This document shows, one piece after another, positions 1-64,000 of a stretch of 64,000 nt of DNA. Location: positions 110,108 through 174,107 of IMG/VR virus record IMGVR_UViG_3300009158_000001; one strand, written 5' to 3'. Source of the DNA: a virus. The number at the start of each line of letters is the position of its first letter. The first letter of the stretch is position 1. A program made the position numbers and the translations under genes. The notes below the pieces were generated by a model. That model had not been told where the DNA came from, did no database searches, and saw only the letters and a program-made list of their open reading frames with translations.

Positions 1-3000
1 AAAAGTTTGTCTTCCGCCAACTACAACTTGAGATCCTGTTCTTGCAGATAAAACATTTGTTAAGTAATTTTTACCAGGTTGAGCATATGCCATTTCTCCT
101 GGCCCAGTACCTACTCCTTCGTGAGCTGTTTCAGGGGTGTCAATGCCAGATACGCGCACACTACCTAGCTTTCTTCTGCCCATGCCAAGAAAGCCTTTGC
201 TAATCAATTCAACTGTATCACCGTCACCAACCGCGTAGTCAACCTTTGCACCATCAACTGCCTGGAGTGCAACACCAGCATCATTTGTTTTGTCAATTGG
301 TGCAGTGTATGAAGTCAAAGCACTCTTAATATCTCCGCCAGCGGCATAGTTACCGCCTTCTAAGATTTGTTTCTCATCACCACTCTTTTTTAAAATTGCT
401 TCAGTTGTTGGTTTCCAACTAGGTTGATCAATCATGTAATCGGCTGCAAGAGCAAGCCCAGCACCAACTATTCCACCTATAGCACCAGCAGTTCTTCCTA
501 CATTAGAAACAAACCAACTTGCGTCTTTCAGCGCAGATACCGCAATCTTTCCTCCCGCACCCGCAGGAGAAACAGCATTCGCAAGAAACCTATCTGCGGT
601 TTCTCTCTGTAGTTTTATTTTTCCTAATCCTTGCATTGTCAGGCTAGCCATCGCCTTAAAGTGACCAACACTTTGAGGTCTTGCAAATTTAACAGCACTT
701 AAAGAACTACTCAATTCATGTAGTCCTCTACCTAGACCTCCTATAGTCAGACCATATCCCTTAGAGGAAACATTCTTAAAAATTTGATCTAGAGTTCCTT
801 TAGTCTGTTCTATTATTTGCCGGGTAAGAGCTCCATCACCTTGATCAAATCTCAACTTTAATTCATCAGTCAATTTCTGTCCAAGACTTCCATTTGGTTC
901 CCGAAGTCTTCCTGTTAAAGTCTCAAACCTTTCCATCAAACTTTCTGGAGTTAATCCCCTACTCGCAATGCTTTCACTCTCAGCATACTGCCCAACCATA
1001 TGTTCAAAAACACGCCTATGCGCTGTTTCCGCACTTGCACCGCCTGCAATCAAGTCTGCGTGCATTTTCTTCATATCGTCTACTAGATGATAGTCATGCG
1101 TCTTATTAAAGAAAGAGTATGTTGCTCCATCCTTTGTAACTTTTTCATGCCGGACTTGGCCTTGTCGAGTTCCAAGGTTAAATGGCTCGTAGGCATCAGT
1201 CTGAATATTGATTGGTTCAGTGTGATATTGAATTTCACCACTCAAATCAGCAACTGGCATAGGCCTATTAACTATAACTTCATCTACTATGCCTTCCGCG
1301 TTTTCTAATTTAATAACCTTTCCTGGCTTTTCATCTGGATAAGGCAATTCTCTTTTGATAATAGGATTACCTTCTTCGTCCAATTTTAAAGCATCAACAG
1401 TTAATTCCTTTTTTGCATCAAACAAAGATGCTTGTCCAGATACCAGATTAGCAGTCTCATGAATCCTAAGAAGTTCCTTGTCAATGTTGTAATTTTTTGT
1501 TACATCACCTATTGTTCCCTGATTCCATCTGGCAAGAAGAGGATTTGCACTGCTTTCATCTACATCAAAAAGAACTCTACCTTGTGCATCTGTTGTTATA
1601 GGCTCAAGTTCCGTATCTTTCAAGTATGAAGTAAGACTTAGCCATCCTCTTTTCTTGCTGTCAAACAGTATACTTGTTGCCGCAATAAGGGACTTCATCT
1701 GTCCACCAATTGACGCGGTTTCTTTTCCTTGGTTTACGGTATAGACATCTTTAACTGTTTCATACAGTTTTGCATCTGTTAAAAGTTTTCCCTGAAGAAC
1801 TGTGTCCATCAAAGCTAAATGCTCTTCCTTTGCTCCATAGAAGGCCCTAGATGCCCAGTCAATTTTTGTACCAGAAAATACATCTGGCCCTGTTGGAATA
1901 TATCCAGTTTGCATAAGACCAGAAAATAACATCTTAGTAAGTTCAAGCTGATCTTTGTTATGAAGTCCTTGTCCTATATTTTTTTCCCACATTGGGAAAA
2001 GACTAATCATTTCATTGGTTTTCCCTTCCATTCTTAATCTATCCACACCTTGTGTATAGTGATAGTTGGTAGGATCCATAATGTTTCTTTTATACTGTGA
2101 CTTCCAGTATGCATCAAACATTTGTCTAATTTCTGATAGATCTTGAATTCCTTCTGGTCCAGTCCTGAAAGCTTTCATAATATCAGGATCTTGATTTAAA
2201 GGAACACGGTCCTCTGGGAACATTGCTACATTGTAATTGCCTTTGAAATCCCTGACATGCGCTCCTATTCCGTCATCTGCTGGTCGAATAACAGATATCT
2301 GTCTTTCTCCTGCGTCATCCACAGAAGGAACAATAGCGGTAAAGAATTTATTCTTGTTTGGTAATTTGCTTTTATCAGAAACATTCTGGGTAAAGTATTC
2401 CCAAAGTTTGCCAAGTCTGAAGGATTCAAAGGTCATATTTGCAGCAATTAATGCTTTATTATTGTCACTTCCTTGCTTCGCAAATATCATAGACCACTTA
2501 GCAGCTTCTCTTTGGCTATAAATACGCTGGCCGTCTGCAAGTTCAACAAACCCTTGCTCTTCTAGTTTTTTAAAGATGCCTGTAATCTTCTCATCATCTA
2601 TGGCACCATCAGCACCTGCATTTTCTTCATAGAACTTTTTAAGGAAATCATATTTACTTTCTGCCCATCCTCCAAAGAGTGTTCTGAAACTATCTAAGCT
2701 TTCAGGGGTGTGCTCAACAACTCTATATGTTCTTTCTCTTGCTTCACCTGCGGCATTCTCCGCTGCAGTGTCAGTAAGCAAAGCAGTAGGCATCATATCT
2801 AAAGCAAGAAATCCTTTTTCCATTTGCTCAGAAGGTGACATCCGAGTAATCGAAGTTCTACCTTCTTGGGTTGAAATTAACTTGTCGATCTGATTTAGAT
2901 TTTCCATATCAATCATGGCAAGCTGAAGTATTGGAGCATTTCTTCCAAGACCACCAGTCTCAATGTCCACAATCATAGCATTTCTAATAATGTCAGGTGT

Positions 3001-3486
3001 CTTAAAGTTAAAGACTGACATTGCCGAAAGTTTTAATTTTAAATCCCTAATGCCTTGACTTGAAGCTCCACTCAGTATTTGTCCAAAAGTATCGCCTTGG
3101 CCTGCTGCAGCATAAGATGCTAATTTCGCAGTTACATCTTTAAATAATGCTGTCTTTTCTGCAAGTACAGTCTCTGTAAAGTTAATAAAGTTTTTACCAG
3201 GAGCAGCACCAATTAACTGTGCGCCCTTGCCTATCGCAGTATCTGTAGCAGTCATCAAGTACTGCTTGAAATTAGTCTTATCGTTTAGCGCTTTAACAAC
3301 CTCAGATCCAAATCTGAATGTTCCTTTAGCAATACTTTTAACAAGAGTAAAAGTACCACGTGCACTAGCATCAACTTCAGAAAGATAGTTACTACCTCTG
3401 TACTTGCCTGCCAAAGCAGTGATTCCTTTTATAGGATCTGCATCTGGATTTAAAAGATAATCTTTTAATGTGTATGCAGAGGCCAT
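1..3486 (-). CDS. Large multidomain protein (>1162 aa, runs off the window edge) with DEDDh 3'-5' exonuclease-like and thermonuclease (SNase) domains; possibly a virion protein
   Basis: Absent from the ORF track. Read by hand from ATG at 3486 (MASAYTLKDY...) with no in-frame stop down to base 1. ExoI IVDIETGG..ILQLA (2950-2967), ExoII-like AANMTFE (2425-2445), ExoIII HLALMD (1804-1821); SNase motifs DGDT (214-225) and RVSGIDTPE (130-156). Confidence 0.8.
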   Translation of the reverse strand, partial: MASAYTLKDYLLNPDADPIKGITALAGKYRGSNYLSEVDASARGTFTLVKSIAKGTFRFGSEVVKALNDKTNFKQYLMTATDTAIGKGAQLIGAAPGKNFINFTETVLAEKTALFKDVTAKLASYAAAGQGDTFGQILSGASSQGIRDLKLKLSAMSVFNFKTPDIIRNAMIVDIETGGLGRNAPILQLAMIDMENLNQIDKLISTQEGRTSITRMSPSEQMEKGFLALDMMPTALLTDTAAENAAGEARERTYRVVEHTPESLDSFRTLFGGWAESKYDFLKKFYEENAGADGAIDDEKITGIFKKLEEQGFVELADGQRIYSQREAAKWSMIFAKQGSDNNKALIAANMTFESFRLGKLWEYFTQNVSDKSKLPNKNKFFTAIVPSVDDAGERQISVIRPADDGIGAHVRDFKGNYNVAMFPEDRVPLNQDPDIMKAFRTGPEGIQDLSEIRQMFDAYWKSQYKRNIMDPTNYHYTQGVDRLRMEGKTNEMISLFPMWEKNIGQGLHNKDQLELTKMLFSGLMQTGYIPTGPDVFSGTKIDWASRAFYGAKEEHLALMDTVLQGKLLTDAKLYETVKDVYTVNQGKETASIGGQMKSLIAATSILFDSKKRGWLSLTSYLKDTELEPITTDAQGRVLFDVDESSANPLLARWNQGTIGDVTKNYNIDKELLRIHETANLVSGQASLFDAKKELTVDALKLDEEGNPIIKRELPYPDEKPGKVIKLENAEGIVDEVIVNRPMPVADLSGEIQYHTEPINIQTDAYEPFNLGTRQGQVRHEKVTKDGATYSFFNKTHDYHLVDDMKKMHADLIAGGASAETAHRRVFEHMVGQYAESESIASRGLTPESLMERFETLTGRLREPNGSLGQKLTDELKLRFDQGDGALTRQIIEQTKGTLDQIFKNVSSKGYGLTIGGLGRGLHELSSSLSAVKFARPQSVGHFKAMASLTMQGLGKIKLQRETADRFLANAVSPAGAGGKIAVSALKDASWFVSNVGRTAGAIGGIVGAGLALAADYMIDQPSWKPTTEAILKKSGDEKQILEGGNYAAGGDIKSALTSYTAPIDKTNDAGVALQAVDGAKVDYAVGDGDTVELISKGFLGMGRRKLGSVRVSGIDTPETAHEGVGTGPGEMAYAQPGKNYLTNVLSARTGSQVVVGGRQTF

Positions 3487-3498
3487 CTATCTTCTTAC

Positions 3499-4812
3499 TT
3501 ATTCATCATAGTCAAAGGGATCATCTTTATTATCTCTTATTAGACTATTAATCTTACTTAATGCAGCAGACATTTTTGTCATAGTTGAACTAACACTCTC
3601 AACCTTAGTAGACTCCATCTTAGCCTTAGCATTTAACTTGGCTTCTGGGGTGCTTAACAGTTCCTTCATTAGCTGACTGCGCATCTTTTGGAAACGTTCC
3701 TTTAACGCAAAAGCAGGATGTTCCTTCATCGCAGTCTTAACAGGATTGCCGTGTAAGTCGCTACTTAGTACAGCCTCCTGCATCAAGTCTCTACCCTCGC
3801 CAAGGCTATCTCCTTGACTTAATAGCATATTAACCCGGATCTCATAGATATCCAGTTCGGCAAGCTTAGTCGCCAAGCTAATAACACTAGGAGTAATATT
3901 ATTCATATCTCTAAAGTTCTCACTACAGTATTGCTTAACCTTAACCTGGAGAATACTTGCTTCTACGGGGCAAGGTTGCAGTACTGGGAATTTACTAGAG
4001 GCAAGATCAACACTTCCATTGTCTCTCTTAACAGCAAACCAGCATGAGCTGCGAATAGGGCAACTCTCATATCCTTTACATATTAAGGGCACACTAGCAT
4101 AAGTACCATGCTTAACAGCAGCAAGGTGCGACCTCATTCTAGCAGCACTCTGAGGTGTTATATGTAAGTCCTTATATAAGTCAGGATCACTACCAAGAAA
4201 AGTCCCAAGACTACTGTTAGAGAAGAAAGCATTAACATCTATAGTATTAGGATCACTGGCGTCTAAGGCACTCTGAAAAGCTTCCTTAAGACTGATACTC
4301 GTAGCACTACTTTGATCAAGAGGCTCAGCCCTCTCTAGTAAATCTAAGTCACTATCTAGTATCTCCCCCACCCTATCAAGTAGCACTTGTGTACTGGCCT
4401 CCACGCCGCCAAGACCATTAGTATTACGGTTCCCAGAGACCATACTAGAGTCCTTTAACAGGGGGCTAGTCTTAGTAAAGGACTTATCCTCACTGATAGA
4501 CATCTCCCTAGTAGGAAGGCCCTTTGCTGTCTCAGCTACGCTAATGTTAGTATCCTCTAAAGCCTGTAAGTCAAAAGGCATACCGTCTTCCTTAGGGGAA
4601 AACTCTAACGAGTTCCCCAAGGTGTATGGGTCAATAACTTGTCCAGATAACGTTCCAGTATAAGTAGGCTGAGAAAGCCGCGCCGCATTCTTATATAGAT
4701 TATCGGCTCCACGCCCTGCACTGTTGTCGTGGGAAGATCTAGGCTTCTTACCATTAGCCTTGTTTATATCATTGTAATGAGCCAAAACAGAGTACTTCTT
4801 ACTAGTAATCAA
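3499..4812 (-). CDS. Hypothetical protein, possible terminase small subunit (true start may be internal)
   Basis: 437-aa ORF with a Cys cluster PLICKGYESCPIRSSC..PCP. C-terminal KEHPAFALKERFQKMRSQLMKELLSTPEAK resembles the P27-type TerS signature (HPA...ELGLTP..R). Confidence 0.4.
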   Translation of the reverse strand: MITSKKYSVLAHYNDINKANGKKPRSSHDNSAGRGADNLYKNAARLSQPTYTGTLSGQVIDPYTLGNSLEFSPKEDGMPFDLQALEDTNISVAETAKGLPTREMSISEDKSFTKTSPLLKDSSMVSGNRNTNGLGGVEASTQVLLDRVGEILDSDLDLLERAEPLDQSSATSISLKEAFQSALDASDPNTIDVNAFFSNSSLGTFLGSDPDLYKDLHITPQSAARMRSHLAAVKHGTYASVPLICKGYESCPIRSSCWFAVKRDNGSVDLASSKFPVLQPCPVEASILQVKVKQYCSENFRDMNNITPSVISLATKLAELDIYEIRVNMLLSQGDSLGEGRDLMQEAVLSSDLHGNPVKTAMKEHPAFALKERFQKMRSQLMKELLSTPEAKLNAKAKMESTKVESVSSTMTKMSAALSKINSLIRDNKDDPFDYDE

Positions 4813-5161
4813 ACTAAAGTTTAAACTTTATTAACTTGATACCATAAGGAGCCTTATATATGTATAAGGACAAAACCTCTATATATATTTGGGGAAAAAA
4901 TCTAGGGGAAAAGCTAGGGGGAAAGGGGTATAGGTCTGGGAAAGACGTAGACTTGCCTAAAGAACTCTATATAGGTTTATATATTTATATTTTTATTTTT
5001 ATGGAAAAGAGTGGGTACTTTATATACTGGGACCCTTAAACAACCCATACCCCTATTCGTTTTAGCCCACCCCCTTTAAACGTAAAACTCTGACCGTTAG
5101 GGTGGGACATTGGGTTCCAAAAAGCCCTGCAATTGAGCAGGCACGCGTCTAGGAGTCTGCC

Positions 5162-8100
5162 ATGACTATTGCCCTTATCGTCCTCGCCATCTTCGTCTGC
5201 ATTGTCATCCTTTCCAACACGGTGAGCTATCTCATGACCGCCAACAAGACCGCGCCCATCACCCCCGCCGAGGTTCGTATGAACAACAACAACCACCCCC
5301 TCATCGTCCTGGCCATCGTCACCCTGGTTGTCATTGGTGGCCTTGTCACCTTCGGCATCGGCAAGACTGCTGGCCTGTGGGCTCAGCCCTCCTTCGAGGA
5401 TCTCGTTGACCCCTACGCTGTCGCTGAGTATGAGCAGGTTGCCCTGCGCATTACCAGCTTCCCCCACCCTGGTGTTGGCCAGTACTCGCCTGATGAGGGT
5501 ACCAATTGCACGGGCTGGGCCTGGAAGGGCCACATGTACGGCATTACCCATTGTGATGTCGACACATACATCATTGGCAAGGAGACGGGTGAGACCCCTG
5601 ATCCAGTGGTCCGTATCAACACGGATCACGTTGTCAGTGTCCCTGTATTGGGCAATGACCTCTACACCGTTGGCATGGAATGCAGCCCTGACCTTCGCTG
5701 GTGGGGTGCTACCACTGGTGAGTGGCGTAACCTCGATTGGAGCGACATCGACGTTGAGACATTCAGCCCTAACAACCGCGCTGCTAGCCTCATGCTTGAG
5801 CGCTGGCATGGTAGCGTAAACCGAGCACAGGACGCACTGGCTCAGCAGAACGAGTACAGCGCTAGCCTGTACACCAACACCGCCCTGTTCCAGCAGGGTG
5901 AGTGGGAGATCCTTAGCAAGGGTCAGCGCTACTGCTACGACAGCCAGGATGATGTGGTTGGCCATGGTGGCTGGTTCCGTAGTGGCGATAGCGGTGGTGT
6001 CCTTCTCGCAGGGGATGAGCCCATCGGCGCTGTTAGCTACAGCAACGGGTCTGAGACCCGCAACTGCTTCAGCGCAATTGCGTTGTCGCAGGAGAAGTCC
6101 TACCAGGACTTTGAGTTCCGGGAACTCTCTTCGACCACCATGGACCTGACTGGGAAGTTCAAGACCGCTGCTTCCCACTCGGGTATGCAGGGGCGGATTT
6201 TCCGTAGCCTCAACACCGAAACCACCAACGCCCATCAGGGCAAGGAGAATTTCATGCCTTACCTCATCCTCGCCATCCTCGGCCTCATCCTCGCTGCCGC
6301 CACCACGACCATCAAGGTCAAGGAGTTTCTCATGTCCAACCTTCGCACCATCGTCATTGGTTTCCTGATTGTCCTGGGCCTTGTGGTCCCGATCGTTCTG
6401 GCGTGGAACCACGCCCTCACGGTTTGTCCTGTCACGGACGCATGGTTCAGTGTCAACTTTATGAACGGTGCCCTGGTTAGCATCGTCGTTGAAATGGCTG
6501 CAATTGCGGCTGTTCTCGCCATGGCAACGCTTATCTCTGAGATGAGCTGCCCAAAGTGGATGGTTAAGCCTATCCTCGCCATCACCCCCAACCTTGCCAC
6601 CATCACGGCCAATAAGGCCAAGGAGTCTGTCATGCCTATTCGCCTGTACATTGCAATCATCCTCACAATCGCCATCTTCGTCCCCATGGCGCTTATCGCC
6701 ACCTTCCGAGAGGCCTTCGTGTGTATCTTGGGCCTTGGCCCCCTTGCATTCACGGCTATTGACCTCATTCTGCATGTGGAGTACCACTACCATGTGCGTG
6801 AGCTTTCTATCGTGACCAAGAAGCTCATCGCCCACCAGAAGCTGCACAAGCTGCTCTTTGGCGGTATGGCTCTTCTCGCCATGGTTCTTGGTGGGTGCGG
6901 CGATACCATCCAGCAGGCTCCTGCTGGTATGGGCGAAATCGTCGCCGCTCACAACGGCGAATGCAGCGCCTTCCACTGGCAGGGCCAGATCAGGACGGCG
7001 GCTCACTGCACCTATGCCAGCACCGATTGGCGGGACAACGCAACAGCCGTTCTTCACCAGCAGCAAGGAAAGCATGCTATCCCAGAAGACTTGGCAGATA
7101 TCGGCCAAGAGTGTAGCCCCGACCTGCGTTGGTGGGGTGCCACCACTGGTCGGACTCTGCCTGTGGAGGACGTCAAATTCTACGCTGTAAAGCGTGGGCA
7201 AAACGTCTGGGACCTTGGCGAACAAGTTCCTCCATGGACTCCTGGAGCACAGGCCTGCTTCACCCAGACCCTGCACAACCGCTTCTCCGACGGAGATAGC
7301 GGAGGACCCCTTCTCGCCGGTGATGAGCCGGTGGGCAGCGTCTCCTGGAGCAGCAACCTGCCTTGGGGCATGGCCTGCTTCGGCCGACTGGAAAAACAAC
7401 CAATGTGGGGAAATCTCTCCACGTCTTCCCCGCAAGGGGGTAAGGGCTTCCGCATGAAGTCCATCGAAATGACTGACAGCCTCGCTGTCACTTTGACCCA
7501 GGTCTTCACGGACCTTGCCATTGCAGGAGCAATCCTGGCGCTGGCCTTCCTTCTGGCCCGAGTCCGGGCCAAGTTCCGCACGCACGACGAAACCAACGCC
7601 GGCAATTCTGCTGGCCTCATTGGGGCTAAGAACCCCAGTAAGGGACACATGTCCCCCATTTTGGCCTTCGTGGCCCGCCTGACGAGCGTAATCGTCATCC
7701 TCCTCCTTGGTGTCTGCCTGCTGGCAGCACCCGGCGTGACCCCGCTGGTCTCTTCGAACAACAGCCCGACCATCGAGACGGGCATCGACCCTGAGGCCAT
7801 TGCCAAGATTGTCCAGCGCTTGAAGAAGCGCCTGGCGTACGGCATGCGGATGGCCAAGAAGAAGCGGTGGACCGTGCGTCGCTTGAACCGCTGGCTCGTT
7901 GCAAACGGTTACAAGGCCAAGGCCAAGAAGGCCAAGAAGGCGGTCGCAAAGGCCGTTGTCAAGTTTGACCGTGCGGGTATGACCCGCCGTCAGCGTCGCG
8001 CAAAGGCCCATAAGGCCAAGGTTGCAGCAACGAAGGCAGAAACCAAGGCTCGTGGCGTTAAGCGCCGCGCAGAAGCCAAGGCAACGAACGACGCAATCGC

Positions 8101-11100
8101 CAAGCTGGAGGCTGCGATTGCCTTCCTCGGGCTCATTGCCCGCGTGGCCCGTCACCAACGGCGCATGGAAGTGTCGGCTGCGCGGTCGAAGCGCAAGGTG
8201 GCTCGCAAGGCCACTGCTAAGCCCGCCGCCAAGAAGATCATTGTCAGGGCCGAGGGTGCAGGTCGTCCCACCTTCCACCCCCGCCGCAGCAAAGTCCAGG
8301 GATACAACCCTGCCGCACAAAGCCGACAGGAGATCATCACCTCACGCGAAAAGCGGGAAGAGCGTCGCCTTGCACGCGAGGCTCGGCACCTCACGCTCCT
8401 TAATAGGGCATATGCTGCCCTCCTCAACATGGTCGTTGAGGGAACGGCATTCAAAGCAGGCTGGACCCTTCGAGGTGCATGCATGCTGCTGGCGGACAAC
8501 ATGGCTTGGGTTGCCGCCCAGGCCGAGATCCAAACGTTCGATCAAGATGACGACGTGGCCTGGCAGTATGAGGCAGCCGTCCGCAACATCCCCTTCGAGA
8601 TTAAGCGGGAGGTTGAGAACGCAGAGGTCGACGCAGCATGGGCGCTCATCGAGGCCAACGACAAGAAAGTCCTTGCCGAGATCAAGCAAGCGAACGCTAA
8701 GGCGCGGGCCAAGAGGAAGGCAGAGCGTGAAGAGCGCATTGCCACTCACAGGGCGAAGGTCGACGCAGAGCGGGCCGAACGTGAAGCCGCCAAGGCCGTA
8801 AAGGCCGAAGAGCGCAGGAAGCGGGAAATGGCAAAGGCGGAGCGCCTGGTTGAAGCCCTCAAGGCCCGTGAGGCCAAGAAGGGCAAGACCACCAAGGTGG
8901 ATGTTACTCCTGTGTCTCCCGTGGCTAAGCTGCGGGAAGTCCAGGCAAACAGCCCCGTTCTCGCCGTTGTCGCAGGTCTTGGGCTTGCGACTGGCATGGT
9001 GGCCGTTGCCGTCATTGCCCTTGCTGCAATTGCCTTCTTCGCTATTCGCAAGAATCGTGCCGAAGACTGCAAAGAAGAAACGGTCGACGCAGATTGGGGC
9101 GATCTGCTTGAAGCTCCTGCTGAGCCACAGCCCCAGTCCCTGTTGCTGCGTCTGACAGAGCTCTTGGGCCAAGAGTCTCCTGCGCGGGAGGTTGTTGCAT
9201 ATGAACCTGCTCCTGCACCAGTTACTGTACCTGCCGAGCCAGAGCCGCAATCTCTTCTTGGGCGTCTTATTGAGCTTCTGCCTGAGGCTGAGGCGCGTGC
9301 TACTGAGCCTGCCACCTGCGCTTGCGGAATACCGCAGGAAGAAGGCTACGTCTGCGATACCTGCGTACTCAATGAGTATGCTGCTGGTATGGCAAATGCC
9401 CTCGAAAATGCGGTCGAAGAGTTTCCCTTCACCGATCCTGGTGACTGGGATGGCGGGGCAATCGATGACGTGTATGCGGCTCAGCTCATGGCGGCTGACC
9501 GTGAAGCCGCGCAACGCGATGCGGCAGACTTGGAAGAGCACCTGCAGGTTCTTGCGGCAGAAGCTGCTCTTGCAGACCTCGACCAGGAAGCAGAACAGGA
9601 CATTGATCCGCTAGATCTTCTAGTGGAGAAGGCCAAGGAGGAAGAGATGGAAGAGGAAAAGACCCCTGAGCAGGTCTGGGCAGAAATCTGCAATGAGCTG
9701 ACGGTATCCCCTAGGAACTACTCGGCTAATGCTGCAATGAACATCTTGATTGAGATGTATCAGCGCAAGATTGACCTGTTCCGTTTCCGCCATTTCGGCA
9801 CTACTCGTACGTTCACCCGCAAAGACAAAGACGGGGATAGGCGTACCAGTAAGACAAAGACTCTGCGCAAGGACGTTATTGTCCGGTTTGCCAGCATCCT
9901 GCGTCAGGACAAGGAGATGGCAACGTGGTTTGCGGAAGCAAGTCACGATCCCTCTTGGGAGCAGTTCTGGGTTGGCATCGAGTCCCTTATGAAGGACAAG
10001 AAGCAGGCTTGGACTGCCCAGGATTGGCGTATCCTTCGAGCCAGGTACGAAGCGGCTGTCTTGGTCGTTAACGACCTCTGCATCGAGTTCCTCGGTCAGT
10101 CGAAGAGCAAGCCAAAGTTCATGGCAAGTGAAGTCTCTTGTCTTGTAACCAAAGACACCTTCCGCTACCGTGCAGTTGGTGCGCAGGAAGCGATGGAAGC
10201 CTGCAAGCGCATTAACGCAAAGCACAAAGGTGGCTTCTGTGTGGCTCGTGGTGTCTACCAAGAGCAAATGCTTAGCGGCTCTCACCTGCCCTGGGTTGTT
10301 GATAAGGCTGACGGGGAAGGCAACTGGCTGGAGTTTGGCTTTGTTCTCACCACCAGCGCTGGTGTTGCAGACTGGGGCTTTGGCCGTGAAAACCGCAACA
10401 ATAGCAGTGTTGAGCTGAAGACTGCCACAGAAATGCTTGGTGGAATTGTCCAGCTTGATCAGTACAAGCCAGAACGTGCGTACATCGAGATGTTCCACAA
10501 GAACTGGACCTTGATGAAGAAGCCCAGCCTTAACGACTGGAAGACTTTCATTAAGACAGCCTTTGCCAATGGCAACATGTTATTCATTAACCCAACGACA
10601 ATGGATACCAGGCATGTCGCCAAGAACGGCACCAGTTACAGTAAGTCTGTAACTGACAATGGCACAACAGCCAGCACGGTCCATACTTTCTTCAACGATG
10701 GTAGCGTGACCACGGTAATGACGCGCAAGACTCTTGATGCAAATTCGAAAGGCTTTGCTCACAAGTTCAGCAGTGCGCGGACGACTATCAGGAAGTTCTT
10801 CTTGAAACACTCTGGTATTCGTGATCTCAAGGTTCTTCCTTGGGAAGTTGTCGAAAGCCGAGATGAGCTGGCAACAAAGTTTGGCAATGAGTCGTATGAC
10901 CAATACCAGGCATGCCGTAAAGCAATCTCTGCTGATCGCAATCATCGGCTAGACGTTGTAGTTCTTAGCCGCGTGAACAATGCACGGTTTGAGGCTTGGG
11001 CTACTGAGTATGTGCAGAATAAGCAATCATCGGTTGTTTATCACATCAAGACTCGGCAGCCTTTGACGCTCAGCCAGCTCAACAAGCAGAATAAGGCCCT

Positions 11101-14100
11101 TGCAAAGCTGCAGGGTAATTACTTCTTGGCTCAAACTGAGTTGGAAACTAGCCGCGCTGGTATTGCAGCCATTAGGCATACGATTGAGACGAGTGCTTAT
11201 ACGTCTCAAGAACTGTCTTCTGATTTGATTGAGGCCTTCAAAGAAGGTTACCAATGGATGAAGACTCCTGGTGGCTATCAGTTGGTTAGCGCAAGAAAAG
11301 CTGCAGCAAACCCAGAGAAGATTCTCAAGGGCGAAGCTCTTGCTGCTGTGCTGGATGCGTGGATCAAGACTGCCATTGACGTTCAGGCAGACTCTCTTCG
11401 CGCAGAGGGTGCGAAGATTGTGCGCAGGTACGAAGAAGCACTTCAGCTTCTGCTTCCTGGGTACAGCTGCAAGGTCAATGGTGAGGATTGTCTCATGGCT
11501 GCATACAATAAAGCAGAACATGCGAAAAAGACAGACCCCAGCAATCCTGAGATTGCCTTGCTTCTTGCAGCGTACTATGCGGAGTACGAGAAAGAGCAAG
11601 CGGAGTACGAGAATGAGCAAGCGAAAATCCAAGCGCGTTACGAGAAAACCCATAAGGAATGTCAGGAGTATGAGCAGCGCGTTAAGGAGCAGGAAGGATG
11701 GGATGAAATCCCGTTCTGTAAAGCAGGTGCCGTTCTTTCGGCATTGGCTCTTGCAGCTGGGCTTCCTGCCTTCGTGGTAGTGTTGCCGCTTGCACTGACG
11801 GCACTGGCTGCTTTCATGAAGATGGAAAACTCTGACGTTGAAGGTGAGGAGATCCTCGCTGACAATGCAGAGTTCTGCCTGTACAGTACACCAATTGTCC
11901 GTCACACAACAGGCAAGTGGACTGCAGTCAAAGACAACAACACTGGGGAATCCGCCCCAGTCGAAGCTGGCGAAAGCCAGAAGGAGAAGCCCATGAGCTT
12001 CCTTGACAAGATGAACCAGACCATCCGAAATGTCTGGAACGAGCTCACCGGCCGTGAGAGAATTGGTACTGACGTGAAGACCAAGGCACCTGCCACGTAC
12101 GGCTCTATCCTTGCTGCCAGCAAGGTTGAGCACACGGCACTTACCCGTATCTGCGGTGGTAAGATCCGTGAGATGCAAGTCACCGAACTCAGCAGTGAAG
12201 AGCTGCGTGAGATCAAAGACTTCATCCGCCGTGATGGTGACACCTGGATCATTGTCCGCGACTCTCAGAAGTTCCACTTCCCGAACTGGGCAATGGAGAA
12301 GCTGGTGTCTGAGATTGTGATTGCAGGTCACGCTGTCGACAAGAAGGTCAGCCAGCAGGAAGTGAATAAGTATTTCGGCAGCTTGCTTTGGGCTCCTGCT
12401 GAGATTGTTTCCTTCCAGGCTAGCGAAGCCAAGGTCATGAGTGATGGGCTTGCCGCCATGTACGACGGTACCAACCTGATGAGCGATGAGCTTGCATCGA
12501 CTATCGACTGGGTTGGCTATGCAATTCGTCGACTGCTTACGGTACTCGGCTTGTTCAAGGGTATGTTCATTATCCTTCCTGCTGGGTACTTCCCGTCTGG
12601 GGTCAAGCTATTCGGCAGTGAGGTGAAGAAGCACCTTCGTCTGCGTCGGGATAGCGGTCGTGCACTTGCACTGCAGCCTCAGGCTAACGGTCACAGTGAT
12701 GTGGCTAGGACTCTAGGCATGCAGCTTTGGTCCATGCTGTTGGGCCCCTGGATTGCTAGTGTTGGTTTTGCCAATCTAGCGAAGGGAGCGTACGGCTATG
12801 CAATGTCGAACCTGAACAAGGCTAATGAGCGTCTTCTTGCTCCTGCAGAGGAAGAAGAAGAAGGCCGCGATGCCTTGATGGCTGAGGCTAGCCGCCTGCA
12901 CGGGTTCAATCCAATTGCTGTATTCAGGTCTTTTGCGACCAGCATGGCAAACGGGCTCACGAAGTCCTTCAATCCCAACAAGGTGAACATTGCACCTGTT
13001 GACGAGAAGGGCAGAAGCCTTGTGCCAAACGGCTATCCGATGATGCTGCCTTGGCTTGCGCTGGCAGAGCTGTGGCTCAAGGTCACGGGCAAAGTGCCAG
13101 AAGAGCTTGCTAAGAAGGTTGAAGATACCGAAAAGCTTCGTCTGCGGCTCTTTAAGCTTGCGAACGGCGCAATTCCAGTGCTTGTGCACAACATGCACCG
13201 CCTTGATGCGGCTAAGGTTGCAGGCATTCGTCGCATGGCTATTGCTGCTATTGCGACTCGCATCCCGACTGGCAAGACCAGCGGTATCGAGGTTATGCTC
13301 TTCGACGCAGAAGAGTATGGGGCAGATCTACTGCCTGAGATCGTTGGCCGTAAGAAGAACGACATTGAGTTCTGGCTCTTCCCTTGCGAGGAGACCACGG
13401 CCTTCAAGGTTGCTTCTGAGGGCGGCGACGACGACGACCTGTACGAGTTCCTCCTGGGAATTCTGCACAAGCTGGCTCGCCTTGGCCTTGAGTGGCGGGC
13501 AAAGATCCTCGATGTGAGTGCCGATACGCAAAAGGCCATGGACGAAATCAAAGTTCGCTTTGCTCGTCAGGTGGCAGCATTCAAAGAAGACCGTAAGCTT
13601 CTTGCAAAGCTGATGGAGATGCCTTATGCAAAAGTCTTCACGGCAAATGGCAAGGTCAGGGCAGGCTGGCCGTCTCTCTTGGGTGTTACCATGGCACCAG
13701 GTGGATGGCAGATCCGTCACACGGAAGCTGTTGAAGATATCATCGTGATGACCGAGGAGTCCCGTGAAGATATCGCCACCCAGGCTCGCCTCTTTGCTGA
13801 GGTAATGACAGCAAACAACGACAGCCCGTTCACCAGCGCCATTGGCACTGTTGCGCAGAGCCACAAGTTTGCCACTGGCATCTTGACTGGAAACGTTGTG
13901 CTGACGAACAGTATCGGTGCTCTGGATAAGATCTGGGCACTCTTTGTTCTTGCTACCATTCTGCTGTCGGATATGGTAGACGCTTGCAACAAGGGCAAGA
14001 AGTACGCAGAGGCTGGTGCTGCACTCATGTACCTTAACTGGGCATGGGGCTGGCTGTGCTATCGTATTGCTAGCAATCCAGATGCTAAGGTTATCTGCCC

Positions 14101-16453
14101 TGCGCAGTATCTAGTATCTGTGCCTCCTGCTGCCAAAGAGCTGTTCAACGCACGTCATGCTAATAAGATGACTGTTGATGGCAAAGTTGTTCAGCCGGGC
14201 AAGCTTCTCAACAATCTCTATGAGAACCATAGAGAGCTTGGCGAGACGGTCGAGGCTATGATCCGCGAAGAGCACAACCGTGCTGAGTTCTCGGCTACGG
14301 TAACTGCGATGCTTCAGACTGTTAGCGTTCCTGTGCCTGGGGCTGCTTCTGCTCAGGGTATGGGCTCGGAAGTCTGGGCTGAAGTCTGGACTGCAAGCGG
14401 CCGCAAGAAGATCTACCTGGATGGTCTCAAGCAGAAGTCTGCTATGAGGTTCGAAGACATTCGGGCAGAGCAGCGTTACATGGCAGAACTCAACAATGCA
14501 ACCGTCTACGCAGCACATGCTGAGTTTGACCGTATTGTCATGGGTCGCCTTGTGAAAGCTGATCCTAACGCTACTAGTGAGGAGATTGCAGCTATGTTCA
14601 AGCTTTGCAAGCTTGGCATGGTCTACTCGTATGCTTTCAAGACTGTTGGCTACGAAGAGAACTGCGTCAAGATCCTTATGGATGAAGAGGGAGAGTTCGG
14701 CGCTTCTGGCGGCGTTCCTACCTACATCATCCCTGTCAGCGGCAACTGCACCTTTATCGGCAACTTTGCAGGTAGCAGCGAGATCCTCCTTGAGTGGATG
14801 ATGAATCCTGCTACACTCGCACTTGTTGCTGAGATCAAAGCCAAGGCTGGCGACTTCAAGTACGTCGTTCTCTCCATGAAGGGTGAAGCCTTTGGAGAGA
14901 TGATTGACGGCGGTCGTGACCTCAGGTACAGCGAGGCTGACTTTGATGGCAAATCCATCACGGAGATCCTCTGTATGCCTGGCGTTGCTCTTGCTGGCAA
15001 TCAGCGTGAAGAAAGCCACGTTGATCAGAGCACCTGGCTTGCAAGTGTAGCAGACACGGTCACGCAACGTCGCAACGACATTCTTCGCAAGCTGAAGGCG
15101 GAGAACAAAGCAGCAGAAGCATTGCTTCGCGGCAAGACTTTCGGAGAGCTTCTTCAGGAGTTCAACGTAACGGTCGTCGCAGAGTCCGTCACTGGCACTG
15201 CCAAGGTCGAAAAGATCGAGGCGTTCAAGTGGATGGACAAGAAGCATGCGGGTCGTACGTACCCAAACACCTTTGTCATTGTTCGCTTCGGGAATGAAGC
15301 AGATCCTGTGACTGAGGAGATGGAAGAGGATGATATTACCATCTTCCTTGCTGACGAAGTGATTGAGGCTGCTCCTGACACCAAGGAGAACATTACGATC
15401 GAGGCCTCTGCTCCTGTGGTTGAAAAGACTGCAGAAGCAAAAAAAGACAGCATAAGCGATAAGCTCAACCGCATCTTCGGCAAGAAGGAGGCTGTTAAGC
15501 CCCCTGCTCCTATCGAAGTCGTGCCTGCTGCTGTTGTTGCGGCTGCTACTGGACAAGAGGAGCTCAAGATCCTGAGCATTTCTGAGCCTGCCTTTGCGAA
15601 AGAAGGATGGTCCCAGACCAGCGAAGGAAAGCTTGTGCGCCGCACTTTCAGCAAGACCAAAGTCAAGGAAGTCTTTGCTGCTGGCTGGAACTTCTGCTTC
15701 TGCGAGGGCGATGGAGACAAGTGGGTCATTGCAGACACCCGCTTTGGTTTTGTCATTGGCCGCGGACAGACTCAGGTCATAGCGTTGCAAAGGGCAATTG
15801 CAAACACCCAGGCTGCTAAGGTTGGACGCAACCTTCTTGACGAAGTCCAGTTCTCGAACTGGCTCTTTGACCGTGCAACTCAGGCTCAGCGTCCGCTTGT
15901 TGACCTGATTGCAGAGCACAACAAGAAGGAAGAGCCCGTGGCCGAGGCAACTCCTGCTACTCCTGTTGTTGTCGCAGAGACTGCTGGTACTAAGCCTACT
16001 AGCCGTTGCGTTGGTAACTTCGCATTGGCTGGCCTTCAGCACTCTAGTAACGTCAATGTTGCTGAGCGTGAGCTTGTTGAGGGCGTAAAGATTACTCTCA
16101 TCCGCAATGTGGCTCACCCCAAGGATGCAAATGCCGTTGAGGTCCATGTGAATGGTTACCGCTTCGGGTATGTTCCTAAGGAAGCCGCTGCAAGGCTGGC
16201 TCCTCGGATGGACATCGGCGTGAAGGCGTGGGCCATTGTCACGGGATGGGAAAACGGGTACGCCCGCTTCGATCTGTTCCTTGGCAAGACGCCCACTACC
16301 TTGGAGACGTTCAACTACCAGCGTGACGAAATCGAGCGTGCATGCGAGGGGCTTGCCTGGCTGGAGTCGTACGACGCGACCGATGAACAGAAGGCTCCGG
16401 CTAATGCCCTCCTTGCGCACTTTGCTGCCCTTTGTGGTAGCCTTAAGCTCTGA
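5162..16453 (+). CDS. 3763-aa polyprotein-like ORF: membrane segments, two trypsin-like serine proteases, basic/coiled-coil and acidic regions, two-barrel RNA polymerase, HIRAN domain
   Basis: Open frame with SD AGGAG at 5151; domain motifs are listed in the sub-features; several in-frame internal SD+ATG sites. Confidence 0.85.
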   Translation: MTIALIVLAIFVCIVILSNTVSYLMTANKTAPITPAEVRMNNNNHPLIVLAIVTLVVIGGLVTFGIGKTAGLWAQPSFEDLVDPYAVAEYEQVALRITSFPHPGVGQYSPDEGTNCTGWAWKGHMYGITHCDVDTYIIGKETGETPDPVVRINTDHVVSVPVLGNDLYTVGMECSPDLRWWGATTGEWRNLDWSDIDVETFSPNNRAASLMLERWHGSVNRAQDALAQQNEYSASLYTNTALFQQGEWEILSKGQRYCYDSQDDVVGHGGWFRSGDSGGVLLAGDEPIGAVSYSNGSETRNCFSAIALSQEKSYQDFEFRELSSTTMDLTGKFKTAASHSGMQGRIFRSLNTETTNAHQGKENFMPYLILAILGLILAAATTTIKVKEFLMSNLRTIVIGFLIVLGLVVPIVLAWNHALTVCPVTDAWFSVNFMNGALVSIVVEMAAIAAVLAMATLISEMSCPKWMVKPILAITPNLATITANKAKESVMPIRLYIAIILTIAIFVPMALIATFREAFVCILGLGPLAFTAIDLILHVEYHYHVRELSIVTKKLIAHQKLHKLLFGGMALLAMVLGGCGDTIQQAPAGMGEIVAAHNGECSAFHWQGQIRTAAHCTYASTDWRDNATAVLHQQQGKHAIPEDLADIGQECSPDLRWWGATTGRTLPVEDVKFYAVKRGQNVWDLGEQVPPWTPGAQACFTQTLHNRFSDGDSGGPLLAGDEPVGSVSWSSNLPWGMACFGRLEKQPMWGNLSTSSPQGGKGFRMKSIEMTDSLAVTLTQVFTDLAIAGAILALAFLLARVRAKFRTHDETNAGNSAGLIGAKNPSKGHMSPILAFVARLTSVIVILLLGVCLLAAPGVTPLVSSNNSPTIETGIDPEAIAKIVQRLKKRLAYGMRMAKKKRWTVRRLNRWLVANGYKAKAKKAKKAVAKAVVKFDRAGMTRRQRRAKAHKAKVAATKAETKARGVKRRAEAKATNDAIAKLEAAIAFLGLIARVARHQRRMEVSAARSKRKVARKATAKPAAKKIIVRAEGAGRPTFHPRRSKVQGYNPAAQSRQEIITSREKREERRLAREARHLTLLNRAYAALLNMVVEGTAFKAGWTLRGACMLLADNMAWVAAQAEIQTFDQDDDVAWQYEAAVRNIPFEIKREVENAEVDAAWALIEANDKKVLAEIKQANAKARAKRKAEREERIATHRAKVDAERAEREAAKAVKAEERRKREMAKAERLVEALKAREAKKGKTTKVDVTPVSPVAKLREVQANSPVLAVVAGLGLATGMVAVAVIALAAIAFFAIRKNRAEDCKEETVDADWGDLLEAPAEPQPQSLLLRLTELLGQESPAREVVAYEPAPAPVTVPAEPEPQSLLGRLIELLPEAEARATEPATCACGIPQEEGYVCDTCVLNEYAAGMANALENAVEEFPFTDPGDWDGGAIDDVYAAQLMAADREAAQRDAADLEEHLQVLAAEAALADLDQEAEQDIDPLDLLVEKAKEEEMEEEKTPEQVWAEICNELTVSPRNYSANAAMNILIEMYQRKIDLFRFRHFGTTRTFTRKDKDGDRRTSKTKTLRKDVIVRFASILRQDKEMATWFAEASHDPSWEQFWVGIESLMKDKKQAWTAQDWRILRARYEAAVLVVNDLCIEFLGQSKSKPKFMASEVSCLVTKDTFRYRAVGAQEAMEACKRINAKHKGGFCVARGVYQEQMLSGSHLPWVVDKADGEGNWLEFGFVLTTSAGVADWGFGRENRNNSSVELKTATEMLGGIVQLDQYKPERAYIEMFHKNWTLMKKPSLNDWKTFIKTAFANGNMLFINPTTMDTRHVAKNGTSYSKSVTDNGTTASTVHTFFNDGSVTTVMTRKTLDANSKGFAHKFSSARTTIRKFFLKHSGIRDLKVLPWEVVESRDELATKFGNESYDQYQACRKAISADRNHRLDVVVLSRVNNARFEAWATEYVQNKQSSVVYHIKTRQPLTLSQLNKQNKALAKLQGNYFLAQTELETSRAGIAAIRHTIETSAYTSQELSSDLIEAFKEGYQWMKTPGGYQLVSARKAAANPEKILKGEALAAVLDAWIKTAIDVQADSLRAEGAKIVRRYEEALQLLLPGYSCKVNGEDCLMAAYNKAEHAKKTDPSNPEIALLLAAYYAEYEKEQAEYENEQAKIQARYEKTHKECQEYEQRVKEQEGWDEIPFCKAGAVLSALALAAGLPAFVVVLPLALTALAAFMKMENSDVEGEEILADNAEFCLYSTPIVRHTTGKWTAVKDNNTGESAPVEAGESQKEKPMSFLDKMNQTIRNVWNELTGRERIGTDVKTKAPATYGSILAASKVEHTALTRICGGKIREMQVTELSSEELREIKDFIRRDGDTWIIVRDSQKFHFPNWAMEKLVSEIVIAGHAVDKKVSQQEVNKYFGSLLWAPAEIVSFQASEAKVMSDGLAAMYDGTNLMSDELASTIDWVGYAIRRLLTVLGLFKGMFIILPAGYFPSGVKLFGSEVKKHLRLRRDSGRALALQPQANGHSDVARTLGMQLWSMLLGPWIASVGFANLAKGAYGYAMSNLNKANERLLAPAEEEEEGRDALMAEASRLHGFNPIAVFRSFATSMANGLTKSFNPNKVNIAPVDEKGRSLVPNGYPMMLPWLALAELWLKVTGKVPEELAKKVEDTEKLRLRLFKLANGAIPVLVHNMHRLDAAKVAGIRRMAIAAIATRIPTGKTSGIEVMLFDAEEYGADLLPEIVGRKKNDIEFWLFPCEETTAFKVASEGGDDDDLYEFLLGILHKLARLGLEWRAKILDVSADTQKAMDEIKVRFARQVAAFKEDRKLLAKLMEMPYAKVFTANGKVRAGWPSLLGVTMAPGGWQIRHTEAVEDIIVMTEESREDIATQARLFAEVMTANNDSPFTSAIGTVAQSHKFATGILTGNVVLTNSIGALDKIWALFVLATILLSDMVDACNKGKKYAEAGAALMYLNWAWGWLCYRIASNPDAKVICPAQYLVSVPPAAKELFNARHANKMTVDGKVVQPGKLLNNLYENHRELGETVEAMIREEHNRAEFSATVTAMLQTVSVPVPGAASAQGMGSEVWAEVWTASGRKKIYLDGLKQKSAMRFEDIRAEQRYMAELNNATVYAAHAEFDRIVMGRLVKADPNATSEEIAAMFKLCKLGMVYSYAFKTVGYEENCVKILMDEEGEFGASGGVPTYIIPVSGNCTFIGNFAGSSEILLEWMMNPATLALVAEIKAKAGDFKYVVLSMKGEAFGEMIDGGRDLRYSEADFDGKSITEILCMPGVALAGNQREESHVDQSTWLASVADTVTQRRNDILRKLKAENKAAEALLRGKTFGELLQEFNVTVVAESVTGTAKVEKIEAFKWMDKKHAGRTYPNTFVIVRFGNEADPVTEEMEEDDITIFLADEVIEAAPDTKENITIEASAPVVEKTAEAKKDSISDKLNRIFGKKEAVKPPAPIEVVPAAVVAAATGQEELKILSISEPAFAKEGWSQTSEGKLVRRTFSKTKVKEVFAAGWNFCFCEGDGDKWVIADTRFGFVIGRGQTQVIALQRAIANTQAAKVGRNLLDEVQFSNWLFDRATQAQRPLVDLIAEHNKKEEPVAEATPATPVVVAETAGTKPTSRCVGNFALAGLQHSSNVNVAERELVEGVKITLIRNVAHPKDANAVEVHVNGYRFGYVPKEAAARLAPRMDIGVKAWAIVTGWENGYARFDLFLGKTPTTLETFNYQRDEIERACEGLAWLESYDATDEQKAPANALLAHFAALCGSLKL
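5500..6080 (+). other. Trypsin-like serine protease domain 1 of the giant ORF
   Basis: CTG..GITHC (His, 5546-5554), GNDLY (Asp), GDSGG (5984-5998), then LLAGDEPIGAVS; preceded by a signal-anchor. Confidence 0.7.
6940..7390 (+). other. Trypsin-like serine protease domain 2 of the giant ORF, preceded by a lipobox-like LGGC
   Basis: CSA..TAAHC (6995-7009), EDLA (Asp), GDSGGPL (7292-7312), GSVSW; LGGC at 6887-6898 follows a basic and hydrophobic stretch. Confidence 0.8.
11993..15300 (+). other. Single-subunit double-psi-barrel RNA polymerase domain (YonO / cellular-RdRP-like); C-terminal boundary approximate
   Basis: Motifs in family order: YDGTNLMS (12461), FKGMF (12554), TRIP (13256), GGDDDD (13421-13438), AIG (13838), SDMVDACNKG (13967-13996). 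Has its own SD AAGGAG + ATG at 11993. Confidence 0.75.
16019..16285 (+). other. HIRAN domain at the C-terminus of the giant ORF
   Basis: FALAGLQH...ITLIRNVAHPKDANAVEV..GYRFGYVPKEAAARLAPRMD matches the HIRAN consensus. Confidence 0.85.
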
Positions 16454-16475
16454 GGTTACTATGAAGGAGATCCTC

Positions 16476-16733
16476 ATGAAGTACATGGGTGGTGCTAAGT
16501 ATCCTGGTCCTTGCCGCAATTGCAGCCGCTACTGTGGTTGTGATACACTGCGGCTCTTCCGAGATGACCGATATAAGGCAGCGAAGTGGGTCACAATCTG
16601 CACAGATTGCTGTGAAGAATGGGATGCCCGCTTCAACAAGCCCAAGGCCATTGTGGCTCCTCAACCTGCTCCTGTAAAGGAAGTGAAGGTTGTGGAAGTC
16701 GCTAAGCCAAAGCAACTTTCGTTGTTCGGCTAG
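16476..16733 (+). CDS. Small Cys-rich (zinc-finger-like) protein
   Basis: SD AAGGAG before ATG 16476 (alternative in-frame ATG at 16461); CRNC..CTDC. Confidence 0.6.
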   Translation: MKYMGGAKYPGPCRNCSRYCGCDTLRLFRDDRYKAAKWVTICTDCCEEWDARFNKPKAIVAPQPAPVKEVKVVEVAKPKQLSLFG

Positions 16734-16777
16734 AGAACTGACAGTTTGAACTAAAGCCCTATTCTACAACCCTTTTC

Positions 16778-16806
16778 AAAAGAGCTCACTTTGTGAGCTT
16801 TTTTTT
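16778..16806 (+). terminator. Intrinsic terminator
   Basis: AGCTCAC-TTT-GTGAGCT followed by a T-tract. Confidence 0.8.
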
Positions 16807-16897
16807 ACTACTTACTTACAGAGGCCAAACGACTCCGCTACTCCGCTCCCCCTCGAAAGCCTGTGTGTATTTTGTAATTTCTGCACCCCCTTGGAGA

Positions 16898-16912
16898 GGC
16901 TCCTGCGTCGCC
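16898..16912 (+). promoter_or_regulatory. Hairpin motif copy 1 (putative phage-RNAP promoter)
   Basis: GGC-TCCTGCGTC-GCC. Confidence 0.65.
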
Positions 16913-16970
16913 CAGAGCATTGTAGGCTTCGCTCCCTGGCAACAAAGCTAGACCAACGAGAGGTCTGGTG

Positions 16971-16987
16971 GGCCTCCTGCGTCGGCC
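16971..16987 (+). promoter_or_regulatory. Hairpin motif copy 2
   Basis: GGCC-TCCTGCGTC-GGCC. Confidence 0.65.
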
Positions 16988-16989
16988 AG

Positions 16990-17152
16990 ATATAGTGAGC
17001 GTTCACGCTTGCTATACTGGCGGATCCGTCCCAGTAGATGCGAGAGATAACGGATAGGTACCTCCCAAACGTCTACCTTGTCGGGTGTGGGAAGGCCGAA
17101 AACGCTGACAAGGAAAGAACCTCTGGCCTCACGGCTGGGGGTTCTTTTTTTT
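16990..17152 (+). ncRNA. Putative structured small RNA ending in an intrinsic terminator
   Basis: No credible ORF. Stems TATAGTGAGCG/CGCTTGCTATA and CCTTGTCGG/CTGACAAGG; terminator at 17115-17152. Confidence 0.45.
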
Positions 17153-17201
17153 CCACTCCGCTGAATAACCAGATAACTTGTGGCAACCAGGGGTCTTACG
17201 A

Positions 17202-17216
17202 GGCTCCTTCGTCGCC
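17202..17216 (+). promoter_or_regulatory. Hairpin motif copy 3
   Basis: GGC-TCCTTCGTC-GCC. Confidence 0.65.
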
Positions 17217-17219
17217 CAA

Positions 17220-17457
17220 AGCATCGGATGGTGGCTGCCGCTACCCGTATCAGAGAAGGCCTGTCGGTCTCTGGTATGTATCAGACAGGGGCGGTTGCCA
17301 GTCCGCCTAACAGAAAAACTGGCCGTCATCCCCTTTAGGATGGCATGTTTACGTCCCCTCTTGGACGGGTTCCTGGTAGTGGTAATCCTACTTACTGCGT
17401 ACCAGGATAGAGAGGTAAAGCCCCAGCACAGTAGGATGTGTTGGGGTTTTATTTTTG
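17220..17457 (+). ncRNA. Putative structured small RNA ending in an intrinsic terminator
   Basis: No SD-led ORF. Stems CCTGTC/GACAGG, GCCAGT/ACTGGC, GCCGTC/GATGGC, TCCTGGTA/TACCAGGA; terminator at 17417-17457. Confidence 0.45.
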
Positions 17458-17508
17458 TTACTCCGCTATATAAGTAGATTACTAGTAACTATATAGTGGT
17501 TTGTTGGC

Positions 17509-17523
17509 GGCTCCTACGTCGCC
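17509..17523 (+). promoter_or_regulatory. Hairpin motif copy 4
   Basis: GGC-TCCTACGTC-GCC. Confidence 0.65.
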
Positions 17524-17526
17524 CAA

Positions 17527-17674
17527 AGCACTGGGCGTTGACGCTCTGCCATCTCCGTTGGTAGAGACTAGCTTTAAAACACGGGGAGTCCCAGGTCGGC
17601 CTTACGGGCTTGGATAAGACTATTGGCAGAAGGACAGATTCCCACTACTAGGCCGGTAGTGGGTTTCTTTTTTT
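17527..17674 (+). ncRNA. Putative small RNA ending in an intrinsic terminator
   Basis: No SD-led ORF; terminator CCCACTAC/GTAGTGGG + T-tract at 17641-17674. Confidence 0.4.
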
Positions 17675-17692
17675 GGCCTCCTTCGTCGGCCA
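17674..17692 (+). promoter_or_regulatory. Hairpin motif copy 5
   Basis: TGGCC-TCCTTCGTC-GGCCA. Confidence 0.65.
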
Positions 17693-17736
17693 GAGATTAT
17701 GAGGCACTTTCGCCTCTCGGTCCTTAGGAGGACACC

Positions 17737-17949
17737 ATGAAGGCAGGTAAGTATCACTCGTACGACTGGCGAACCGAGCGGGATGCGGATGCTGATAGGA
17801 GCGTCTTCGTCCAGGCCTGGAAAGCCAAGTTCCCTGGGGTCGTGCCGCAGTTCGCCATCATCCTGGATGACGGCAGTTGCCACTGGTGGAACGAATGGCC
17901 AGACGGGCGGACTCGGCGGCTTCCGCCTAGCACATTCAAGATCGGCTAA
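17737..17949 (+). CDS. Hypothetical protein (70 aa)
   Basis: SD TAGGAGG; lies between motif copy 5 and a terminator. Confidence 0.75.
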   Translation: MKAGKYHSYDWRTERDADADRSVFVQAWKAKFPGVVPQFAIILDDGSCHWWNEWPDGRTRRLPPSTFKIG

Positions 17950-17955
17950 AGATAG

Positions 17956-17987
17956 ACCCTCGGCTTCGGTTGGGGGTTTTTCTTTTC
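17956..17987 (+). terminator. Intrinsic terminator with C-UUCG-G loop
   Basis: ACCCTCGGC-TTCG-GTTGGGGGT + T-tract. Confidence 0.8.
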
Positions 17988-18126
17988 TCACTCCGCTACA
18001 CAGTGGGGTGGCTCCAGCTCCCGGACTCTTCGGCGGTCAGCAGGTAGGAACCCAATAGCAAAAAGAGGCGAAAAAATATAGACTCCGCTATAGGCCGGAA
18101 AGGTTATATCAACTAGTAGTGTTGAG

Positions 18127-18141
18127 AGCTCCTGCGTCGCC
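18127..18141 (+). promoter_or_regulatory. Hairpin motif copy 6
   Basis: AGC-TCCTGCGTC-GCC. Confidence 0.6.
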
Positions 18142-18144
18142 TAA

Positions 18145-18408
18145 GTGTTGTGAGGTAATCGCGGACCTCTTAGTCATGTTCCAACCCTGGGGAGCATGAT
18201 GAGCCTAGTTAGACAAGGCAAAACGAACAAAGGGAGTAGGTGTCCATCCGCCGAAGTTAAGAGCACCTGTACGCGGGACTCGGGATGGAACTCATGTGCT
18301 GGATCTCCTAAGGAGGCACATGTTTAAACAGAAGAGGGGATGACCTGCGCATGTCACAAAACTGCCCCAATTTTAACCCTCTGGCTTCGGTCGGAGGGTT
18401 TTTCTTTT
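18145..18408 (+). ncRNA. Putative structured RNA ending in an intrinsic terminator
   Basis: Stems GAGGT/ACCTC, CATGTTCC/GGAGCATG, TCCATCC/GGATGGA; UUCG terminator at 18376-18408; only a 6-codon SD-led micro-ORF. Confidence 0.4.
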
Positions 18409-18426
18409 GGCCTCCTGCGTCGTCCA
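18408..18426 (+). promoter_or_regulatory. Hairpin motif copy 7
   Basis: TGGCC-TCCTGCGTC-GTCCA. Confidence 0.6.
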
Positions 18427-18466
18427 GAGAAAGTGGGCAACTTTCGCCCCAAACGGAGAAGAGAAC

Positions 18467-18646
18467 ATGCAGTACGATCTTACAGTGACACAAAGCCCCA
18501 GCGGACTCGTATACTTTCGGGTATACAGCAAAGAGACCGGTGATTGCAAGTGCATCCTGAGCATCGACCCCAAGGACGGGTCTCTCGAGGCGGCAACGGG
18601 TGACGAGGAGTTCACGGGCTACTCCATCGTTGGAGAACTCGTCTAA
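18467..18646 (+). CDS. Hypothetical protein (59 aa)
   Basis: SD GGAG before ATG 18467 (MQYDLTV...). Confidence 0.65.
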   Translation: MQYDLTVTQSPSGLVYFRVYSKETGDCKCILSIDPKDGSLEAATGDEEFTGYSIVGELV

Positions 18647-18650
18647 GAGA

Positions 18651-18680
18651 GACCCTGGCTTCGGCTGGGGTTTCTTTTTT
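18651..18680 (+). terminator. Intrinsic terminator with C-UUCG-G loop
   Basis: GACCCTGGC-TTCG-GCTGGGGTT + T-tract. Confidence 0.8.
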
Positions 18681-18682
18681 CA

Positions 18683-18697
18683 GGCTCCTTCGTCGCC
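18683..18697 (+). promoter_or_regulatory. Hairpin motif copy 8
   Basis: GGC-TCCTTCGTC-GCC. Confidence 0.65.
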
Positions 18698-18740
18698 CAA
18701 GGAAAATGGGTAATGTCACCCTTCCTTTACGGAGTCGAAG

Positions 18741-19145
18741 ATGAACAGTGTCAATTTTGTCGGGTTTCTTACTTCCACCCATAAGGAAGTGGGCGATGTC
18801 CTCTGTGTCGTCGTGAAGAGTGTCGATGGGAACAGTGCTCCCACTGTGCGTTTCACGGGCAAGCAGCGTGAGGCTCTCAAGAAGTGGGGCACCCCCGGAC
18901 GTCTTGTGAGCATCAGTGGCAGCTTCGGAACGGAGGTGAATGGCAAGGTGAAGGACTCCTTCATCGCCTGCGCCTACAGCCGTTTCTTGGACAAGCAGGA
19001 GACTGTGGCTAAGGCTGCTGCTCCTGTTGCGGCACCTGTCGTGGCTGCTGCACCTGTCAAGGCTGCAAAGGCTCCCAAGGCTGCAAAGGCCACAAAGGCT
19101 GCTCCTCCCGCGAATGTCGATCCTGACGACGTTCCGTGGGCGTAA
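18741..19145 (+). CDS. Divergent SSB-like OB-fold protein
   Basis: MNSVNFVGFLT start, GRLVSISGSF strand, Ala/Lys/Pro linker and acidic tail DPDDVPWA. Confidence 0.6.
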   Translation: MNSVNFVGFLTSTHKEVGDVLCVVVKSVDGNSAPTVRFTGKQREALKKWGTPGRLVSISGSFGTEVNGKVKDSFIACAYSRFLDKQETVAKAAAPVAAPVVAAAPVKAAKAPKAAKATKAAPPANVDPDDVPWA

Positions 19146-19147
19146 CT

Positions 19148-19180
19148 AACCCCTGGCTTCGGCTGGGGGTTCTTTTTCTT
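19148..19180 (+). terminator. Intrinsic terminator with C-UUCG-G loop
   Basis: AACCCCTGGC-TTCG-GCTGGGGGTT + T-tract. Confidence 0.8.
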
Positions 19181-19271
19181 GACTCCGCTATGGGCCGGTG
19201 CAGTTCCAGCTCCGAGACGTCTGGCGGCTGTCAGGGAGAAGACCATCATCAAAAAGAGGCGAAAATAAATG

Positions 19272-19286
19272 GGCTCCTGCGTCGCC
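19272..19286 (+). promoter_or_regulatory. Hairpin motif copy 9
   Basis: GGC-TCCTGCGTC-GCC. Confidence 0.65.
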
Positions 19287-19327
19287 TAGGTACAGTGAGG
19301 GTTTGTCCTCGTTGCCAGGAGTCTGTC

Positions 19328-19468
19328 ATGTTTGAGAAAGTGTCGCTTGAAGACTGTTACGGTATCGCTGTGGGTGGTGAGGACGAGATGATCGCCCGCA
19401 TCGACGAGGCCAATGAGTACGTGTACAACCACGATGAGTTGGATGACTTCGACTACAGCGAAGGTTGA
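19328..19468 (+). CDS. Small acidic protein (46 aa)
   Basis: AGGAGTCTGTC-ATG start; terminator at 19470-19498 follows. Confidence 0.65.
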   Translation: MFEKVSLEDCYGIAVGGEDEMIARIDEANEYVYNHDELDDFDYSEG

Positions 19469-19509
19469 AGAGATGGCCCGAAAGGGTCTTTTCTTTTCTA
19501 AGACAAAGG

Positions 19510-19526
19510 GGCCTCCTGCGTCGGCC
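19510..19526 (+). promoter_or_regulatory. Hairpin motif copy 10
   Basis: GGCC-TCCTGCGTC-GGCC. Confidence 0.65.
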
Positions 19527-19529
19527 ATA

Positions 19530-19970
19530 TGTCTTGAGTCTCGGCTCTACAGTTTACGGCGTCGAGTAGGTTACATTGCGAATAATAGGGGATGTAAACC
19601 CTATTGCTCGTACTGCAAGACGTCATCCTTTGAGAGTTTACTAGTAAAATCATAAGTGCGCCTGCCGCTTATGGGAACCTAGTGAGAGTCAGGGTTGCAA
19701 ACCTGGCTATAACAAATAGGCTGACTATTATGGGACCCTGCCCTGGTAGTTATATGAACATGGGGTGGTCTGCTGCAGCGGGCCTTTGATCAGTCGGGTG
19801 TTCGCTATACAGATACTGAACGGGTGACCACGCCCACAGTTGAGTGCAAGGCTCAGCAATTAGGATTCCTACGAGAAGGGTTCAATCCCCTTTTTCATCG
19901 GCCACATGCCATGTAGGGTTCAGTATCAGCGCAATGTATGGCTATGGGTTCGAGTCCCATATGATTGAAT
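19530..19970 (+). ncRNA. Putative ~440-nt multi-stem RNA or structured leader with two T-loop hairpins
   Basis: No SD-led ORF. Nested stems GTCTTG/CAAGAC, AATAGGG/CCCTATT, CATAAG/CTTATG, AGTCAG/CTGACT; T-loop-like GGTTCAATCC (19879) and GGTTCGAGTCC (19947). Confidence 0.45.
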
Positions 19971-19998
19971 TACTTTACACCGTCCTAAGGAGGACAAC

Positions 19999-20577
19999 AT
20001 GGATAAGAGCATGATCTTCAATTTCAATACCGTTGTCTTGTTTGCGACCGAGATCGCCAAGAGGATGAACTTCCTGGGATACGATACGACCTACAGCGTC
20101 TCTATGACCGAGTTCAGTGGCCCGACCATCTCGGCTGCCATCAGGGGCAACACCGAGAAAGAAGGGTGGTACATTGTGGAGCACGGGATGTTCCATGATG
20201 CGCACAAAGGCTTCGAGGTCAATTTCACGATTGGCCTCCCCAGCGCAGAGGGTGAGTACATCTCCGAGTGGGTGAAGGCCAAGATCAACAGGATCCGCCT
20301 CCGTGACTGCTTGGAGATCAACGAGACCCTGTACTCCGTTCCGACTCTGGAAGTTTACTCGGAGCGGTTTGGAGGGACGTATGCTTTCTACAGTGCAATC
20401 CCCACCTTGACGAAACACTTCGACTTCACGGTCAAGAACGTCAAGGGTGACATGGATGGCCTCATCGATCTGTTCTGGGGACAGAAGGGCCTCCTCAGCA
20501 AGATTGAAGACCCCGACTGTGCAATCGAAGAGTTCAACAACCTCCTGGTTGAGTTGGGCGATTCTGTCTCGTCCTAG
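19999..20577 (+). CDS. Hypothetical protein (192 aa)
   Basis: SD AAGGAGG; open frame. Confidence 0.8.
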   Translation: MDKSMIFNFNTVVLFATEIAKRMNFLGYDTTYSVSMTEFSGPTISAAIRGNTEKEGWYIVEHGMFHDAHKGFEVNFTIGLPSAEGEYISEWVKAKINRIRLRDCLEINETLYSVPTLEVYSERFGGTYAFYSAIPTLTKHFDFTVKNVKGDMDGLIDLFWGQKGLLSKIEDPDCAIEEFNNLLVELGDSVSS

Positions 20578-20732
20578 TAGTCCAATAGGTCCACAGCCTG
20601 CAACCTGCCCGTTGGTAGGCTAACCTATCAGATGTCATGTCTGGTAGCCACAAAGGCTGCATCACTTCCTTATGGTAATAGATAGGTTCGAATCCTATCA
20701 GGAAGACTTTACCCCCTTATATAGGTGACAAG

Positions 20733-20936
20733 ATGAAACATGTGCCCGGACATAGTTCGATGGATGAGCAGGCTATGGAGACTGTAATCTCTCATGGGAA
20801 GTTTCTTCTTGAGAGAGCAAATGCAGTACTACATTTATATCCCCAGCTCCAAGAGTATAGGGATGCACTGGTAGAGATGCAGAAGTATGCCGAGAAGGCA
20901 ATGGATAATGGACACTTCCCCGATTCCGACCTCTAA
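20733..20936 (+). CDS. Hypothetical protein
   Basis: SD AGGT; operon-like packing. Confidence 0.65.
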   Translation: MKHVPGHSSMDEQAMETVISHGKFLLERANAVLHLYPQLQEYRDALVEMQKYAEKAMDNGHFPDSDL

Positions 20937-20954
20937 CGTCCTTAGGAGGACACC

Positions 20955-21137
20955 ATGCGAATAAAGCATAACATTATCGTTACGTGGAAAGATTGTGACA
21001 AGGGGTGCTGCGAGGACTATAGGGTATTCCAGTTCTCTGGTAGTCCCGGACAGGCAATTAGGTTTTCCCAAGAGGTAGCAAAACTTCATCCTACTACATT
21101 CCGTATTAGGATCTATCAATACGACAACGAGGAATAA
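20955..21137 (+). CDS. Hypothetical protein
   Basis: SD TAGGAGG. Confidence 0.7.
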   Translation: MRIKHNIIVTWKDCDKGCCEDYRVFQFSGSPGQAIRFSQEVAKLHPTTFRIRIYQYDNEE

Positions 21138-21139
21138 TC

Positions 21140-21598
21140 ATGAATATGAATACCGTTGAGGATATGCACAAGATCTTGAGAATCCTGGATGCCGAAGTAG
21201 CAAAGAGGAAGATTCCTTTTGATGTGATTCCAGAGAGAACAGCGGCGGAGTATCGTGCCCTGGCCGAAGACCATGAAGAGTATGTTGCTCTTCTTGCAAG
21301 AGAGAGGAAGGTAATCAATGCCTACTTCAATGCCGTTCAGATGCAGGAGTGGGCACAGAACCACAAGCGCTGGATACAGACGGGATTGAACGGTTATACT
21401 ACCCATGAGTTGAGCCCTGTTGGCAAAGAGACCCTGAACAGATACCTCAACAAAGTAGTTGAGGAAATCTGGTGGGATGCCAATGAGGACCGTCTTGTGA
21501 CAGAATTCGAAAGTTCCCGCCAGTACCTCGGCGATGATGATCGCAACTTTGAGTGGTACATCAACAGGGAATATGAAACTTACCTTCAAACCCTCTAA
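21140..21598 (+). CDS. Hypothetical protein (152 aa)
   Basis: SD GAGG; adjacent to the previous stop. Confidence 0.75.
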   Translation: MNMNTVEDMHKILRILDAEVAKRKIPFDVIPERTAAEYRALAEDHEEYVALLARERKVINAYFNAVQMQEWAQNHKRWIQTGLNGYTTHELSPVGKETLNRYLNKVVEEIWWDANEDRLVTEFESSRQYLGDDDRNFEWYINREYETYLQTL

Positions 21599-21609
21599 CA
21601 GGAAAAACA

Positions 21610-21783
21610 ATGAAAATGATACCTGTTGATCTTTGGATGAACTTTGATGGATGGCTAGACGAAAACTACGATCTTCTTGATAAGGAGTTCGTTGAGATCT
21701 ATGGAAAGGATGGATCAAGTAAAGACTTTGGCCAGTTCGCTGCAAGTAAACACAATGAATACTGTGAATCCCTTAAGAAGTAA
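21610..21783 (+). CDS. Hypothetical protein (57 aa)
   Basis: Read by hand (MKMIPVDLW...); SD AGGA; fills the gap between neighbours. Confidence 0.6.
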   Translation: MKMIPVDLWMNFDGWLDENYDLLDKEFVEIYGKDGSSKDFGQFAASKHNEYCESLKK

Positions 21784-21793
21784 GAGGTGTACT

Positions 21794-21958
21794 GTGAATA
21801 AGTTTATCAATGTGACTGTCCGCGTTCCTACGTCCAACATCGTAATCAGTGAGTCTCATGACGACATTGATACTGCGATGTGTAGGGGAGAAATTCTGTC
21901 TAAGGCCTTGGGCGGTTCTTGGACTATGACCTTCAATGCTAACCAGGTCAAGATCTAA
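21794..21958 (+). CDS. Hypothetical protein
   Basis: SD GAGGT + GTG start. Confidence 0.55.
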   Translation: MNKFINVTVRVPTSNIVISESHDDIDTAMCRGEILSKALGGSWTMTFNANQVKI

Positions 21959-22024
21959 TGGTCTGGTATACTTGGCAATTTCGTTTCTTCCTTGCCTTTT
22001 GGCAACTTTACCTGTGAGGTTATA

Positions 22025-22418
22025 ATGCACGAAATTAAGATTGATGATCATGTTGTCCAGCTCAATAACTGGCAGTTCGGTACTTTGTTCTTCTTTTGTT
22101 TGTCGGGGCTTGGCGCTCTCTCCATGGTTCTCATGGTTATCATCGACATCATCCGTTGGAGTATGCAATGAAGATTACATTCAATGTTAACGAGTCCTTC
22201 GCTGAGGTTCATAGCCTTGGCTTCGCAACAACTTGCCTTCTTTTTGCCAGTCTCATCTCTGGCATCTCTTACTGGATCATCGCAGCAGTGATGTTCTTTG
22301 ATTCCAGTTACGTATAGGACATATAATGAAGATGACGTTTCTGTATATCCTGGCAATCACCTTACTTATTACTGTGATCAAGATCATTCAGATCCTTGAT
22401 CCTACTTACTGGAGTTAG
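22025..22418 (+). CDS. Three tiny membrane-peptide genes (22025-22171, 22168-22317, 22326-22418)
   Basis: Hand-read hydrophobic ORFs of 48, 49 and 30 aa with SDs and an ATGA overlap. Confidence 0.5.
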
Positions 22419-22420
22419 TC

Positions 22421-22585
22421 ATGAGCAAGACAAAGAAGTTTGAAAAGGTTCCCCGCCGTGATGTCGCCGCAATGACGCTTGCTTGCGGTGGTTTCAAGAA
22501 CGGTAACCATGGAGATCCCCGCAAGGAGGAATCCAAGAATGGTTGCCGCAAGTTCAAGTTCAACAACAATTCCTCGGAGGAATAG
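22421..22585 (+). CDS. Small basic protein (54 aa)
   Basis: SD GGAG; MSKTKKFEK... Confidence 0.55.
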   Translation: MSKTKKFEKVPRRDVAAMTLACGGFKNGNHGDPRKEESKNGCRKFKFNNNSSEE

Positions 22586-22867
22586 ATGTACGAGACAAAG
22601 AGTCTGATCATTGATGGGTTCCGTCACCTTACTTACGTTAGCCTTACCGCTAGCACACGTGATGGTCGAAAGGAACAACTTCGAGAGTACCGGACAGCAT
22701 TCAATTTGCTTCAGGATACCGCTCCTCTTTGGGATGAACACTTTGACATCAAAGAAGGATCCCGGAAGGCGCGTTACCGTATGGACTATCTCGAAAAGCA
22801 CTTCGAGAATCTTGAGTGTATCATCCTTGTAGCAGAGGCAATCGCCCGCGCTGAAAACATCAAGTAG
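22586..22867 (+). CDS. Hypothetical protein
   Basis: SD GGAGG. Confidence 0.7.
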   Translation: MYETKSLIIDGFRHLTYVSLTASTRDGRKEQLREYRTAFNLLQDTAPLWDEHFDIKEGSRKARYRMDYLEKHFENLECIILVAEAIARAENIK

Positions 22868-22876
22868 GAGAAGAAC

Positions 22877-23062
22877 ATGGAAAACGTAGATCCTATGGAC
22901 AATGTCGACTCGCGCCTCTTTCAAATCAACTACCGAAACGCCGAAAACATTGCCTACCTAGTAGCAATGCTGGAAACAGTCTGGGGAGTTGACCGTATCA
23001 ATACACTAATGCTTGCTGTGCGGGACATTCGTATCAGTCAAGAAAACCACCAGGAGATCTAA
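22877..23062 (+). CDS. Hypothetical protein
   Basis: SD AGGAG. Confidence 0.7.
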   Translation: MENVDPMDNVDSRLFQINYRNAENIAYLVAMLETVWGVDRINTLMLAVRDIRISQENHQEI

Positions 23063-23214
23063 TGAGAAGCATCCTTATGAGTACTGTATCCTTTACTATG
23101 GAGCATATCAATGGAACTGCAAACATTGTAGTCCCTGTGTGGTTTGTGTTTCTCTATACTGCGGCTAGTTTGATCTGGCCAGCCATTGCTATCTTGGCCC
23201 TCGTAAATAGAGGG

Positions 23215-23233
23215 TAGCCTCCTTCGTCGGCTA
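23215..23233 (+). promoter_or_regulatory. Hairpin motif copy 11
   Basis: TAGCC-TCCTTCGTC-GGCTA. Confidence 0.65.
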
Positions 23234-23409
23234 GTTCTTCCCTATTGGAGAGTAAACCTAAGATAGAGAAAACAATGATCAATGAAATCAAACAACTTCT
23301 ATTAGGAGCCGCAGGTCTCGCAGGTGCATTTCTTATAGTGCTTCTGTGCTTTGAAGTCTTGATCGCAATCAAAGACATCGCAATAGTTATGATTAACTAG
23401 ATAAAGGAG

Positions 23410-23428
23410 TAGCCTCCTGCGTCGGCTA
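23410..23428 (+). promoter_or_regulatory. Hairpin motif copy 12
   Basis: TAGCC-TCCTGCGTC-GGCTA. Confidence 0.65.
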
Positions 23429-23493
23429 GATGTCGTGCTATTGTGTCCTATTCAATAAGTTTCCTTCGATAAGAAGGGTAAGTGAGAGTTGTC

Positions 23494-23955
23494 ATGAAAG
23501 ATAAGAATCGTGTTGAACTTCGTGGTCGTCTTGGTGCAGATCCTATTCTCTCTACTACGGAGACCGGACGTAGTCGGACTAGCCTTCGTCTCTGTACTAA
23601 TTACGAGTATAAGACTGCTGATGGTACGGAAGTAAAGAACTCCGAGTGGCACACTATCGTTGTCTGGGGTAAGGCTGCCGAGAACGCAGTCAAGTACCTG
23701 TCAAAGGGTAGTGAAGCAGAGGTCGAGGGTCGTCTTCAGTCCCGTAAGTACACGGACAAGGCGGGAGTTGAGCGTTACACTACGGAGATCGTGGCGAACG
23801 AGATCAACTATGGTCGTCGTCCTACTGCTAAGACTGCAGAGGAAGCGGCCCCAGCTGCTCAGGCCAGTCCTGTTCAGCGTACTACGGTTCGTCGCCGAGA
23901 GAATGAGGTTACTGCTTCTAGTAACTTTCAGTCTGATGACGAGATTCCGTTCTAG
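23494..23955 (+). CDS. ssb: Single-stranded DNA-binding protein
   Basis: NRVELRGRLGADP, EWHTIVVWGKAAE, KGSEAEVEGRLQSRKYTDK, YTTEI, C-terminal DDEIPF. Confidence 0.95.
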   Translation: MKDKNRVELRGRLGADPILSTTETGRSRTSLRLCTNYEYKTADGTEVKNSEWHTIVVWGKAAENAVKYLSKGSEAEVEGRLQSRKYTDKAGVERYTTEIVANEINYGRRPTAKTAEEAAPAAQASPVQRTTVRRRENEVTASSNFQSDDEIPF

Positions 23956-23983
23956 TCAACTACTAGGGTAAAACCTAGGCTGC

Positions 23984-24058
23984 GTGCCCGTAGCACAGTT
24001 GGATAGTTGCAACGGCCTTCTAAGCCGTAGGTCACTGGTTCAAGTCCAGTCGGGCACA
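23984..24058 (+). tRNA. tRNA-Arg(TCT)
   Basis: Acceptor GTGCCCG/CGGGCAC; anticodon arm ACGGC-CTTCTAA-GCCGT; T-loop TTCAAGT. Confidence 0.92.
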
Positions 24059-24103
24059 CTTTCCCCAAACGCTCTATATTCTAGAGTACAACATGAGAGG
24101 TAT

Positions 24104-24418
24104 ATGATGAGTGATGTTTTGACCGCGAGTGGTGTGATTCGAGTTGGTTCTTCTAACCCTGCAGTTCCTACTGTAGCACGAGTTCGTACAGAGGCTGGGT
24201 CCTTTGTCGTAACCCGTTGCAAGATGGGTGGTGATGATATCGAGGTATGGAGCAATGGGGAGATTGGTGCCGAGGGATTCACCTTGGGCTTCAAGAACCT
24301 TCCTCTATTTCTAAAGCGACACAAGAAGGATGCGACGGGTAAGCCGCTTCATCCAGGTTATCGCGCTATTCAGATTCACGCACCTAATGCAGGTGCATTC
24401 TATCGAGTGGAGGGTTAA
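24104..24418 (+). CDS. Hypothetical protein
   Basis: SD GAGAGG after the tRNA. Confidence 0.7.
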   Translation: MMSDVLTASGVIRVGSSNPAVPTVARVRTEAGSFVVTRCKMGGDDIEVWSNGEIGAEGFTLGFKNLPLFLKRHKKDATGKPLHPGYRAIQIHAPNAGAFYRVEG

Positions 24419-24421
24419 GTT

Positions 24422-24796
24422 ATGGCTGAAGGAGCAGTTGAGGCAGGAGTTATGGCAAAGGCGGCAAGCGCTGGCATGGCAGGTGCCCTGTGGGGTATCT
24501 TCGCTAGTGCCTTCCTTGTCATTCCAGCAATCTTTGGTTCGCTATTCGCACCAGCGCTAAAGAAGACTCATTCGACTATCACACGAAAGTTGGATGAGAC
24601 TAAGGTTGGGCAAGGCAAAACCACAGTACAGATGGCAGGCAAGAAGATGAGTAAGGTAGAGCGTGAACATCAGGCTCGTCTTGCTGAGATTAATGCCGAC
24701 CTTGAGGAGCAGAAGTTGCGTCAGGAACTGGCACGACTTTCTTCTCGTCGGAAGACAAAGAGCAGCGGACGTAACGCTAGCGCCCAGTCTATCTAA
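24422..24796 (+). CDS. Membrane protein with coiled-coil tail
   Basis: Hydrophobic residues 20-45; SD GGAGGG; terminator at 24800-24833. Confidence 0.7.
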   Translation: MAEGAVEAGVMAKAASAGMAGALWGIFASAFLVIPAIFGSLFAPALKKTHSTITRKLDETKVGQGKTTVQMAGKKMSKVEREHQARLAEINADLEEQKLRQELARLSSRRKTKSSGRNASAQSI

Positions 24797-25199
24797 AGAA
24801 GACCCTCATCGCAAGATGGGGGTTTTTTCTTTTCCAAATCAGGGAGATCAGGGAGGCCGGTGCTTCAATAGACCGGTAACAGGATTCCAGCTCCCAGCTC
24901 CGTTCCGAGACCAGGGCAAGGACAAGAGTTACTAGCCAAAAAGAGTCGAGAGATTAACAGTCAAAAAGATAAAACTTTACTAGAAATAAAATGGACAAAA
25001 AGAGTCCAGAGTTACGAAGGCAGCTTTTACCCTATAGGGGTATATACAGTATATAGTATAGAGGTATATAGACTGGTCAAAAAGAGTCGAGAGAATAGCT
25101 TTATATGGCTTTTGGCATATAGGGGTATATAGAGGTATAAGACGGGCTTACGCGAGGACAAGGTATATTGGTATAGTTTGTAGGAGCGGGGTAGGTATA

Positions 25200-25292
25200 G
25201 CAGGGAATATGCAGGGAATCTGCAGGGAATATGCAGGGAATCTGCAAGGTATAACGCAGGGTTTGCAGGGAATATGCAGGGAACTAGCAGGT
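25200..25292. repeat. Tandem ~11-bp GCAGGGAAT(A/C)T repeats (iteron-like)
   Basis: Four tandem 11-mers followed by degenerate copies, inside a 670-bp non-coding gap. Confidence 0.85.
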
Positions 25293-25377
25293 CATAGCAT
25301 AGTCTAATACTGTATCCTCTATATACTCTTATATGCTTTATGCTATTTACTCTTTAAAACACTAGTTTATTTTAGGC

Positions 25378-25394
25378 GGCCTCCTGCGTCGGCT
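25378..25394 (+). promoter_or_regulatory. Hairpin motif copy 13
   Basis: GGCC-TCCTGCGTC-GGCT. Confidence 0.65.
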
Positions 25395-25464
25395 AAATTG
25401 CTTGTATTTACTTTTTGATCTTGTTTACGAAGATCTTTAACTAATCTTTAATGGAGACTTACCT

Positions 25465-26865
25465 ATGTATGACTTTAATGCGTTTGTTGAGGATAAGCAC
25501 TACCTGTGGACTAATATGATTGATCGTCTTGATATCAAGATGAAGAATATGCCGCCCAGAGTCAGTAGCAAGTCAAAAGACGGAGCTCGTAGACTAAGTA
25601 ATAAGTATCACTATATTAAGCCTATGATGTCCCGTCATTCGTCTCTTATTAACTTGGTTGCCAAGTTGGGCTACTGGCATAAGAATATTGACGATAGACT
25701 TGATGCTGCTATCAGCACTATCTCTGCTTGCTATCAGACTACTGAGATGAGTAAGGGTCGTCGTGCCCTTCCTAGGGAGTCTAATGATCTTGTTGATCTT
25801 ACTTGGGCTCTTAAGGATCTTCATAATGCTAAGGGATCCTGGGAAAAGTTCACTGTAAAGCGCGCTTTTAACCATGGGTATTCCTGCTTAAAGTATACTG
25901 ATAGACGGCTAGTTCTTAATAAGATTCCCCAGTCTATTAGGACTATAAAGGCTTGGGATTCTGTTACAGTTTGGCCTACTGGCAGTATTGATGACGATAC
26001 TACTTTGTCTCTAATTCAGAATCATCCTGTTAATGCAGAATTCATTCAAGCTTACAAGTACCGTACCTTTAGTAATCGGCGGCTTAGTTGGTTCCATTCT
26101 GGTCTTGCTGCAGAGTATGTCCAGCTGATTCCTATTAATCATGCTGAACGTACTAGTAGTGATACTCTTCCTAAGCTACTCGCTGAGATTGATAAGAACC
26201 AGGCTACTCTTTATACAAAGATGAGCCGAGTTAATGACGTTAAGATTCTTGATGGCTGGGTAAAGGCTATGAAGGATCTTCATCCTGTTAATGTTGGTAC
26301 TGGTCTTGCAGAGGCTGTAGAGAAGTTTATCAAGGATGGATACCGTATGGGCCTTCCTGGTCTTCGAGCCAGAGATGAGCGTCTTAGTGCTATTGATTAC
26401 GAGAATATGAGTGTTCTTGAAATGATCAATGCTAGTGTTAATAATCATAGAATTGCGGCGGAACAGAATCGTCTTGCCTTGCTTAAGTATGATGTTAATG
26501 TTCCTGACCGTGAGATGCCTACTCTTACTTTGCCTGAGCATCTTGAGACGATTCGGATCAAGACCTCTAATGAAATGAGAATTGCTGGCAGTGACTGTGC
26601 ACACTGTATTGGCAGCTACTATGATGATAGGAGCCATATGTTTTTCCGTAAAGGAAATGTATGTGCTATGGTCAGCATGACTAATGGTCAGATTATTCAG
26701 TGCTTTGACCGGAATAATAAGAGCACTCCAGCTAGTAAGAACTTCTCTTCTTATCTCAACGCTGAGATTAAGAAGGCTAAGTTGGAATATCCTGCTCCTG
26801 CTCCGAAGAAAGTTAAATTTGCTATTCCTGCATATGGTTACGAAATGATTGATCCACCCTACTAA
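25465..26865 (+). CDS. Protein with C-terminal PcfJ-like domain
   Basis: EMRIAGSDCAHCIGSYY...IIQCFDRNN resembles PcfJ (EG..mhHCV.sY...i.Q..g..N). Confidence 0.55.
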   Translation: MYDFNAFVEDKHYLWTNMIDRLDIKMKNMPPRVSSKSKDGARRLSNKYHYIKPMMSRHSSLINLVAKLGYWHKNIDDRLDAAISTISACYQTTEMSKGRRALPRESNDLVDLTWALKDLHNAKGSWEKFTVKRAFNHGYSCLKYTDRRLVLNKIPQSIRTIKAWDSVTVWPTGSIDDDTTLSLIQNHPVNAEFIQAYKYRTFSNRRLSWFHSGLAAEYVQLIPINHAERTSSDTLPKLLAEIDKNQATLYTKMSRVNDVKILDGWVKAMKDLHPVNVGTGLAEAVEKFIKDGYRMGLPGLRARDERLSAIDYENMSVLEMINASVNNHRIAAEQNRLALLKYDVNVPDREMPTLTLPEHLETIRIKTSNEMRIAGSDCAHCIGSYYDDRSHMFFRKGNVCAMVSMTNGQIIQCFDRNNKSTPASKNFSSYLNAEIKKAKLEYPAPAPKKVKFAIPAYGYEMIDPPY

Positions 26866-26878
26866 AAAGGAGAACTAA

Positions 26879-27322
26879 ATGTCCTACATTGGAGCTACTG
26901 TTACTGGTAATGAGAATATTCGTGAGTATCTTAAGAATGAACGCAATGAATTGAACTTTGATGAAATTGCACTTCAGCAAGCTGAAACATTTCATCTAGT
27001 TCATAGTTCTTTTAGTGATCCTGGAGATGATTGGAATTCTTGGCGTCTTTATGATAAAGATCACTACGAGATTGCGCACATAACTCGTTCTGGATATTAA
27101 ATGCCTTTTAACGGAACTATCATTACTGGCAATGGGAACATTCGTACTTATCTCATAGATGGTAAATACGAATTGAAATTCTATGAACATCAACTCAGTA
27201 GAGCTGTTAAGCTTAAGGTAGCTCATAGCTCTCTTAACGACCGTGGAAATGGTTGGAAGTCTTGGCGGCTTTACGATGAGAACAACGATAAGATTGGCGA
27301 TATCACACAATATGGATACTAA
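26879..27322 (+). CDS. Two tandem paralogous 73-aa proteins (26879-27100, 27101-27322)
   Basis: Shared TGN.NIR.YL, HSS..D.G..W.SWRLYD and IT..GY. Confidence 0.8.
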
Positions 27323-27649
27323 ATGGAAATTGAGACAGCTGTGATTGTGTTTTTGATCGTTGCTTTTATTTTAATTTGTTTGCCAATTTAGGCTAAAAAG
27401 AAAGAAAACCTTAGGTTTTATGCTAATTTTAACTATTTTTATTTTACTTTTAACTAGTAAAATAGATAGTCTGGAATACCGCATAGAACCTAGGGTTTTT
27501 TGTTTCTAAAAAATACATCAAAAGTATAACATACTGTAAAGTCTAGTATAATTACACTATGATTTAGGGCTAAACATAACTGTTTAGTTCCCTCTATACA
27601 GGTGGTGAAAATGTTTTAACAATACTATTTATTTATAGAGGATTTTCTA

Positions 27650-28228
27650 ATGTCAAACTCAACCGATTGCCCTAATTCTTTACTTGATTCCATCAACAGT
27701 AAGCTTGATGATCTAAAGAAAAGTCATGAAAAACATGATAAAGCAATCGATGATCTAAAGACAATAGTCCTTGGATCTTATGATGGGAATCCCGGAATAA
27801 ATATGCGTCTTAGAGACGTAGAAAAAGATCTTGATTCGCTTGCTGAACTTCAGCGTCAGCAGATAGAAGCAATTAATAAAACTATAGAGTTAAATAGAAC
27901 TGAGAATGAAAAATTACTTACGCGATTTACGATTGATCAAAATGACCGTATAGCTAAAGAAATTGAGCGTGTAAAAGCCGATATTCGCACAGAAAAAGAG
28001 AAAAAAGAATCAGAAAACCGTGAATGGCTAACTAGAACTATAGTTAGAACAATAATTGGTTTGCTTTTTGGCGGCTTAGCTCTTGGCTTTGCAAGCTTAT
28101 TTAAAAATGAAGTAGCAAAAGCAGTGCAACAGCAACAAATACAAGATAGAGATACTGGATTTTATTACAAAGAACAAGAGTATATAGAAGACTCTGAACT
28201 TTATAAGAAAGTCTTCTCTATTATTTAA
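27650..28228 (+). CDS. Coiled-coil protein with one membrane helix
   Basis: Heptad-like N-terminus; TIIGLLFGGLALGFASLF. Confidence 0.75.
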   Translation: MSNSTDCPNSLLDSINSKLDDLKKSHEKHDKAIDDLKTIVLGSYDGNPGINMRLRDVEKDLDSLAELQRQQIEAINKTIELNRTENEKLLTRFTIDQNDRIAKEIERVKADIRTEKEKKESENREWLTRTIVRTIIGLLFGGLALGFASLFKNEVAKAVQQQQIQDRDTGFYYKEQEYIEDSELYKKVFSII

Positions 28229-28290
28229 GTACTTTTTGATTATTTCTTATTATTAGTTATTTTTAGTAATTAATAATGAGGAGATAATAT

Positions 28291-28551
28291 ATGTACGTTT
28301 ATGCTGATCCAATGAATAAGACTTGTCAGATTGTTGAATCTGAAGATATTCTTGATGCAATTGCTATTTCTAATGGCAGGGGAATTATTTATAAGACTGA
28401 CGACAGCGAAGATGAGCCAGACGCATCATCTATGACAGACAATGAAGTTACCCAAGCTATGTACGATTCAATCGCTTGGAAAGACGGAATTCTTAGCAAA
28501 CTTGGCAAAACTCTAATTGATTATTCAAATTTCAAAAATTATATTGATTAA
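28291..28551 (+). CDS. Hypothetical protein
   Basis: SD GAGGAG. Confidence 0.7.
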   Translation: MYVYADPMNKTCQIVESEDILDAIAISNGRGIIYKTDDSEDEPDASSMTDNEVTQAMYDSIAWKDGILSKLGKTLIDYSNFKNYID

Positions 28552-28909
28552 GGACATTTATGGAAACTCCTGAGAGTCTCAAAAGAAAGCTTAAAGAACT
28601 TGCTTTGATAGTGAAAATAGCTTCACAGACTTTATTTGATAAAAATAAAGTTGTACAGAATCCTCCTAGTCAAAGCCCTGAAAGTTAAATCTTGCAAAGA
28701 TATAACGTAACAGATCTTAATTATTGTATTGTTTATACTTTTATGAAAGATGGGATTAAACAGTATATACTTTTTGGTCCTGATCTCTCTAAGTTTAAGC
28801 AGTTTAATGATGGTCAAGAGCTTGCAGATTATGCAACTTCTAATGGCTTAATATTGCAGTTTAAATAATATTTTTACCTATTAAGTAACACTTAATAAGA
28901 GGTGATAAT

Positions 28910-29308
28910 ATGGGACTTGATATGTATCTTAGGATTGAGAATACAGACAATCCTGAGGAAAACGATGAGGAGATTGCCGCTTGGCGTAAACATGGCGATC
29001 TTAATGCCTGGTTTGAGAGACTATGGCTTACTAAGTATATGCCAGAAGAAACTACTCGTACGATTAAATTTGGCGACGACTATTTTGACGTTAGTGCATT
29101 TAATATTGAAAAAGTTTATCTAGATTTACAGGATCTTCAGGAACTTTTTGATGATTTGATTGCGCAAGAATTGCCAGATGCTAGTGGACCTTTTCATACT
29201 GCTAATGTGTCTAATCTAGATAGGCTTGCATATGATCTTGAAGCCGTAGCTAAGGCTTGTGTAGAAGTTATTCTTGGAAAGAAAGTTTACTATATCTGTT
29301 GGTGGTAA
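28910..29308 (+). CDS. Conserved phage protein (MGLDMYL...WRK...YY.CWW type)
   Basis: Pattern common in phage hypothetical proteins; SD GAGGT. Confidence 0.75.
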   Translation: MGLDMYLRIENTDNPEENDEEIAAWRKHGDLNAWFERLWLTKYMPEETTRTIKFGDDYFDVSAFNIEKVYLDLQDLQELFDDLIAQELPDASGPFHTANVSNLDRLAYDLEAVAKACVEVILGKKVYYICWW

Positions 29309-29440
29309 CATGGGAAGAATGAAAGACCTTGCTATTGATGAGCTTAATAAGCTTGCTGATGAGTCCTCTGATGAATATCTAGAAGACGAAGAGTCTTGGT
29401 ATGTTGAAGACGATTATCTTTTTACAGAAGAGAATGACTA

Positions 29441-29911
29441 ATGAAACAAGAGCTACAAGACCAGCTTTATGCAAAATATCCTGATATCTTTGCTCAGAAA
29501 GATCTTCCTATGAACCAGACATGTATGTGTTGGGGCATTGATACTGGTGATGGCTGGTATCAGATTATTGATGATCTTTGTGCTAAGATTAAGGCTCATG
29601 TTGATGAGACTAAGCTTAAGTACCCTAAGTACAATATTGAGTTTGTTCAAGTAAAAGAGAAGTTTGGTACATTGCGTGTCTCTCTGGACTATAGCCATCC
29701 TGCTATTGATAAGTTTATCTCAGAAGCAGTAGCTCTTAGTGCTAAGACTTGCGATGTTTGTGGTGAGCCCGGACATTGCGGCTCATACAGGGGATGGTGG
29801 ATGACTTTGTGTAAGACTCATAGCGATGAGCATATTGCAGAAACTGGTAATAAGCTTGTAGAGCTTGACTATGAGGAAGACGAAGAGCAAGACGAACCAG
29901 ATGCTGAGTGA
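29441..29911 (+). CDS. Conserved phage protein (QxKEKFGxLR family)
   Basis: GDGW, QVKEKFGTLR, CDVCG.PG, LC..H. Confidence 0.8.
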   Translation: MKQELQDQLYAKYPDIFAQKDLPMNQTCMCWGIDTGDGWYQIIDDLCAKIKAHVDETKLKYPKYNIEFVQVKEKFGTLRVSLDYSHPAIDKFISEAVALSAKTCDVCGEPGHCGSYRGWWMTLCKTHSDEHIAETGNKLVELDYEEDEEQDEPDAE

Positions 29912-29979
29912 TGTTTTACTTTGTCTATTTATGATTACACTATTTACGTATACAGCAATACTACTTTATAGGAATTTAG

Positions 29980-30264
29980 ATGAGTGATTACCAATACGAC
30001 CTTGATTATAGCTTTACATGGAATCATAGAGTCCTTAAAACTACTAGTGAACTTGAAGGATCCGTTTATGAGGATTTTCGCATTGTAGAAGTACAGTATA
30101 GAAATGGACTAATTTCGACTTACTGTGAGCCTTTTACAAGTGCAGAGTCCCTAGATCAGCTACAGAAAACCCTTAATCAGATGCAAGATGCATTGAGTAA
30201 GCCTGTTCTTGTTCTAGAGGATTTTACTGACCTTGAAGAAGATGAGGAAGACGACAATGCCTGA
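29980..30264 (+). CDS. Hypothetical phage protein
   Basis: WNHRV...ALSKPVL; SD AGGA. Confidence 0.7.
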   Translation: MSDYQYDLDYSFTWNHRVLKTTSELEGSVYEDFRIVEVQYRNGLISTYCEPFTSAESLDQLQKTLNQMQDALSKPVLVLEDFTDLEEDEEDDNA

Positions 30265-30387
30265 TGAGTATGATCTGGAATTTAAGATTACTCAGCTTGA
30301 AAGACAAGTTGAGGATTTAATTACAAAAGTTGAAGATATCCGCGAAGATATTCAACATCTATTAAGTATGCAAAGAGAGGATAACTA

Positions 30388-30714
30388 ATGAATAAGGGCG
30401 ATGAAGAGTTTCTTACATATCGAGAACATCTAGAAGCTACGTATAAAATACTTTTTGATAAAGCTAAAGATGGTGTTTGGTATTGTAGGTTTGGCAGATT
30501 TAGATTTGAGATGTGGCTAAATAGTGAAGGGCGATGGGCTACATGTTTTATGCATGCAGATGATCGTGGCACTTTACTTGGCACAGCTTATAGTCTACAT
30601 CCTGTAACTTCATTTGCTCTTGCATTAGAGAAATTTCACAGTATTGCTGCTGATGTTCCTCAACCACAAAGCAAAGATCTTAAGTTTAAGCTTAAGAATC
30701 ATGAACCTACCTAG
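30388..30714 (+). CDS. Hypothetical protein
   Basis: SD GAGGG. Confidence 0.65.
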   Translation: MNKGDEEFLTYREHLEATYKILFDKAKDGVWYCRFGRFRFEMWLNSEGRWATCFMHADDRGTLLGTAYSLHPVTSFALALEKFHSIAADVPQPQSKDLKFKLKNHEPT

Positions 30715-30722
30715 GAGATTTA

Positions 30723-30968
30723 ATGGATAATCTTAATACTGGATTTGATATTGACACGACAGAAGGTCAGTTTGCTTTGCTTATGAGCAGAGGCGCTGGT
30801 TTCTATCCAGATATTCAAGCAACTAGTTCAATTGCGCAAATGCTTAATGCTAGATTTGTAGCTAAAGCTTACAATCTAGATGATTGCGATGTTTATACTG
30901 TTTACGCTGAGATTATAACAATTCTAAACGAGGTAGCTCAGGCCTCAAATTTTGACAAAGGAGAATAA
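30723..30968 (+). CDS. Hypothetical protein
   Basis: SD AGGAG. Confidence 0.7.
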   Translation: MDNLNTGFDIDTTEGQFALLMSRGAGFYPDIQATSSIAQMLNARFVAKAYNLDDCDVYTVYAEIITILNEVAQASNFDKGE

Positions 30969-30970
30969 TT

Positions 30971-31366
30971 ATGAGTGTTGATGGTACTGATCTTTCAAAG
31001 ATTACTGGTGATAGTGCAAAGGTTATCGCTGAGGCTGCGATTGCTGCCGCTGCTCCTAGAGCTGGCTGGTTCCTGTCTCGTGTAGCTGCTGCAGTTCTTG
31101 CATTGGTCCTTCCTCTTCTGGGTGGCGTTGTCGGTTTTGTGACTGGCCGTGCTACTACTGCTCCTGCTGCAGTTGAGACTCCAGCTGGTTCAGGTGTTGG
31201 CTCTGGTTCTGGCAGTGCAGCTACTCCTGAGGTTCGGACTGTTCCTTACGATGCTAAGAGTGTGGCAGCAGAGGCTGTTGTCGGTCCTCTTGGTGGTACT
31301 GGTGAAGTTATTCATCCTGCTCATCCTGCCGATGCAGCTACTGCTGCTGAGGCTGATGCTCAGTAA
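30971..31366 (+). CDS. Ala/Gly-rich membrane protein
   Basis: One long hydrophobic helix; directly upstream of the lysozyme-like gene. Confidence 0.7.
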   Translation: MSVDGTDLSKITGDSAKVIAEAAIAAAAPRAGWFLSRVAAAVLALVLPLLGGVVGFVTGRATTAPAAVETPAGSGVGSGSGSAATPEVRTVPYDAKSVAAEAVVGPLGGTGEVIHPAHPADAATAAEADAQ

Positions 31367-32007
31367 TGAGCACATTACCTTACTACGGTAGGTATTGGAA
31401 GAATAAAGTTCCTCCTGGTATGCCAGCTACTGCTAAGACAGTGGTTGAAATGGGAGATGCGATTGAGCTAATTCAGTCTGTAACTGCAAATGATTCTGTG
31501 GAATTCCAGAGATGGGCAATTCTACTTGCCAAGCATGAGAGCTCAGCTACTCTTTCTTTGCCTGCCAATACCTTTAATTACCTTCCCAAGGAACAAAGGA
31601 ATGGTAAGGCTAAGATTACTGCTTGGGGTTGTTATCAATTTAATGACCCTGCTTATCAGGATCTAAGGCGTAAGCTTAACTGGGTTCCTGGCTATAAGCC
31701 TGAGACAGAAGTTACTATTCCTAAAGATTCAAAACCTTGGAGTATGACTTCAACTCAAGAGATCACTTTAACTCTGAATAGATATAGACAGATTTATCTT
31801 GCGTGTCTTGCTGCAGGTTTCAGTGAGCTTCAAGCTCTTACTATAACTTCACAGTCTCATTGTACAGAGACTGGGGCTAAGAGATTATTTAGGGCTGGAC
31901 CTGATCCTATTAAGCAACAGGAAACTGTTGCTGCGTTTGATAAGATGAATAGGGCTTGGTATGATGGTCATGGTACCAAGATGGCACTGGCAGCAACTCA
32001 CGCTTAA
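31366..32007 (+). CDS. Lysozyme/transglycosylase-fold protein
   Basis: LAKHESS (catalytic Glu) and AWGCYQF motifs. Confidence 0.55.
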   Translation: MSTLPYYGRYWKNKVPPGMPATAKTVVEMGDAIELIQSVTANDSVEFQRWAILLAKHESSATLSLPANTFNYLPKEQRNGKAKITAWGCYQFNDPAYQDLRRKLNWVPGYKPETEVTIPKDSKPWSMTSTQEITLTLNRYRQIYLACLAAGFSELQALTITSQSHCTETGAKRLFRAGPDPIKQQETVAAFDKMNRAWYDGHGTKMALAATHA

Positions 32008-32016
32008 AGGAATATC

Positions 32017-32460
32017 ATGACTGAAGGTTACATTACATATACAGACGGTTGGAAATATCAATTGGCGGAAGATTACACTTGTAAAATAAATGTAATTCCT
32101 CCTTTGAATGTCAAGACCGAATATATAGAACTTCTTGGTGATGGCACATTGACGATTCGTCATGGCTATGCATGGGATGGGCCTTCAGGTCCAACCGTTG
32201 ACAGCAAGAATTTTATGCGTGGATCTTTAGTTCATGATGCTCTTTATCAGCTTATTAGAGAAAAGCATCTTCCTCTCTCTTACAGAGACAAAGCAGATCG
32301 TCTTCTTCAGCAAATGTGCAAAGAAGATGGAATGTGGGCGATTAGAGCTTGGTATGTTTACCAAGGAGTCTCTACTTTTGGTGGAGAAGCTGGAATTAAA
32401 CATGGCAAACATAAAGTTAGTTATGCTCCAAAGAAAATAGCTAAGAAAACTTTAGAATAG
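32017..32460 (+). CDS. DUF1353-family protein
   Basis: GYAWDGPS, SLVHDALY, R..AD, Y.GV..FG. Confidence 0.75.
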   Translation: MTEGYITYTDGWKYQLAEDYTCKINVIPPLNVKTEYIELLGDGTLTIRHGYAWDGPSGPTVDSKNFMRGSLVHDALYQLIREKHLPLSYRDKADRLLQQMCKEDGMWAIRAWYVYQGVSTFGGEAGIKHGKHKVSYAPKKIAKKTLE

Positions 32461-32586
32461 TAATATTCAAATGTAAGTAATAAAGAAGTTCCAAGTAGAA
32501 ATACTTGGGACTTTTTGTTTATCTGTATTTGTTTACAATGTATTCTTTGATATTTGATTTTTAATTATTCATATTAGGATATTTAT

Positions 32587-33291
32587 ATGAATTACGATAA
32601 TATTTTAGAATCACTACAGTCCCCTTCGCAAGAAGTAGACTTTAACCTTATTTGGAATGCTCAGGCTGTTAATGTCAAGACTGGCAATGTTCCTACTTTA
32701 TATATTGGTCATACTAAGCAAGAAGCATGGGAGAGTTGCAATGGATGTAGCCTCAGAGGTAACGGCTGCTACGCTTGGAGTGGCAGTGTCAATATTGGAG
32801 CTAGTTCGACTAGGCGTGCCCTTGCAAAAGGAGCTGATAAGACTTTATCTTACGCCCTTAACAATAGACACAAAACCGCTAGAATGGTTCGTGTATCCGC
32901 CATTGGAGACATTGGCAGATGTCCCTCAACACAAGCATCTCAGATCAAAGAAACTATTGGCAAAACAAAACTTGAGTTAGTAGGGTATACCCATCACTGG
33001 AGAGAAGAGAAAGTAGCTAAGAATTGGCGCGGTTCTCTTATGGCAAGCTGCGAAAAGATTAATGACGCAGATCTTGCTGTTGCTCAGGGATGGAGAGCTA
33101 CTACAATTGTAGGTGAAGATAGCCCTCATGCATTTACTAGTCCAGCTGGTAATAAAGTAGTTGTCTGTCCAGCACAAACCAAAAGCAGTATTACTTGTAA
33201 TCAGTGTAGGCTTTGTAATGGTAGCAAGAAAGCTGCACCTATTATTGCATTTATTGCACATGGTAATCAAATGGAAAAAGCTTTAGCTTAA
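32587..33291 (+). CDS. Cys-rich conserved phage protein (possible Fe-S enzyme)
   Basis: NVKTG, CNGCSLRGNGCYA, GD, YTH, CPAQ..CNQCRLC, F.AHG. Confidence 0.7.
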   Translation: MNYDNILESLQSPSQEVDFNLIWNAQAVNVKTGNVPTLYIGHTKQEAWESCNGCSLRGNGCYAWSGSVNIGASSTRRALAKGADKTLSYALNNRHKTARMVRVSAIGDIGRCPSTQASQIKETIGKTKLELVGYTHHWREEKVAKNWRGSLMASCEKINDADLAVAQGWRATTIVGEDSPHAFTSPAGNKVVVCPAQTKSSITCNQCRLCNGSKKAAPIIAFIAHGNQMEKALA

Positions 33292-33301
33292 GGAGTTAAC
33301 A

Positions 33302-33583
33302 ATGACTGGTCCATCAATTAATTCAGATCTTATTTTTCAAGTCTATAGGCTTCAGCAAATTGATCAGATTAGCAAGAGTGAATTGTATGACATGATTATT
33401 CATGACTTGAATGGCCAGATTCCTGGGCACCTACTATCAACAATGTGGTACTTGTCTAATCAGATGGCAGAGCAAGTTAATGATACTTCATGTCTTTGTA
33501 TTCTAAATGCATTTGTTTCATTACTTAAGGCTATTCATCAATTTAAGGTTGAATACGCCATCGATGGAACAGAAAATTTTTGA
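33302..33583 (+). CDS. Hypothetical protein
   Basis: SD AAGGAG. Confidence 0.7.
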   Translation: MTGPSINSDLIFQVYRLQQIDQISKSELYDMIIHDLNGQIPGHLLSTMWYLSNQMAEQVNDTSCLCILNAFVSLLKAIHQFKVEYAIDGTENF

Positions 33584-33590
33584 TGCACTT

Positions 33591-33605
33591 GCCTCCTGCG
33601 TCGGC
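33591..33605 (+). promoter_or_regulatory. Hairpin motif copy 14
   Basis: GCC-TCCTGCGTC-GGC. Confidence 0.65.
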
Positions 33606-33623
33606 TAAATATTTACTATTTAA

Positions 33624-33842
33624 ATGATACTTAAGTTAAATCTTGCAAAACCAGGTTTTTATACAATTAAAGCTATTGATCCCTGGTCAGTAAGATTACA
33701 AGAAATTGGTTTTCTTACTAATAGAACTATTTATATCTTTGCAAATAATGCTCTTGGTATCCAAGTACGTATTAATAATGCAGTTTATCTTTTTAATGAA
33801 GTGATTGCATCTACAATTTACGTTGAATTAATAGAGGAATAA
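33624..33842 (+). CDS. FeoA-like SH3-fold protein
   Basis: RLQEIGF...IQVRINNAVYLF..IASTIYV follows the FeoA pattern; 72 aa. Confidence 0.5.
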   Translation: MILKLNLAKPGFYTIKAIDPWSVRLQEIGFLTNRTIYIFANNALGIQVRINNAVYLFNEVIASTIYVELIEE

Positions 33843-34222
33843 TGTCTCATTCTATGTACCTTTCTGGTATTCTTGGTAATTATAATGCTGATAGTTCTGA
33901 CTATATGTATATTAAAGTAACAAGCTCAGAGGCTAATAAGAAGTACACAACTTTTATGGTTAGACTTCAGAAGGGGCCACTTACTAATAAGATTATGGGA
34001 GTGCCCGCTGGTAGTGTAATTGGATTGCATAACTGTAAGTTGGGCGATCCGTACATTACTAAACCTTTTGTACCCAAGGGCGAGACAGAAGCTATTAGAG
34101 TAACCTATAATCATATTGTGCATGTTGAGGACATTATTTGTCCTAGTATGCAGAATCAGTCAGCTAAGACCCAAACTTTTACTGCTAGTCAGACTGAAGA
34201 CGCAGTTAAAATGCTTGGATAA
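33842..34222 (+). CDS. Hypothetical protein, possibly OB-fold
   Basis: SD GAGG; MYLSGILG start is weakly SSB-like. Confidence 0.65.
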   Translation: MSHSMYLSGILGNYNADSSDYMYIKVTSSEANKKYTTFMVRLQKGPLTNKIMGVPAGSVIGLHNCKLGDPYITKPFVPKGETEAIRVTYNHIVHVEDIICPSMQNQSAKTQTFTASQTEDAVKMLG

Positions 34223-34325
34223 AATTACTTGACACAATTATACTTGTGTCTAAATATTCAAATAACGCAGGAACATTTTGTTTATTTCCTGTTGTTGTTT
34301 TGTAACTAATTGTTTTTAAAGGAGA

Positions 34326-35027
34326 ATGAATATGGAAGTAAAGTCTAATTTTCGTCAGATTATCGTTTTTGATGCCCCTACCAAGGGATACTACACTGCT
34401 GATCTCCCTGAGGCTGAGGGTCCTGTGACCGTTGCTGGTTTTAATGGCATTTCCGTTGCCAAGCAACTTACTGCACTTTTTCCTCAGTACCAGTTTATCT
34501 ACCAGAAGGATCCTTCTTATGTTTATGACGTTAAGGTTGATCGTGCTGTTCAGTCTCGTGATGCTAGTGAGCATGCACTAATTAGCAATGGTCTTGCCAT
34601 TCTAGAGACTGCCTGTCATGAAGTTCGCAGAGAACTTATTCTAGCGGAAGACGAGAAGCGTGCTCCTCAGTACTCTGAGCTTGTAGCTAAGATTGTCTCC
34701 GCATTTAATACTGCTGATAAGTATTTCTGGATTGTCGAGGATAGAGAGCGTAAGCCTAAGGCACCTGCTGCAAAGTCTGCGTTTCCTGGCCTTCGTTCTC
34801 CTATCTGGACTAAGCAATCTTCAGATTACGAAGGTGATAAGACAAATGAGATGCGCAATAAGGATGTCTGCTGTAAGCAGCAAGACCCATGTTGCAAGCA
34901 GAAGCCTACAGGTTGGATAACAACTAAGCTACCTTTTGGTGTAGGCTATGCGTTTGATGGCGATATTAATGATATTGACAAGTTGACTAAGGAACTTGAG
35001 GCAATCTTTAAGGGATTTCGCCGATAA
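34326..35027 (+). CDS. Hypothetical protein (233 aa)
   Basis: SD AAGGAG. Confidence 0.8.
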   Translation: MNMEVKSNFRQIIVFDAPTKGYYTADLPEAEGPVTVAGFNGISVAKQLTALFPQYQFIYQKDPSYVYDVKVDRAVQSRDASEHALISNGLAILETACHEVRRELILAEDEKRAPQYSELVAKIVSAFNTADKYFWIVEDRERKPKAPAAKSAFPGLRSPIWTKQSSDYEGDKTNEMRNKDVCCKQQDPCCKQKPTGWITTKLPFGVGYAFDGDINDIDKLTKELEAIFKGFRR

Positions 35028-35050
35028 GTTAAATATAAAATAAGGTAAGA

Positions 35051-36430
35051 ATGCAGCAATATACTAAGCCGTTTCGGCTATTGATGAACGACAATCCTTT
35101 CTTTGGATTGTATCTATTGGGTGTCAATAAGTATGAGGTCGATCATTCGATTCCTATCGCGGCAGTTGCGATGGAAGGATACAACTTTAAGTTGTTGCTT
35201 AGAAAAGGTGCGTATCTTGATATGCCCGCTGAGCATCAGGTTGGTGTACTAAAGCATGAGATTCTTCATATCTCACTTGGCCACTTGAGTCCTTACTATC
35301 GTAACCGTTGTCCTGATCATAAGATCTTTAATATTGCTGCTGATCTTGAGATCAATCAGTACATTGAAAGATCCGAGCTCCCAGAAGGCTGTATCCACAT
35401 GGATACCTTCCCAGATTATGACTTGCCTGAGAAGGCAGGTACTGTCTTCTACTATGATTTTCTAAAGCAGAAGATTGAAGACTTGAAAGGAGAGTATCCT
35501 GAGGAATTCTATGGAGATCCCTGTCCTGGTGATGGACCAGACCAGGGCCCTAAGAATCCTGGTGATAGTCCTGATGGCGGTCAGGATGGGCAAGAAGGAT
35601 CTTCTCCTGCTCCATCAGGAGATAAAGATGGTGACTCTGAAAGTCAGTCTGGCAAAGGTCCATCCAAGGCAGATCAGAATCTAATGGATATGTATGGCCA
35701 GGGCGATCCTAGTCATAGCCAGTGGGACAAGCCAGACCTTGAGCCTGGTGAAGATTCTACGGGCTACTGGGAAGCGGTCGATGAGATCCGTCGTCAGCAG
35801 GTTCGTAGAGCTTACCATGAGACTATTCGTCAGTCTGGATCTACTGCTCGCGGCTATATCCCTGGTAACCTACTTTCAGAGATTGATCGTCTTCTTGAAA
35901 AGAAGGATCCAGTTACTAACTGGAAAGCTTACTTCAGAAGATTCATTGCTGCGAGTACTAGCGTAATTGTAAAGAAGACTAAGCGTAAGGAATCTATTCG
36001 TTTTCTTGGTCAGCCTGGTCTCAAGTTCAATCCTAAGCATAAGTTGCTTATTGCAATTGACACTAGCGGTAGCGTTAGTGATCAGGAGTTGGCAAACTTT
36101 ATGGCAGAACTAGAGTTTATCTCTAAGACTGGTGCAAAGATGACGCTTCTTCATTGCGATGCTGCGATTGCTAAGGTTGAAGAATATTCTAAGCAGAATA
36201 CTGTTAAAATCTATGGCCGTGGTGGTACTGATTTTGATCCTCCTGTTCAGTATATGAATAGGAATAAGAGCAAGTATACTTGTCTTGTTTATTTTAGTGA
36301 TGGAGCATGTACTCCTCCGTCTATTAAGACGACTAAGCCTATTCTTTGGGTTATGACTCGCGGTGAACGTGAGCAATACAAGGACCAAAAGTTTCCTGGC
36401 GATGTTGTTATTATGAAGGAAGTTCTTTAG
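35051..36430 (+). CDS. Metallopeptidase-like + VWA domain protein (DUF2201 type)
   Basis: HEILH, NIAADLEINQ, IDTSGS, GRGGTDF, YFSDG. Confidence 0.9.
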   Translation: MQQYTKPFRLLMNDNPFFGLYLLGVNKYEVDHSIPIAAVAMEGYNFKLLLRKGAYLDMPAEHQVGVLKHEILHISLGHLSPYYRNRCPDHKIFNIAADLEINQYIERSELPEGCIHMDTFPDYDLPEKAGTVFYYDFLKQKIEDLKGEYPEEFYGDPCPGDGPDQGPKNPGDSPDGGQDGQEGSSPAPSGDKDGDSESQSGKGPSKADQNLMDMYGQGDPSHSQWDKPDLEPGEDSTGYWEAVDEIRRQQVRRAYHETIRQSGSTARGYIPGNLLSEIDRLLEKKDPVTNWKAYFRRFIAASTSVIVKKTKRKESIRFLGQPGLKFNPKHKLLIAIDTSGSVSDQELANFMAELEFISKTGAKMTLLHCDAAIAKVEEYSKQNTVKIYGRGGTDFDPPVQYMNRNKSKYTCLVYFSDGACTPPSIKTTKPILWVMTRGEREQYKDQKFPGDVVIMKEVL

Positions 36431-36514
36431 AACTTTTTGATTATTAATTAAAGTAAAACAGATTAAAGTATTCTTTACTATTTATCCTAATACCTTATAA
36501 CCAAGGATAAATAA

Positions 36515-37708
36515 ATGTCTCAAATTAAGATTGATGATAGTCTAATTCTCAACTCTCGTGAAATTGTTACGTTTCTCGAGCATGTAATTCGTACCAATAG
36601 GAATCTTCAAGACCGTGGGATGATGCCTACTGCTGTTAACATCGAGGGTCATGCTGGTCTTGGTAAGACTTCTACTGTCCTTCAGGTTGCTCAGCGCAAT
36701 GATCTTCACATGGTCAAGATTAATCTTGCACAGTGTGAGGAGCTTGGCGATATCGTAGGCTTTCCTGTTAAGGAATATGAACGCGAGAATGGTACTTGGA
36801 TTACCAGTGACCACCTTAGTGTCCTTACTGGTGACCATCTTGATAGCAATCCCTTGACTGGTCAGGCTCGTATGGGCTATGCCGTTCCTTCATGGATTCA
36901 GGGCCGGAGTGATAAGGGTGGCATCCTTCTCTTGGATGACTATACTCGTGCAGACCCCCGCTATATGCAGGCTGTCATGGAGCTTATTGACCGTCAGGAG
37001 TACATTAGCTTCAAGCTCCCGAAGGGCTGGACGATTGTCCTGACTAGTAACCCTGCTAATGATAATTACATGGTTCAGGAGATCGACAATGCCATGAAGA
37101 CTCGTTTCATTACGATTCAGTATGGCTTCGATGCAGAGACTTGGGCTACCTGGGCAGAGCAGAATGCGCTAGACCAGCGTTGTATCAACTTTGTTCTTAA
37201 GCATCCTGAGATTATGTCTCCTGAGAAGATTAATCCGCGTTCAATCGTGCATTTCTTTAATCAGATTAGCGACTTCAAGGACTTCAAGAAGCAGCTTAAG
37301 TTTATTCGACTTGTCGGTGATGCCAGCTGTGGTCCTGAGACTACCAGTCTCTTTATCAACTTCATTAATGATGAGCTAGATAAGCTTCCTGATATTCGTG
37401 CTGCTTACGATCACAAGGATGTTGATTTCCTTGGCAATCAGATCCGCAGTGCTACGAATACTGACGGTACCTACAAGGCAGCAATCGCAAGCATTCTTGC
37501 TACTCGACTTGTAATTTTCCTTAATCAGCTTCACTCTAAGAAGCCTGTTGATAAGGGAACCAAGGATCGGCTTACGCATATTGTGAAGGAAAAGATCTTT
37601 ATGGAAGATCTGACCCGTCATATTTGTCAGTCTCTTATTGCGAATAATGATAAGTTCGCAAGTCTTGCAATGCAGCAAGAGTTTTCTAGCTACGTCCTTG
37701 GGGCGTAA
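36515..37708 (+). CDS. MoxR-like AAA+ ATPase
   Basis: Walker A GHAGLGKT, Walker B LLLDD, TSNP, RF, NPRS. Confidence 0.9.
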   Translation: MSQIKIDDSLILNSREIVTFLEHVIRTNRNLQDRGMMPTAVNIEGHAGLGKTSTVLQVAQRNDLHMVKINLAQCEELGDIVGFPVKEYERENGTWITSDHLSVLTGDHLDSNPLTGQARMGYAVPSWIQGRSDKGGILLLDDYTRADPRYMQAVMELIDRQEYISFKLPKGWTIVLTSNPANDNYMVQEIDNAMKTRFITIQYGFDAETWATWAEQNALDQRCINFVLKHPEIMSPEKINPRSIVHFFNQISDFKDFKKQLKFIRLVGDASCGPETTSLFINFINDELDKLPDIRAAYDHKDVDFLGNQIRSATNTDGTYKAAIASILATRLVIFLNQLHSKKPVDKGTKDRLTHIVKEKIFMEDLTRHICQSLIANNDKFASLAMQQEFSSYVLGA

Positions 37709-37722
37709 GGGTAAGGATAACA

Positions 37723-39990
37723 ATGATTGGGAGAAAGTCTAATATAAAGTCTATTGTTCTCGATATTGTTGCAACTAAACCAAATGATTCTAGTACTTAT
37801 CTTCTTAATAATATTAAGTATAATCTAGATAACATTTTGGTGTCCGAGTGGGATACAGTTTGTTGTATTCCCAACCAGGGTACCCGGCATCATTATAATG
37901 GTCGTGGTAGATTGCCTATTCCTTTTTACAACGAAGGCTCATCTTGTGATCTTGTTGTTACTCAGGAAGAAGCAGTGCGTCGTCTTGGAATGCAGTATGT
38001 TGATATCTCAACCAAGCCAATTCCTAATGACTCTACAATTGCTTTTGGCTCTGGCTATTACTCCAATGACGAGCAAAAAGCTTTTGCCTTAAAGTATGAT
38101 TGTAGCATTGCAAAGGCTCCTAGCAAGACACAGTATTATGTTTTGTCTAGCGATGAAGAGCGCTCTCTTAATCATATTGTAAAGTATCCTCAGGGTATGA
38201 TGAAGGCTGCTCCTATTAAGGCAGTTATTGCAACACCACATGCTATTAAGAATGCTCTTGAGCGGCATTTTCTAGACAATCAATTAGAAATCAAGGATAA
38301 CATTGTTAAGTTACTTGTTGGTACTCGTTCAATGGACTCTAGCGGTGCTACTAGTCGCGGCAATTATCAACATAGTCCTTACGAAGGAATACTTGAAGCT
38401 ATTAAGTATGGTTATCTTGGCCCTGTTTATAGCAGTCCTTACTCTGATTTGAAGATAGAGGAAATTCCAGGCAGAGGCCGTGTACTCAGCTCTCCTCATT
38501 TTACCTTTGACTGGGGATGGCAAAATCGCATCCTCAGAGGACTAGATATCCCAAAATCTACTACTGGATTTGCACATATATATAATGTTCCCATGCTTTA
38601 TATGTCTTTTATGTCTGATGCAGACATCTTAGATCTTAAGAATGGCCCTAAGCTTGAAATGCCTTTGGCTCAATGGAATGAGTGGCAGGCTAGGTGGGAA
38701 AGAAAGACTACTGGACAATACTATGGCAATAGCTATGGTCTTAACAGTGGATCATTTTCTTCTGAAGTTATTCCTGCAAAGCTAGAGATTGATCTTTTAG
38801 ATACTGAGCACTACGAAGTTATAAATACTGATAGATATATTGCACTGGAAACTCATTTTGATTCACTAGACCGTTTGTTTGGATTTCTTTCTGAGAATCC
38901 TGACATTACGGTTGTAAGTGAAAGTACGTTTGTCTCTCAGTTAAAGCAAAGTAATCCTACTTTGAATCTTACAACATATGATTCCTTGTATGGAATGTTC
39001 CGAAGCGAAGATCAGAACACTAGAAAGACTGCAAGTAAAATGCTTCAGTCTTTTGACTTGCCTGAACTTGCTCCAGATCAAAACTATAATGGATCTATTT
39101 GGCAAAATTCCGAAGAGCCTAAGTCTTATGCTCTTCATATGGCTATGGATCTTGTGGCTAACTCTAATGTTACAGGCGCAAGCCTCAACAAGTGGGTTCA
39201 AAAGAAGGTTGGCGAGACTCTTACTAGTCTGGTCAATAGTCGTAGCAGAACCAGACATGGATATGCATCGACTCCTTATCAGTATGGCGTAAATAATTAT
39301 AGACGCACATTCTGTGGTTTCAATGAGAAGGATGCTCATCCAGCAATGCCCTATGATGATAGGGCTAAGTGGTACGAGATCGTAAATGCTATTAATGAAC
39401 TTATTCCTGCTTACTTTGACGAGCAGACAAAGCATATGCCTAAGTACTTTAATACTTTTACAATTTCTATTGTAAAGAATAAGACCTTTGAAGCATACAC
39501 TGCAATGTATGTGGATCTTACTAGCAGGGAAGACAGTCTTACCCAAGAGGAAAAGATTAATCTTGGATATCTTCAATTGTTTATGAGACATTACGTCGAG
39601 TATACATTTACAAGATACTACCTTGGTCAGAGCAATAATATTGGCTATGATTTGAATGTCAAATGTGGTGCCGATATCCCAGCTGTTGCCGATGCTAAGC
39701 TTATGAACTCAATTTTTGGTGAGTATAAGAAGAAGTTTATTCAAGCTAAGGCTAAGGCTCTTGCCAATCCTGTCAAGTACATGGAAATTCTAATCAAGAA
39801 CGAGACAGACTATCGAGTAAAGTATATTCATAGTCTTTCTGGATATAGATCTGAGTTAATTGCTGATTATGCTAATCAGTCATTTCTTTTAGGATTTCCT
39901 AAGAATATCATTACTCAAGGTCGTCCTGATATTACAGTACAGTCTACTGAAATTCTAGACGTATTTGACTACTATATCGCTAATCTTTAA
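37723..39990 (+). CDS. Hypothetical protein (755 aa)
   Basis: Long ORF with SD AAGGA; no motif recognised. Confidence 0.8.
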   Translation: MIGRKSNIKSIVLDIVATKPNDSSTYLLNNIKYNLDNILVSEWDTVCCIPNQGTRHHYNGRGRLPIPFYNEGSSCDLVVTQEEAVRRLGMQYVDISTKPIPNDSTIAFGSGYYSNDEQKAFALKYDCSIAKAPSKTQYYVLSSDEERSLNHIVKYPQGMMKAAPIKAVIATPHAIKNALERHFLDNQLEIKDNIVKLLVGTRSMDSSGATSRGNYQHSPYEGILEAIKYGYLGPVYSSPYSDLKIEEIPGRGRVLSSPHFTFDWGWQNRILRGLDIPKSTTGFAHIYNVPMLYMSFMSDADILDLKNGPKLEMPLAQWNEWQARWERKTTGQYYGNSYGLNSGSFSSEVIPAKLEIDLLDTEHYEVINTDRYIALETHFDSLDRLFGFLSENPDITVVSESTFVSQLKQSNPTLNLTTYDSLYGMFRSEDQNTRKTASKMLQSFDLPELAPDQNYNGSIWQNSEEPKSYALHMAMDLVANSNVTGASLNKWVQKKVGETLTSLVNSRSRTRHGYASTPYQYGVNNYRRTFCGFNEKDAHPAMPYDDRAKWYEIVNAINELIPAYFDEQTKHMPKYFNTFTISIVKNKTFEAYTAMYVDLTSREDSLTQEEKINLGYLQLFMRHYVEYTFTRYYLGQSNNIGYDLNVKCGADIPAVADAKLMNSIFGEYKKKFIQAKAKALANPVKYMEILIKNETDYRVKYIHSLSGYRSELIADYANQSFLLGFPKNIITQGRPDITVQSTEILDVFDYYIANL

Positions 39991-39998
39991 AGGAAAGT

Positions 39999-40673
39999 AT
40001 GTATCTTAAGTACGACAAAAGATTACTCTCAAAAGACAAACCATTTATTTTTGCCTGCTCAGGTGGGCCGGATAGTATGGCTTGCTTGCACTTCTTAACA
40101 AAGGGTAAGCATAGTCAGCATGGCATGGTGGTATTTATCCATCATGGCACAATAACCTCCGATCTTTCTGAAAAGATTGTTAGAGATTATTGTAAGGCTC
40201 ATTCTTGGCAGTTTAAGTCCTTGGCTATCAATCCAGATAGACCAATGGCTTCCAGTCAAGAAGAGTACTGGCGCGACGAGAGATACAGACTTTTTGGTCA
40301 AGTAGCAGCGAGTTTTAGCGCTTGTGAAATTATTACAGCTCATCACTTAGATGATGCTGTCGAAACATACCTTTTTAATACGTTGAATGGCAAAGCTTAT
40401 ACTATGCCAGTCAGTCGTCGTTTAAAAGAAGATTCAGATGTCTTTGTAGTTAGACCTTTCATTAGAAACAAAAAAGAATCTTTACTAATGTATTGCAAGG
40501 AAAATAATCTTTGCTATTATGTTGATCCAACTAATTTTGATGGCTCAAACATGAGATCTTACATTAGGAAGAACATTGTGCCTCAAGCACTATTCGTAAA
40601 TGCTGGTCTATATACTGTAGTGGAAAAGATTCTTTATCCACCAAATAATAAAGTACTATTTGAATACATTTAG
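39999..40673 (+). CDS. tilS: tRNA(Ile)-lysidine synthetase (catalytic domain only)
   Basis: PP-loop CSGGPDS, R..RY, TAHHLDDAVET, RPF, DPTN, R..IR. Confidence 0.85.
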   Translation: MYLKYDKRLLSKDKPFIFACSGGPDSMACLHFLTKGKHSQHGMVVFIHHGTITSDLSEKIVRDYCKAHSWQFKSLAINPDRPMASSQEEYWRDERYRLFGQVAASFSACEIITAHHLDDAVETYLFNTLNGKAYTMPVSRRLKEDSDVFVVRPFIRNKKESLLMYCKENNLCYYVDPTNFDGSNMRSYIRKNIVPQALFVNAGLYTVVEKILYPPNNKVLFEYI

Positions 40674-40732
40674 AAAAGTAATTGTACTATGGTGCAATTT
40701 GCTTTTCTTGGGGATGGGATATCCCCTCTTTT

Positions 40733-40813
40733 GGACTGGCCTCCGAATTGGTTACGGAATTCCGCTCATAACGGAACGCGCAAGCTATGTGGGTTCGACC
40801 CCCACCCAGTCTA
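40733..40813 (+). tRNA. tRNA with CAT anticodon (likely Ile2), extended variable region
   Basis: Acceptor GGACTGG/CCAGTCT; D stem TCCG/CGGA; TTCCG-CTCATAA-CGGAA; T arm GTGGG-TTCGACC-CCCAC. Confidence 0.8.
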
Positions 40814-40838
40814 CTTTATAAAAATAAATGAGGATATT

Positions 40839-41345
40839 ATGAATTGTATTTCTTGCGGAAACCAAACTACAAATCCAAAGTTTTGCGCAAGATCTTGTGC
40901 GGCTAAATTTAATAATAAAATAAAGCCAAAGAGAATTTCATCTAATAAATGCAAATCTTGTAGTTTATCAATCTCACATAATAAGACATATTGCATGGTT
41001 TGTGACTCAAAAAGGATTAGATATCCCATAGAGACTAAGACATTGCAAGAATCTATTGATTCTGTTGGTAAGACTGCTAATAGATATAGGTCTATTAGGG
41101 ATTCTGCAAGAAATAAACTTATTGCTTCAGGCATTCCAACCTGTTGTAATAATTGCAATTATAATAAACATGTTGAAGTTTGTCATATTAAATCTATATC
41201 ATCTTTCCCTCTGGATACTAAAATCGCAGAGATTAATAATATTTCTAATTTAATTTATCTTTGTCCAAATTGCCATTGGGAATTTGATAATGATCTGTTG
41301 GATATTAATCTAATTTTTGCGACGGTAACTCAGTTGGTAGAGTAG
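40839..41345 (+). CDS. Free-standing HNH homing endonuclease
   Basis: KFCARSC zinc motif, EVCHIK, NLIYLCPNCH; SD GAGG before ATG 40839. Confidence 0.85.
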   Translation: MNCISCGNQTTNPKFCARSCAAKFNNKIKPKRISSNKCKSCSLSISHNKTYCMVCDSKRIRYPIETKTLQESIDSVGKTANRYRSIRDSARNKLIASGIPTCCNNCNYNKHVEVCHIKSISSFPLDTKIAEINNISNLIYLCPNCHWEFDNDLLDINLIFATVTQLVE

Positions 41346-41391
41346 CGGACTTTTAATCCGTCAGTCGAGGGTTCGAGCCCCTCCCGTCGTA
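41319..41391 (+). tRNA. tRNA-Lys(TTT)
   Basis: GCGACGG/CCGTCGT; GCGGA-CTTTTAA-TCCGT. Confidence 0.92.
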
Positions 41392-41424
41392 CTTGTACGG
41401 TACTTGTACGTGTACTTGTACGGT
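41389..41424. repeat. Three tandem GTACTTGTACG copies in the tRNA spacer
   Basis: Read directly from the sequence. Confidence 0.8.
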
Positions 41425-41438
41425 ATCTTATTGTTAAT

Positions 41439-41513
41439 CGGGATGTAGCGCAGTGGTAGCGCGCTTGCTTTGGGAGCAAGATGTCGCAGGTTCGATCCCT
41501 GTCATCCCGACCA
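41439..41513 (+). tRNA. tRNA-Pro(TGG)
   Basis: CGGGATG/CATCCCG; CTTGC-TTTGGGA-GCAAG; encoded CCA. Confidence 0.95.
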
Positions 41514-41514
41514 T

Positions 41515-41587
41515 GCTTCAATAGCTCAGTTGGTAGAGCCCTGGTTTTGTAAACCAGTGGTCGTAGGTTCGAGTCCTACTTGAAGCA
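41515..41587 (+). tRNA. tRNA-Thr(TGT)
   Basis: GCTTCAA/TTGAAGC; CTGGT-TTTGTAA-ACCAG. Confidence 0.93.
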
Positions 41588-41635
41588 CTTATAATTAGTT
41601 ATTTGAAAATTAATCTGTAACAAAGGAGATATATT

Positions 41636-41950
41636 ATGTTGTATCCTCATGCTGATACTTTTTGGATTCCTAGTCTTGCTGGTGATTATCATACAGTTCA
41701 GACTCCAAGAGGGCCGCTTACGGCTTATATTGTAGAACAGACTGATGAGATTAGACTTATTCGGCGCGATCCGTTTAGCCAAGTGTATTATGTTCTTGAT
41801 CCTCAAATGTCTGGTAGCACATTCATGATGTCTGTTGCAGAATGGAATGGTGGCAAGATGGTACAAGACGCATTCCCTATGCTTAGGTCAGAGGAGCGTG
41901 AATTCCTTCTTACTGGCATGGTAGACAGCTGGCCTGTTAAGGAACTATGA
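41636..41950 (+). CDS. Hypothetical phage protein
   Basis: C-terminal VQDAFPML..EEREFLLTG pattern seen in phage proteins; SD AAGGAG. Confidence 0.75.
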   Translation: MLYPHADTFWIPSLAGDYHTVQTPRGPLTAYIVEQTDEIRLIRRDPFSQVYYVLDPQMSGSTFMMSVAEWNGGKMVQDAFPMLRSEEREFLLTGMVDSWPVKEL

Positions 41951-43086
41951 TCACACTTGGCTATTGTTGTAATAGCATAGGGACGCATAAAACTAACTTT
42001 AAGACTATTACTCTTAAGAAAATTAAGACTCTTGACTTTTGGCCAGTTCCGTTTGATGGCAGTTGGCGTCATCTTGATGACTGGTATGCGCACTATGATC
42101 ATATGGAAAGCGGCGCTAAAGTTCTTTTCAATATCTATGTTCATAATATTAAAGAGCTAATTGCTGTTCTAGATTACAACATTGCTAACAATATTAAGTT
42201 GTATAGAATTAGCAGTAGCCTTTTCCCGTTATGGAGTTATAACGTTAGCATACACCACTTTAAACCATCTAAAGTCTTTATCTCTATGATCAAAGGTAGG
42301 TTTGACGGTGCCTTTAATGGCCTTGAGCTTAAGCTGAAGAAGACTGTTCAAAAATATCTAGAAGGAGGCGGGCGATTAAGCATGCATCCTCCAGAGTTTG
42401 TTAGTCTTGGTGCTTCACCTGTTGTTCAGTTAGCATCTCAGTCAGAGCTCATTGCTCATGCTATGTTTCTTGACTGGATTGGCGCTCCTGAAGACTACTC
42501 TTGCCCTTTGAATATTCATGTTAGCAGAGGCGCTCAAGACCCAGCTATTACTGGAAATAATGTTAATGTTGGGTTACTACATATCCTTAAGATTTTTCCT
42601 AGTGCCTTTAAGCGAATTGTTCTTGAAACAGAGGATAAAGGTTGCTGGACATGGCAAAAACTTATTAAACATTTTCCTGGCATGCCTATTACATTAGATG
42701 TTCATCACTGGAAGATTAACAATGAAGGAGAATCGCTCACTGAAGCTCTTGAAGCATGTGCCGCTACGTGGAAAACACGTACTCCTTATGTTAAGAATAT
42801 TCAGTTTGTAATAGATCATCCTTCTGAGATTAATAATACTTATTCTCAGCTGGATATTAGACGATATACAGACTTCTACTATTGGCGTTCTAAGACATAT
42901 AGTCCTTTAATGCATATTTCAGAAGGTAGAGATAAAGAATACGATAGATCTCATCATGATTATGTAAATGAGATTCCTGAGCTATTACTTTATGCACCTT
43001 TTGATATTAGTCTTGAGGTTGAAGCTAAGGCTAAAGATTTAGCTTATTTTGCATTGCGTGACAAGTATAAAGAACTTGTGGCGTAA
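41947..43086 (+). CDS. uvsE: UV DNA damage endonuclease
   Basis: LGYCC, YRISSSLFP, SMHP.EFVSL, LETED, LDVHH, HISE, H.D, EVEAKAKD. Confidence 0.9.
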   Translation: MITLGYCCNSIGTHKTNFKTITLKKIKTLDFWPVPFDGSWRHLDDWYAHYDHMESGAKVLFNIYVHNIKELIAVLDYNIANNIKLYRISSSLFPLWSYNVSIHHFKPSKVFISMIKGRFDGAFNGLELKLKKTVQKYLEGGGRLSMHPPEFVSLGASPVVQLASQSELIAHAMFLDWIGAPEDYSCPLNIHVSRGAQDPAITGNNVNVGLLHILKIFPSAFKRIVLETEDKGCWTWQKLIKHFPGMPITLDVHHWKINNEGESLTEALEACAATWKTRTPYVKNIQFVIDHPSEINNTYSQLDIRRYTDFYYWRSKTYSPLMHISEGRDKEYDRSHHDYVNEIPELLLYAPFDISLEVEAKAKDLAYFALRDKYKELVA

Positions 43087-43128
43087 TGCCTTTGCTCAGG
43101 TGGCGAAATCGGCATACGCAGCAGACTT

Positions 43129-43816
43129 ATAGAAAATTTGAGCCCTATAGGGGAAACCTTATAGGTGAACACAATCAAATTCGGTGAAGGCTAAACTAGT
43201 TTACTAGCATGCTAATACCGAGCTAAGCCTTAAATGGCAAACGCACAGTTTATTCTCCATTACCTATGCTATAATATTACTATGAGAAAATATAAAGATT
43301 ATACAGATCAGCAAATAATAGATGCTGTTAAGGCTAGTAAAAGCATTTCCCAAGTACTTAAAATTCTTGGGTTAAAGCAAGCTGGAGGTAATTACGCAAA
43401 TGTCCAACGGAATATCCAAAGACTATTGTGTGACACCTCTCACTTTACTGGCAAGGGTTGGAATAAAGATCAACAGTTGAAAGACTGGGGTTCTTATTCT
43501 AAAGCTGCTAATCTAAAACCTCATTTAATAAAAAAGCGTACTCATCAATGCGAACAATGTAATCTTTCAGAATGGCTTTCTGAGCAGATAAAATTGGAAA
43601 TACATCACATTGATGGAGACAGGACAAATAATGTAGAAGAAAACTTGCAGTTGCTTTGTCCAAACTGTCATTCTATGACAGACTCTTGGAGAAAAGCAAA
43701 CCATTTAAGGAAAGTGTAGAGACTAGACGGTTGTTACCTAATGTAGAAATACTATGGTAAAGGTATAGTCCAGACCACAAACGGCATATGCTGGTAGTGA
43801 AAACTATAGTGGTAAG
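43129..43816 (+). mobile_element. Group I intron in the tRNA-Leu anticodon (U^AA site)
   Basis: 5' exon ends in U and the intron ends in G; core elements P AAATTCGGTGAA, Q AATACCGAGC, R GTAGAGACTAGACG, S AAGGTATAGTCC. Confidence 0.9.
43282..43719 (+). CDS. Intron-encoded HNH homing endonuclease (alternative start 43234)
   Basis: CEQC, LEIHHIDGDRTNN, NLQLLCPNCH; enclosed by stem CCTTAAATGG (43228)/CCATTTAAGG (43701). Confidence 0.9.
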   Translation: MRKYKDYTDQQIIDAVKASKSISQVLKILGLKQAGGNYANVQRNIQRLLCDTSHFTGKGWNKDQQLKDWGSYSKAANLKPHLIKKRTHQCEQCNLSEWLSEQIKLEIHHIDGDRTNNVEENLQLLCPNCHSMTDSWRKANHLRKV

Positions 43817-43871
43817 AAAATCTGCCTTCCTCGGAATTACGGGTTCAAGTCCCGTCCTGAGCACTTATATT

Positions 43872-43953
43872 GGGAGTATCGCATAGTGGCAATTGCAGGG
43901 GACTGTAAATCCCCCGACTTCGGTCTACGTTGGTTCGAGTCCATCTACTCCCA
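43872..43953 (+). tRNA. tRNA-Tyr(GTA)
   Basis: GGGAGTA/TACTCCC; GGGGA-CTGTAAA-TCCCC; long variable arm. Confidence 0.92.
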
Positions 43954-43990
43954 CTTATTTATTTACTTTATCACTGGAGATTCTACTAGA

Positions 43991-44392
43991 ATGAAAGATG
44001 AACTAAATGAACTCTTAGATTATTTTGAGAAGTTAGGCCAGCGGGCTATTGCTTGCAAACATTGGCAATGGAAAATTGGCATGTCTACTAGTAGTAATCA
44101 ACGTGTTATTCGCATTGATTCTGATGGATATGTTCTAGGTTATCAAAGCTACATTAATTATCTAACACAGGTAACTCAAGATACAATTCCAGATCTCTCA
44201 GACTCTGCAACGCTTGGTTGCCTCTTGGTTTTGGTGCGCGCTGCCTGGGGCGATCCGTTTGCCATGCTTCTTGGGCATCAAAGTGGGTGGCATGTGCACA
44301 TACCAAGAGTTGACCACGACTATGATGGAGACACCGAAGCCGAGGCTTTAGTAGAAGCTCTTGAGGCTGCCTCACTACAATCCGCGCCATAA
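43991..44392 (+). CDS. Hypothetical protein, paralog of 44563-44928
   Basis: Shared W.W..GM, PD..D.AT.GCLL.LVR.A and ALE.A. Confidence 0.75.
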   Translation: MKDELNELLDYFEKLGQRAIACKHWQWKIGMSTSSNQRVIRIDSDGYVLGYQSYINYLTQVTQDTIPDLSDSATLGCLLVLVRAAWGDPFAMLLGHQSGWHVHIPRVDHDYDGDTEAEALVEALEAASLQSAP

Positions 44393-44562
44393 ATATCTAT
44401 TACTCCCTATTGAAGATCTAAATAATAACTGGAGACTTTTATGGAAGATTACGATCTAGAAGAGAGTGAAACTTATTGGGAAACAGCAATGCTTCATGGT
44501 ATTGCTGGTGTTAATGATTGTTATGATCTTGAGCCACCTTCTGGTGACAGAGAGGAATACTA

Positions 44563-44928
44563 ATGAATATAATTGCAGTTCGAGATACACTTGAGAAGGC
44601 TATTGAGTCTAAGTACTGGAAATGGACCGGAGGTATGCGCGTCTATTTTCCTGAGACTAAATCTTATATCCGCATTCCCGACGGGGAGTACGAAGATCTG
44701 CCTGGTGGACTACCAGACTTTAACGATCCTGCAACAGTAGGATGTTTACTTAGTCTTGTTCGCCTAGCTTACAAAGACAACAGTATTTATGTCCGCCTTG
44801 CTGAAGGCAAAGCCGCAGAAGATCTTTATGCGATTCCCAGATGGGAAGTCAAGGGTAGAGCTTGTAATGCTTGGGGTTATCCCCTTGAAGGGCTAGCTCT
44901 TATTGATGCGCTGGAAGGCGCTCCCTAA
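44563..44928 (+). CDS. Hypothetical protein, paralog of 43991-44392
   Basis: Same shared motifs; SD GAGG. Confidence 0.75.
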   Translation: MNIIAVRDTLEKAIESKYWKWTGGMRVYFPETKSYIRIPDGEYEDLPGGLPDFNDPATVGCLLSLVRLAYKDNSIYVRLAEGKAAEDLYAIPRWEVKGRACNAWGYPLEGLALIDALEGAP

Positions 44929-45000
44929 GGTTTAAAATGTCTTATTTAAGCCATAATATTCCTACAGTTACTTGTAGAGTTTACAACCGTGGAGTAAACC

Positions 45001-46059
45001 TTGAAGTTAGACTTTAAGACTATCTATGTAGAGAATAATAACTATTCACAGTCTGAGCAAAACAGACTTGATTCTGTTCTAAATAGATTTCCTGATGCTC
45101 AGGTTAAAAAAGTTGCTAGCCATTGGAAGATTCCAGATCTAGTAGATATGGATCCTGTTGATTGGATTAAGGCTAAGAAGCACATCTTGGTTCTTGGTAA
45201 GCTTAAGATTCTTGCAAGCACAGTCAACGGTAGAAGTTCTGACTTTATTGCTCCATCTCATAGCAACGGATGCCTAAGTGCATGCCAGTATTGCTACGTT
45301 GCTCGCCGCAAGGGTGGCAGTAATCCTTTGACAGTATTTCTTAATAGTGAGAAGGTTGCTGAAAGCATTGTAGACCACTGCAATGAGCTTGGTCCTAAGA
45401 ACGAGCCTAATCAATGTGATCCCGAATACTGGATCTATGACATTGGCAACAACAATGACGTTAGTATTGACGCAATGATTAGTGACAATCCATTTGTACT
45501 AATGGAAGCTATCAAGAGTACTAAGCATGGTAAGTTGACTTTTGCAACTAAAACTGTTAATATTGATCCATTCTTAAAGTTCAATCCTAAGAGTAGAACT
45601 AGAATTCGTTACAGTTTGATGCCTCAGGCAGTGTCTAAGTATGTTGACATTAGAACTTCGCCGATCGAAGATCGCATTGATGCGATGAACGAACTTGTTG
45701 AAGCAGGCTATGAGGTCCATGCCAACTTTTCTCCTGTCATTATGTACGGAGATAAGCAGTGGAAGAAAGATTGGGTTGAGTTGTGGCGACTTATGGATAG
45801 TAAGCTGACAGACAAAGCCAAGCTTCAGATGAAATCTGAGGTTATTTTCCTAACTCACAGTACTGATTTACATGATATTAACATGCAATGGAATCCTAAG
45901 GGTGAAGAATTTCTTTGGACTCCTGAGATTCAGCAAACTAAAGCTAATAAGCCTGACGTTCTATGCTATCAGTATGGACTTAAAGGTGAAAATGTTAAAG
46001 CTTTTTCTGCTGGTATTAAGAAATTTATTCCCTGGTGTGAAGTTCGCTATGCCTTTTAA
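45001..46059 (+). CDS. Spore photoproduct lyase-family radical SAM protein
   Basis: CxxxCxxC in NGCLSACQYCY; FATK, TRIRYSLMP, NFSPVI. Confidence 0.85.
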   Translation: MKLDFKTIYVENNNYSQSEQNRLDSVLNRFPDAQVKKVASHWKIPDLVDMDPVDWIKAKKHILVLGKLKILASTVNGRSSDFIAPSHSNGCLSACQYCYVARRKGGSNPLTVFLNSEKVAESIVDHCNELGPKNEPNQCDPEYWIYDIGNNNDVSIDAMISDNPFVLMEAIKSTKHGKLTFATKTVNIDPFLKFNPKSRTRIRYSLMPQAVSKYVDIRTSPIEDRIDAMNELVEAGYEVHANFSPVIMYGDKQWKKDWVELWRLMDSKLTDKAKLQMKSEVIFLTHSTDLHDINMQWNPKGEEFLWTPEIQQTKANKPDVLCYQYGLKGENVKAFSAGIKKFIPWCEVRYAF

Positions 46060-46067
46060 GGAAATTT

Positions 46068-47129
46068 ATGCAGTTTGCTAATTCTCGTGAGATTGATACA
46101 GTAGATGTAGTCGTTGGACTTGCTTGGGGTGACGAAGGCAAAGGCAAGGTCGTTAGTTCATTGGTTAATTACCAGCACTATGACTTTGTCTGTCGCTTTA
46201 ACGGCGGCCCTAATGCAGGTCATACTGTTTACTTGGATGGTAAGCAGTACAAGACTCATCTTATTCCTAGTGGTGTATTCCATGGCGTTCCTAGCATTAT
46301 CGGTCCTGCTTGCGTAATTAACGTTAGCAAGTTCATGGCAGAGATTGCCTATCTAGAAGCTAATGGGTTTGATACAAGTCTTGTTAAGGTTTCACCTAAG
46401 GCTCATGTAATTACTCAGGATCACATTAGCTATGACACTAATTATCTTTCGCATCTTGGTACTACCGGACAAGGTATTGCTCCATGTTACTCGGACAAAA
46501 TGTTGCGTAAAGGAATTCGTGCAGCTGAAATCCTTGATCCTAAGTGGATCTGGGATGAAAAACTTTTTGGTTGTATCCTAGCCGAAGGAGCGCAGAGTGT
46601 TTGGCTAGATATCGACCATGGATCATACCCCTACGTTACTAGTAGTTCTACTTTGCCTTATAATGCTTGTTCACTAGGCTTCTCGCCTATGGACATTACT
46701 CGTATTATTGGCATTGGTAAGATGTACGACACTAAGAGCGGCGCTGATCCTATGTTCCCTATTAGCCTAATGGAAGATCCAGTTCTTGCTGAGATTGGCA
46801 GAATTGGCAAGGAGCAAGGTACTACGACCGGACGTCAAAGAATTATTAATTATCTTAATCTTGATAAAATGATTGCTGCAATTCGCTTGTCTGGTGTTAC
46901 TTGCGTTGTACTTAATAAGGGTGACATTCTAACTAAGATAGAAGAAGGTAACCCATTCAAGTTCCGCTACCGTGACGAACTTGTTACATGTAAAACACTC
47001 AAAGAAATGCAGACTACTATTGCAGAGATCATCGAGGGCGAATGCTCTAATCTTCTTGAGGAAGATGTTATTTTCTCTGATCATCCAGAATTTGTTAATT
47101 GGGAGGACTACTTTGCATGGCAGAGCTAG
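46068..47129 (+). CDS. purA: Adenylosuccinate synthetase
   Basis: WGDEGKGK, GGPNAGHT, HLIPSG, GTTGQGI, EGAQ, YPYVTSS, GTTTGR.R. Confidence 0.92.
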   Translation: MQFANSREIDTVDVVVGLAWGDEGKGKVVSSLVNYQHYDFVCRFNGGPNAGHTVYLDGKQYKTHLIPSGVFHGVPSIIGPACVINVSKFMAEIAYLEANGFDTSLVKVSPKAHVITQDHISYDTNYLSHLGTTGQGIAPCYSDKMLRKGIRAAEILDPKWIWDEKLFGCILAEGAQSVWLDIDHGSYPYVTSSSTLPYNACSLGFSPMDITRIIGIGKMYDTKSGADPMFPISLMEDPVLAEIGRIGKEQGTTTGRQRIINYLNLDKMIAAIRLSGVTCVVLNKGDILTKIEEGNPFKFRYRDELVTCKTLKEMQTTIAEIIEGECSNLLEEDVIFSDHPEFVNWEDYFAWQS

Positions 47130-48265
47130 AAACTGTTGATGATAGTGTAACTAATTACTTTTTGCCTACACTTTATAAGAAAGTAAATGGCAATAAGATT
47201 GAGGAATGGACCATTGCCGTTTTAGGTAATGGTTCATTTTATACAACCAGTGGGCATATTGATGGTATTAAGACTACCAGTAAGCCTACTGTTTGCGAGC
47301 CAATGAATGTTGGCAAGAAGAATGCGACTACTGCGGCTGACCAAGCTGCAAAGGAAGCAAAAGCTAAGTGGGATAAGCAGATCAAGAAGGGTTATACTGA
47401 GACTGTCGAAAGCGTAGATGAGGCTCTACCTTATCAGGTAATGCTCGCTAAGAGCTACGATGACTACGCAGATGACATTACTTGGCCTGCCTACACTCAG
47501 CCTAAGCTAGATGGTATTCGATGCCGGATCAATAAGGATGGTATGTGGACTAGAAACAATGAAAAGATTGTATCGTGTCCTCACATTAACTCAGCTCTTG
47601 AGCCATTCTTTGAGAAGTGTCCAGATGTCCAGCTAGATGGTGAACTTTACAATCATGAATTTAAGGATAACTTTAATAGGATTGTAGAACTTGTTAAGCG
47701 CCAAAAAATTGACGATGCTCAGCTTGCTGAAAGCAAGAAGTATATTCAGTTCTGGTGCTACGACAATATGGTAAGTGGTAACTTCATTGACCGCCTTAAG
47801 TTCTTTAAGCAATACAATACGTTTGGTATGAAGCTGATCGACATGAAATATGTCACAACAGTTGAAACACACACTGTAAACAGCCAGGAAGAAGTCCAGG
47901 CTAAGCTTAGTGCATATCTTAAGGAAGGATATGAAGGTCTTATGCTTAGAAGAAATACTGCTTATGAGAATAAGCGAAGTAAGAATCTTCTAAAGCTTAA
48001 GAAGTTTATCGATAGCGAGTATGAGATTGTTAACGTTGTTGAGGGCGAGGGGAACAAGTCTGGCATGGCTGGGGCATTTACCCTAGTCATGTCAGACGGC
48101 CGCCACTTTAATAGTAATATTATGGGCCCCCACGAGTATCTTGTAAGACTATGGGAGAGCAAGGATTCACTTATAGGTAAGCAGGTAACTATTCAATATT
48201 TCAATCTAACCCCTGATGGGGTACCTAGGTTTCCATATGCGAAAGCATTAAGAGACTACGAATAA
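47117..48265 (+). CDS. ATP-dependent DNA ligase
   Basis: QPKLDGIR (KxDG), LDGELY, EGLMLR, LLKLK, PRFP. Confidence 0.92.
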   Translation: MAELETVDDSVTNYFLPTLYKKVNGNKIEEWTIAVLGNGSFYTTSGHIDGIKTTSKPTVCEPMNVGKKNATTAADQAAKEAKAKWDKQIKKGYTETVESVDEALPYQVMLAKSYDDYADDITWPAYTQPKLDGIRCRINKDGMWTRNNEKIVSCPHINSALEPFFEKCPDVQLDGELYNHEFKDNFNRIVELVKRQKIDDAQLAESKKYIQFWCYDNMVSGNFIDRLKFFKQYNTFGMKLIDMKYVTTVETHTVNSQEEVQAKLSAYLKEGYEGLMLRRNTAYENKRSKNLLKLKKFIDSEYEIVNVVEGEGNKSGMAGAFTLVMSDGRHFNSNIMGPHEYLVRLWESKDSLIGKQVTIQYFNLTPDGVPRFPYAKALRDYE

Positions 48266-48277
48266 AGGAAATAATTT

Positions 48278-48673
48278 ATGGAGTATAACCTGAGTAAGAA
48301 AGAACTAGGATATATTCGAGTTGCTATTAAACAAGCTAGACGATCCAGTTATGAAAGGTTCTGCCATGGCGCAGTCCTAATTAAGGGTGGTACAATCATT
48401 AGTACCGGTTTTAACACGGTCAAAGGTTCACCCTTCCTAAAGCATAACTTCCCGAATAGTTTAAGAGATACAATGCACGCTGAGATGACATGTCTACATG
48501 GATTCCCTACTAGCGACCTTAGTGGTGCTAGCTTGTATGTAGTTAGGGTTCAACCTAACACTCTTGAACTTAAGAATAGTAAGCCTTGTGCGCTCTGCGA
48601 AGAGCTCATTAGCTGGTACCCTTTGAAAAAGGTAATCTATTCTAATGGAGGAGGGTTGTTTAGCGCATTGTAA
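48278..48673 (+). CDS. Cytidine/dCMP deaminase-family protein
   Basis: HGAV, GFN, HAE, SKPCALC. Confidence 0.85.
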   Translation: MEYNLSKKELGYIRVAIKQARRSSYERFCHGAVLIKGGTIISTGFNTVKGSPFLKHNFPNSLRDTMHAEMTCLHGFPTSDLSGASLYVVRVQPNTLELKNSKPCALCEELISWYPLKKVIYSNGGGLFSAL

Positions 48674-48685
48674 TACAAGGAGAAA

Positions 48686-49231
48686 ATGCTTACGAAAATA
48701 CTAATGTTGTTGTGGATGTGGAGTACGCCAATGAAGAATTTCATTGAGTATGACGCAATCAAAGCAACAGACACATATCGGATCTTGGATAAATATGAAT
48801 ACATCTCTGATTCAGATAAATACTTAATCTCTGATGCAATTGAAAAAACTTCAATTGACAAAGAATTATCCAAGGAAGAAAAAGCAATTGTTCTAGCCGT
48901 CGCATTCCAAGAAAGCAGATTTACTAAAGAGGCAATGGGCTCTTCTGGCGAATGTGGTCTGTATCAACAGATACCTAAATGGCTACCTAATAAAGAATTG
49001 CGTAAAATGAAATACGATGATGCTTGTGATCTGCTAAAGAACCCATATAGTGGAACTAAAGAGTTCATAAATACCTATAGGCACCTTGAGAAACGCTATA
49101 AACAAGACTGGCCTTGCCATTATAATCAAGGCATTGTTTGCGGAGCTAGAGGCTATGCCTATTTGAAGAATCATTATCGATTGAGGAGACAGTTTGAGCG
49201 TCAGCAAGATAGATACGCCCAGCTTAACTAA
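48686..49231 (+). CDS. SLT/lytic transglycosylase-like protein
   Basis: AVAFQESRF, GLYQ, HYNQG; hydrophobic N-terminus. Confidence 0.7.
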   Translation: MLTKILMLLWMWSTPMKNFIEYDAIKATDTYRILDKYEYISDSDKYLISDAIEKTSIDKELSKEEKAIVLAVAFQESRFTKEAMGSSGECGLYQQIPKWLPNKELRKMKYDDACDLLKNPYSGTKEFINTYRHLEKRYKQDWPCHYNQGIVCGARGYAYLKNHYRLRRQFERQQDRYAQLN

Positions 49232-49778
49232 TGATCAGATTATCTGGCAAATAGTAATATGGTTCTATACTCAAGTATTAGATATTACTGATTATTTCAG
49301 TGATACACTTTTAGTTGATGTAAAAGATATTACCTTTCCAGAAACTCTAAATACTTTAGACTTAGATAAATACTATTATGATTTAAATAGTTATACAGCT
49401 ATAGAAGACTATACAAAAAAATTCAAACAACATCCCGACTCTAGAGCGTTCTTTGTATTTGAGTTAGCTATATTCTTTTATCTGCATGCTAAATTAGGTC
49501 ATAACATAGTGTTTTATCCTAGTGAAAGTTTTAGGAAGAAGAACGTATTCTTTATAGAGGAGGAAAACACCGTCTACTATATTAAATATGGGGACGATGC
49601 AACCTATGATTCTATAAGGAATATTGTTCTTGATCTTAGTAAGAAGCATAAGATATGCAAGTACAAAATATTAACTTTAGATAAAGACTTTAAAAAAACT
49701 AAGATGTTTAAACGTTTTGTTTTTGATCTTTCTAGTTTGAAAGATTTAAATAAAATGACAAAACATCTTGAGGAGTAA
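49194..49778 (+). CDS. Hypothetical protein
   Basis: Open frame; GGAG before a TTG start. Confidence 0.65.
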   Translation: MSVSKIDTPSLTNDQIIWQIVIWFYTQVLDITDYFSDTLLVDVKDITFPETLNTLDLDKYYYDLNSYTAIEDYTKKFKQHPDSRAFFVFELAIFFYLHAKLGHNIVFYPSESFRKKNVFFIEEENTVYYIKYGDDATYDSIRNIVLDLSKKHKICKYKILTLDKDFKKTKMFKRFVFDLSSLKDLNKMTKHLEE

Positions 49779-49779
49779 G

Positions 49780-50412
49780 ATGCAGATTGAAAAAGTTATT
49801 GCTACTATTAGAAAATCTAATATAGGCAGTGTCCTTTATAAGGCCAAGCCAACAGGTAATTTTTTAGGAGTATTTGGAGTAAAAGAAAGACCGTTAGACG
49901 ACGTGTTTCTTGAAACTGGAGATCTTATGGATTTAGATTTAGCTCCTCTAGTCATTCAATCGTATAAACGTTTTAGGAAATCTATTCCTAAGGATTTTGC
50001 ATTGATTGCATATCCTGAAGCTTTTACTAAGATTGGAGATGAGACTTTTATCTCTAACCAATTTCATATGATTGATTTGGATTTGTATACCTACCTTATA
50101 ACTATTGAAGCAATTAATAAGACTAATGTAAATATTCAATCTACCAATTATGGAGAATTGTTTTATTTAGATGGTCGGCTAGTTGATTATAGTTCCCTAA
50201 TTCAAAAGAATATATTTGATTACTCTTTTATTCTTAATCAACATAGTGTTCTTGTTCCTTATATTTATAAGAAACGAGATGCAAACTTTTTTACAGACCA
50301 AACAGTTGAAGACTTTTTGTTTAACTTTAAGAAGTCATTTAGTAATCTTGATATTGAAGCAAGTTTTAATTCATTAGAAATATTGTCTAATATTGGAAAT
50401 CTTACAACATAA
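49780..50412 (+). CDS. Hypothetical protein
   Basis: SD GAGGAG. Confidence 0.7.
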   Translation: MQIEKVIATIRKSNIGSVLYKAKPTGNFLGVFGVKERPLDDVFLETGDLMDLDLAPLVIQSYKRFRKSIPKDFALIAYPEAFTKIGDETFISNQFHMIDLDLYTYLITIEAINKTNVNIQSTNYGELFYLDGRLVDYSSLIQKNIFDYSFILNQHSVLVPYIYKKRDANFFTDQTVEDFLFNFKKSFSNLDIEASFNSLEILSNIGNLTT

Positions 50413-50421
50413 GGATATAGA

Positions 50422-50937
50422 ATGTCAAATACTAATAATTCAGAGACTCAGCCTACTATTCGTTACACTTCCGAGTACAATGTTACTGCTTACTGGCGTA
50501 GCATTGATACTTACAACACGACTCGCAATGAGAACTTTGCTGTTCGTGCTCGTGATATCGGCCGTTCATGCGGTATTTCAACTACTCAGGTTAGTAAGGA
50601 CCTGAATATCTCTACGACTACTCTTACCAATCTTATTCGTAATCGCAATAAGACTGACGGTCGCTTTGACAACGTCATTACGACGCTTGTACAGGCTCGT
50701 GAGTACCGTACCCGCACAGGTAAGGTGCATCCTATGCATCGTTCACTTGTCCATGCTGTATCAACCAAGTATTCAACGCGTATTGCTGCTGCATTGGCTG
50801 GTATCTCACCTAGCACTGCTAGCGTTTGGACTCAGCAGGAGCGTAAGGAGATTTCTCGTCGCTTTGCCGAGTCGTTTCTCACTGACCTTTCTAGCATTGG
50901 TTCTTCCACTTTCCAAGTTACAAATACTAGAAAGTAA
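50422..50937 (+). CDS. Putative HTH DNA-binding protein
   Basis: Two HTH-like segments: TTQVSKDLNISTTTLTNLI and TRIAAALAGISPSTASVW. Confidence 0.6.
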   Translation: MSNTNNSETQPTIRYTSEYNVTAYWRSIDTYNTTRNENFAVRARDIGRSCGISTTQVSKDLNISTTTLTNLIRNRNKTDGRFDNVITTLVQAREYRTRTGKVHPMHRSLVHAVSTKYSTRIAAALAGISPSTASVWTQQERKEISRRFAESFLTDLSSIGSSTFQVTNTRK

Positions 50938-50953
50938 ACTAGAGGTTTAAATT

Positions 50954-51214
50954 ATGGGACTTATTTTAGCTGCTATATTTTTTGGAATATTACTAGGTTA
51001 TTCAACCTACCATACATTTACAAAATTACCAATGAAGATTCAAATGTTTTGCTTTAAACACGAATTCTTTTTTGATGCTGCAGTTACAATTGCAAATCTA
51101 CTGTTTATAACTGGCATTTCAATGTCATTTATGGCAGTAGCTGCAGGTGTAGTTAGCGAATTTACTTGTCTAGCTTTATTTGCAAATCGTAAACGACAAT
51201 TAATGTCCGCATAG
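50954..51214 (+). CDS. Small membrane protein
   Basis: Two to three hydrophobic stretches. Confidence 0.7.
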   Translation: MGLILAAIFFGILLGYSTYHTFTKLPMKIQMFCFKHEFFFDAAVTIANLLFITGISMSFMAVAAGVVSEFTCLALFANRKRQLMSA

Positions 51215-51250
51215 CGACTATTATAATTACCTTAATTATGGAGAATTACT

Positions 51251-51994
51251 TTGAGTGATGTTAAGTTTGCTAGTCTACTAGCTATTAGAGAGTTTGATAG
51301 ACATCGGAACATTACAGTGCTTGAGCCCAAAGACTTCGTTGATATGCCTGTTGAAAAGCATATTAAGGCTCTTGCAGCTTTTGCACGTGATAAGCAAAGG
51401 GCTTTGTCTTTGCTTAAAATTGCCAATGAAGACCGTTACGACAGAGATCTTAGTGACTCCGACTTGGAACTAATCGACATTCTTCTAGATAGCTATATGC
51501 GTTTCTCTACTACTGAGGCTTATGATGCTAGATGTATTAGCATTGCCTATAAGGAAGTTGGACTTTATTCCTATGACTTTGGGATTGCTATTACATCTCC
51601 TGAGGATCAGTACAATAAGTATCTTGGTAGAAACCTTGCTGCTATTAGATTAGAAGATTCTTCTTCGCCGTTTTGTTGGCATGTTGATATTAAGGAAACT
51701 GACACTGATAGATCAGTTAAAGTTTACTCACGTGCAGAAAACAATCTTCGATATGTAGATGAAGTTATTCTTCCGATTGCAGATCTTACCTATGGTACGG
51801 CTGAGTGCCCTAATATAAGATCAATTACCAAGATCATCTATCAGACACTTAGTACTCTTAGAGATGTTCCTTGGAGTCCTTCCCTTTTTAGTTGGAGAGA
51901 TTATGAGCGCCGACTCCTTGAATTCAGAAACTATCCTTACAGTAGCGCAGACTTTAGGAACCCTCGTTTCACAGAAGAATGCTGCATATGGTGA
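51251..51994 (+). CDS. Hypothetical phage protein
   Basis: GIAITSPEDQYNKYLGRNLA..RL pattern; GGAG + TTG start. Confidence 0.7.
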   Translation: MSDVKFASLLAIREFDRHRNITVLEPKDFVDMPVEKHIKALAAFARDKQRALSLLKIANEDRYDRDLSDSDLELIDILLDSYMRFSTTEAYDARCISIAYKEVGLYSYDFGIAITSPEDQYNKYLGRNLAAIRLEDSSSPFCWHVDIKETDTDRSVKVYSRAENNLRYVDEVILPIADLTYGTAECPNIRSITKIIYQTLSTLRDVPWSPSLFSWRDYERRLLEFRNYPYSSADFRNPRFTEECCIW

Positions 51995-52208
51995 TGCATT
52001 TTCTCAGGCTGGTGATGTCATTCGGGTCTTGTACCCGGATGGCGTCAAGCCAGAGCAATACGTTGACCTTTTGGTTACTGTCCGTATCGTAGATAAGTTA
52101 TTTCGCATTGCTAATCGAAAAGATGCCTTTGGTGAAAGTCCCTGGCAGGATGTTGCTGGCTATGGTTTACTAATGACAGCTTACGACAAAGTAAATACAA
52201 TTAAATAA
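51903..52208 (+). CDS. Nucleotide-modification-associated (DUF1599-like) helical protein
   Basis: KNAAYGDAF, RIVDKLFRI, ESPWQDVAGY. Confidence 0.65.
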   Translation: MSADSLNSETILTVAQTLGTLVSQKNAAYGDAFSQAGDVIRVLYPDGVKPEQYVDLLVTVRIVDKLFRIANRKDAFGESPWQDVAGYGLLMTAYDKVNTIK

Positions 52209-52336
52209 ATCTGTTATCTTATTAAAGGTTATTCATGACAGACATAGAGTTAGCTAGAATATTAATGAAAACAATCAATAAGAAGAATTATTTTTCTATT
52301 GTTAATTACCAATAAATTAGAGGATTACTAGTAATT

Positions 52337-52549
52337 ATGGGCAGAAGCTATAGAGATGATTACACTGAGCATGAGGTTAAAGCTTTTAATGCACAGAGAA
52401 GCAATACAAGAGAACTTAAAACTTTTATAACTGTGTCTGAAGAAGACGGAGTTAGTTGCCCTAAGTGCAAAAAGTTTTTAACTTATATTTACTTGGCTCG
52501 TAACACTAAATGTTATAGCTGTAGCACAGAAATCGAAGTCAATGACTAG
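52337..52549 (+). CDS. Small zinc-ribbon protein
   Basis: CPKC...CYSC. Confidence 0.6.
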   Translation: MGRSYRDDYTEHEVKAFNAQRSNTRELKTFITVSEEDGVSCPKCKKFLTYIYLARNTKCYSCSTEIEVND

Positions 52550-52802
52550 ATTGCTGATTGCTAGTAATTCCAAAGTCCAACGTGCAGTATTGGAGATGCA
52601 AAATATCTATATTGCACATGGACCTATCCTTAGTCAGATAGACGACGGAGTAAATGAGGCAACTCTTTATTTCCGTCGCTCTGTCTGGTCTAAAGAACTT
52701 GATCTTACTTTAAGATCACTTGCAGATCTATTAGAGTGTTCTGTTACCGAATATCTTTATGATAAAGATTCAGGACAAATTATTGTGTGCTTTAAACGAT
52801 AA
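52542..52802 (+). CDS. Hypothetical protein
   Basis: Overlapping start and operon packing. Confidence 0.6.
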   Translation: MTRLLIASNSKVQRAVLEMQNIYIAHGPILSQIDDGVNEATLYFRRSVWSKELDLTLRSLADLLECSVTEYLYDKDSGQIIVCFKR

Positions 52803-52811
52803 GGAGGTCCT

Positions 52812-53705
52812 ATGACTTGCATTCTAGGATATTCAAATACAGGTATTGATACTACTACTGGCATGCCTACTAACATGGATCTTGATCCATTGCTTAAGTC
52901 AGTTTTACTAAAGGCAGACAGTCGAGTAAGTTATGCTGATTACGGCTTTATGCTTAAGCAGCCTAAGATTTTTATTCGTGATGACATTATGTTTGGTTAC
53001 GCTGGCGTTCTTAAGGATGCCCAGCTGTTCCAACATACTTATTACGAGCTTGTTCGGCCTGAGGATGTAAGCGATATTGCTTATATTCACAACGTACTTA
53101 ACGAGATTATTCCTGCAAGTATGCAGAGTAAGATGGTTAGTAAAGGCCGTGGAACAGATGACATGGATCCATTGCCAGCAAGCAATCTTAACCTACTGGT
53201 TGGCTATCGCGGTAACCTTTATCATGTAGATGCATTCCTTTGCGTTACACTACTTGCTGAGCCTTTTCAGGCTACAGGGAGTGGCCAACCTACTGCGCTT
53301 GGCGCCTATGCGTTAGCTCGTCGTCTAGGTCTTCTTGATCCTACAGATGATGATTCTATCCATCTTGACGGTGAGCAACTACTAGATACTGTTATGGATT
53401 CAGTTTGTGATATTCATATGGGTGTAGCTGGTCCATTCTGTATGGTCGAACAAGTATATAATACTGAAACAAAAGAGACAATTTATGTTGTAAAGGAAAC
53501 TTACAGTGAAGTAGATACTATTTTCACTAAGCCTTTCCCCCACAAGCTATCTATTATTTATGATACTGATGACCAGTTTGTTCAATATGGCAAAGTCCAT
53601 AGTCCTAAAACAAAATCAACTCCAAAGCTAGCTTCGCCTAAGAAGTCTAAGGGTAAATCAAAGAAGAATTCTGCAACTGATAAGAAAAAGAAAGGATCCG
53701 ATTAA
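52812..53705 (+). CDS. Ntn-hydrolase (HslV/proteasome-beta-like) protein
   Basis: N-terminal MTCI, ADSRVS, PKIF, GYAG, ATGSG. Confidence 0.7.
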   Translation: MTCILGYSNTGIDTTTGMPTNMDLDPLLKSVLLKADSRVSYADYGFMLKQPKIFIRDDIMFGYAGVLKDAQLFQHTYYELVRPEDVSDIAYIHNVLNEIIPASMQSKMVSKGRGTDDMDPLPASNLNLLVGYRGNLYHVDAFLCVTLLAEPFQATGSGQPTALGAYALARRLGLLDPTDDDSIHLDGEQLLDTVMDSVCDIHMGVAGPFCMVEQVYNTETKETIYVVKETYSEVDTIFTKPFPHKLSIIYDTDDQFVQYGKVHSPKTKSTPKLASPKKSKGKSKKNSATDKKKKGSD

Positions 53706-53707
53706 TT

Positions 53708-54223
53708 ATGTCTGACTACAAATACAATGGTTTACATTTAATTTATGATGCTGGCGCAAAGTCAGTACCATCAACCGATAGATTAAATCCTCTTAATGAT
53801 CCTAGTATGGGTCATAAAGTTGTATCAGCCCTTGTAGATGCTATAGACATGACATTAATTGTTCCTCCACTTACTATAGAATTCCCACATAACAAGTGTG
53901 AACTTGAGCGAGTCCTTCAGCGTTTAGATGCTGAGGGTCTTGCTGACTCTGCCACTGCTCAGTTTATTGCAAATGCTCTGAGAGAGCGTGCTGAACAAAC
54001 ATATGGATATAGTACAATTGCAATGATTGCAGAATCGCATATTGCATTTCATACATTCCCTGAGCAAGGCTTTGTCACAGCAGATGTTTACTCTTGTAAA
54101 GATTTTGATGCAAAGCTTGTTGAAGAAATATTTGACAGGATGTTCTTTCCTGGAAAACAAGATATTGAGAAGAGTGTTCATATGGTCCGTAGAACTTTGG
54201 ACCTGTCTCGTTTCGCGGAGTAA
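53708..54223 (+). CDS. speD: S-adenosylmethionine decarboxylase proenzyme
   Basis: GLHLIYD, IAESHIAFHTFPE, DVYSC. Confidence 0.85.
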   Translation: MSDYKYNGLHLIYDAGAKSVPSTDRLNPLNDPSMGHKVVSALVDAIDMTLIVPPLTIEFPHNKCELERVLQRLDAEGLADSATAQFIANALRERAEQTYGYSTIAMIAESHIAFHTFPEQGFVTADVYSCKDFDAKLVEEIFDRMFFPGKQDIEKSVHMVRRTLDLSRFAE

Positions 54224-54225
54224 AA

Positions 54226-55299
54226 ATGTTTTTTAAGTTTGAGGATGCGGTAGCTGCTAATTATCAGCTTACCTATGATGACGTTTTGCTTAATCAAGCG
54301 CCAGTGTCCGACATTAATAGCCGATATGGAGCTAATATTAATCCATATCATAGGAATGAAAATGGTTACTATCAGAAACCTTTTGATGCTTTGCCAATTG
54401 TTGCTAGTCCTATGCCAAGCATTGCTTGTCATGCCTTTATGGATGCAATTACTGACTCCAGCTATAAGCCATTTGCTATCTTCGCTGATAGGTTCAGGCC
54501 TGAACATGAGCTAGATGAAATGTATATGCGAGGCTGTGGCATTAGCATTGGCCTTGACTATCCTATCGATAAGCTACTTCACAAAGTAAGCGAGTATGAA
54601 ATTGCGCATGTCTTAGTTGACATTGCTAATGGTAATCTTGATAGTCTCTATGATTATCTAATCAAGCTTCAAGATCTTCGCTTTGACGAAGGTGTCTTTA
54701 TCTGGGCCGGTAACGTAACAAATGAGCTTGCTTATAGCCGCATTGCTAGTCTGTGTGACTATGTTCGTGTCGGCATTGGCGGAGGTAGTGCATGTACTAC
54801 TCGTATTAATACAGGAGTGGGCGCTGGTAATGTTACTACCCTAGCTCGTTGTAGTGCAGAACGTAAGCGTTTGCTTTATACTTATCCTAAGGATGTAGCT
54901 GCACCTGCTTATATTGTTGCTGACGGCGGAATTCGTAATAACGGTGACGTTTGCAAGGCTCTAGCGTCAGGCGCTGATCTTGTAATGCTTGGCAAGATGC
55001 TTGCTGCTACTACAGAAAGTGCTGCCACTCCAGTAATCAATGAAGCAACTGGAATCTGGTACAAAGAGTATGCAGGTCTAGCTAGCTCCTCTTACAACAA
55101 TAAGAGCAGCATTGAGGGTCAATCTGGTCTTATTCCTATGGGTGAGCCTGTTACCTCCATGCTTAAGGGTCTAGAGGGGAATTTACGGAGTGCTATGAGC
55201 TATACCAATAGTCATACGCTTGCGGAATTCCAAAGTGCGACAAAGCTTATTTGTTCTCCTACTATTACAACTGAAAATAACACTTCACTAGTGAGATAA
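54226..55299 (+). CDS. GMP reductase / IMP dehydrogenase family
   Basis: LTYDDVLL, DIANG, AGNV, VGIGGGSACTTR, ADGGI, GADLVMLG, LRSAMSY. Confidence 0.9.
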   Translation: MFFKFEDAVAANYQLTYDDVLLNQAPVSDINSRYGANINPYHRNENGYYQKPFDALPIVASPMPSIACHAFMDAITDSSYKPFAIFADRFRPEHELDEMYMRGCGISIGLDYPIDKLLHKVSEYEIAHVLVDIANGNLDSLYDYLIKLQDLRFDEGVFIWAGNVTNELAYSRIASLCDYVRVGIGGGSACTTRINTGVGAGNVTTLARCSAERKRLLYTYPKDVAAPAYIVADGGIRNNGDVCKALASGADLVMLGKMLAATTESAATPVINEATGIWYKEYAGLASSSYNNKSSIEGQSGLIPMGEPVTSMLKGLEGNLRSAMSYTNSHTLAEFQSATKLICSPTITTENNTSLVR

Positions 55300-55301
55300 A
55301 A

Positions 55302-55760
55302 ATGGAAGAAGATTTTGATATCAATGCATTTATTGATGAACATGCAGACGAAGATCTTGATACATTATCAATCTTTATCCCTGATGAGCTAAAGGTTGAG
55401 AGTGATGAAGAGGAAGAAGATCTTGGTAAGTACCAACATGAAGAGTTACATAGGTCTACTCTAAGTCTAGTAGCAGCTGTTCATCTTACAGAAGATCGTA
55501 TCACTAGAGATGCTGCTATTGCTGTCTATCCTACGACTAATCCAAAGCAAGAGACTTTATCTTATATTGGTAGCTGGTTTGATTACTATACTGCTGACGA
55601 TAAGAAGTACTGTAATGAAGTTAATCTTTATTTAGAGATTACTGATCTTTCAGACTGGTCTCTTGGTCAAGTTGATATTCTTCAATTTGATTCCCTTAAA
55701 GATTCTAAGCATAGGAATGATCGTAAGATTTATTCTGCACTAATTAACCGAATTCTATAA
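55302..55760 (+). CDS. Acidic hypothetical protein
   Basis: Open frame, operon packing. Confidence 0.7.
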   Translation: MEEDFDINAFIDEHADEDLDTLSIFIPDELKVESDEEEEDLGKYQHEELHRSTLSLVAAVHLTEDRITRDAAIAVYPTTNPKQETLSYIGSWFDYYTADDKKYCNEVNLYLEITDLSDWSLGQVDILQFDSLKDSKHRNDRKIYSALINRIL

Positions 55761-56296
55761 TGCCTAACATCTTTAGCTTATTTAAGTTTAAAGATAAATT
55801 TGGAACTGATATAGAAGAAAAAGTTAAATATAACTTAATAGCTGACAAGCCAACAAGCTTAGTCGGCTATTATTGTTTTGCTTATCTTCATAGTTTAATA
55901 TCTACAGTAGGTACTAACTTTCCCACTGGGTCTTTTGCTGTTACAGAAAAAGATATTAAGAATGTTCATAGAACAATGAATGACTTTGGCATTCTTGGTA
56001 TATATGAATTTTCTTATTTGCCCATTGTTTGTCATTATCTCTGGCGAGATAAGCTTGCTGAACTTCGAGCTAAAAATAAAAAACAAAGATTCCTTATCTT
56101 ATTTGATAAGCAAAGCAAACATTTTGTTTTCTTTTGGTTAAGTTTTAGTTTTAGAAAAGCTAGAGTAAAGCCTAGTTTTCAAGTACTATCTTTAGACACA
56201 CTTAAAAAAGATATTGCAACTGCCAATGCTTGTCAGACTGATAACGCTTTGGGCATTATTAAAGAAGGAAACCTTTTACTTTCGGCTATCGAATGA
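55760..56296 (+). CDS. Hypothetical protein
   Basis: TAATG overlap with the previous gene. Confidence 0.7.
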   Translation: MPNIFSLFKFKDKFGTDIEEKVKYNLIADKPTSLVGYYCFAYLHSLISTVGTNFPTGSFAVTEKDIKNVHRTMNDFGILGIYEFSYLPIVCHYLWRDKLAELRAKNKKQRFLILFDKQSKHFVFFWLSFSFRKARVKPSFQVLSLDTLKKDIATANACQTDNALGIIKEGNLLLSAIE

Positions 56297-56946
56297 TTTT
56301 TAATAAAGAAGTTTTTAATTCATTAATTAATAAACCTACAATTAAAGAATGTGTGAAGTGCGACGCCTTATGTGCGAGTAGAACACAGGTTGTAGTTGAC
56401 AAGTATACTAAGTCTACTGTTGCACCTTGGGAAGAAAAGACTTTGCCTATTATGATTATTGGCGAAGCTCCCGGTGAGACAGAAGATAAAGTTGGTATGC
56501 CATTCATGGGCGTTAGCGGCAAGGTCTTGGACCAATACCTATTAACCCATGAGCTACAATCTTATAGCTACATTACTAATATAGTTAAGTGTAGACCCGA
56601 GAAGAATCGGACTCCAACTACAGAAGAGATTAAGAATTGCGCGCCCTATTTAGAGCAGCAAATTAAAGCTCTTGCTCCTAAGGTAATTATTACTCTTGGT
56701 AAAAGTGCTATGGCTGGTCTTCAGACTATAGGTGAGATAGTCAATCCTAAAACAATTGACTGGAAAAATTCAGAGGTTTCTTCATATTTTAACTTTCAAG
56801 ATATTTGCTACCCAGTTATTCCGATTTATCATCCTAGCTATTACTTAAGACAGAAAAATGCTTTGACGCAAGACCAATGGGCTGCGTTTGAGTCTAATTA
56901 TAATGCTAAATTTTTAAAGATTAAATCTTATATTTCCTATTCTTAA
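56293..56946 (+). CDS. Uracil-DNA glycosylase, family 4
   Basis: CVKC..LC..R, IGEAPG, PFMG.SG, TNIVKCRP, HPSY. Confidence 0.92.
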   Translation: MIFNKEVFNSLINKPTIKECVKCDALCASRTQVVVDKYTKSTVAPWEEKTLPIMIIGEAPGETEDKVGMPFMGVSGKVLDQYLLTHELQSYSYITNIVKCRPEKNRTPTTEEIKNCAPYLEQQIKALAPKVIITLGKSAMAGLQTIGEIVNPKTIDWKNSEVSSYFNFQDICYPVIPIYHPSYYLRQKNALTQDQWAAFESNYNAKFLKIKSYISYS

Positions 56947-56987
56947 ATATATAATGTCTCATTCTACGATTACTTTGTCTCTGAAAT

Positions 56988-57004
56988 GGCCTCCTACGTC
57001 GGCT
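56988..57004 (+). promoter_or_regulatory. Hairpin motif copy 15
   Basis: GGCC-TCCTACGTC-GGCT. Confidence 0.65.
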
Positions 57005-57038
57005 AAATTTTCTGTAGATAAAAACAACGGAGGACAAT

Positions 57039-59012
57039 ATGAGTAAGAAAATGAATATTGATTTTGCTAGCTTTGACGAAAACGAGTATAGCATCCAGCA
57101 CTGGACTCCTGCTTCTCTGGATTACACAGGTGCTTATGGTAATGCAGAAGCTCAGTATGCAGCTGTCAACTTTTTAAATATTGGTGATGTAGGAGATCCT
57201 GAATGGAGAGACGCCCGGAGGCTACCATTTGGAGATGAAGCATTAGATGCTTTTTATCCAGGTAGTAGAACTATTAGTTTTATCCAGTACCCTTGGGAAC
57301 ATCCAGATGCTGACCAGTCAGATGCTGGACCAGTCAATCGGATGATTGAAAGTGATCCTGCTCTTGAGTGGACACTAACTGAGATGAGTAAACTTGAGGC
57401 CAGAGGTGAAGTAGGCTCAGATCGCTACAATGGCCTTGCTAGTATGGTAGCAGAGATCAGAGGATACGAGGCTCGCCAAGTTGAGGAGGAAGGCTTTATT
57501 CATGCTCCCTCGTGGGCAATGGACGCGATTATCTATGCACAAGAACACGCTTATGACGCTGAGGCTACTCGACTAGTAGAGGAGTTTACTGCAAGTGGAG
57601 CTAATGCTGGACGTGTAATCTCGAGTGTACCTTATGCAGATGTTCAGTCTGTCAAAGTGATGCGCGATATCCATGATGAATACGAGATTAAACTTCCTGA
57701 AGGAAGCCGTCAATACGGCTTTGCTCTTAGAGATGGTAGGAAAGTCTTTGGTCCATATGGTCCTAGAATCAGCGCTTTAAAGCTTTATAAGAGTGCTAAT
57801 TCTTTCCAAGGCAATACTTCTGCATTTAGACAAGAAGAAATGCATAAAGTCCTACAGGCAAGCGGAATCCTTCCAGTCTATAACCAAGACAACAAGCTTG
57901 ACTACATTGATCATTTGCCTGTTACTCCAGATAATCTATTAGAAGCTAAGAAGAACTACTCTTATCTTGCTGATGCAATCAATGAAGCTAATGGCATTAC
58001 TGCATTTATTGTCGGCCACATTAAGTTGCTGACCGAAGATCTATACTGGGATAAGCTTAAGCAACACCTAGTATCTGATAGATCTTATAATGACGTTATG
58101 AATTGGAGCGCAGATCTTTCTAAAGATAAAAAGCGTGCAAGTTGTCTTAGGGCTATTGGCCATAGCGGCTTAGAAGAATTGATTGATGATTATCTAACAC
58201 TGAGAACTAAGATTACAGAAAGAATTAATACTAGTTATTATGTTTTGACTGTTGGTAAGAATACACCATTTGCCATTACCTCAAGTAAAGAAGCAGCAGA
58301 CGTATTCAAGACTGGTAATGCAGAAGATGCTATCTACTTTATGTTGCCAAAGAATCTTCAAGAAAAGCTTGGCTATCTTAGTAAGACTATTGAGATGTAT
58401 GGCTATCAAAGTGCAGAGTATGCATCTTGGAAAGACACTGCATTCAAGTATCTAAACAGTCCAAAGTCAAATTACCGCAAAGATACAATTCAAAATCTAA
58501 TTAAGCTATACAATAGCAATAGACGAGTTAAGACAGTAACCAGCCGTACAATGAAAGAGTATGGCTGGCTACTAGGCGAGCTGCCGTTTACTCGTAAAGA
58601 GTTTGACATTTTGAATGATTGCCTTGAAGCTTATGGCAGAGCTATTGTTTCTGCTCAGCAGAAGGTTCCTATCATTCGTCAGGTCTTTGGTCGCCTTAAG
58701 ACTGTTCTAGAGCAAGACATTATCAATGGCCTAGTACCTGAAAGCGCTTTAAAGCAGATTGCAACTTTAGGAACAGCAAGCTTTGTTTATAAAGTTCGTA
58801 ACAGATCACTACCCGAAGATGTAAAGGCCAGGAAATCTTTGTATGATGTAGGCCTTGTTAGCTCAGAAGAGCTAAGATCGGGCAGCTATCTTGCTATTAA
58901 GTTACATTATGAATACGATTTTACAGAACCTAGTGATGTATTTCGTTTTGTAAGTAAATTTAATGCAAGCCCAAATGCAATTAAACTTGCAAACGATAGA
59001 TTAGTTTGTTAA
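57039..59012 (+). CDS. Hypothetical protein (657 aa)
   Basis: SD GGAGGA; terminator-like ACCCTC/GAGGGT + T-tract at about 59025-59049. Confidence 0.85.
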   Translation: MSKKMNIDFASFDENEYSIQHWTPASLDYTGAYGNAEAQYAAVNFLNIGDVGDPEWRDARRLPFGDEALDAFYPGSRTISFIQYPWEHPDADQSDAGPVNRMIESDPALEWTLTEMSKLEARGEVGSDRYNGLASMVAEIRGYEARQVEEEGFIHAPSWAMDAIIYAQEHAYDAEATRLVEEFTASGANAGRVISSVPYADVQSVKVMRDIHDEYEIKLPEGSRQYGFALRDGRKVFGPYGPRISALKLYKSANSFQGNTSAFRQEEMHKVLQASGILPVYNQDNKLDYIDHLPVTPDNLLEAKKNYSYLADAINEANGITAFIVGHIKLLTEDLYWDKLKQHLVSDRSYNDVMNWSADLSKDKKRASCLRAIGHSGLEELIDDYLTLRTKITERINTSYYVLTVGKNTPFAITSSKEAADVFKTGNAEDAIYFMLPKNLQEKLGYLSKTIEMYGYQSAEYASWKDTAFKYLNSPKSNYRKDTIQNLIKLYNSNRRVKTVTSRTMKEYGWLLGELPFTRKEFDILNDCLEAYGRAIVSAQQKVPIIRQVFGRLKTVLEQDIINGLVPESALKQIATLGTASFVYKVRNRSLPEDVKARKSLYDVGLVSSEELRSGSYLAIKLHYEYDFTEPSDVFRFVSKFNASPNAIKLANDRLVC

Positions 59013-59072
59013 TATATTCCCTATACCCTCTTACTGAGGGTTTTATTTATCAACCTATAACCATGGTGTTAT

Positions 59073-59609
59073 ATGAAGTATACTCTACAAGAGTTGTTTG
59101 AGAATTTTGAAATTAGATTTGATCCTAAGTCAGTTTTTGTTGAGACCGAAACTGGCGATTGGCATTATAAGAATGAAACAGTTATTACTGCAGACGAACC
59201 CCATTTAGTTACAATGCCTGTTGTTGCTGAGTGGGAAGAGGGCAGATTGCTTTCATTCCCAGACTTTACAATGCGTATGTCATTGGCAAATCCCAACGAT
59301 CCTGATAGGATTGTTGTTGCAGTAATTCCATTCTCTAGTAAAGTATTTGAGAAAGGAACCTATGAGACACGTGAAGAATCTGATCATGCTTATATGGCAT
59401 GGGAATGGGGTCTTCAGCTTTGGCAGTTTGTATATAACACGGTAAAAAAGACGCCAGCTGCGGCTGAGTGTGCGTTCTTATATCGTAAGTATAACAACGT
59501 ATGCCATGGTTGCTATGGTGACGGCATTGATCCAAATGCTCCTCCTGAGGTTCCTACAGTTTGTTACATCTGTAATGGCTCAGGATACTTTGAGCATGTG
59601 AAGAAGTAA
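59073..59609 (+). CDS. Protein with a C-terminal DnaJ-type zinc finger
   Basis: CHGCYGDG...CYICNGSG. Confidence 0.7.
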   Translation: MKYTLQELFENFEIRFDPKSVFVETETGDWHYKNETVITADEPHLVTMPVVAEWEEGRLLSFPDFTMRMSLANPNDPDRIVVAVIPFSSKVFEKGTYETREESDHAYMAWEWGLQLWQFVYNTVKKTPAAAECAFLYRKYNNVCHGCYGDGIDPNAPPEVPTVCYICNGSGYFEHVKK

Positions 59610-60340
59610 TGGCTTCTCTAACACTAATAATTGCATTACTAGGTGTTGGTGGTCTTACGTATACTCTTCTATCTAGCCTTAATAAGATAATTAAAACAAT
59701 TTATTATTGGGAACGAGAGATTATCTTTACTGATTATGTTAATCCTAAGGAAATTTATATTCAATTTCCAAACGAGGCATTAACTAGTGAAACTCTTTCA
59801 AAGGATATTGAAGTAGATGACCTTCATGAGAGATTCCAATTTGCAGTTAGCGAGAACGAAACTGTCTATGTTCCCTATGCAAGTACACTTGCGGGGATTG
59901 TTGATATCTTTCTAGGTTATAGAAATGTAATCGGCGCGCTGCAGAATGCAGAAGAAGAATATAACGAAGACCCAGAAGAGCTAGAACTGTTTAAGACCGC
60001 TAAGAAGTTTGACTTTCCTAGCGTAATGAATGGAATTGATACCTATAACATGTATACAAAATATACTTTATGGGATCTTGAAGAAGATAAAGAAATTCGT
60101 ATTTCATCTGCTAACGACTACTCTGCTTTTGTTAAACAAGTCATTGACAATAAGTCTAATCTTTCATATAGAACACACTATATGGTCTATAAGAAAGTTG
60201 GTACAAAAGAAAATGGTGAGCTTATAAGTGAATTGACCACTATTTTTAATATTGGCCAAGCTTATAATGATTTATCAAACAGAACCCCAGTAATGGATGT
60301 TACCCATTTGTCGGAGAAGAAGGATGTTGGAAAGAACTAA
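59609..60340 (+). CDS. Membrane-anchored hypothetical protein
   Basis: N-terminal hydrophobic helix. Confidence 0.75.
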   Translation: MASLTLIIALLGVGGLTYTLLSSLNKIIKTIYYWEREIIFTDYVNPKEIYIQFPNEALTSETLSKDIEVDDLHERFQFAVSENETVYVPYASTLAGIVDIFLGYRNVIGALQNAEEEYNEDPEELELFKTAKKFDFPSVMNGIDTYNMYTKYTLWDLEEDKEIRISSANDYSAFVKQVIDNKSNLSYRTHYMVYKKVGTKENGELISELTTIFNIGQAYNDLSNRTPVMDVTHLSEKKDVGKN

Positions 60341-61211
60341 TGATTTAATTCCATGTCTCGATCATGGCTATGTTAAGTTAATTGATGTTATGCCTCATGC
60401 TGATGCAGAAGATCTTTCATTTAATACTAACATTGCTGACTATGCAATTATTGATGCTGCTAGAGTTAGCTACCAGTCAGGTACGACGCGCAAGCAGTCA
60501 GATAAGCAATTGTTACGTTATCTTATGCGCCACTGGCACACCAGCCCTTTCGAGATGGTAGAGTTTAAGTTTGAGATGCGTTTGCCTATCTTTGTTATGC
60601 GCCAGCTAGTTCGTCATAGAACTGCTAGTCTTAACGAGGAAAGCGCACGCTACAGTGTCATGGAAGATGTATTCTATGAGCCTGATACTCTTAGAGCTCA
60701 AAGTACTACTAATAAGCAAGGAAGTGCTGAAGGAGATTTCAATCCCTTCATTGGCCCCAAGGAGACAGCAACAGCAGTTATGAATCATCAAACTGATGAA
60801 GCCTATAAGCTTTATCAGCAGTTGATTGAGACTGGTGTTAGTCGTGAGCAGGCCCGCATGGTACTTCCTGTCAATCTCTATACCCGAGTTGTCTGGAAGT
60901 GTGACTTACTCAATCTTCTTAAAATGCTTAGACTTCGCTTAGATTCTCATGCTCAGTATGAGATCCGCGTATTCGCAGAAGCAATTGCAGAGTTTGTAAA
61001 ACTACATTGTCCTTGGACTTGGGAAGCATTCGAAGACTACTGGCAAGGTGGAGTTACTTTTAGTAAGGTAGAACTAGACGCTTTACGTTATCTCATCCCC
61101 TTTACTGGTAAAGAAGCTTTCAATGCAGCTATTCAAGGAACTAACTTTAGCAAAGGCGAGTTGTTAGAGTTTGAAGAGAAATTTAATAGGATTGCTAATG
61201 GGGATCATTAG
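60324..61211 (+). CDS. thyX: Flavin-dependent thymidylate synthase
   Basis: AARVSY, HTSPFE, QLVRHRTASLNEESARY, ARMVLP, HAQYEIR. Confidence 0.95.
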   Translation: MLERTNDLIPCLDHGYVKLIDVMPHADAEDLSFNTNIADYAIIDAARVSYQSGTTRKQSDKQLLRYLMRHWHTSPFEMVEFKFEMRLPIFVMRQLVRHRTASLNEESARYSVMEDVFYEPDTLRAQSTTNKQGSAEGDFNPFIGPKETATAVMNHQTDEAYKLYQQLIETGVSREQARMVLPVNLYTRVVWKCDLLNLLKMLRLRLDSHAQYEIRVFAEAIAEFVKLHCPWTWEAFEDYWQGGVTFSKVELDALRYLIPFTGKEAFNAAIQGTNFSKGELLEFEEKFNRIANGDH

Positions 61212-61635
61212 AAGAACTCTTAATAGATTTTTTAGCAAGGCGGAAGAAGTGATTGAGTTTACCCCTGAGAAGAATAATTCTAAGTTTGAAATGATTCCAG
61301 GTAAGAAACTTACCTTAGAAGAAGTTATTCAAGAAAATAAAATTATAATTTCCACATTGGATCCTAAACTTATGTTTTTGATCCATCTTGTTTCTGAAGT
61401 TAAACAAGAGGATATGCTACAAACAATAGCTGAGAACTCACTAAATATGGACGATTGGCTTGCCCATATTACTTACAAAACAAAAATGGAAAACTTTAAT
61501 AATCTTCTTAATGGTAGGAATTTAAAGTCACTTGACCCCAATGCTTTAGTTCCCAAAAAACATAGAAAAGAATTTTCAGGGAAAACAATAAAATGCCTTA
61601 CAGATTTGCCGCTACAAAAAAGTCTTTTGAACTAA
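61198..61635 (+). CDS. Hypothetical protein
   Basis: SD AGGA. Confidence 0.65.
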   Translation: MGIIRRTLNRFFSKAEEVIEFTPEKNNSKFEMIPGKKLTLEEVIQENKIIISTLDPKLMFLIHLVSEVKQEDMLQTIAENSLNMDDWLAHITYKTKMENFNNLLNGRNLKSLDPNALVPKKHRKEFSGKTIKCLTDLPLQKSLLN

Positions 61636-62060
61636 CAAGTATAGAAGAAATGAAAAATCATTCTCAGCTTTTTATTATAAAAGAAGAAAATGATTACAAA
61701 GGAGTAGGCTTTGGGTTTGTTTGGGACAGACTAGACCTTGACACGTTCAAGCTTACTTGCTATCACAAAGGAGTCTTTAGTGAAATGAATGAAGAATTCA
61801 AATCACTAATCGAAGAACAACCTTTAGGTATAGTTAATACTATTTTGTTTAAAGAATTATTCAATGTTAGTTATAAGACTAACTCAGTTCCAGACTATAA
61901 AAATTTAGTCTATACTGAAGAAATCAACTTTAAGTTTTTAGAACTTTTTGAAGATGAAAATGTTGTTAATTTTTATATTGCAAGATTAGTTGAAAAATTT
62001 AATTGGAAACTTCAAACTCAAGAGCCAGGTTTTGATACTTGGGAAGATTTTATTATTTAA
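61593..62060 (+). CDS. Hypothetical protein
   Basis: Open frame. Confidence 0.65.
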   Translation: MPYRFAATKKSFELTSIEEMKNHSQLFIIKEENDYKGVGFGFVWDRLDLDTFKLTCYHKGVFSEMNEEFKSLIEEQPLGIVNTILFKELFNVSYKTNSVPDYKNLVYTEEINFKFLELFEDENVVNFYIARLVEKFNWKLQTQEPGFDTWEDFII

Positions 62061-62094
62061 TATTGTAGGAAATAATTAGAACAAAAGAGGAAAA

Positions 62095-62622
62095 ATGTCA
62101 AAGCAATTTCAGATTGTCAAGAAGAGTAGTGCACTCCAGATCTCTTATATTCCAGTAACCACTAAGGATAGTGATTATGGCAAGCAAGTAGAGAAGGAAG
62201 GCGCAGTATATCTCCAGTTTGCTCGTGCGACTGGTGGGAAGAATGAAGGTGGACACAACACCTTTGATTGGGGTAACAAGATTGTTTTTGCTGTAGGCAT
62301 TAACGATATCTATCAGATCCTTAGTTTTTACAACGGCGTAATGAATGGTTGGGTTGACACCTCACAGCGTCAAACTCTAAACCTTATTCATGTTCCACCC
62401 GGAGCTAGTGAGGATAATGTCAAGAAACTTACATTCCAAAGTGGCGTAGATAAGTATCTTGGCACTTACATGCTTACGATGCGTAACGAAGCTGGTGATA
62501 GTATCTCTACGTCAATGACGTCAGGAGAGATGGATATTTTTATCAATCTCTGTCGCACTGCCAGTATCTATATGACTGGTTTGCATCTTGATCTTCACCG
62601 CGAAAGAGAACCTAAGAAGTAA
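62095..62622 (+). CDS. Whirly-like ssDNA-binding protein
   Basis: KKSSAL, EGAVYLQFA.A, FDWGNKIVFAV, IHVP, VKKL align by eye with Whirly motifs KGKAAL, EG.v.LQFAPA, YDW.rKQVFSL, FHDP, VRKVL. Confidence 0.65.
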   Translation: MSKQFQIVKKSSALQISYIPVTTKDSDYGKQVEKEGAVYLQFARATGGKNEGGHNTFDWGNKIVFAVGINDIYQILSFYNGVMNGWVDTSQRQTLNLIHVPPGASEDNVKKLTFQSGVDKYLGTYMLTMRNEAGDSISTSMTSGEMDIFINLCRTASIYMTGLHLDLHREREPKK

Positions 62623-62630
62623 AATCTACT

Positions 62631-63176
62631 ATGAAGAATTTTTATTATAAAGTATTAGATAAAATTCGGACTTATATGTGGACTATGGCTTTCTCCTTTG
62701 GATATAGCTTTAGTCCTAAAATTGGATTCCCATATAGACATGGTCTTTGGACTCATATTGGACTATTTTTTGACGACGAAGAACAGATGATTGTTTATAG
62801 ATATGGATCCACCGAAGGTCCAGATATAGACATGGATAAGACAGATTTCTTTGTCTATAAGTATAAAGAACTGTTGCCTGAAGGTTACGATATCTACACT
62901 AGAACTACTTTTTTACTTGCAAGTCTTGCACTAAAACAGTATACTGCTGGCTTAGGATTTAATAACCTAATGATAGGAACAAAGCTTAGAATCTATACCA
63001 ATAGTCCTTTTGTAGCCGGAGAGCTTCGTAATCACTTAAGTAGATTTAAAGATCCATACGGATACAATCCATATTTCTTCCAAGCAATGGGAATGAAACC
63101 TATGGATCAGCATGGTATTCCCTATAATTTCACACATGAGAATGGAAACTTATTTATAACGTACACCAAAGAGTAA
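62631..63176 (+). CDS. Hypothetical protein
   Basis: Open frame. Confidence 0.7.
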   Translation: MKNFYYKVLDKIRTYMWTMAFSFGYSFSPKIGFPYRHGLWTHIGLFFDDEEQMIVYRYGSTEGPDIDMDKTDFFVYKYKELLPEGYDIYTRTTFLLASLALKQYTAGLGFNNLMIGTKLRIYTNSPFVAGELRNHLSRFKDPYGYNPYFFQAMGMKPMDQHGIPYNFTHENGNLFITYTKE

Positions 63177-63185
63177 AGGATTTTT

Positions 63186-63542
63186 ATGCGCACTGAAAAG
63201 AAAGTTATATATGCAACAGCTCAAGATGGCGAACAAGTTCCAGTTGGAGCTATTTTCCAGAAGATTGTTAATGAGATTAGTAACTCTGAAAAAGTTGCTC
63301 AGTCAAAGGGTAGATTTATTGTCTCCCATTTTATGGATGACCTAATGACTCAAGAAGACCCCTTTTTGAAGTCTCTTGCTATTCTTGGCGGACAAACAAC
63401 AGTAAACGCTTTAGGTGTTCTACTTTTTGTTATGTTCCAAGCAGGTCATACTTTTGGATCTGAGAAATACAATCTTAATCCTGAAGACTTTAAGCACCTG
63501 ATGGATGAAGATCAGGACAACGAGAGCAACGAAGCAGAGTAA
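63186..63542 (+). CDS. Hypothetical protein
   Basis: SD AAGGA. Confidence 0.7.
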   Translation: MRTEKKVIYATAQDGEQVPVGAIFQKIVNEISNSEKVAQSKGRFIVSHFMDDLMTQEDPFLKSLAILGGQTTVNALGVLLFVMFQAGHTFGSEKYNLNPEDFKHLMDEDQDNESNEAE

Positions 63543-63721
63543 AGACAAATTTATTAGAACCAATAATCTATATTAGGAGATTATGTATTATTACTTATTG
63601 AAAAACAAATATGCCATTAAACAGGCTATTGTAATTGCAGCGCCAGTCATTTTTGAGATTGGCCTAAACTTGCTCGCCAAGCACAATGAACGAAAGCTTG
63701 GCAAAACCAAAGAGGTAAATT

Positions 63722-64000
63722 ATGGAAATTAGAGTTCGCGTGAATCCCCTTAGCAATCCCACTGGCCCTGTTGTTGCTATGGGTGATGTAACCCTTGTAA
63801 CTGACGATGGCGATCTAATCCTCAAGGGATGGAAGGTAGTCAATGGAAAGAACGGTCTATTCGCTGGTGCCCCTAGCGCAAAGCGCGGTGAGGCATATGA
63901 GGATACGATTATTGCCCCTAAGGAGAGCGGTCAGTTCCTTCTTGATATTAAGGAGGCACTTGTTGCTGAGTATGAAAGCCAGACGGGCGGCTCAACGCGC
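63722..64000 (+). CDS. SpoVG-family nucleic-acid-binding protein (truncated by the window)
   Basis: Read by hand: MEIRVRV...LILKGWKVVNGKNGLFAGAPSAKRGEAYEDTI; SD GAGGT. Confidence 0.75.
   Translation, partial: MEIRVRVNPLSNPTGPVVAMGDVTLVTDDGDLILKGWKVVNGKNGLFAGAPSAKRGEAYEDTIIAPKESGQFLLDIKEALVAEYESQTGGSTR

Follow-up and report, generated by a model that had tools for sequence, protein, structure and literature searches.

In DNA, C:G-closed GNA triloops have exceptional stability, and the virion RNA polymerase (RNAP) of phage N4 reads them (PMC13037366, PMC4496689). Among phages with RNAPs of the two-barrel fold, Thermus phage P23-45 has an AT-rich motif for its virion RNAP, gp96, and a GC-rich motif for its non-virion RNAP, gp64. 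The crAss-like phage phi14:2 encodes gp66, a large virion-packaged protein with a strong preference for single-stranded DNA templates. We found no hairpin promoter described in the literature examined for a two-barrel RNAP, and an earlier note on this DNA, which proposed such a pairing, likewise knew of none. Here we analyze a 64,000-nt window (positions 110,108 to 174,107 of IMG/VR record IMGVR_UViG_3300009158_000001) from the 174,107-bp genome of an uncultured lake phage, in which copies of a short inverted-repeat motif front early and middle genes. We hold it slightly better than an even bet that this motif is a DNA-hairpin promoter of the phage's own two-barrel RNAP. If true, a hairpin promoter would be paired with an enzyme family not, to our knowledge, previously linked to one.

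The window contains 19 matches to the motif core, TCCTNCGTC, all on the + strand, against 1.0 expected, and none of 100 shuffles reaches 19. Complementary flanks of 3-5 nt surround 15 of the 19, giving the general form (R)GSC-TCCTNCGTC-GSC (Table 1). The matches at 2308, 9897, 21826 and 36313 lie within coding frames without a flanking stem and were placed outside the motif family. Every stemmed copy is intergenic, on the + strand and 3' of the P0001 gene, which bears out the earlier note on all 15 positions (given there as stem starts), on their placement and on their orientation. A genome-wide search, which the note had proposed, returned no stemmed copy outside the window on either strand of the 174,107-bp genome. 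The whole signal has a direction and spans about 35 nt: a GC stem (GSC/GSC, often 4-5 bp) encloses the core, which is followed on its 3' side by Y-A-R-A-T and then, at a distance of about 13 nt, by a conserved TG(R)G. We rejected an intrinsic terminator as an identity for the motif, which is followed by Y-A-R-A-T with no T-run and preceded by separate strong terminators.

Table 1. Features of the window; core start is the first base of TCCTNCGTC in each stemmed copy.
Feature	Position	Strand	Core start	Basis or context
Multidomain gene P0001, 3763 aa	5162..16453	+		ORF list, translation
Predicted two-barrel RNAP domain, aa about 2400-3200	12359..14761	+		AF2 model, fold comparison
HIRAN domain, C-terminus of RNAP protein	16019..16240	+		Pfam PF08797, aa 3620-3693, E 3.5e-8
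Second conserved word ACTCCGCT, 7 copies	16832..19189	+		starts 16832, 16840, 17155, 17460, 17990, 18082, 19182
Motif copy 1, GGC-TCCTGCGTC-GCC	16898..16912	+	16901	
Motif copy 2	16971..16987	+	16975	heads non-coding cassette ending at terminator 17125-17143
Motif copy 3	17202..17216	+	17205	heads non-coding cassette; motif and leader almost identical in L005
Motif copy 4	17509..17523	+	17512	heads non-coding cassette ending at terminator 17641-17663
Motif copy 5	17674..17692	+	17679	directly 3' of terminator T-run; core start to ATG of 70-aa ORF 58 nt
Motif copy 6	18127..18141	+	18130	AGC/GCC stem; A.C on + strand is G.T on - strand
Motif copy 7	18408..18426	+	18413	directly 3' of terminator 18375-18400; core start to ATG 54 nt
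Motif copy 8	18683..18697	+	18686	directly 3' of terminator; core start to ATG of 134-aa ORF 55 nt
Motif copy 9	19272..19286	+	19275	core start to ATG 53 nt
Motif copy 10	19510..19526	+	19514	3' of terminator 19475-19488; downstream leader acagtttacggcg common to L001, L002, L013
Motif copy 11	23215..23233	+	23220	TAGCC/GGCTA stem
Motif copy 12	23410..23428	+	23415	SSB gene start 67 nt on
SSB gene (PF00436)	23482..23955	+		Pfam E 5.2e-28; first gene behind copy 12
Motif copy 13	25378..25394	+	25382	core start to ATG of 466-aa gene 83 nt; in L013 ortholog, stem altered to GCCC/GGGC and core variant
Motif copy 14	33591..33605	+	33594	intergenic
Motif copy 15	56988..57004	+	56992	core start to ATG of 657-aa gene 47 nt

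The same core lies 3' of the RNAP gene, and in its orientation, in five related contigs, L001, L002, L005 and L006 (RNAP 53-55% identity) and L013 (32%), which together with the window phage gave 48 sites in six genomes for covariation analysis. In the stem, 93% of cells pair and compensatory changes occur at four of the five pairs; neither the observed pairing nor the covariation score is reached in 500 shuffles, so the covariation that the earlier note saw in the flanks is real. At one pair, GC and CG replace each other (18 to 26), and neither G-G nor C-C occurs. In the more distant relatives L017, L018 and L019 (RNAP 27-30%), the hairpin is re-spelled around a retained C-TNC-G center, which is C-GNA-G on the template strand. 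L018 (GGC-TC-G-C-TGC-G-C-TC-GCC) has gained one symmetric G-C pair and retains TC/TC, and in L019 (GTCCGC-CTTCG-GCGGAC) and L017 (AGCCCGC-CTTCG-GCGTGCT) the TC/TC mismatches have become Watson-Crick pairs. The paired flanks and these lineage-specific re-spellings together indicate that intrastrand pairing is under selection. Read as letters, the minus strand of the motif is stem-GA-C-GNA-G-GA-stem, as the note had it, and the template sequence of a GNA triloop closed by C:G is present in 45 of the 48 sites as well as in L017, L018 and L019. Three stemmed copies in L013 carry TCCTTTGTC, for which the template loop is AAA, not GNA.

The phage RNAP might instead read the motif as duplex sequence, in the manner of T7-type promoters, with the inverted flanks a by-product and no hairpin formed. 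The 9-nt core, invariant in 45 of 48 sites across RNAPs as little as 32% identical, would suit such an enzyme, as would the additional sequence conservation downstream, the small predicted hairpin energies and the T7-like placement of every site 3' of the RNAP gene in the same orientation. We nevertheless consider this unlikely: duplex recognition explains neither the complementary covariation, with its GC/CG swap, nor the symmetric insertion in L018 and the repaired mismatches in L017 and L019.

Folding predictions do not separate the two strands. With DNA parameters, ViennaRNA returns a stem of just 3-5 bp around a 9-nt loop (-1.1 to -4 kcal/mol) whichever strand is folded; nearest-neighbor models are known to miss mini-hairpins (PMC13037366). 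The wobbles do not favor the template strand, because + strand G.T (15 cells) outnumbers A.C (about 7) at the outer stem, and outer-stem wobble and mismatch counts single out neither strand. We count the weak predicted hairpins and the missing strand preference against a hairpin promoter. The earlier note's central claim, a structure-read promoter of the two-barrel RNAP, gains partial support from promoter anatomy, RNAP fold and lineage co-occurrence, whereas its template-strand preference is not borne out by ViennaRNA or the wobble counts.

The surroundings of the motif are those of a promoter. All 48 copies are co-oriented with genes and clustered in the early region. Strong + strand terminators directly precede several of the 15 copies in the window, as had been noticed before, and seven copies in the window and relatives sit 0-6 nt past the terminator T-run. 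The spacing of the motif to a 5' RNA hairpin, the ribosome-binding site and the ATG is constant: the first core base lies 52-59 nt from the ATG in 14 sites, the RNA hairpin covaries and lies about 20 nt downstream, and the predicted leader fold begins pairing 19-22 nt past the first core base in 34 of 42 sites. The start of transcription is probably the G of TG(R)G or a base next to it, because the covarying RNA hairpin begins exactly there. A look through RNA sequencing runs turned up none with this sequence. In relatives, the place that the hairpin motif occupies with respect to RNA hairpin, ribosome-binding site and ATG is taken by an AT-rich, non-hairpin, promoter-like motif; in position, the hairpin motif is therefore equivalent to a promoter. 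Another conserved word, ACTCCGCT (8 in the window versus 1.4 expected; 34 over five genomes), is found past terminator T-runs and/or about 50 nt (47-52) upstream of the hairpin motif; roughly a third of the hairpin copies have none nearby.

Covariation is also a classic sign of RNA structure, and the motif could be an element of the 5' leader, either a processing site or a site at which a phage regulator binds to affect stability or translation. The + strand has G.U-compatible pairs, the ribosome-binding site and ATG follow at a fixed distance, and ACTCCGCT, where it lies 47-52 nt upstream, could mark the true start. This explanation presumes read-through or upstream-initiated transcripts, however, and several copies begin almost immediately past a strong terminator T-run, about a third have no ACTCCGCT nearby and the AT-rich counterpart in relatives is no hairpin. 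Folded as RNA, the motif would combine a stem of 3 bp, tandem U.C mismatches and a triloop of no special type; C-TTCG-G (UUCG) tetraloops are what the phage has in its RNA terminators, whereas the hairpin motifs always spell triloops. No Rfam family matches the motif, and we regard a leader element as distinctly unlikely.

The enzyme proposed to read the promoter is part of P0001. The N-terminal part of this protein has hydrophobic segments, two GDSGG serine-protease-like motifs and a Lys/Arg/Ala-rich region, with a weak Pfam Trypsin match in the protein; its C-terminal third comprises the RNAP and HIRAN domains. The AF2 model of the RNAP domain (pLDDT 79, pTM 0.70) has as top Foldseek matches QDE-1 and RDR2 (probability 1.00 for both), P23-45-family RNAPs and, weakly, phi14:2 gp66 (E 0.07). 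VIA-align Z scores are 12.9 (504 aligned, rmsd 6.3), 12.6, 10.9 and 10.2, the next being 6.8. By its modeled fold, the C-terminal third is a two-barrel RNAP, in agreement with the earlier note. RxP, G-D-x-DD and S..DA..KG are invariant in the RNAP homologues. The candidate catalytic loop is GGDDDD (nt 13421-13438), in contrast to the canonical metal-binding loop DxDGD; D-x-D-D is invariant in 15 homologues and the Gly is absent. HIRAN domains bind ssDNA 3' ends, and the fusion recurs in the RNAP homologues P0004, P0005 and P0007. P0001 is the sole RNAP-like gene that we found in the phage genome; the PF00940 (T7-like RNAP) profile gave no match, though its control was also silent, and a possible T7-like RNAP is therefore entered against the hairpin-promoter reading.

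The genome also encodes a sigma-70-family factor (genome 14502-15614), which could read some promoters. ECF-type -10 elements are often CGTC, so the motif might be a promoter for host RNAP with this factor, CGTC serving as a -10-like element. We find this very unlikely. No conserved -35-like block is present (information content below 0.5 bit upstream of position -4), no bipartite -35/-10 consensus with 16-18-nt spacing was found at the cassette heads, and the sigma gene is far off downstream, surrounded by replication genes and with no motif copy nearby; nor would a sigma factor explain the stem covariation, and the hairpin spelling shifts with RNAP lineage. The sigma gene, the GGDDDD loop and the AAA loops of L013 are entered on the negative side for a hairpin promoter. 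A role in DNA unconnected with transcription initiation (as primase or replication initiation site, recombination hotspot or repressor operator) is hardly credible. GNA mini-hairpins are known at ssDNA replication origins (PMC13037366), but all 48 copies are gene-oriented and fixed relative to ribosome-binding site and ATG, cluster in the early region instead of being spaced along the genome, and have an asymmetric core, unlike dimer operators.

On the hairpin-promoter reading, the two-barrel RNAP would recognize the motif at ten short early cassettes (16.9-19.6 kb), which encode small proteins and structured non-coding RNAs, and at five longer units up to 57 kb with SSB, nucleotide-metabolism and repair genes. 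We infer that a DNA hairpin, either extruded or melted, is the form in which the element acts. On the template strand, GSC-GA-C-GNA-G-GA-GSC could form, a C:G-closed GNA triloop stacked on tandem G.A pairs, with the loop chemistry of N4 virion-RNAP promoters. Negative supercoiling and SSB would aid extrusion. Copy 12 would drive the SSB gene right behind it, whose match is the only one in the genome; relatives' early regions also retain SSB genes. This gene and the ssDNA-end-binding HIRAN domain of the RNAP are cited in support of a hairpin promoter. The RNAP might be either injected with the DNA or made early. An injected enzyme is implied by the earlier note's N4-like framing and proposed test, although the inference it spells out goes no further than the phage's own RNAP; bearing on this choice are L001, L002, L017 and L018, where the RNAP gene lies behind a cassette array with a different promoter-like motif.

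Taken together, these observations are best read as a motif that resembles an N4 early promoter in its working, yet lies outside the N4 family. N4 promoters P1-P3, used by the virion RNAP gp50 (Schitoviridae), likewise have a small GC-rich inverted repeat just upstream of the start site, a 5'-G-N-A template triloop with C:G closure and a sheared G:A pair, and stem bases that, where non-conserved, are free provided that they are complementary, as they are in the phage motif; SSB is also involved in N4 (PMC4496689), as the gene behind copy 12 may suggest here. The phage side of this comparison is taken from sequence, with a predicted start site. In contrast to the two-barrel enzyme, gp50 is a T7-like single-subunit RNAP. 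The phage stem holds conserved tandem TC/TC mismatches (GA/GA on the template), and the distance from loop center to start is 11 nt in N4 compared to an inferred 18 nt or so. The three promoters of N4 lie at its injected end, whereas the phage has 15 over 40 kb, a difference that we count against a hairpin promoter.

By fold, the closer systems are elsewhere. As proposed here for the window phage, P23-45 pairs single-chain two-barrel RNAPs with promoter motifs of their own before early genes, and the best structural matches include gp96 and relatives of gp64 (Z 10.2-10.9, with sequence identity of only about 12%), but its motifs are described as linear sequence and no hairpin is mentioned. phi14:2 gp66 and SPbeta YonO belong to the same fold superfamily; in contrast to the sharp motif of the phage, gp66 early transcripts have no common upstream motif and YonO has no promoter defined in the literature. 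The layout is that of T7, with all copies co-oriented and 3' of the RNAP gene and, in L001, L002, L017 and L018, an RNAP gene that follows cassettes with a different promoter-like motif, although T7 promoters are 23-bp duplexes without an inverted repeat and belong to another enzyme family. The d(GCGNAGC) mini-hairpins of Hirao and colleagues, again compared at the level of sequence, differ in that the single C:G closing pair of the phage motif is followed by G.A/A.G instead of G:C, but template C-GNA-G is common to all lineages, and L018 has exactly GCGCAGC (PMC13037366).

Searching the window for the core TCCTNCGTC yields 19 matches, all on the plus strand, compared with 1.0 from shuffles. 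Complementary flanks of 3-5 nt surround the core in 15 of the 19, and this flank check recovers each of the 15 stemmed copies that the earlier note had listed. The stemless matches (2308, 9897, 21826 and 36313) all fall inside coding frames, and we take them as products of chance or of coding constraint; the one at 2308 is kept as coding sequence in L013, a related 149-kb contig with kept synteny and an RNAP that is 32% identical. The whole-genome search called for in that note was run on both strands outside the window with one core mismatch permitted, and it gives zero additional stemmed copies in a record of 174,107 bp that carries terminal repeats and a completeness rating of 100%; the window makes up its final 64 kb.

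The flanks had also been said to covary, and 48 aligned sites bear this out: 93% of stem cells are paired, a value that 0 of 500 shuffles reached. The pair adjoining the core is CG at 47 sites and UA at one, the second is CG at 26, GC at 18 and C.T at four (G-G or C-C at none), and the third is GC at 39, AU and GU at three each and CG at one. Compensatory changes appear at orthologous sites, with GGCC/GGCC at 17679 matched by GGCT/AGCC at L001 6765, and 25382 by GCCC/GGGC at L013 25891. The consensus, drawn from 31 and later 48 sites, is (R)GSC-TCCTNCGTC-GSC-Y-A-R-A-T, 4-5 free bases and TG(R)G; positions upstream of -4 carry no information. We conclude that the feature is real: it is conserved and departs strongly from random expectation.

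The genome consists of two arms, and directly 3' of the giant gene (3763 aa) that encodes the RNAP lie cassettes of common design. Each opens with a strong terminator, which is followed by the motif, a gap of about 10 nt, a covarying stem-loop and a ribosome-binding site; some cassettes then carry a small ORF and others none before the next terminator. Only 0-6 nt separate the T-run from the motif at 17679, 18413, 18686, 25382 and 33594. Counted from the first core base, pairing of the predicted leader fold begins at 19-22 nt, at a conserved G, in 34 of the 42 sites taken from the window and its close relatives, and the ATG follows at 52-59 nt at 14 sites. Because of this terminator abutment and fixed leader and ATG spacing, we assign the motif to the downstream unit and not to the upstream gene. 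Longer units, which include the SSB gene and genes of 466 and 657 aa, lie behind five additional copies whose stems are of the (T)AGCC/GGCTA type.

Four cassettes lack a convincing ORF and probably yield abundant non-coding RNAs early on. Two of these, at 17205 and 17512, have a motif and leader that are nearly base-identical in L005, a contig whose RNAP is only 55% identical. Across 16400-26000, tRNA-Arg is the sole Rfam match above threshold, and the non-coding cassettes match no family. The runs matched by window 16700-19800 are all DNA runs (lake and freshwater metagenomes), with no RNA run listed.

In the related contigs L001, L002, L005 and L006, whose RNAPs are 53-55% identical, the common core is co-oriented and downstream of the RNAP gene (8, 8, 10 and 1 copies, respectively). 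L013 has four canonical copies plus three stemmed copies of TCCTTTGTC, a variant without the loop G. The more distant contigs L017, L018 and L019 (RNAPs 27-30% identical) carry other repeated words at the equivalent position (see table). The L018 template strand reads GCGCAGC, the canonical mini-hairpin, and in L017 and L019 two substitutions relative to motif 1 convert both mismatches to Watson-Crick pairs. A C-TNC-G triloop is common to all of these versions, in contrast to the C-TTCG-G tetraloops of the phages' RNA terminators. On the template strand, the stem irregularities C.T and T.C become G.A and A.C becomes G.T, while plus-strand G.T becomes C.A. Hairpin shape is kept while spelling follows polymerase lineage, as would be expected of a signal that depends on structure and co-evolves with its reader.

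We infer that the element acts as DNA with the template strand folding, by analogy with established chemistry. In DNA, a GNA triloop with a C:G closing pair is extraordinarily stable, a property that ordinary models miss (PMC13037366). The N4 virion RNAP reads such a template-strand hairpin and requires the 5' G and 3' A of the loop as well as the closing pair; SSB in N4 retains the template hairpin and melts the other strand (PMC4496689). In the form of RNA or plus-strand DNA, the element would have pyrimidine mismatches in tandem and an ordinary loop. Nearest-neighbour DNA folding of both strands in ViennaRNA, a method unable to assess the GNA and G.A claim, recovers the outer stem only and does not separate the strands, and outer-stem wobble counts, used to choose the folding strand, are mixed.

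What reads the motif could instead be the phage sigma-70-family factor, which is the weaker candidate: a -35-like block is absent, and the covariation of the stem would go unexplained. That factor likely reads late promoters on the structural arm. A role at the RNA level is disfavoured by the copies that abut terminators and by the loop type. Uniform orientation, clustering and fixed start-codon spacing likewise disfavour a non-transcriptional role.

For the polymerase itself, Pfam detects a HIRAN domain at the C-terminus of the giant protein, and the RNAP region is invisible to it. HMMER with aa 2330-3330 against 1.8 billion representative proteins finds 19 relatives, all of which keep RxP, G-D-x-DD and S..DA..KG unchanged. 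For aa 2400-3200, an AlphaFold model (pLDDT 79, pTM 0.70) matches QDE-1, RDR2 and P23-45-family RNAPs in Foldseek, and crAss-like gp66 weakly. VIA-align, which is independent of Foldseek, scores maize RDR2 (Z 12.9), QDE-1 (12.6), P74-26 gp62 (10.9) and P23-45 gp96 (10.2), with the next match at 6.8. The assignment as a two-barrel RNAP is thus supported by the predicted fold; the enzyme is presumably competent for catalysis, although its loop reads GGDDDD rather than DxDGD. Among the PDB sequence, profile and fold searches, only the fold search makes the RNAP identity visible, the single-sequence and profile searches returning marginal HIRAN or chance matches. The RNAP region has no tblastn match in 50,697 phage records and nothing in PHROGs. 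The genome contains neither a second RNAP of this family nor any domain of a multisubunit RNAP, and PF00940 (T7-like RNAP) has no match in it, the control genomes being equally silent. In relatives, the homologous proteins have only 1535-2771 aa and are fused to other modules (YpsA, PIF1 helicase).

Taken together, we consider it probable that the motif is a promoter of some kind. Our best reading, which we favour by a modest degree, is a class of DNA-hairpin promoters that serves a rare clade of two-barrel phage RNAPs. More tentatively, such RNAPs (QDE-1/YonO/crAss-like fold) may read extruded template-strand hairpins, each a GNA triloop on a C:G pair with tandem sheared G.A pairs, aided by the phage SSB and perhaps by the fused HIRAN domain. 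An unrelated enzyme would then have arrived at the N4 strategy by convergence, and the superfamily would have its first defined structure-specific promoter.

A second, AT-rich motif (TTACTTAAATAGTAC, a short spacer, TATGGG(C/T)TAA, 4-5 nt and (A)TGG) marks cassettes upstream of the RNAP gene in L001, L002, L017 and L018. Its position with respect to RNA hairpin, ribosome-binding site and ATG is that of motif 1, and its GG(C/T)TAA...TGG is common to the right half of motif 1. Since two interchangeable upstream modules thus precede identical leaders, we read both as promoters. The order in these four contigs (AT-rich class, polymerase gene, hairpin class) suggests two promoter classes in a T7-like arrangement, which weakens the assumption that the polymerase is injected. 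In this genome, L005, L013 and the related contig L014, the polymerase gene adjoins the structural arm, and here the polymerase is joined to a stretch of about 2300 aa that contains hydrophobic segments, a basic region and two GDSGG motifs, which would suit a packaged, ejected protein. We regard injection with the DNA as about evenly balanced.

A further word, (A)CTCCGCT, lies directly past terminator T-runs and/or 47-52 nt upstream of the hairpin motif; ACTCCGCT is the word about 50 nt upstream. It occurs 34 times on the plus strand in early regions of five genomes. Its centre is C-TNC-G with N = C, a base never found in motif 1, and its minus strand reads GC-GGA-GT. It is a candidate upstream promoter element, second start signal or stop signal.

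Several other loci were noted (see table). CTCTATATA, considered as a late-promoter word that the structural block might share with the sequence upstream of the RNAP gene, has no clear genome-wide pattern. The adenylosuccinate-synthetase homologue scores far under the PurZ cut-off (95.6 versus 300 bits); adenine modification, if present, would be relevant to the hairpin's G.A pairs. The early 134-aa protein, considered as an SSB, has no Pfam match.

Locations of the hairpin words, promoter-like motifs and other features (window coordinates unless a contig or record is named)
Feature	Location	Strand	Description
Minus arm	25.3-114.9 kb of record	-	Portal, capsid, other large structural genes
Plus arm	Giant gene first, through window, across record ends	+	Ribonucleotide reductase, DNA polymerase, sigma-70-family factor, primase-helicase
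Hairpin word, L018			5 copies; GGCT-CGCTGCGCTC-GCCT; motif 1 plus one symmetric extra G-C pair, TC/TC positions kept
Hairpin word, L019			Six to seven copies; GTCCGC-CTTCG-GCGGAC; perfect 7-bp stem
Hairpin word, L017			5 copies; AGCCCGC-CTTCG-GCGTGCT; single C.T mismatch
AT-rich promoter-like motif	L002 60-2575; L001 155-1140, 6178-6230; L017 1772-4150; L018 997-7630		Ahead of each small-gene cassette
AT-rich motif, partial copy	16812
(A)CTCCGCT	16832-19189	+	8 in window versus 1.4 expected; also listed for L001, L002, L005, L006, L013, L017, L018, L019
N-terminal 2300 aa of giant protein	5162-12000	+	Several hydrophobic segments; long Lys/Arg/Ala-rich region; two GDSGG serine-protease-like motifs (Pfam Trypsin E 0.004 only)
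ORF-less cassettes	16975-17150; 17205-17457; 17512-17663; 18130-18400		Motif to terminator, stem-rich
SSB gene	23482-23952		Phage's only SSB; behind hairpin copy
Early 134-aa protein	18741-19142	+	Ala/Pro/Lys-rich linker; acidic C-terminal DPDDVPW tail recalling SSB tails
AT-rich divergent region	4812-5162; L017 1-540; L014 ~8400-8830		Between structural arm and RNAP gene; TATATA-rich repeats; conserved block ...ggaaaagagtgggtac...agcccaccccct, shared with distant relatives; may be a late-promoter region, an origin or a packaging site
Repeat stretch	25049-25330	both	Non-coding, just upstream of copy 13; several CTCTATATAC and CTGTATATAC; possible origin or regulator-binding array
Adenylosuccinate-synthetase homologue	46068-47126	+	353 aa, short; below NCBIfam PurA cut-offs; nearby spore-photoproduct lyase, UvdE, ATP-dependent ligase, GMP-reductase-like genes
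Sigma-70-family factor	G000:C1:14502-15614 (outside window)	+	Among replication genes; Sigma70_r2 E 7e-21

How single-chain two-barrel RNAPs find promoters is largely an open question. In this clade the signal is sharply defined and about 35 nt long, with at least 48 natural variants and four lineage-specific spellings, and the RNAP homologue P0003 (1535 aa) is small enough to express, which opens the question to direct study in vitro. If the hairpin reading is true, recognition of promoters by their structure arose twice, in T7-like and two-barrel enzymes, with the same unusual DNA loop chemistry, and the finding would bear on how related eukaryotic RNAi polymerases engage ssDNA. A compact promoter with a single-chain polymerase is also a possible orthogonal expression tool.

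The earlier note knew of no description of such a pairing, and our literature searches likewise found nothing relevant: no hairpin promoter for two-barrel enzymes and no HIRAN-fused phage RNAP. P23-45 is the sole two-barrel phage RNAP system with defined promoter motifs, and these are linear. The YonO promoter is undetermined (PMC5467207), and early transcripts of crAss-like gp66, an enzyme that favours ssDNA, have no common motif (10.1101/2020.03.07.982082). The description of the copies as N4-like promoters paired with a two-barrel RNAP holds for the C-GNA-G reading of the template strand and for the two-barrel fold. It does not extend to membership in the N4 family, because the T7-like polymerase link that defines N4 early promoters is missing here; by analogy, however, the element would work as an N4 early promoter does.

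Follow-up and report, generated by a model that had tools for sequence, protein, structure and literature searches.

A phage recovered without cultivation carries, directly after the giant gene for its own RNA polymerase (RNAP), an array of small genes within a 174-kb genome. Several cassettes in this array appear to encode no protein, and the locus raises the question of what these cassettes are and which polymerase might transcribe them. Positions below are those of the window, the 64,000-nucleotide stretch of the genome that was analyzed. For comparison we used about nine distinct contigs from relatives; one IMG/VR record and one JGI contig came from protein-based scans, and most were reached by looking up proteins or with a single DNA pattern.

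Organization and coding capacity of the array

The features discussed, all on the plus strand, are as follows.

12299-14311, + strand: two-barrel RNAP core by AF2 model and Foldseek, amino acids 2380-3050 of a 3763-aa ORF (5162-16453)
16898-16912, + strand: promoter-like element P0, GGC-TCCTGCGTC-GCC, in tandem with P1 (motif copy)
16972-16986, + strand: promoter-like element of U1 (motif copy)
16987-17152, + strand: non-coding unit U1, about 166 nt, terminator 17116-17152; 86% nucleotide identity to L010:8838-9024
17155-17162, + strand: ACTCCGCT repeat, one of seven plus-strand array copies
17202-17216, + strand: promoter-like element of U2 (motif copy)
17217-17457, + strand: non-coding unit U2, about 241 nt, terminator 17421-17457; 93% nucleotide identity to L011
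17247-17324, + strand: tandem H-type pseudoknot module of U2 (covariance model, pairing test)
17509-17523, + strand: promoter-like element of U3 (motif copy)
17524-17674, + strand: non-coding unit U3, about 151 nt, terminator 17641-17674; nucleotide identity 94% to L011 and 81% to L014
17676-17989, + strand: coding cassette C1 (element, 5' stem-loop, Shine-Dalgarno (SD) sequence, 70-aa ORF 17737-17949, terminator)
18127-18141, + strand: promoter-like element of U4 (motif copy)
18142-18408, + strand: non-coding unit U4, about 267 nt, terminator 18375-18408; 92.5% nucleotide identity to L017, L018 and L019
18410-18681, + strand: coding cassette C2, 59-aa ORF 18467-18646, same build as C1
18683-19180, + strand: coding cassette C3, 134-aa ORF 18741-19145, same build as C1

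The cassettes of the array share one plan: the element is followed by a 5' stem-loop and then by the body, and an intrinsic terminator closes the cassette. Terminator-like sites number 16 between 13 and 22 kb (7.6 +/- 2.7 expected), with the strong ones at unit ends. The first-pass annotation had outlined four units without credible ORFs (16990-17152, 17220-17457, 17527-17674 and 18145-18408), interleaved with one-gene cassettes built the same way, and this description was confirmed by motif copies, terminators and ORF analysis. Each of U1-U4 opens at a copy of the motif and closes with a G+C-rich hairpin and a T run, and the three coding cassettes, C1 (whose protein has homologs P0009-P0012), C2 and C3, each have an SD sequence and a terminator. 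U1, U2 and U3 are consecutive, with no gene in between. A further short unit proposed at 16913-16970 fits this plan poorly, as it has neither a terminator nor a folding signal (z -0.3). This segment looks instead like a tandem promoter feeding U1: the distance from P0 to the next element copy is 74 nt with no intervening terminator, an arrangement also kept in L010.

A second repeat, ACTCCGCT, occurs eight times in the window (1.4 expected), the eighth copy being on the minus strand. Its plus-strand array copies lie at 16832, 16840, 17155, 17460, 17990, 18082 and 19182, five of the seven just 3' of a terminator T run.

The bodies of U1-U4 contain no conserved ORF. U3 has no ORF of at least 20 aa, and U1 has only GTG/TTG frames of 20 and 28 aa that lack an SD sequence. 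The SD-led frames of U2 (17345-17410) and U4 (18199-18327 and 18320-18343) are broken by indels or loss of the start codon in relatives, with 1-nt indels falling inside the only sizeable ORF of U4 in the relatives compared. Given that the candidate ORFs are not conserved, a small-peptide reading of U1-U4 was rejected.

The promoter-like element and the phage RNA polymerase

The element that opens each cassette consists of a loop, TCCTNCGTC, flanked by a 3-bp covarying inverted repeat, and its 15 genome copies all lie on the plus strand. The string CTCCTNCGTCG is present in 15 exact copies in the window, every one on the plus strand, versus 1.6 in shuffled sequence (at most one mismatch allowed); the rest of the 174-kb genome, the reverse strand and a control sequence gave no further copies of the element. 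Ten of the 15 cluster at 16900-19513, and those distant from the array head operons at 23219, 23414, 25381, 33593 and 56991. Among 53 distinct copies from eight sources the loop is invariant, with a 9-nt core of TCCT[T/G/A]CGTC between the arms; stem pair 2 is G-C in 17 copies and C-G in 29, and pairs 3 and 4 include G-T combinations. In a remote sub-clade (G001 and G002), whose RNAP core is 32% identical, an altered element, AGGC-TCGCTGCGCTC-GCCT, precedes the same RNA. In coding cassettes an SD-led ORF follows the element at a distance of about 38-75 nt, and the element often adjoins the T run of the preceding terminator, leaving no space for another promoter. Decayed promoter-like copies are also seen at 18956 and 19889. 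Spacing between copies varies from 74 to 734 nt, and every interval is one full cassette; a CRISPR-like array or repeat decoy was rejected on account of this irregularity.

The element could alternatively act as a signal at the RNA level, marking a site of processing or serving as an anti-terminator or anti-SD hairpin, in one long read-through transcript of which the apparent units would be processed pieces. The CCTCC within its loop is complementary to the AGGAGG SD sequence of C1, its stem has the G-T combinations noted above, and extensive terminator read-through is found in LUZ7 (PMC9163698). However, a strong hairpin and T run close every unit, the ORF-less units have the element too, its core is invariant far beyond CCTCC, and it heads the distant operons, where no upstream array transcript is expected. 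We therefore regard an RNA-level signal as unlikely, and favor a phage-specific promoter-like element from which each transcript would begin, opening with a stem-loop and stopping at the intrinsic terminator.

Which polymerase might use such an element? The first-pass annotation placed the array right after an RNAP gene, and structural modeling bears this out. By sequence (Pfam, PHROGs, PDB sequences) the giant protein matched only HIRAN, YpsA and DprA, the HIRAN domain being at its C-terminus; HMM searches of PDB sequences gave no match to an RNAP, and neither did a PF00940 search, whose controls also gave none. An AF2 model of the core from an 18-sequence alignment reached a pLDDT of 88.8, superseding an unusable one from seven sequences (pLDDT 47.8). 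Its top Foldseek match is QDE-1 (E 1.4e-6, probability 1.00); phage P32 gp64 was matched at probability 0.99, and further matches include RDR2, P23-45 gp96 and crAss phi14:2 gp66 (6vr4 among the matches). The core folds as the double-psi beta-barrels of the single-chain two-barrel RNAPs (QDE-1, YonO, crAss gp66 and P23-45 gp96). Motifs RxP, GGDxDD and SDxVDA..KG are invariant or nearly so; where the catalytic DxDxD loop is expected there is an invariant GGDxDD (GGDDDD in this phage), with the third Asp one position off. By its fold, the model supports the giant ORF encoding a two-barrel RNAP of the QDE-1/crAss gp66 type.

Two considerations count against transcription of the units from this element by the two-barrel RNAP. 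A 3-bp stem with a 9-nt loop is, taken alone, a weak hairpin, and among the phage's genes is one for a sigma-70 family protein, so that another holoenzyme is conceivable. Because of that gene we looked for a bipartite sigma-type promoter, which was rejected since no conserved upstream hexamer is present in the 12 nt tabulated or in 30-40 nt of context per copy.

Comparable arrangements are known from other phages. As in N4 and LUZ7 (Schitoviridae), a phage-specific element with a covarying stem is co-oriented and clustered before short cassettes, which in those phages are early, and promoters there also occur in tandem (PMC9163698). The N4/LUZ7 hairpin has 4 bp or more in its stem and 3 nt in its loop, whereas the element here has a 3-bp stem and a conserved 9-nt loop; the injected vRNAP of N4 is T7-like, whereas the RNAP here is two-barrel; an N4-type vRNAP hairpin promoter was rejected on these grounds. 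In P23-45, too, a giant virion protein incorporates a two-barrel RNAP (gp96, the virion RNAP), and phage-specific promoter motifs, attributed to gp96 and the nvRNAP gp64, precede its pre-early genes; in contrast to the element here, those motifs are linear and AT-rich or GC-rich, and the accessible part of that preprint reports no ncRNA array (bioRxiv 10.1101/2022.12.01.518664). The crAss-like phage phi14:2 likewise has a single-chain two-barrel RNAP within a giant protein, but in the accessible part of its description no early promoter motif was found (bioRxiv 10.1101/2020.03.07.982082), whereas a sharp element stands at every unit here.

RNA structure, conservation and cassette exchange

The first-pass annotation noted many stems in the units, and compensatory changes that include G-U pairs on the plus strand support structured RNAs, but the nested-fold z score without the terminator is strong only for U2 (-3.9, or -6.1 with the terminator). 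It is -1.9 for U1 (-3.9 with the terminator), -0.9 for U3 and -1.2 for U4. U1, for which a single homolog (L010) is available for comparison, has a 5' stem-loop and a hairpin whose loop ATCCGT matches a downstream ACGGAT. Substitutions in U3 preserve pairs through G-U, and two pairs in U4 show compensatory changes (CATGTGC/GCACATG versus TATGCGC/GCGCATA); informative changes are few in both, and good comparative support is confined to the U2 module.

That module comprises helix P1 (7 bp), whose loop CCTGTC pairs with GACAGG, and helix P2 (GGCGG/CCGCC), whose loop CCAGT pairs with ACTGG. U2-related units are found in L010, L013, L014, L016, L017, L022 and L023, and a covariance model (R1) of the module found nine good copies. 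Of the cells scored, 95.9% pair, as against 38-46% when the pairing is slid, and none of 500 shuffles scored as high; eight pairs are altered on both sides. Pairing in the first pseudoknot helix is complete (100%) across 12 distinct copies, variants having CCCATC/GATGGG in place of CCTGTC/GACAGG, and the second helix is 88% paired (CCAG/CTGG to CCAA/TTGG). Pairing between loop and downstream sequence, the hallmark of an H-type pseudoknot, is therefore kept despite sequence change. P2 is closed most often by G-U, which assigns the structure to plus-strand RNA. The four helices could stack coaxially.

Tandem H-type pseudoknots are known in tmRNA and in the upstream pseudoknot domain of tobamovirus 3' UTRs. 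U2 resembles them in its successive loop-to-downstream pairings, possible coaxial stacking and A-rich third loop, and the resemblance is architectural only. ARAGORN at default settings found no tRNA or tmRNA at 16.7-20.1 kb, and a tRNA or tmRNA reading of U1-U4 was rejected; relaxed thresholds gave two poor tRNA-like folds at 19814-19969, outside these units. An Rfam 15 search of the window, a check that the first-pass annotation had suggested, passed the gathering threshold only at tRNAs elsewhere and matched no family in the array; the best hit at 16700-20000 was NsiR1 (26.3 bits versus a threshold of 39), on a terminator. The U2 pseudoknot pattern had no copy in 185,579 prokaryote genomes, blastn of the array against a phage GenBank collection gave no match, and further IMG/VR pattern scans added no relative record.

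U2-U4 are 84-94% identical in relatives whose RNAPs are 32-68% identical. Against RNAP proteins at 51-68%, U2 is 93%, U3 94% and U4 92.5% identical, and the U2 module is still 88% identical where the RNAP core is only 32% identical. The C1 coding cassette is 87% identical to its L011 copy, and identity of the ORF-less units equals or exceeds that of coding cassettes. The high identity of U2-U4 may in part reflect recent cassette exchange rather than selection. The cassettes run U1-U2-U3-C1-U4 in this phage, whereas L011 has U2-U4b-U3-C1 and L017 has U2-like-C1-U4; modules have recombined among units, and in L020 a coding cassette is inserted within U4; the cassettes are thus exchangeable, as the first-pass annotation had supposed.

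These comparisons bear on two further explanations. The ORF-less units might act in cis as leaders that control the cassette downstream, whether as attenuators, riboswitch-like sensors or stability elements, given that each could be described as an aptamer-like pseudoknot followed by a terminator. The 470-nt leader of ORF 19999 likewise has pseudoknot-like modules and long structure, so that a role in cis is conceivable. However, the cassettes downstream have an element of their own just past the terminator, the unit preceding a given gene varies among phages (C1 follows U3 here and in L011, and a U2-like unit in L017), and no gene separates U1, U2 and U3 from one another; a leader function seems quite improbable. 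Least credible of the alternatives is that U1-U4 are decayed coding cassettes, encode tiny peptides or work as DNA, for example as an ejection-stop, origin or packaging site. Their interleaving with small-ORF cassettes of the same build, the decayed element copies and the insertion in L020 would fit such an origin, but it is disfavored by identity at or above that of coding cassettes, by compensatory and G-U-preserving changes on the plus strand, and by the lack of conserved ORFs.

Possible roles of the ORF-less units

The anatomy of U1-U4, each with its own promoter-like element and terminator, fits trans-acting small RNA genes, and raises the possibility that they regulate host or phage mRNAs through base pairing of an antisense or seed type, a role also named in the first-pass annotation. 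A conserved purine-rich single strand, GATAGAGAGGTAAAG, precedes the U2 terminator and could serve in such pairing. Against this, complementarity within the phage genome, the only one searched, does not exceed 13 nt (chance level, E about 0.3-0.5), and conservation covers entire structured modules, not a short seed, making a base-pairing role doubtful. A sponge for CsrA/RsmA, another role of the type first suggested, was rejected because GGA motifs are not enriched (22 in 825 nt of U1-U4 versus 15.7 +/- 3.4 in shuffles, with 19 in 798 nt of coding cassettes). Of the original interpretation, independent and exchangeable genes for structured non-coding RNAs are supported; the tests of named functions (Rfam, antisense, GGA and CRISPR) gave nothing.

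The balance of evidence leans toward U1-U4 being autonomous genes whose products are structured non-coding RNAs; the phage RNAP would transcribe them, probably early, and the RNAs would act in trans. What the analysis establishes is the layout of the units, their lack of coding capacity, selection on structure at the RNA level, the shuffling of cassettes and the fold of the RNAP; promoter function, the polymerase involved, timing and target are inferences. The stretch would then be an array of autonomous transcription units, and the RNAs, of about 150-270 nt and assembled from recurring modules, would be made by the two-barrel RNAP encoded just upstream in the giant polyprotein. By analogy with crAss-like phages and P23-45, this RNAP is probably delivered together with the DNA, in which case the RNAs would precede any phage protein. 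They may contribute to host takeover or counter-defence by binding proteins or serving as decoys. A bolder proposal, which we put forward tentatively, is that they form a new, translation-independent class of 'first-minute' effectors: pseudoknotted, aptamer-like RNAs, made by an injected two-barrel RNAP from a new type of promoter and exchanged among phages as promoter-to-terminator cassettes, each neutralizing a host protein by binding it before any phage protein is present. The host proteins envisaged are a defence sensor, a nuclease or a factor of RNA metabolism.

In phage phi14:2 two long non-coding RNAs of unknown function are very abundant early on, and the accessible part of that study describes its intergenic non-coding transcripts as highly expressed already at the earliest time point (Drobysheva et al., bioRxiv 10.1101/2020.03.07.982082). 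Unlike those, the RNAs predicted here are short, terminator-bounded, arrayed and modular, with expression inferred only. Should transcription be confirmed, the element would be a sharp promoter candidate for a virion-type two-barrel RNAP, none having been found in the available account of phi14:2, the best-studied example, and several structured RNAs would be new to Rfam, among them a tandem pseudoknot module better conserved than the RNAP presumed to make it. Confirmation would also suggest that some large phages begin infection with RNAs rather than proteins, which bears on how host defences are pre-empted, and may account for the early long non-coding RNAs of crAss-like phages, which are otherwise unexplained.

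The polymerase encoded upstream of the array

A giant ORF (5162-16453, + strand, 3763 aa) precedes the array. Sequence searches gave it only one name, a C-terminal HIRAN domain, and profile searches against PDB sequences returned no polymerase match. A first structure model, built from 7 sequences, was unusable (pLDDT 47.8). Distant homologs were then gathered, and residues 2380-3050, modelled from an 18-sequence alignment, reached a pLDDT of 88.8. In Foldseek its nearest structures are two-barrel RNA polymerases of the single-chain kind: QDE-1 (E = 1.4e-6), gp64 of phage P32, gp62 of phage P74, plant RDR2, gp96 of P23-45 and gp66 of the crAss-like phage phi14:2. The motifs RxP, GGDxDD and SDxVDA..KG show little or no variation across the polymerase alignment, and the catalytic loop has the unusual form DxDD. 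Given this placement and the conserved motifs, the gene is rightly called an RNA polymerase gene, as the first-pass annotation had it.

Directly 3' of the giant ORF lies a 90-aa ORF (16461-16733) that is kept in three relatives (L009, L010 and L017) and for which no Pfam family was found. The genome also encodes, outside the window, a sigma-70 family protein (G000:C1:14910-15119; Sigma70_r2, E = 7e-21 in a 373-aa frame). A second transcription system thus stays in play, and this protein is probably used for a later class of transcription.

The giant ORF and the array (window 4000-22000; genome 114-132 kb) form a sharp compositional island of 51-55% G+C, versus 32-44% elsewhere in the genome (6-kb bins). 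The virus record (174,107 bp, of which the window is bases 110108-174107) has repeated ends. Judged from a short match duplicated at 72-87 and 174056-174071, the 'direct terminal repeat' seems to be only about 120 bp (1-123 and 173985-174107) and could instead mark where the assembly of a circular or permuted genome overlaps, so any placement of the array with respect to the physical ends is tentative.

Layout of the array and its putative start signal

Four ORF-less units (U1-U4) are interleaved with one-gene coding cassettes (C1-C3). Shuffling predicts half the number of terminator-like sites seen, and the strong sites fall at the ends of units.

Features of the array (window coordinates)
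16898-16912, + strand, first copy of the element (P0); 74 nt to the next element, no terminator
16987-17152, + strand, U1, non-coding
17217-17457, + strand, U2, non-coding
17524-17674, + strand, U3, non-coding
17737-17949, + strand, ORF of C1, 70 aa
17990-18128, spacer of about 140 nt
18142-18408, + strand, U4, non-coding
18467-18646, + strand, ORF of C2, 59 aa
18741-19145, + strand, ORF of C3, 134 aa
Ending at 19468, ORF of a small cassette
Starting at 19513, long unit

The element, CTCCTNCGTCG, has 15 exact copies, always on the + strand and with no others in the genome. Ten of these lie between 16900 and 19513, and the other five head operons at 23219, 23414, 25381, 33593 and 56991. Across the window and seven related contigs, the 53 distinct copies share an unvarying 9-nt core, TCCT[T/G/A]CGTC, and a fixed closing C-G pair. 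At the second stem pair, 17 copies have G-C and 29 have C-G; at the third, 47 have G-C; the fourth 'pair' is purine/pyrimidine only, without covariation. An A lies four bases past the stem, and a TG about 8 bases further starts a stem-loop that varies in sequence by cassette, present in the array cassettes and absent at the dispersed copies. In several cassettes the element adjoins the preceding terminator T run, which leaves no space for another promoter between them.

The four terminator-bounded non-coding units of the first-pass annotation hold; its additional short unit at 16913-16970 has neither a terminator nor a folding signal (nested-fold z = -0.3). The two elements 74 nt apart are also kept in L010, and we read this stretch as a putative tandem promoter, an arrangement known for LUZ7 (PMC9163698).

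Several other features accompany the array. Two homologous spacers of ~90-140 nt (17990-18128 and 19182-19273), each between a terminator and the next element, share the pattern ACTCCGCT...CCAGCTCC...GGCGG...AAAAAGAGGCGAAAA, match L011:18324-18460 at 83% identity and lack a folding signal (z = +1.3). ACTCCGCT, which looks like a shortened promoter-like core and is retained in relatives, has seven + strand copies in the array (16832, 16840, 17155, 17460, 17990, 18082 and 19182), five of them directly after a terminator T run, and eight in the whole window versus 1.4 expected. Tandem 9-nt and 18-nt repeats (19016-19100) give the C3 protein an Ala/Lys/Pro-rich C-terminal tail, and its L023 homolog has a similar one. 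Within 19513-19998, an ORF-less 470-nt stretch (z = -3.6) runs from an element copy to the ORF at 19999-20577. The region contains a decayed element copy (19889-19913) and two perfect T-arm-like hairpins, AAGGG-TTCAATC-CCCTT (~19877) and ATGGG-TTCGAGT-CCCAT (~19944), which make poor tRNA-like folds at relaxed ARAGORN settings only. Homologous leaders in L017 and two remote IMG/VR records (G001 and G002) give weak covariance-model matches to a pseudoknot-like module. The region may be a fifth non-coding RNA or a structured leader.

Exchange, coding capacity and structure of the RNA units

Few relatives of the polymerase part were found. Both their contigs and those reached through C1-protein homologs have this element, and their cassettes are built in the same way. 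U2 and U3 are 93% and 94% identical in nucleotides to L011, U4 92.5% to L017 and U1 86% to L010; in the same phages the polymerase proteins share only 51-68% identity, and coding cassettes range from 65% to 87% nucleotide identity. The order in L011 is U2, a hybrid unit that joins the 5' part of U4 to a U2-type module, U3 and C1; in L017 it is a two-module U2-like unit, C1 and U4; in L020 a coding cassette sits within U4. Cassettes and their inner modules have therefore been reshuffled, in keeping with the exchangeability proposed at first pass, and the high identity is not evidence of purifying selection alone. In L020 (504-1213) the U4 5' part is followed by ~460 nt holding a terminator, ACTCCGCT, a degenerate element and a 60-aa ORF, and then by the U4 3' terminator; a cassette has here been inserted into the RNA unit or recombined with it.

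A pattern scan identified G001 (146 kb) and G002, in which the polymerase core shares just 32% identity with the one here. Their units begin at a different element, AGGC-TCGCTGCGCTC-GCCT (4-bp stem, 11-nt loop), and still contain the U2 module, 88% identical across 98 nt. From a promoter and an RNA gene one would expect just this: a start signal that varies along with the polymerase, and behind it an RNA body that does not.

The absence of credible ORFs from U1-U4 is borne out, no candidate frame being conserved among the relatives. U3 has no ORF of at least 20 aa, and U1 has only GTG/TTG frames without a Shine-Dalgarno sequence. The Shine-Dalgarno-led frame of U2 (17345-17410) is hit by an insertion of 4 nt in L011, and L010 lacks it. 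In U4, a 42-aa frame (18199-18327) is broken by 1-nt indels in L017, and a 7-codon frame at 18320 has lost its ATG in L020.

The recurring module of U2 (17247-17324) is a tandem H-type pseudoknot. The first hairpin has 7 bp, and its loop CCTGTC pairs with GACAGG ~16 nt downstream; the second, directly after it, has 5 bp (GGCGG/CCGCC), and its loop CCAGT pairs with ACTGG past an A-rich linker. A covariance model of both hairpins picked out nine good copies, spread over seven contigs, and a further weak one. In the resulting alignment, which is fitted to the hairpins and so biased to them, 95.9% of cells pair versus 38-46% with partners slid, and eight pairs changed on both sides, a level reached by 0 of 500 shuffles. 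Both pseudoknot helices lie outside this model; when 13 copies (12 distinct) were aligned separately with MAFFT, the first was paired in 72 of 72 cells, with CCCATC/GATGGG variants in L013 and L016 that probably go back to a single change. The second hairpin is most often closed by G-U; selection has therefore acted on the structure of the + strand RNA rather than on that of duplex or minus-strand DNA. U3 and U4 offer few informative differences, with predicted pairs kept in all and two pairs of U4 changed on both sides. In U1, a loop-to-downstream complement (ATCCGT/ACGGAT) was read from the sequence, and the sole homolog is identical there. Nested-fold z-scores are strong for U2 only.

Identity and possible role of the RNAs

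An Rfam search, as suggested at first pass, matched U1-U4 to no family. A tRNA or tmRNA reading was rejected, ARAGORN detecting none, as were a CRISPR-like array on its spacing and a GGA-rich sponge on its GGA count. The phage genome holds no complement of U1-U4 above chance length, and the module pattern had no match in 185,579 prokaryote genomes.

By analogy with phi14:2, P23-45 and N4, and because each unit carries separate start and stop signals and is not tied to any one partner gene, we infer that the element would be the promoter of the upstream-encoded two-barrel polymerase, and that the U1-U4 RNAs would be made early and act in trans. The polymerase itself would enter together with the DNA. 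QDE-1 and the N4 vRNAP require single-strand binding proteins, which makes it suggestive that a phage SSB gene (23482-23955; Pfam SSB, E = 5e-28) lies 58 nt after the element copy at 23414; a tRNA-Arg (23984-24059) directly follows it.

Phage phi14:2, with a polymerase of the same class, makes early non-coding RNAs of unknown function (bioRxiv 10.1101/2020.03.07.982082). No early promoter motif was found for phi14:2. New here are the sharply defined element, the array of promoter-to-terminator RNA cassettes, and the pseudoknot module, which persists in phages with polymerases as far apart as 32% identity. The most economical guess at function is that U1-U4 are protein-binding or decoy RNAs working before translation.
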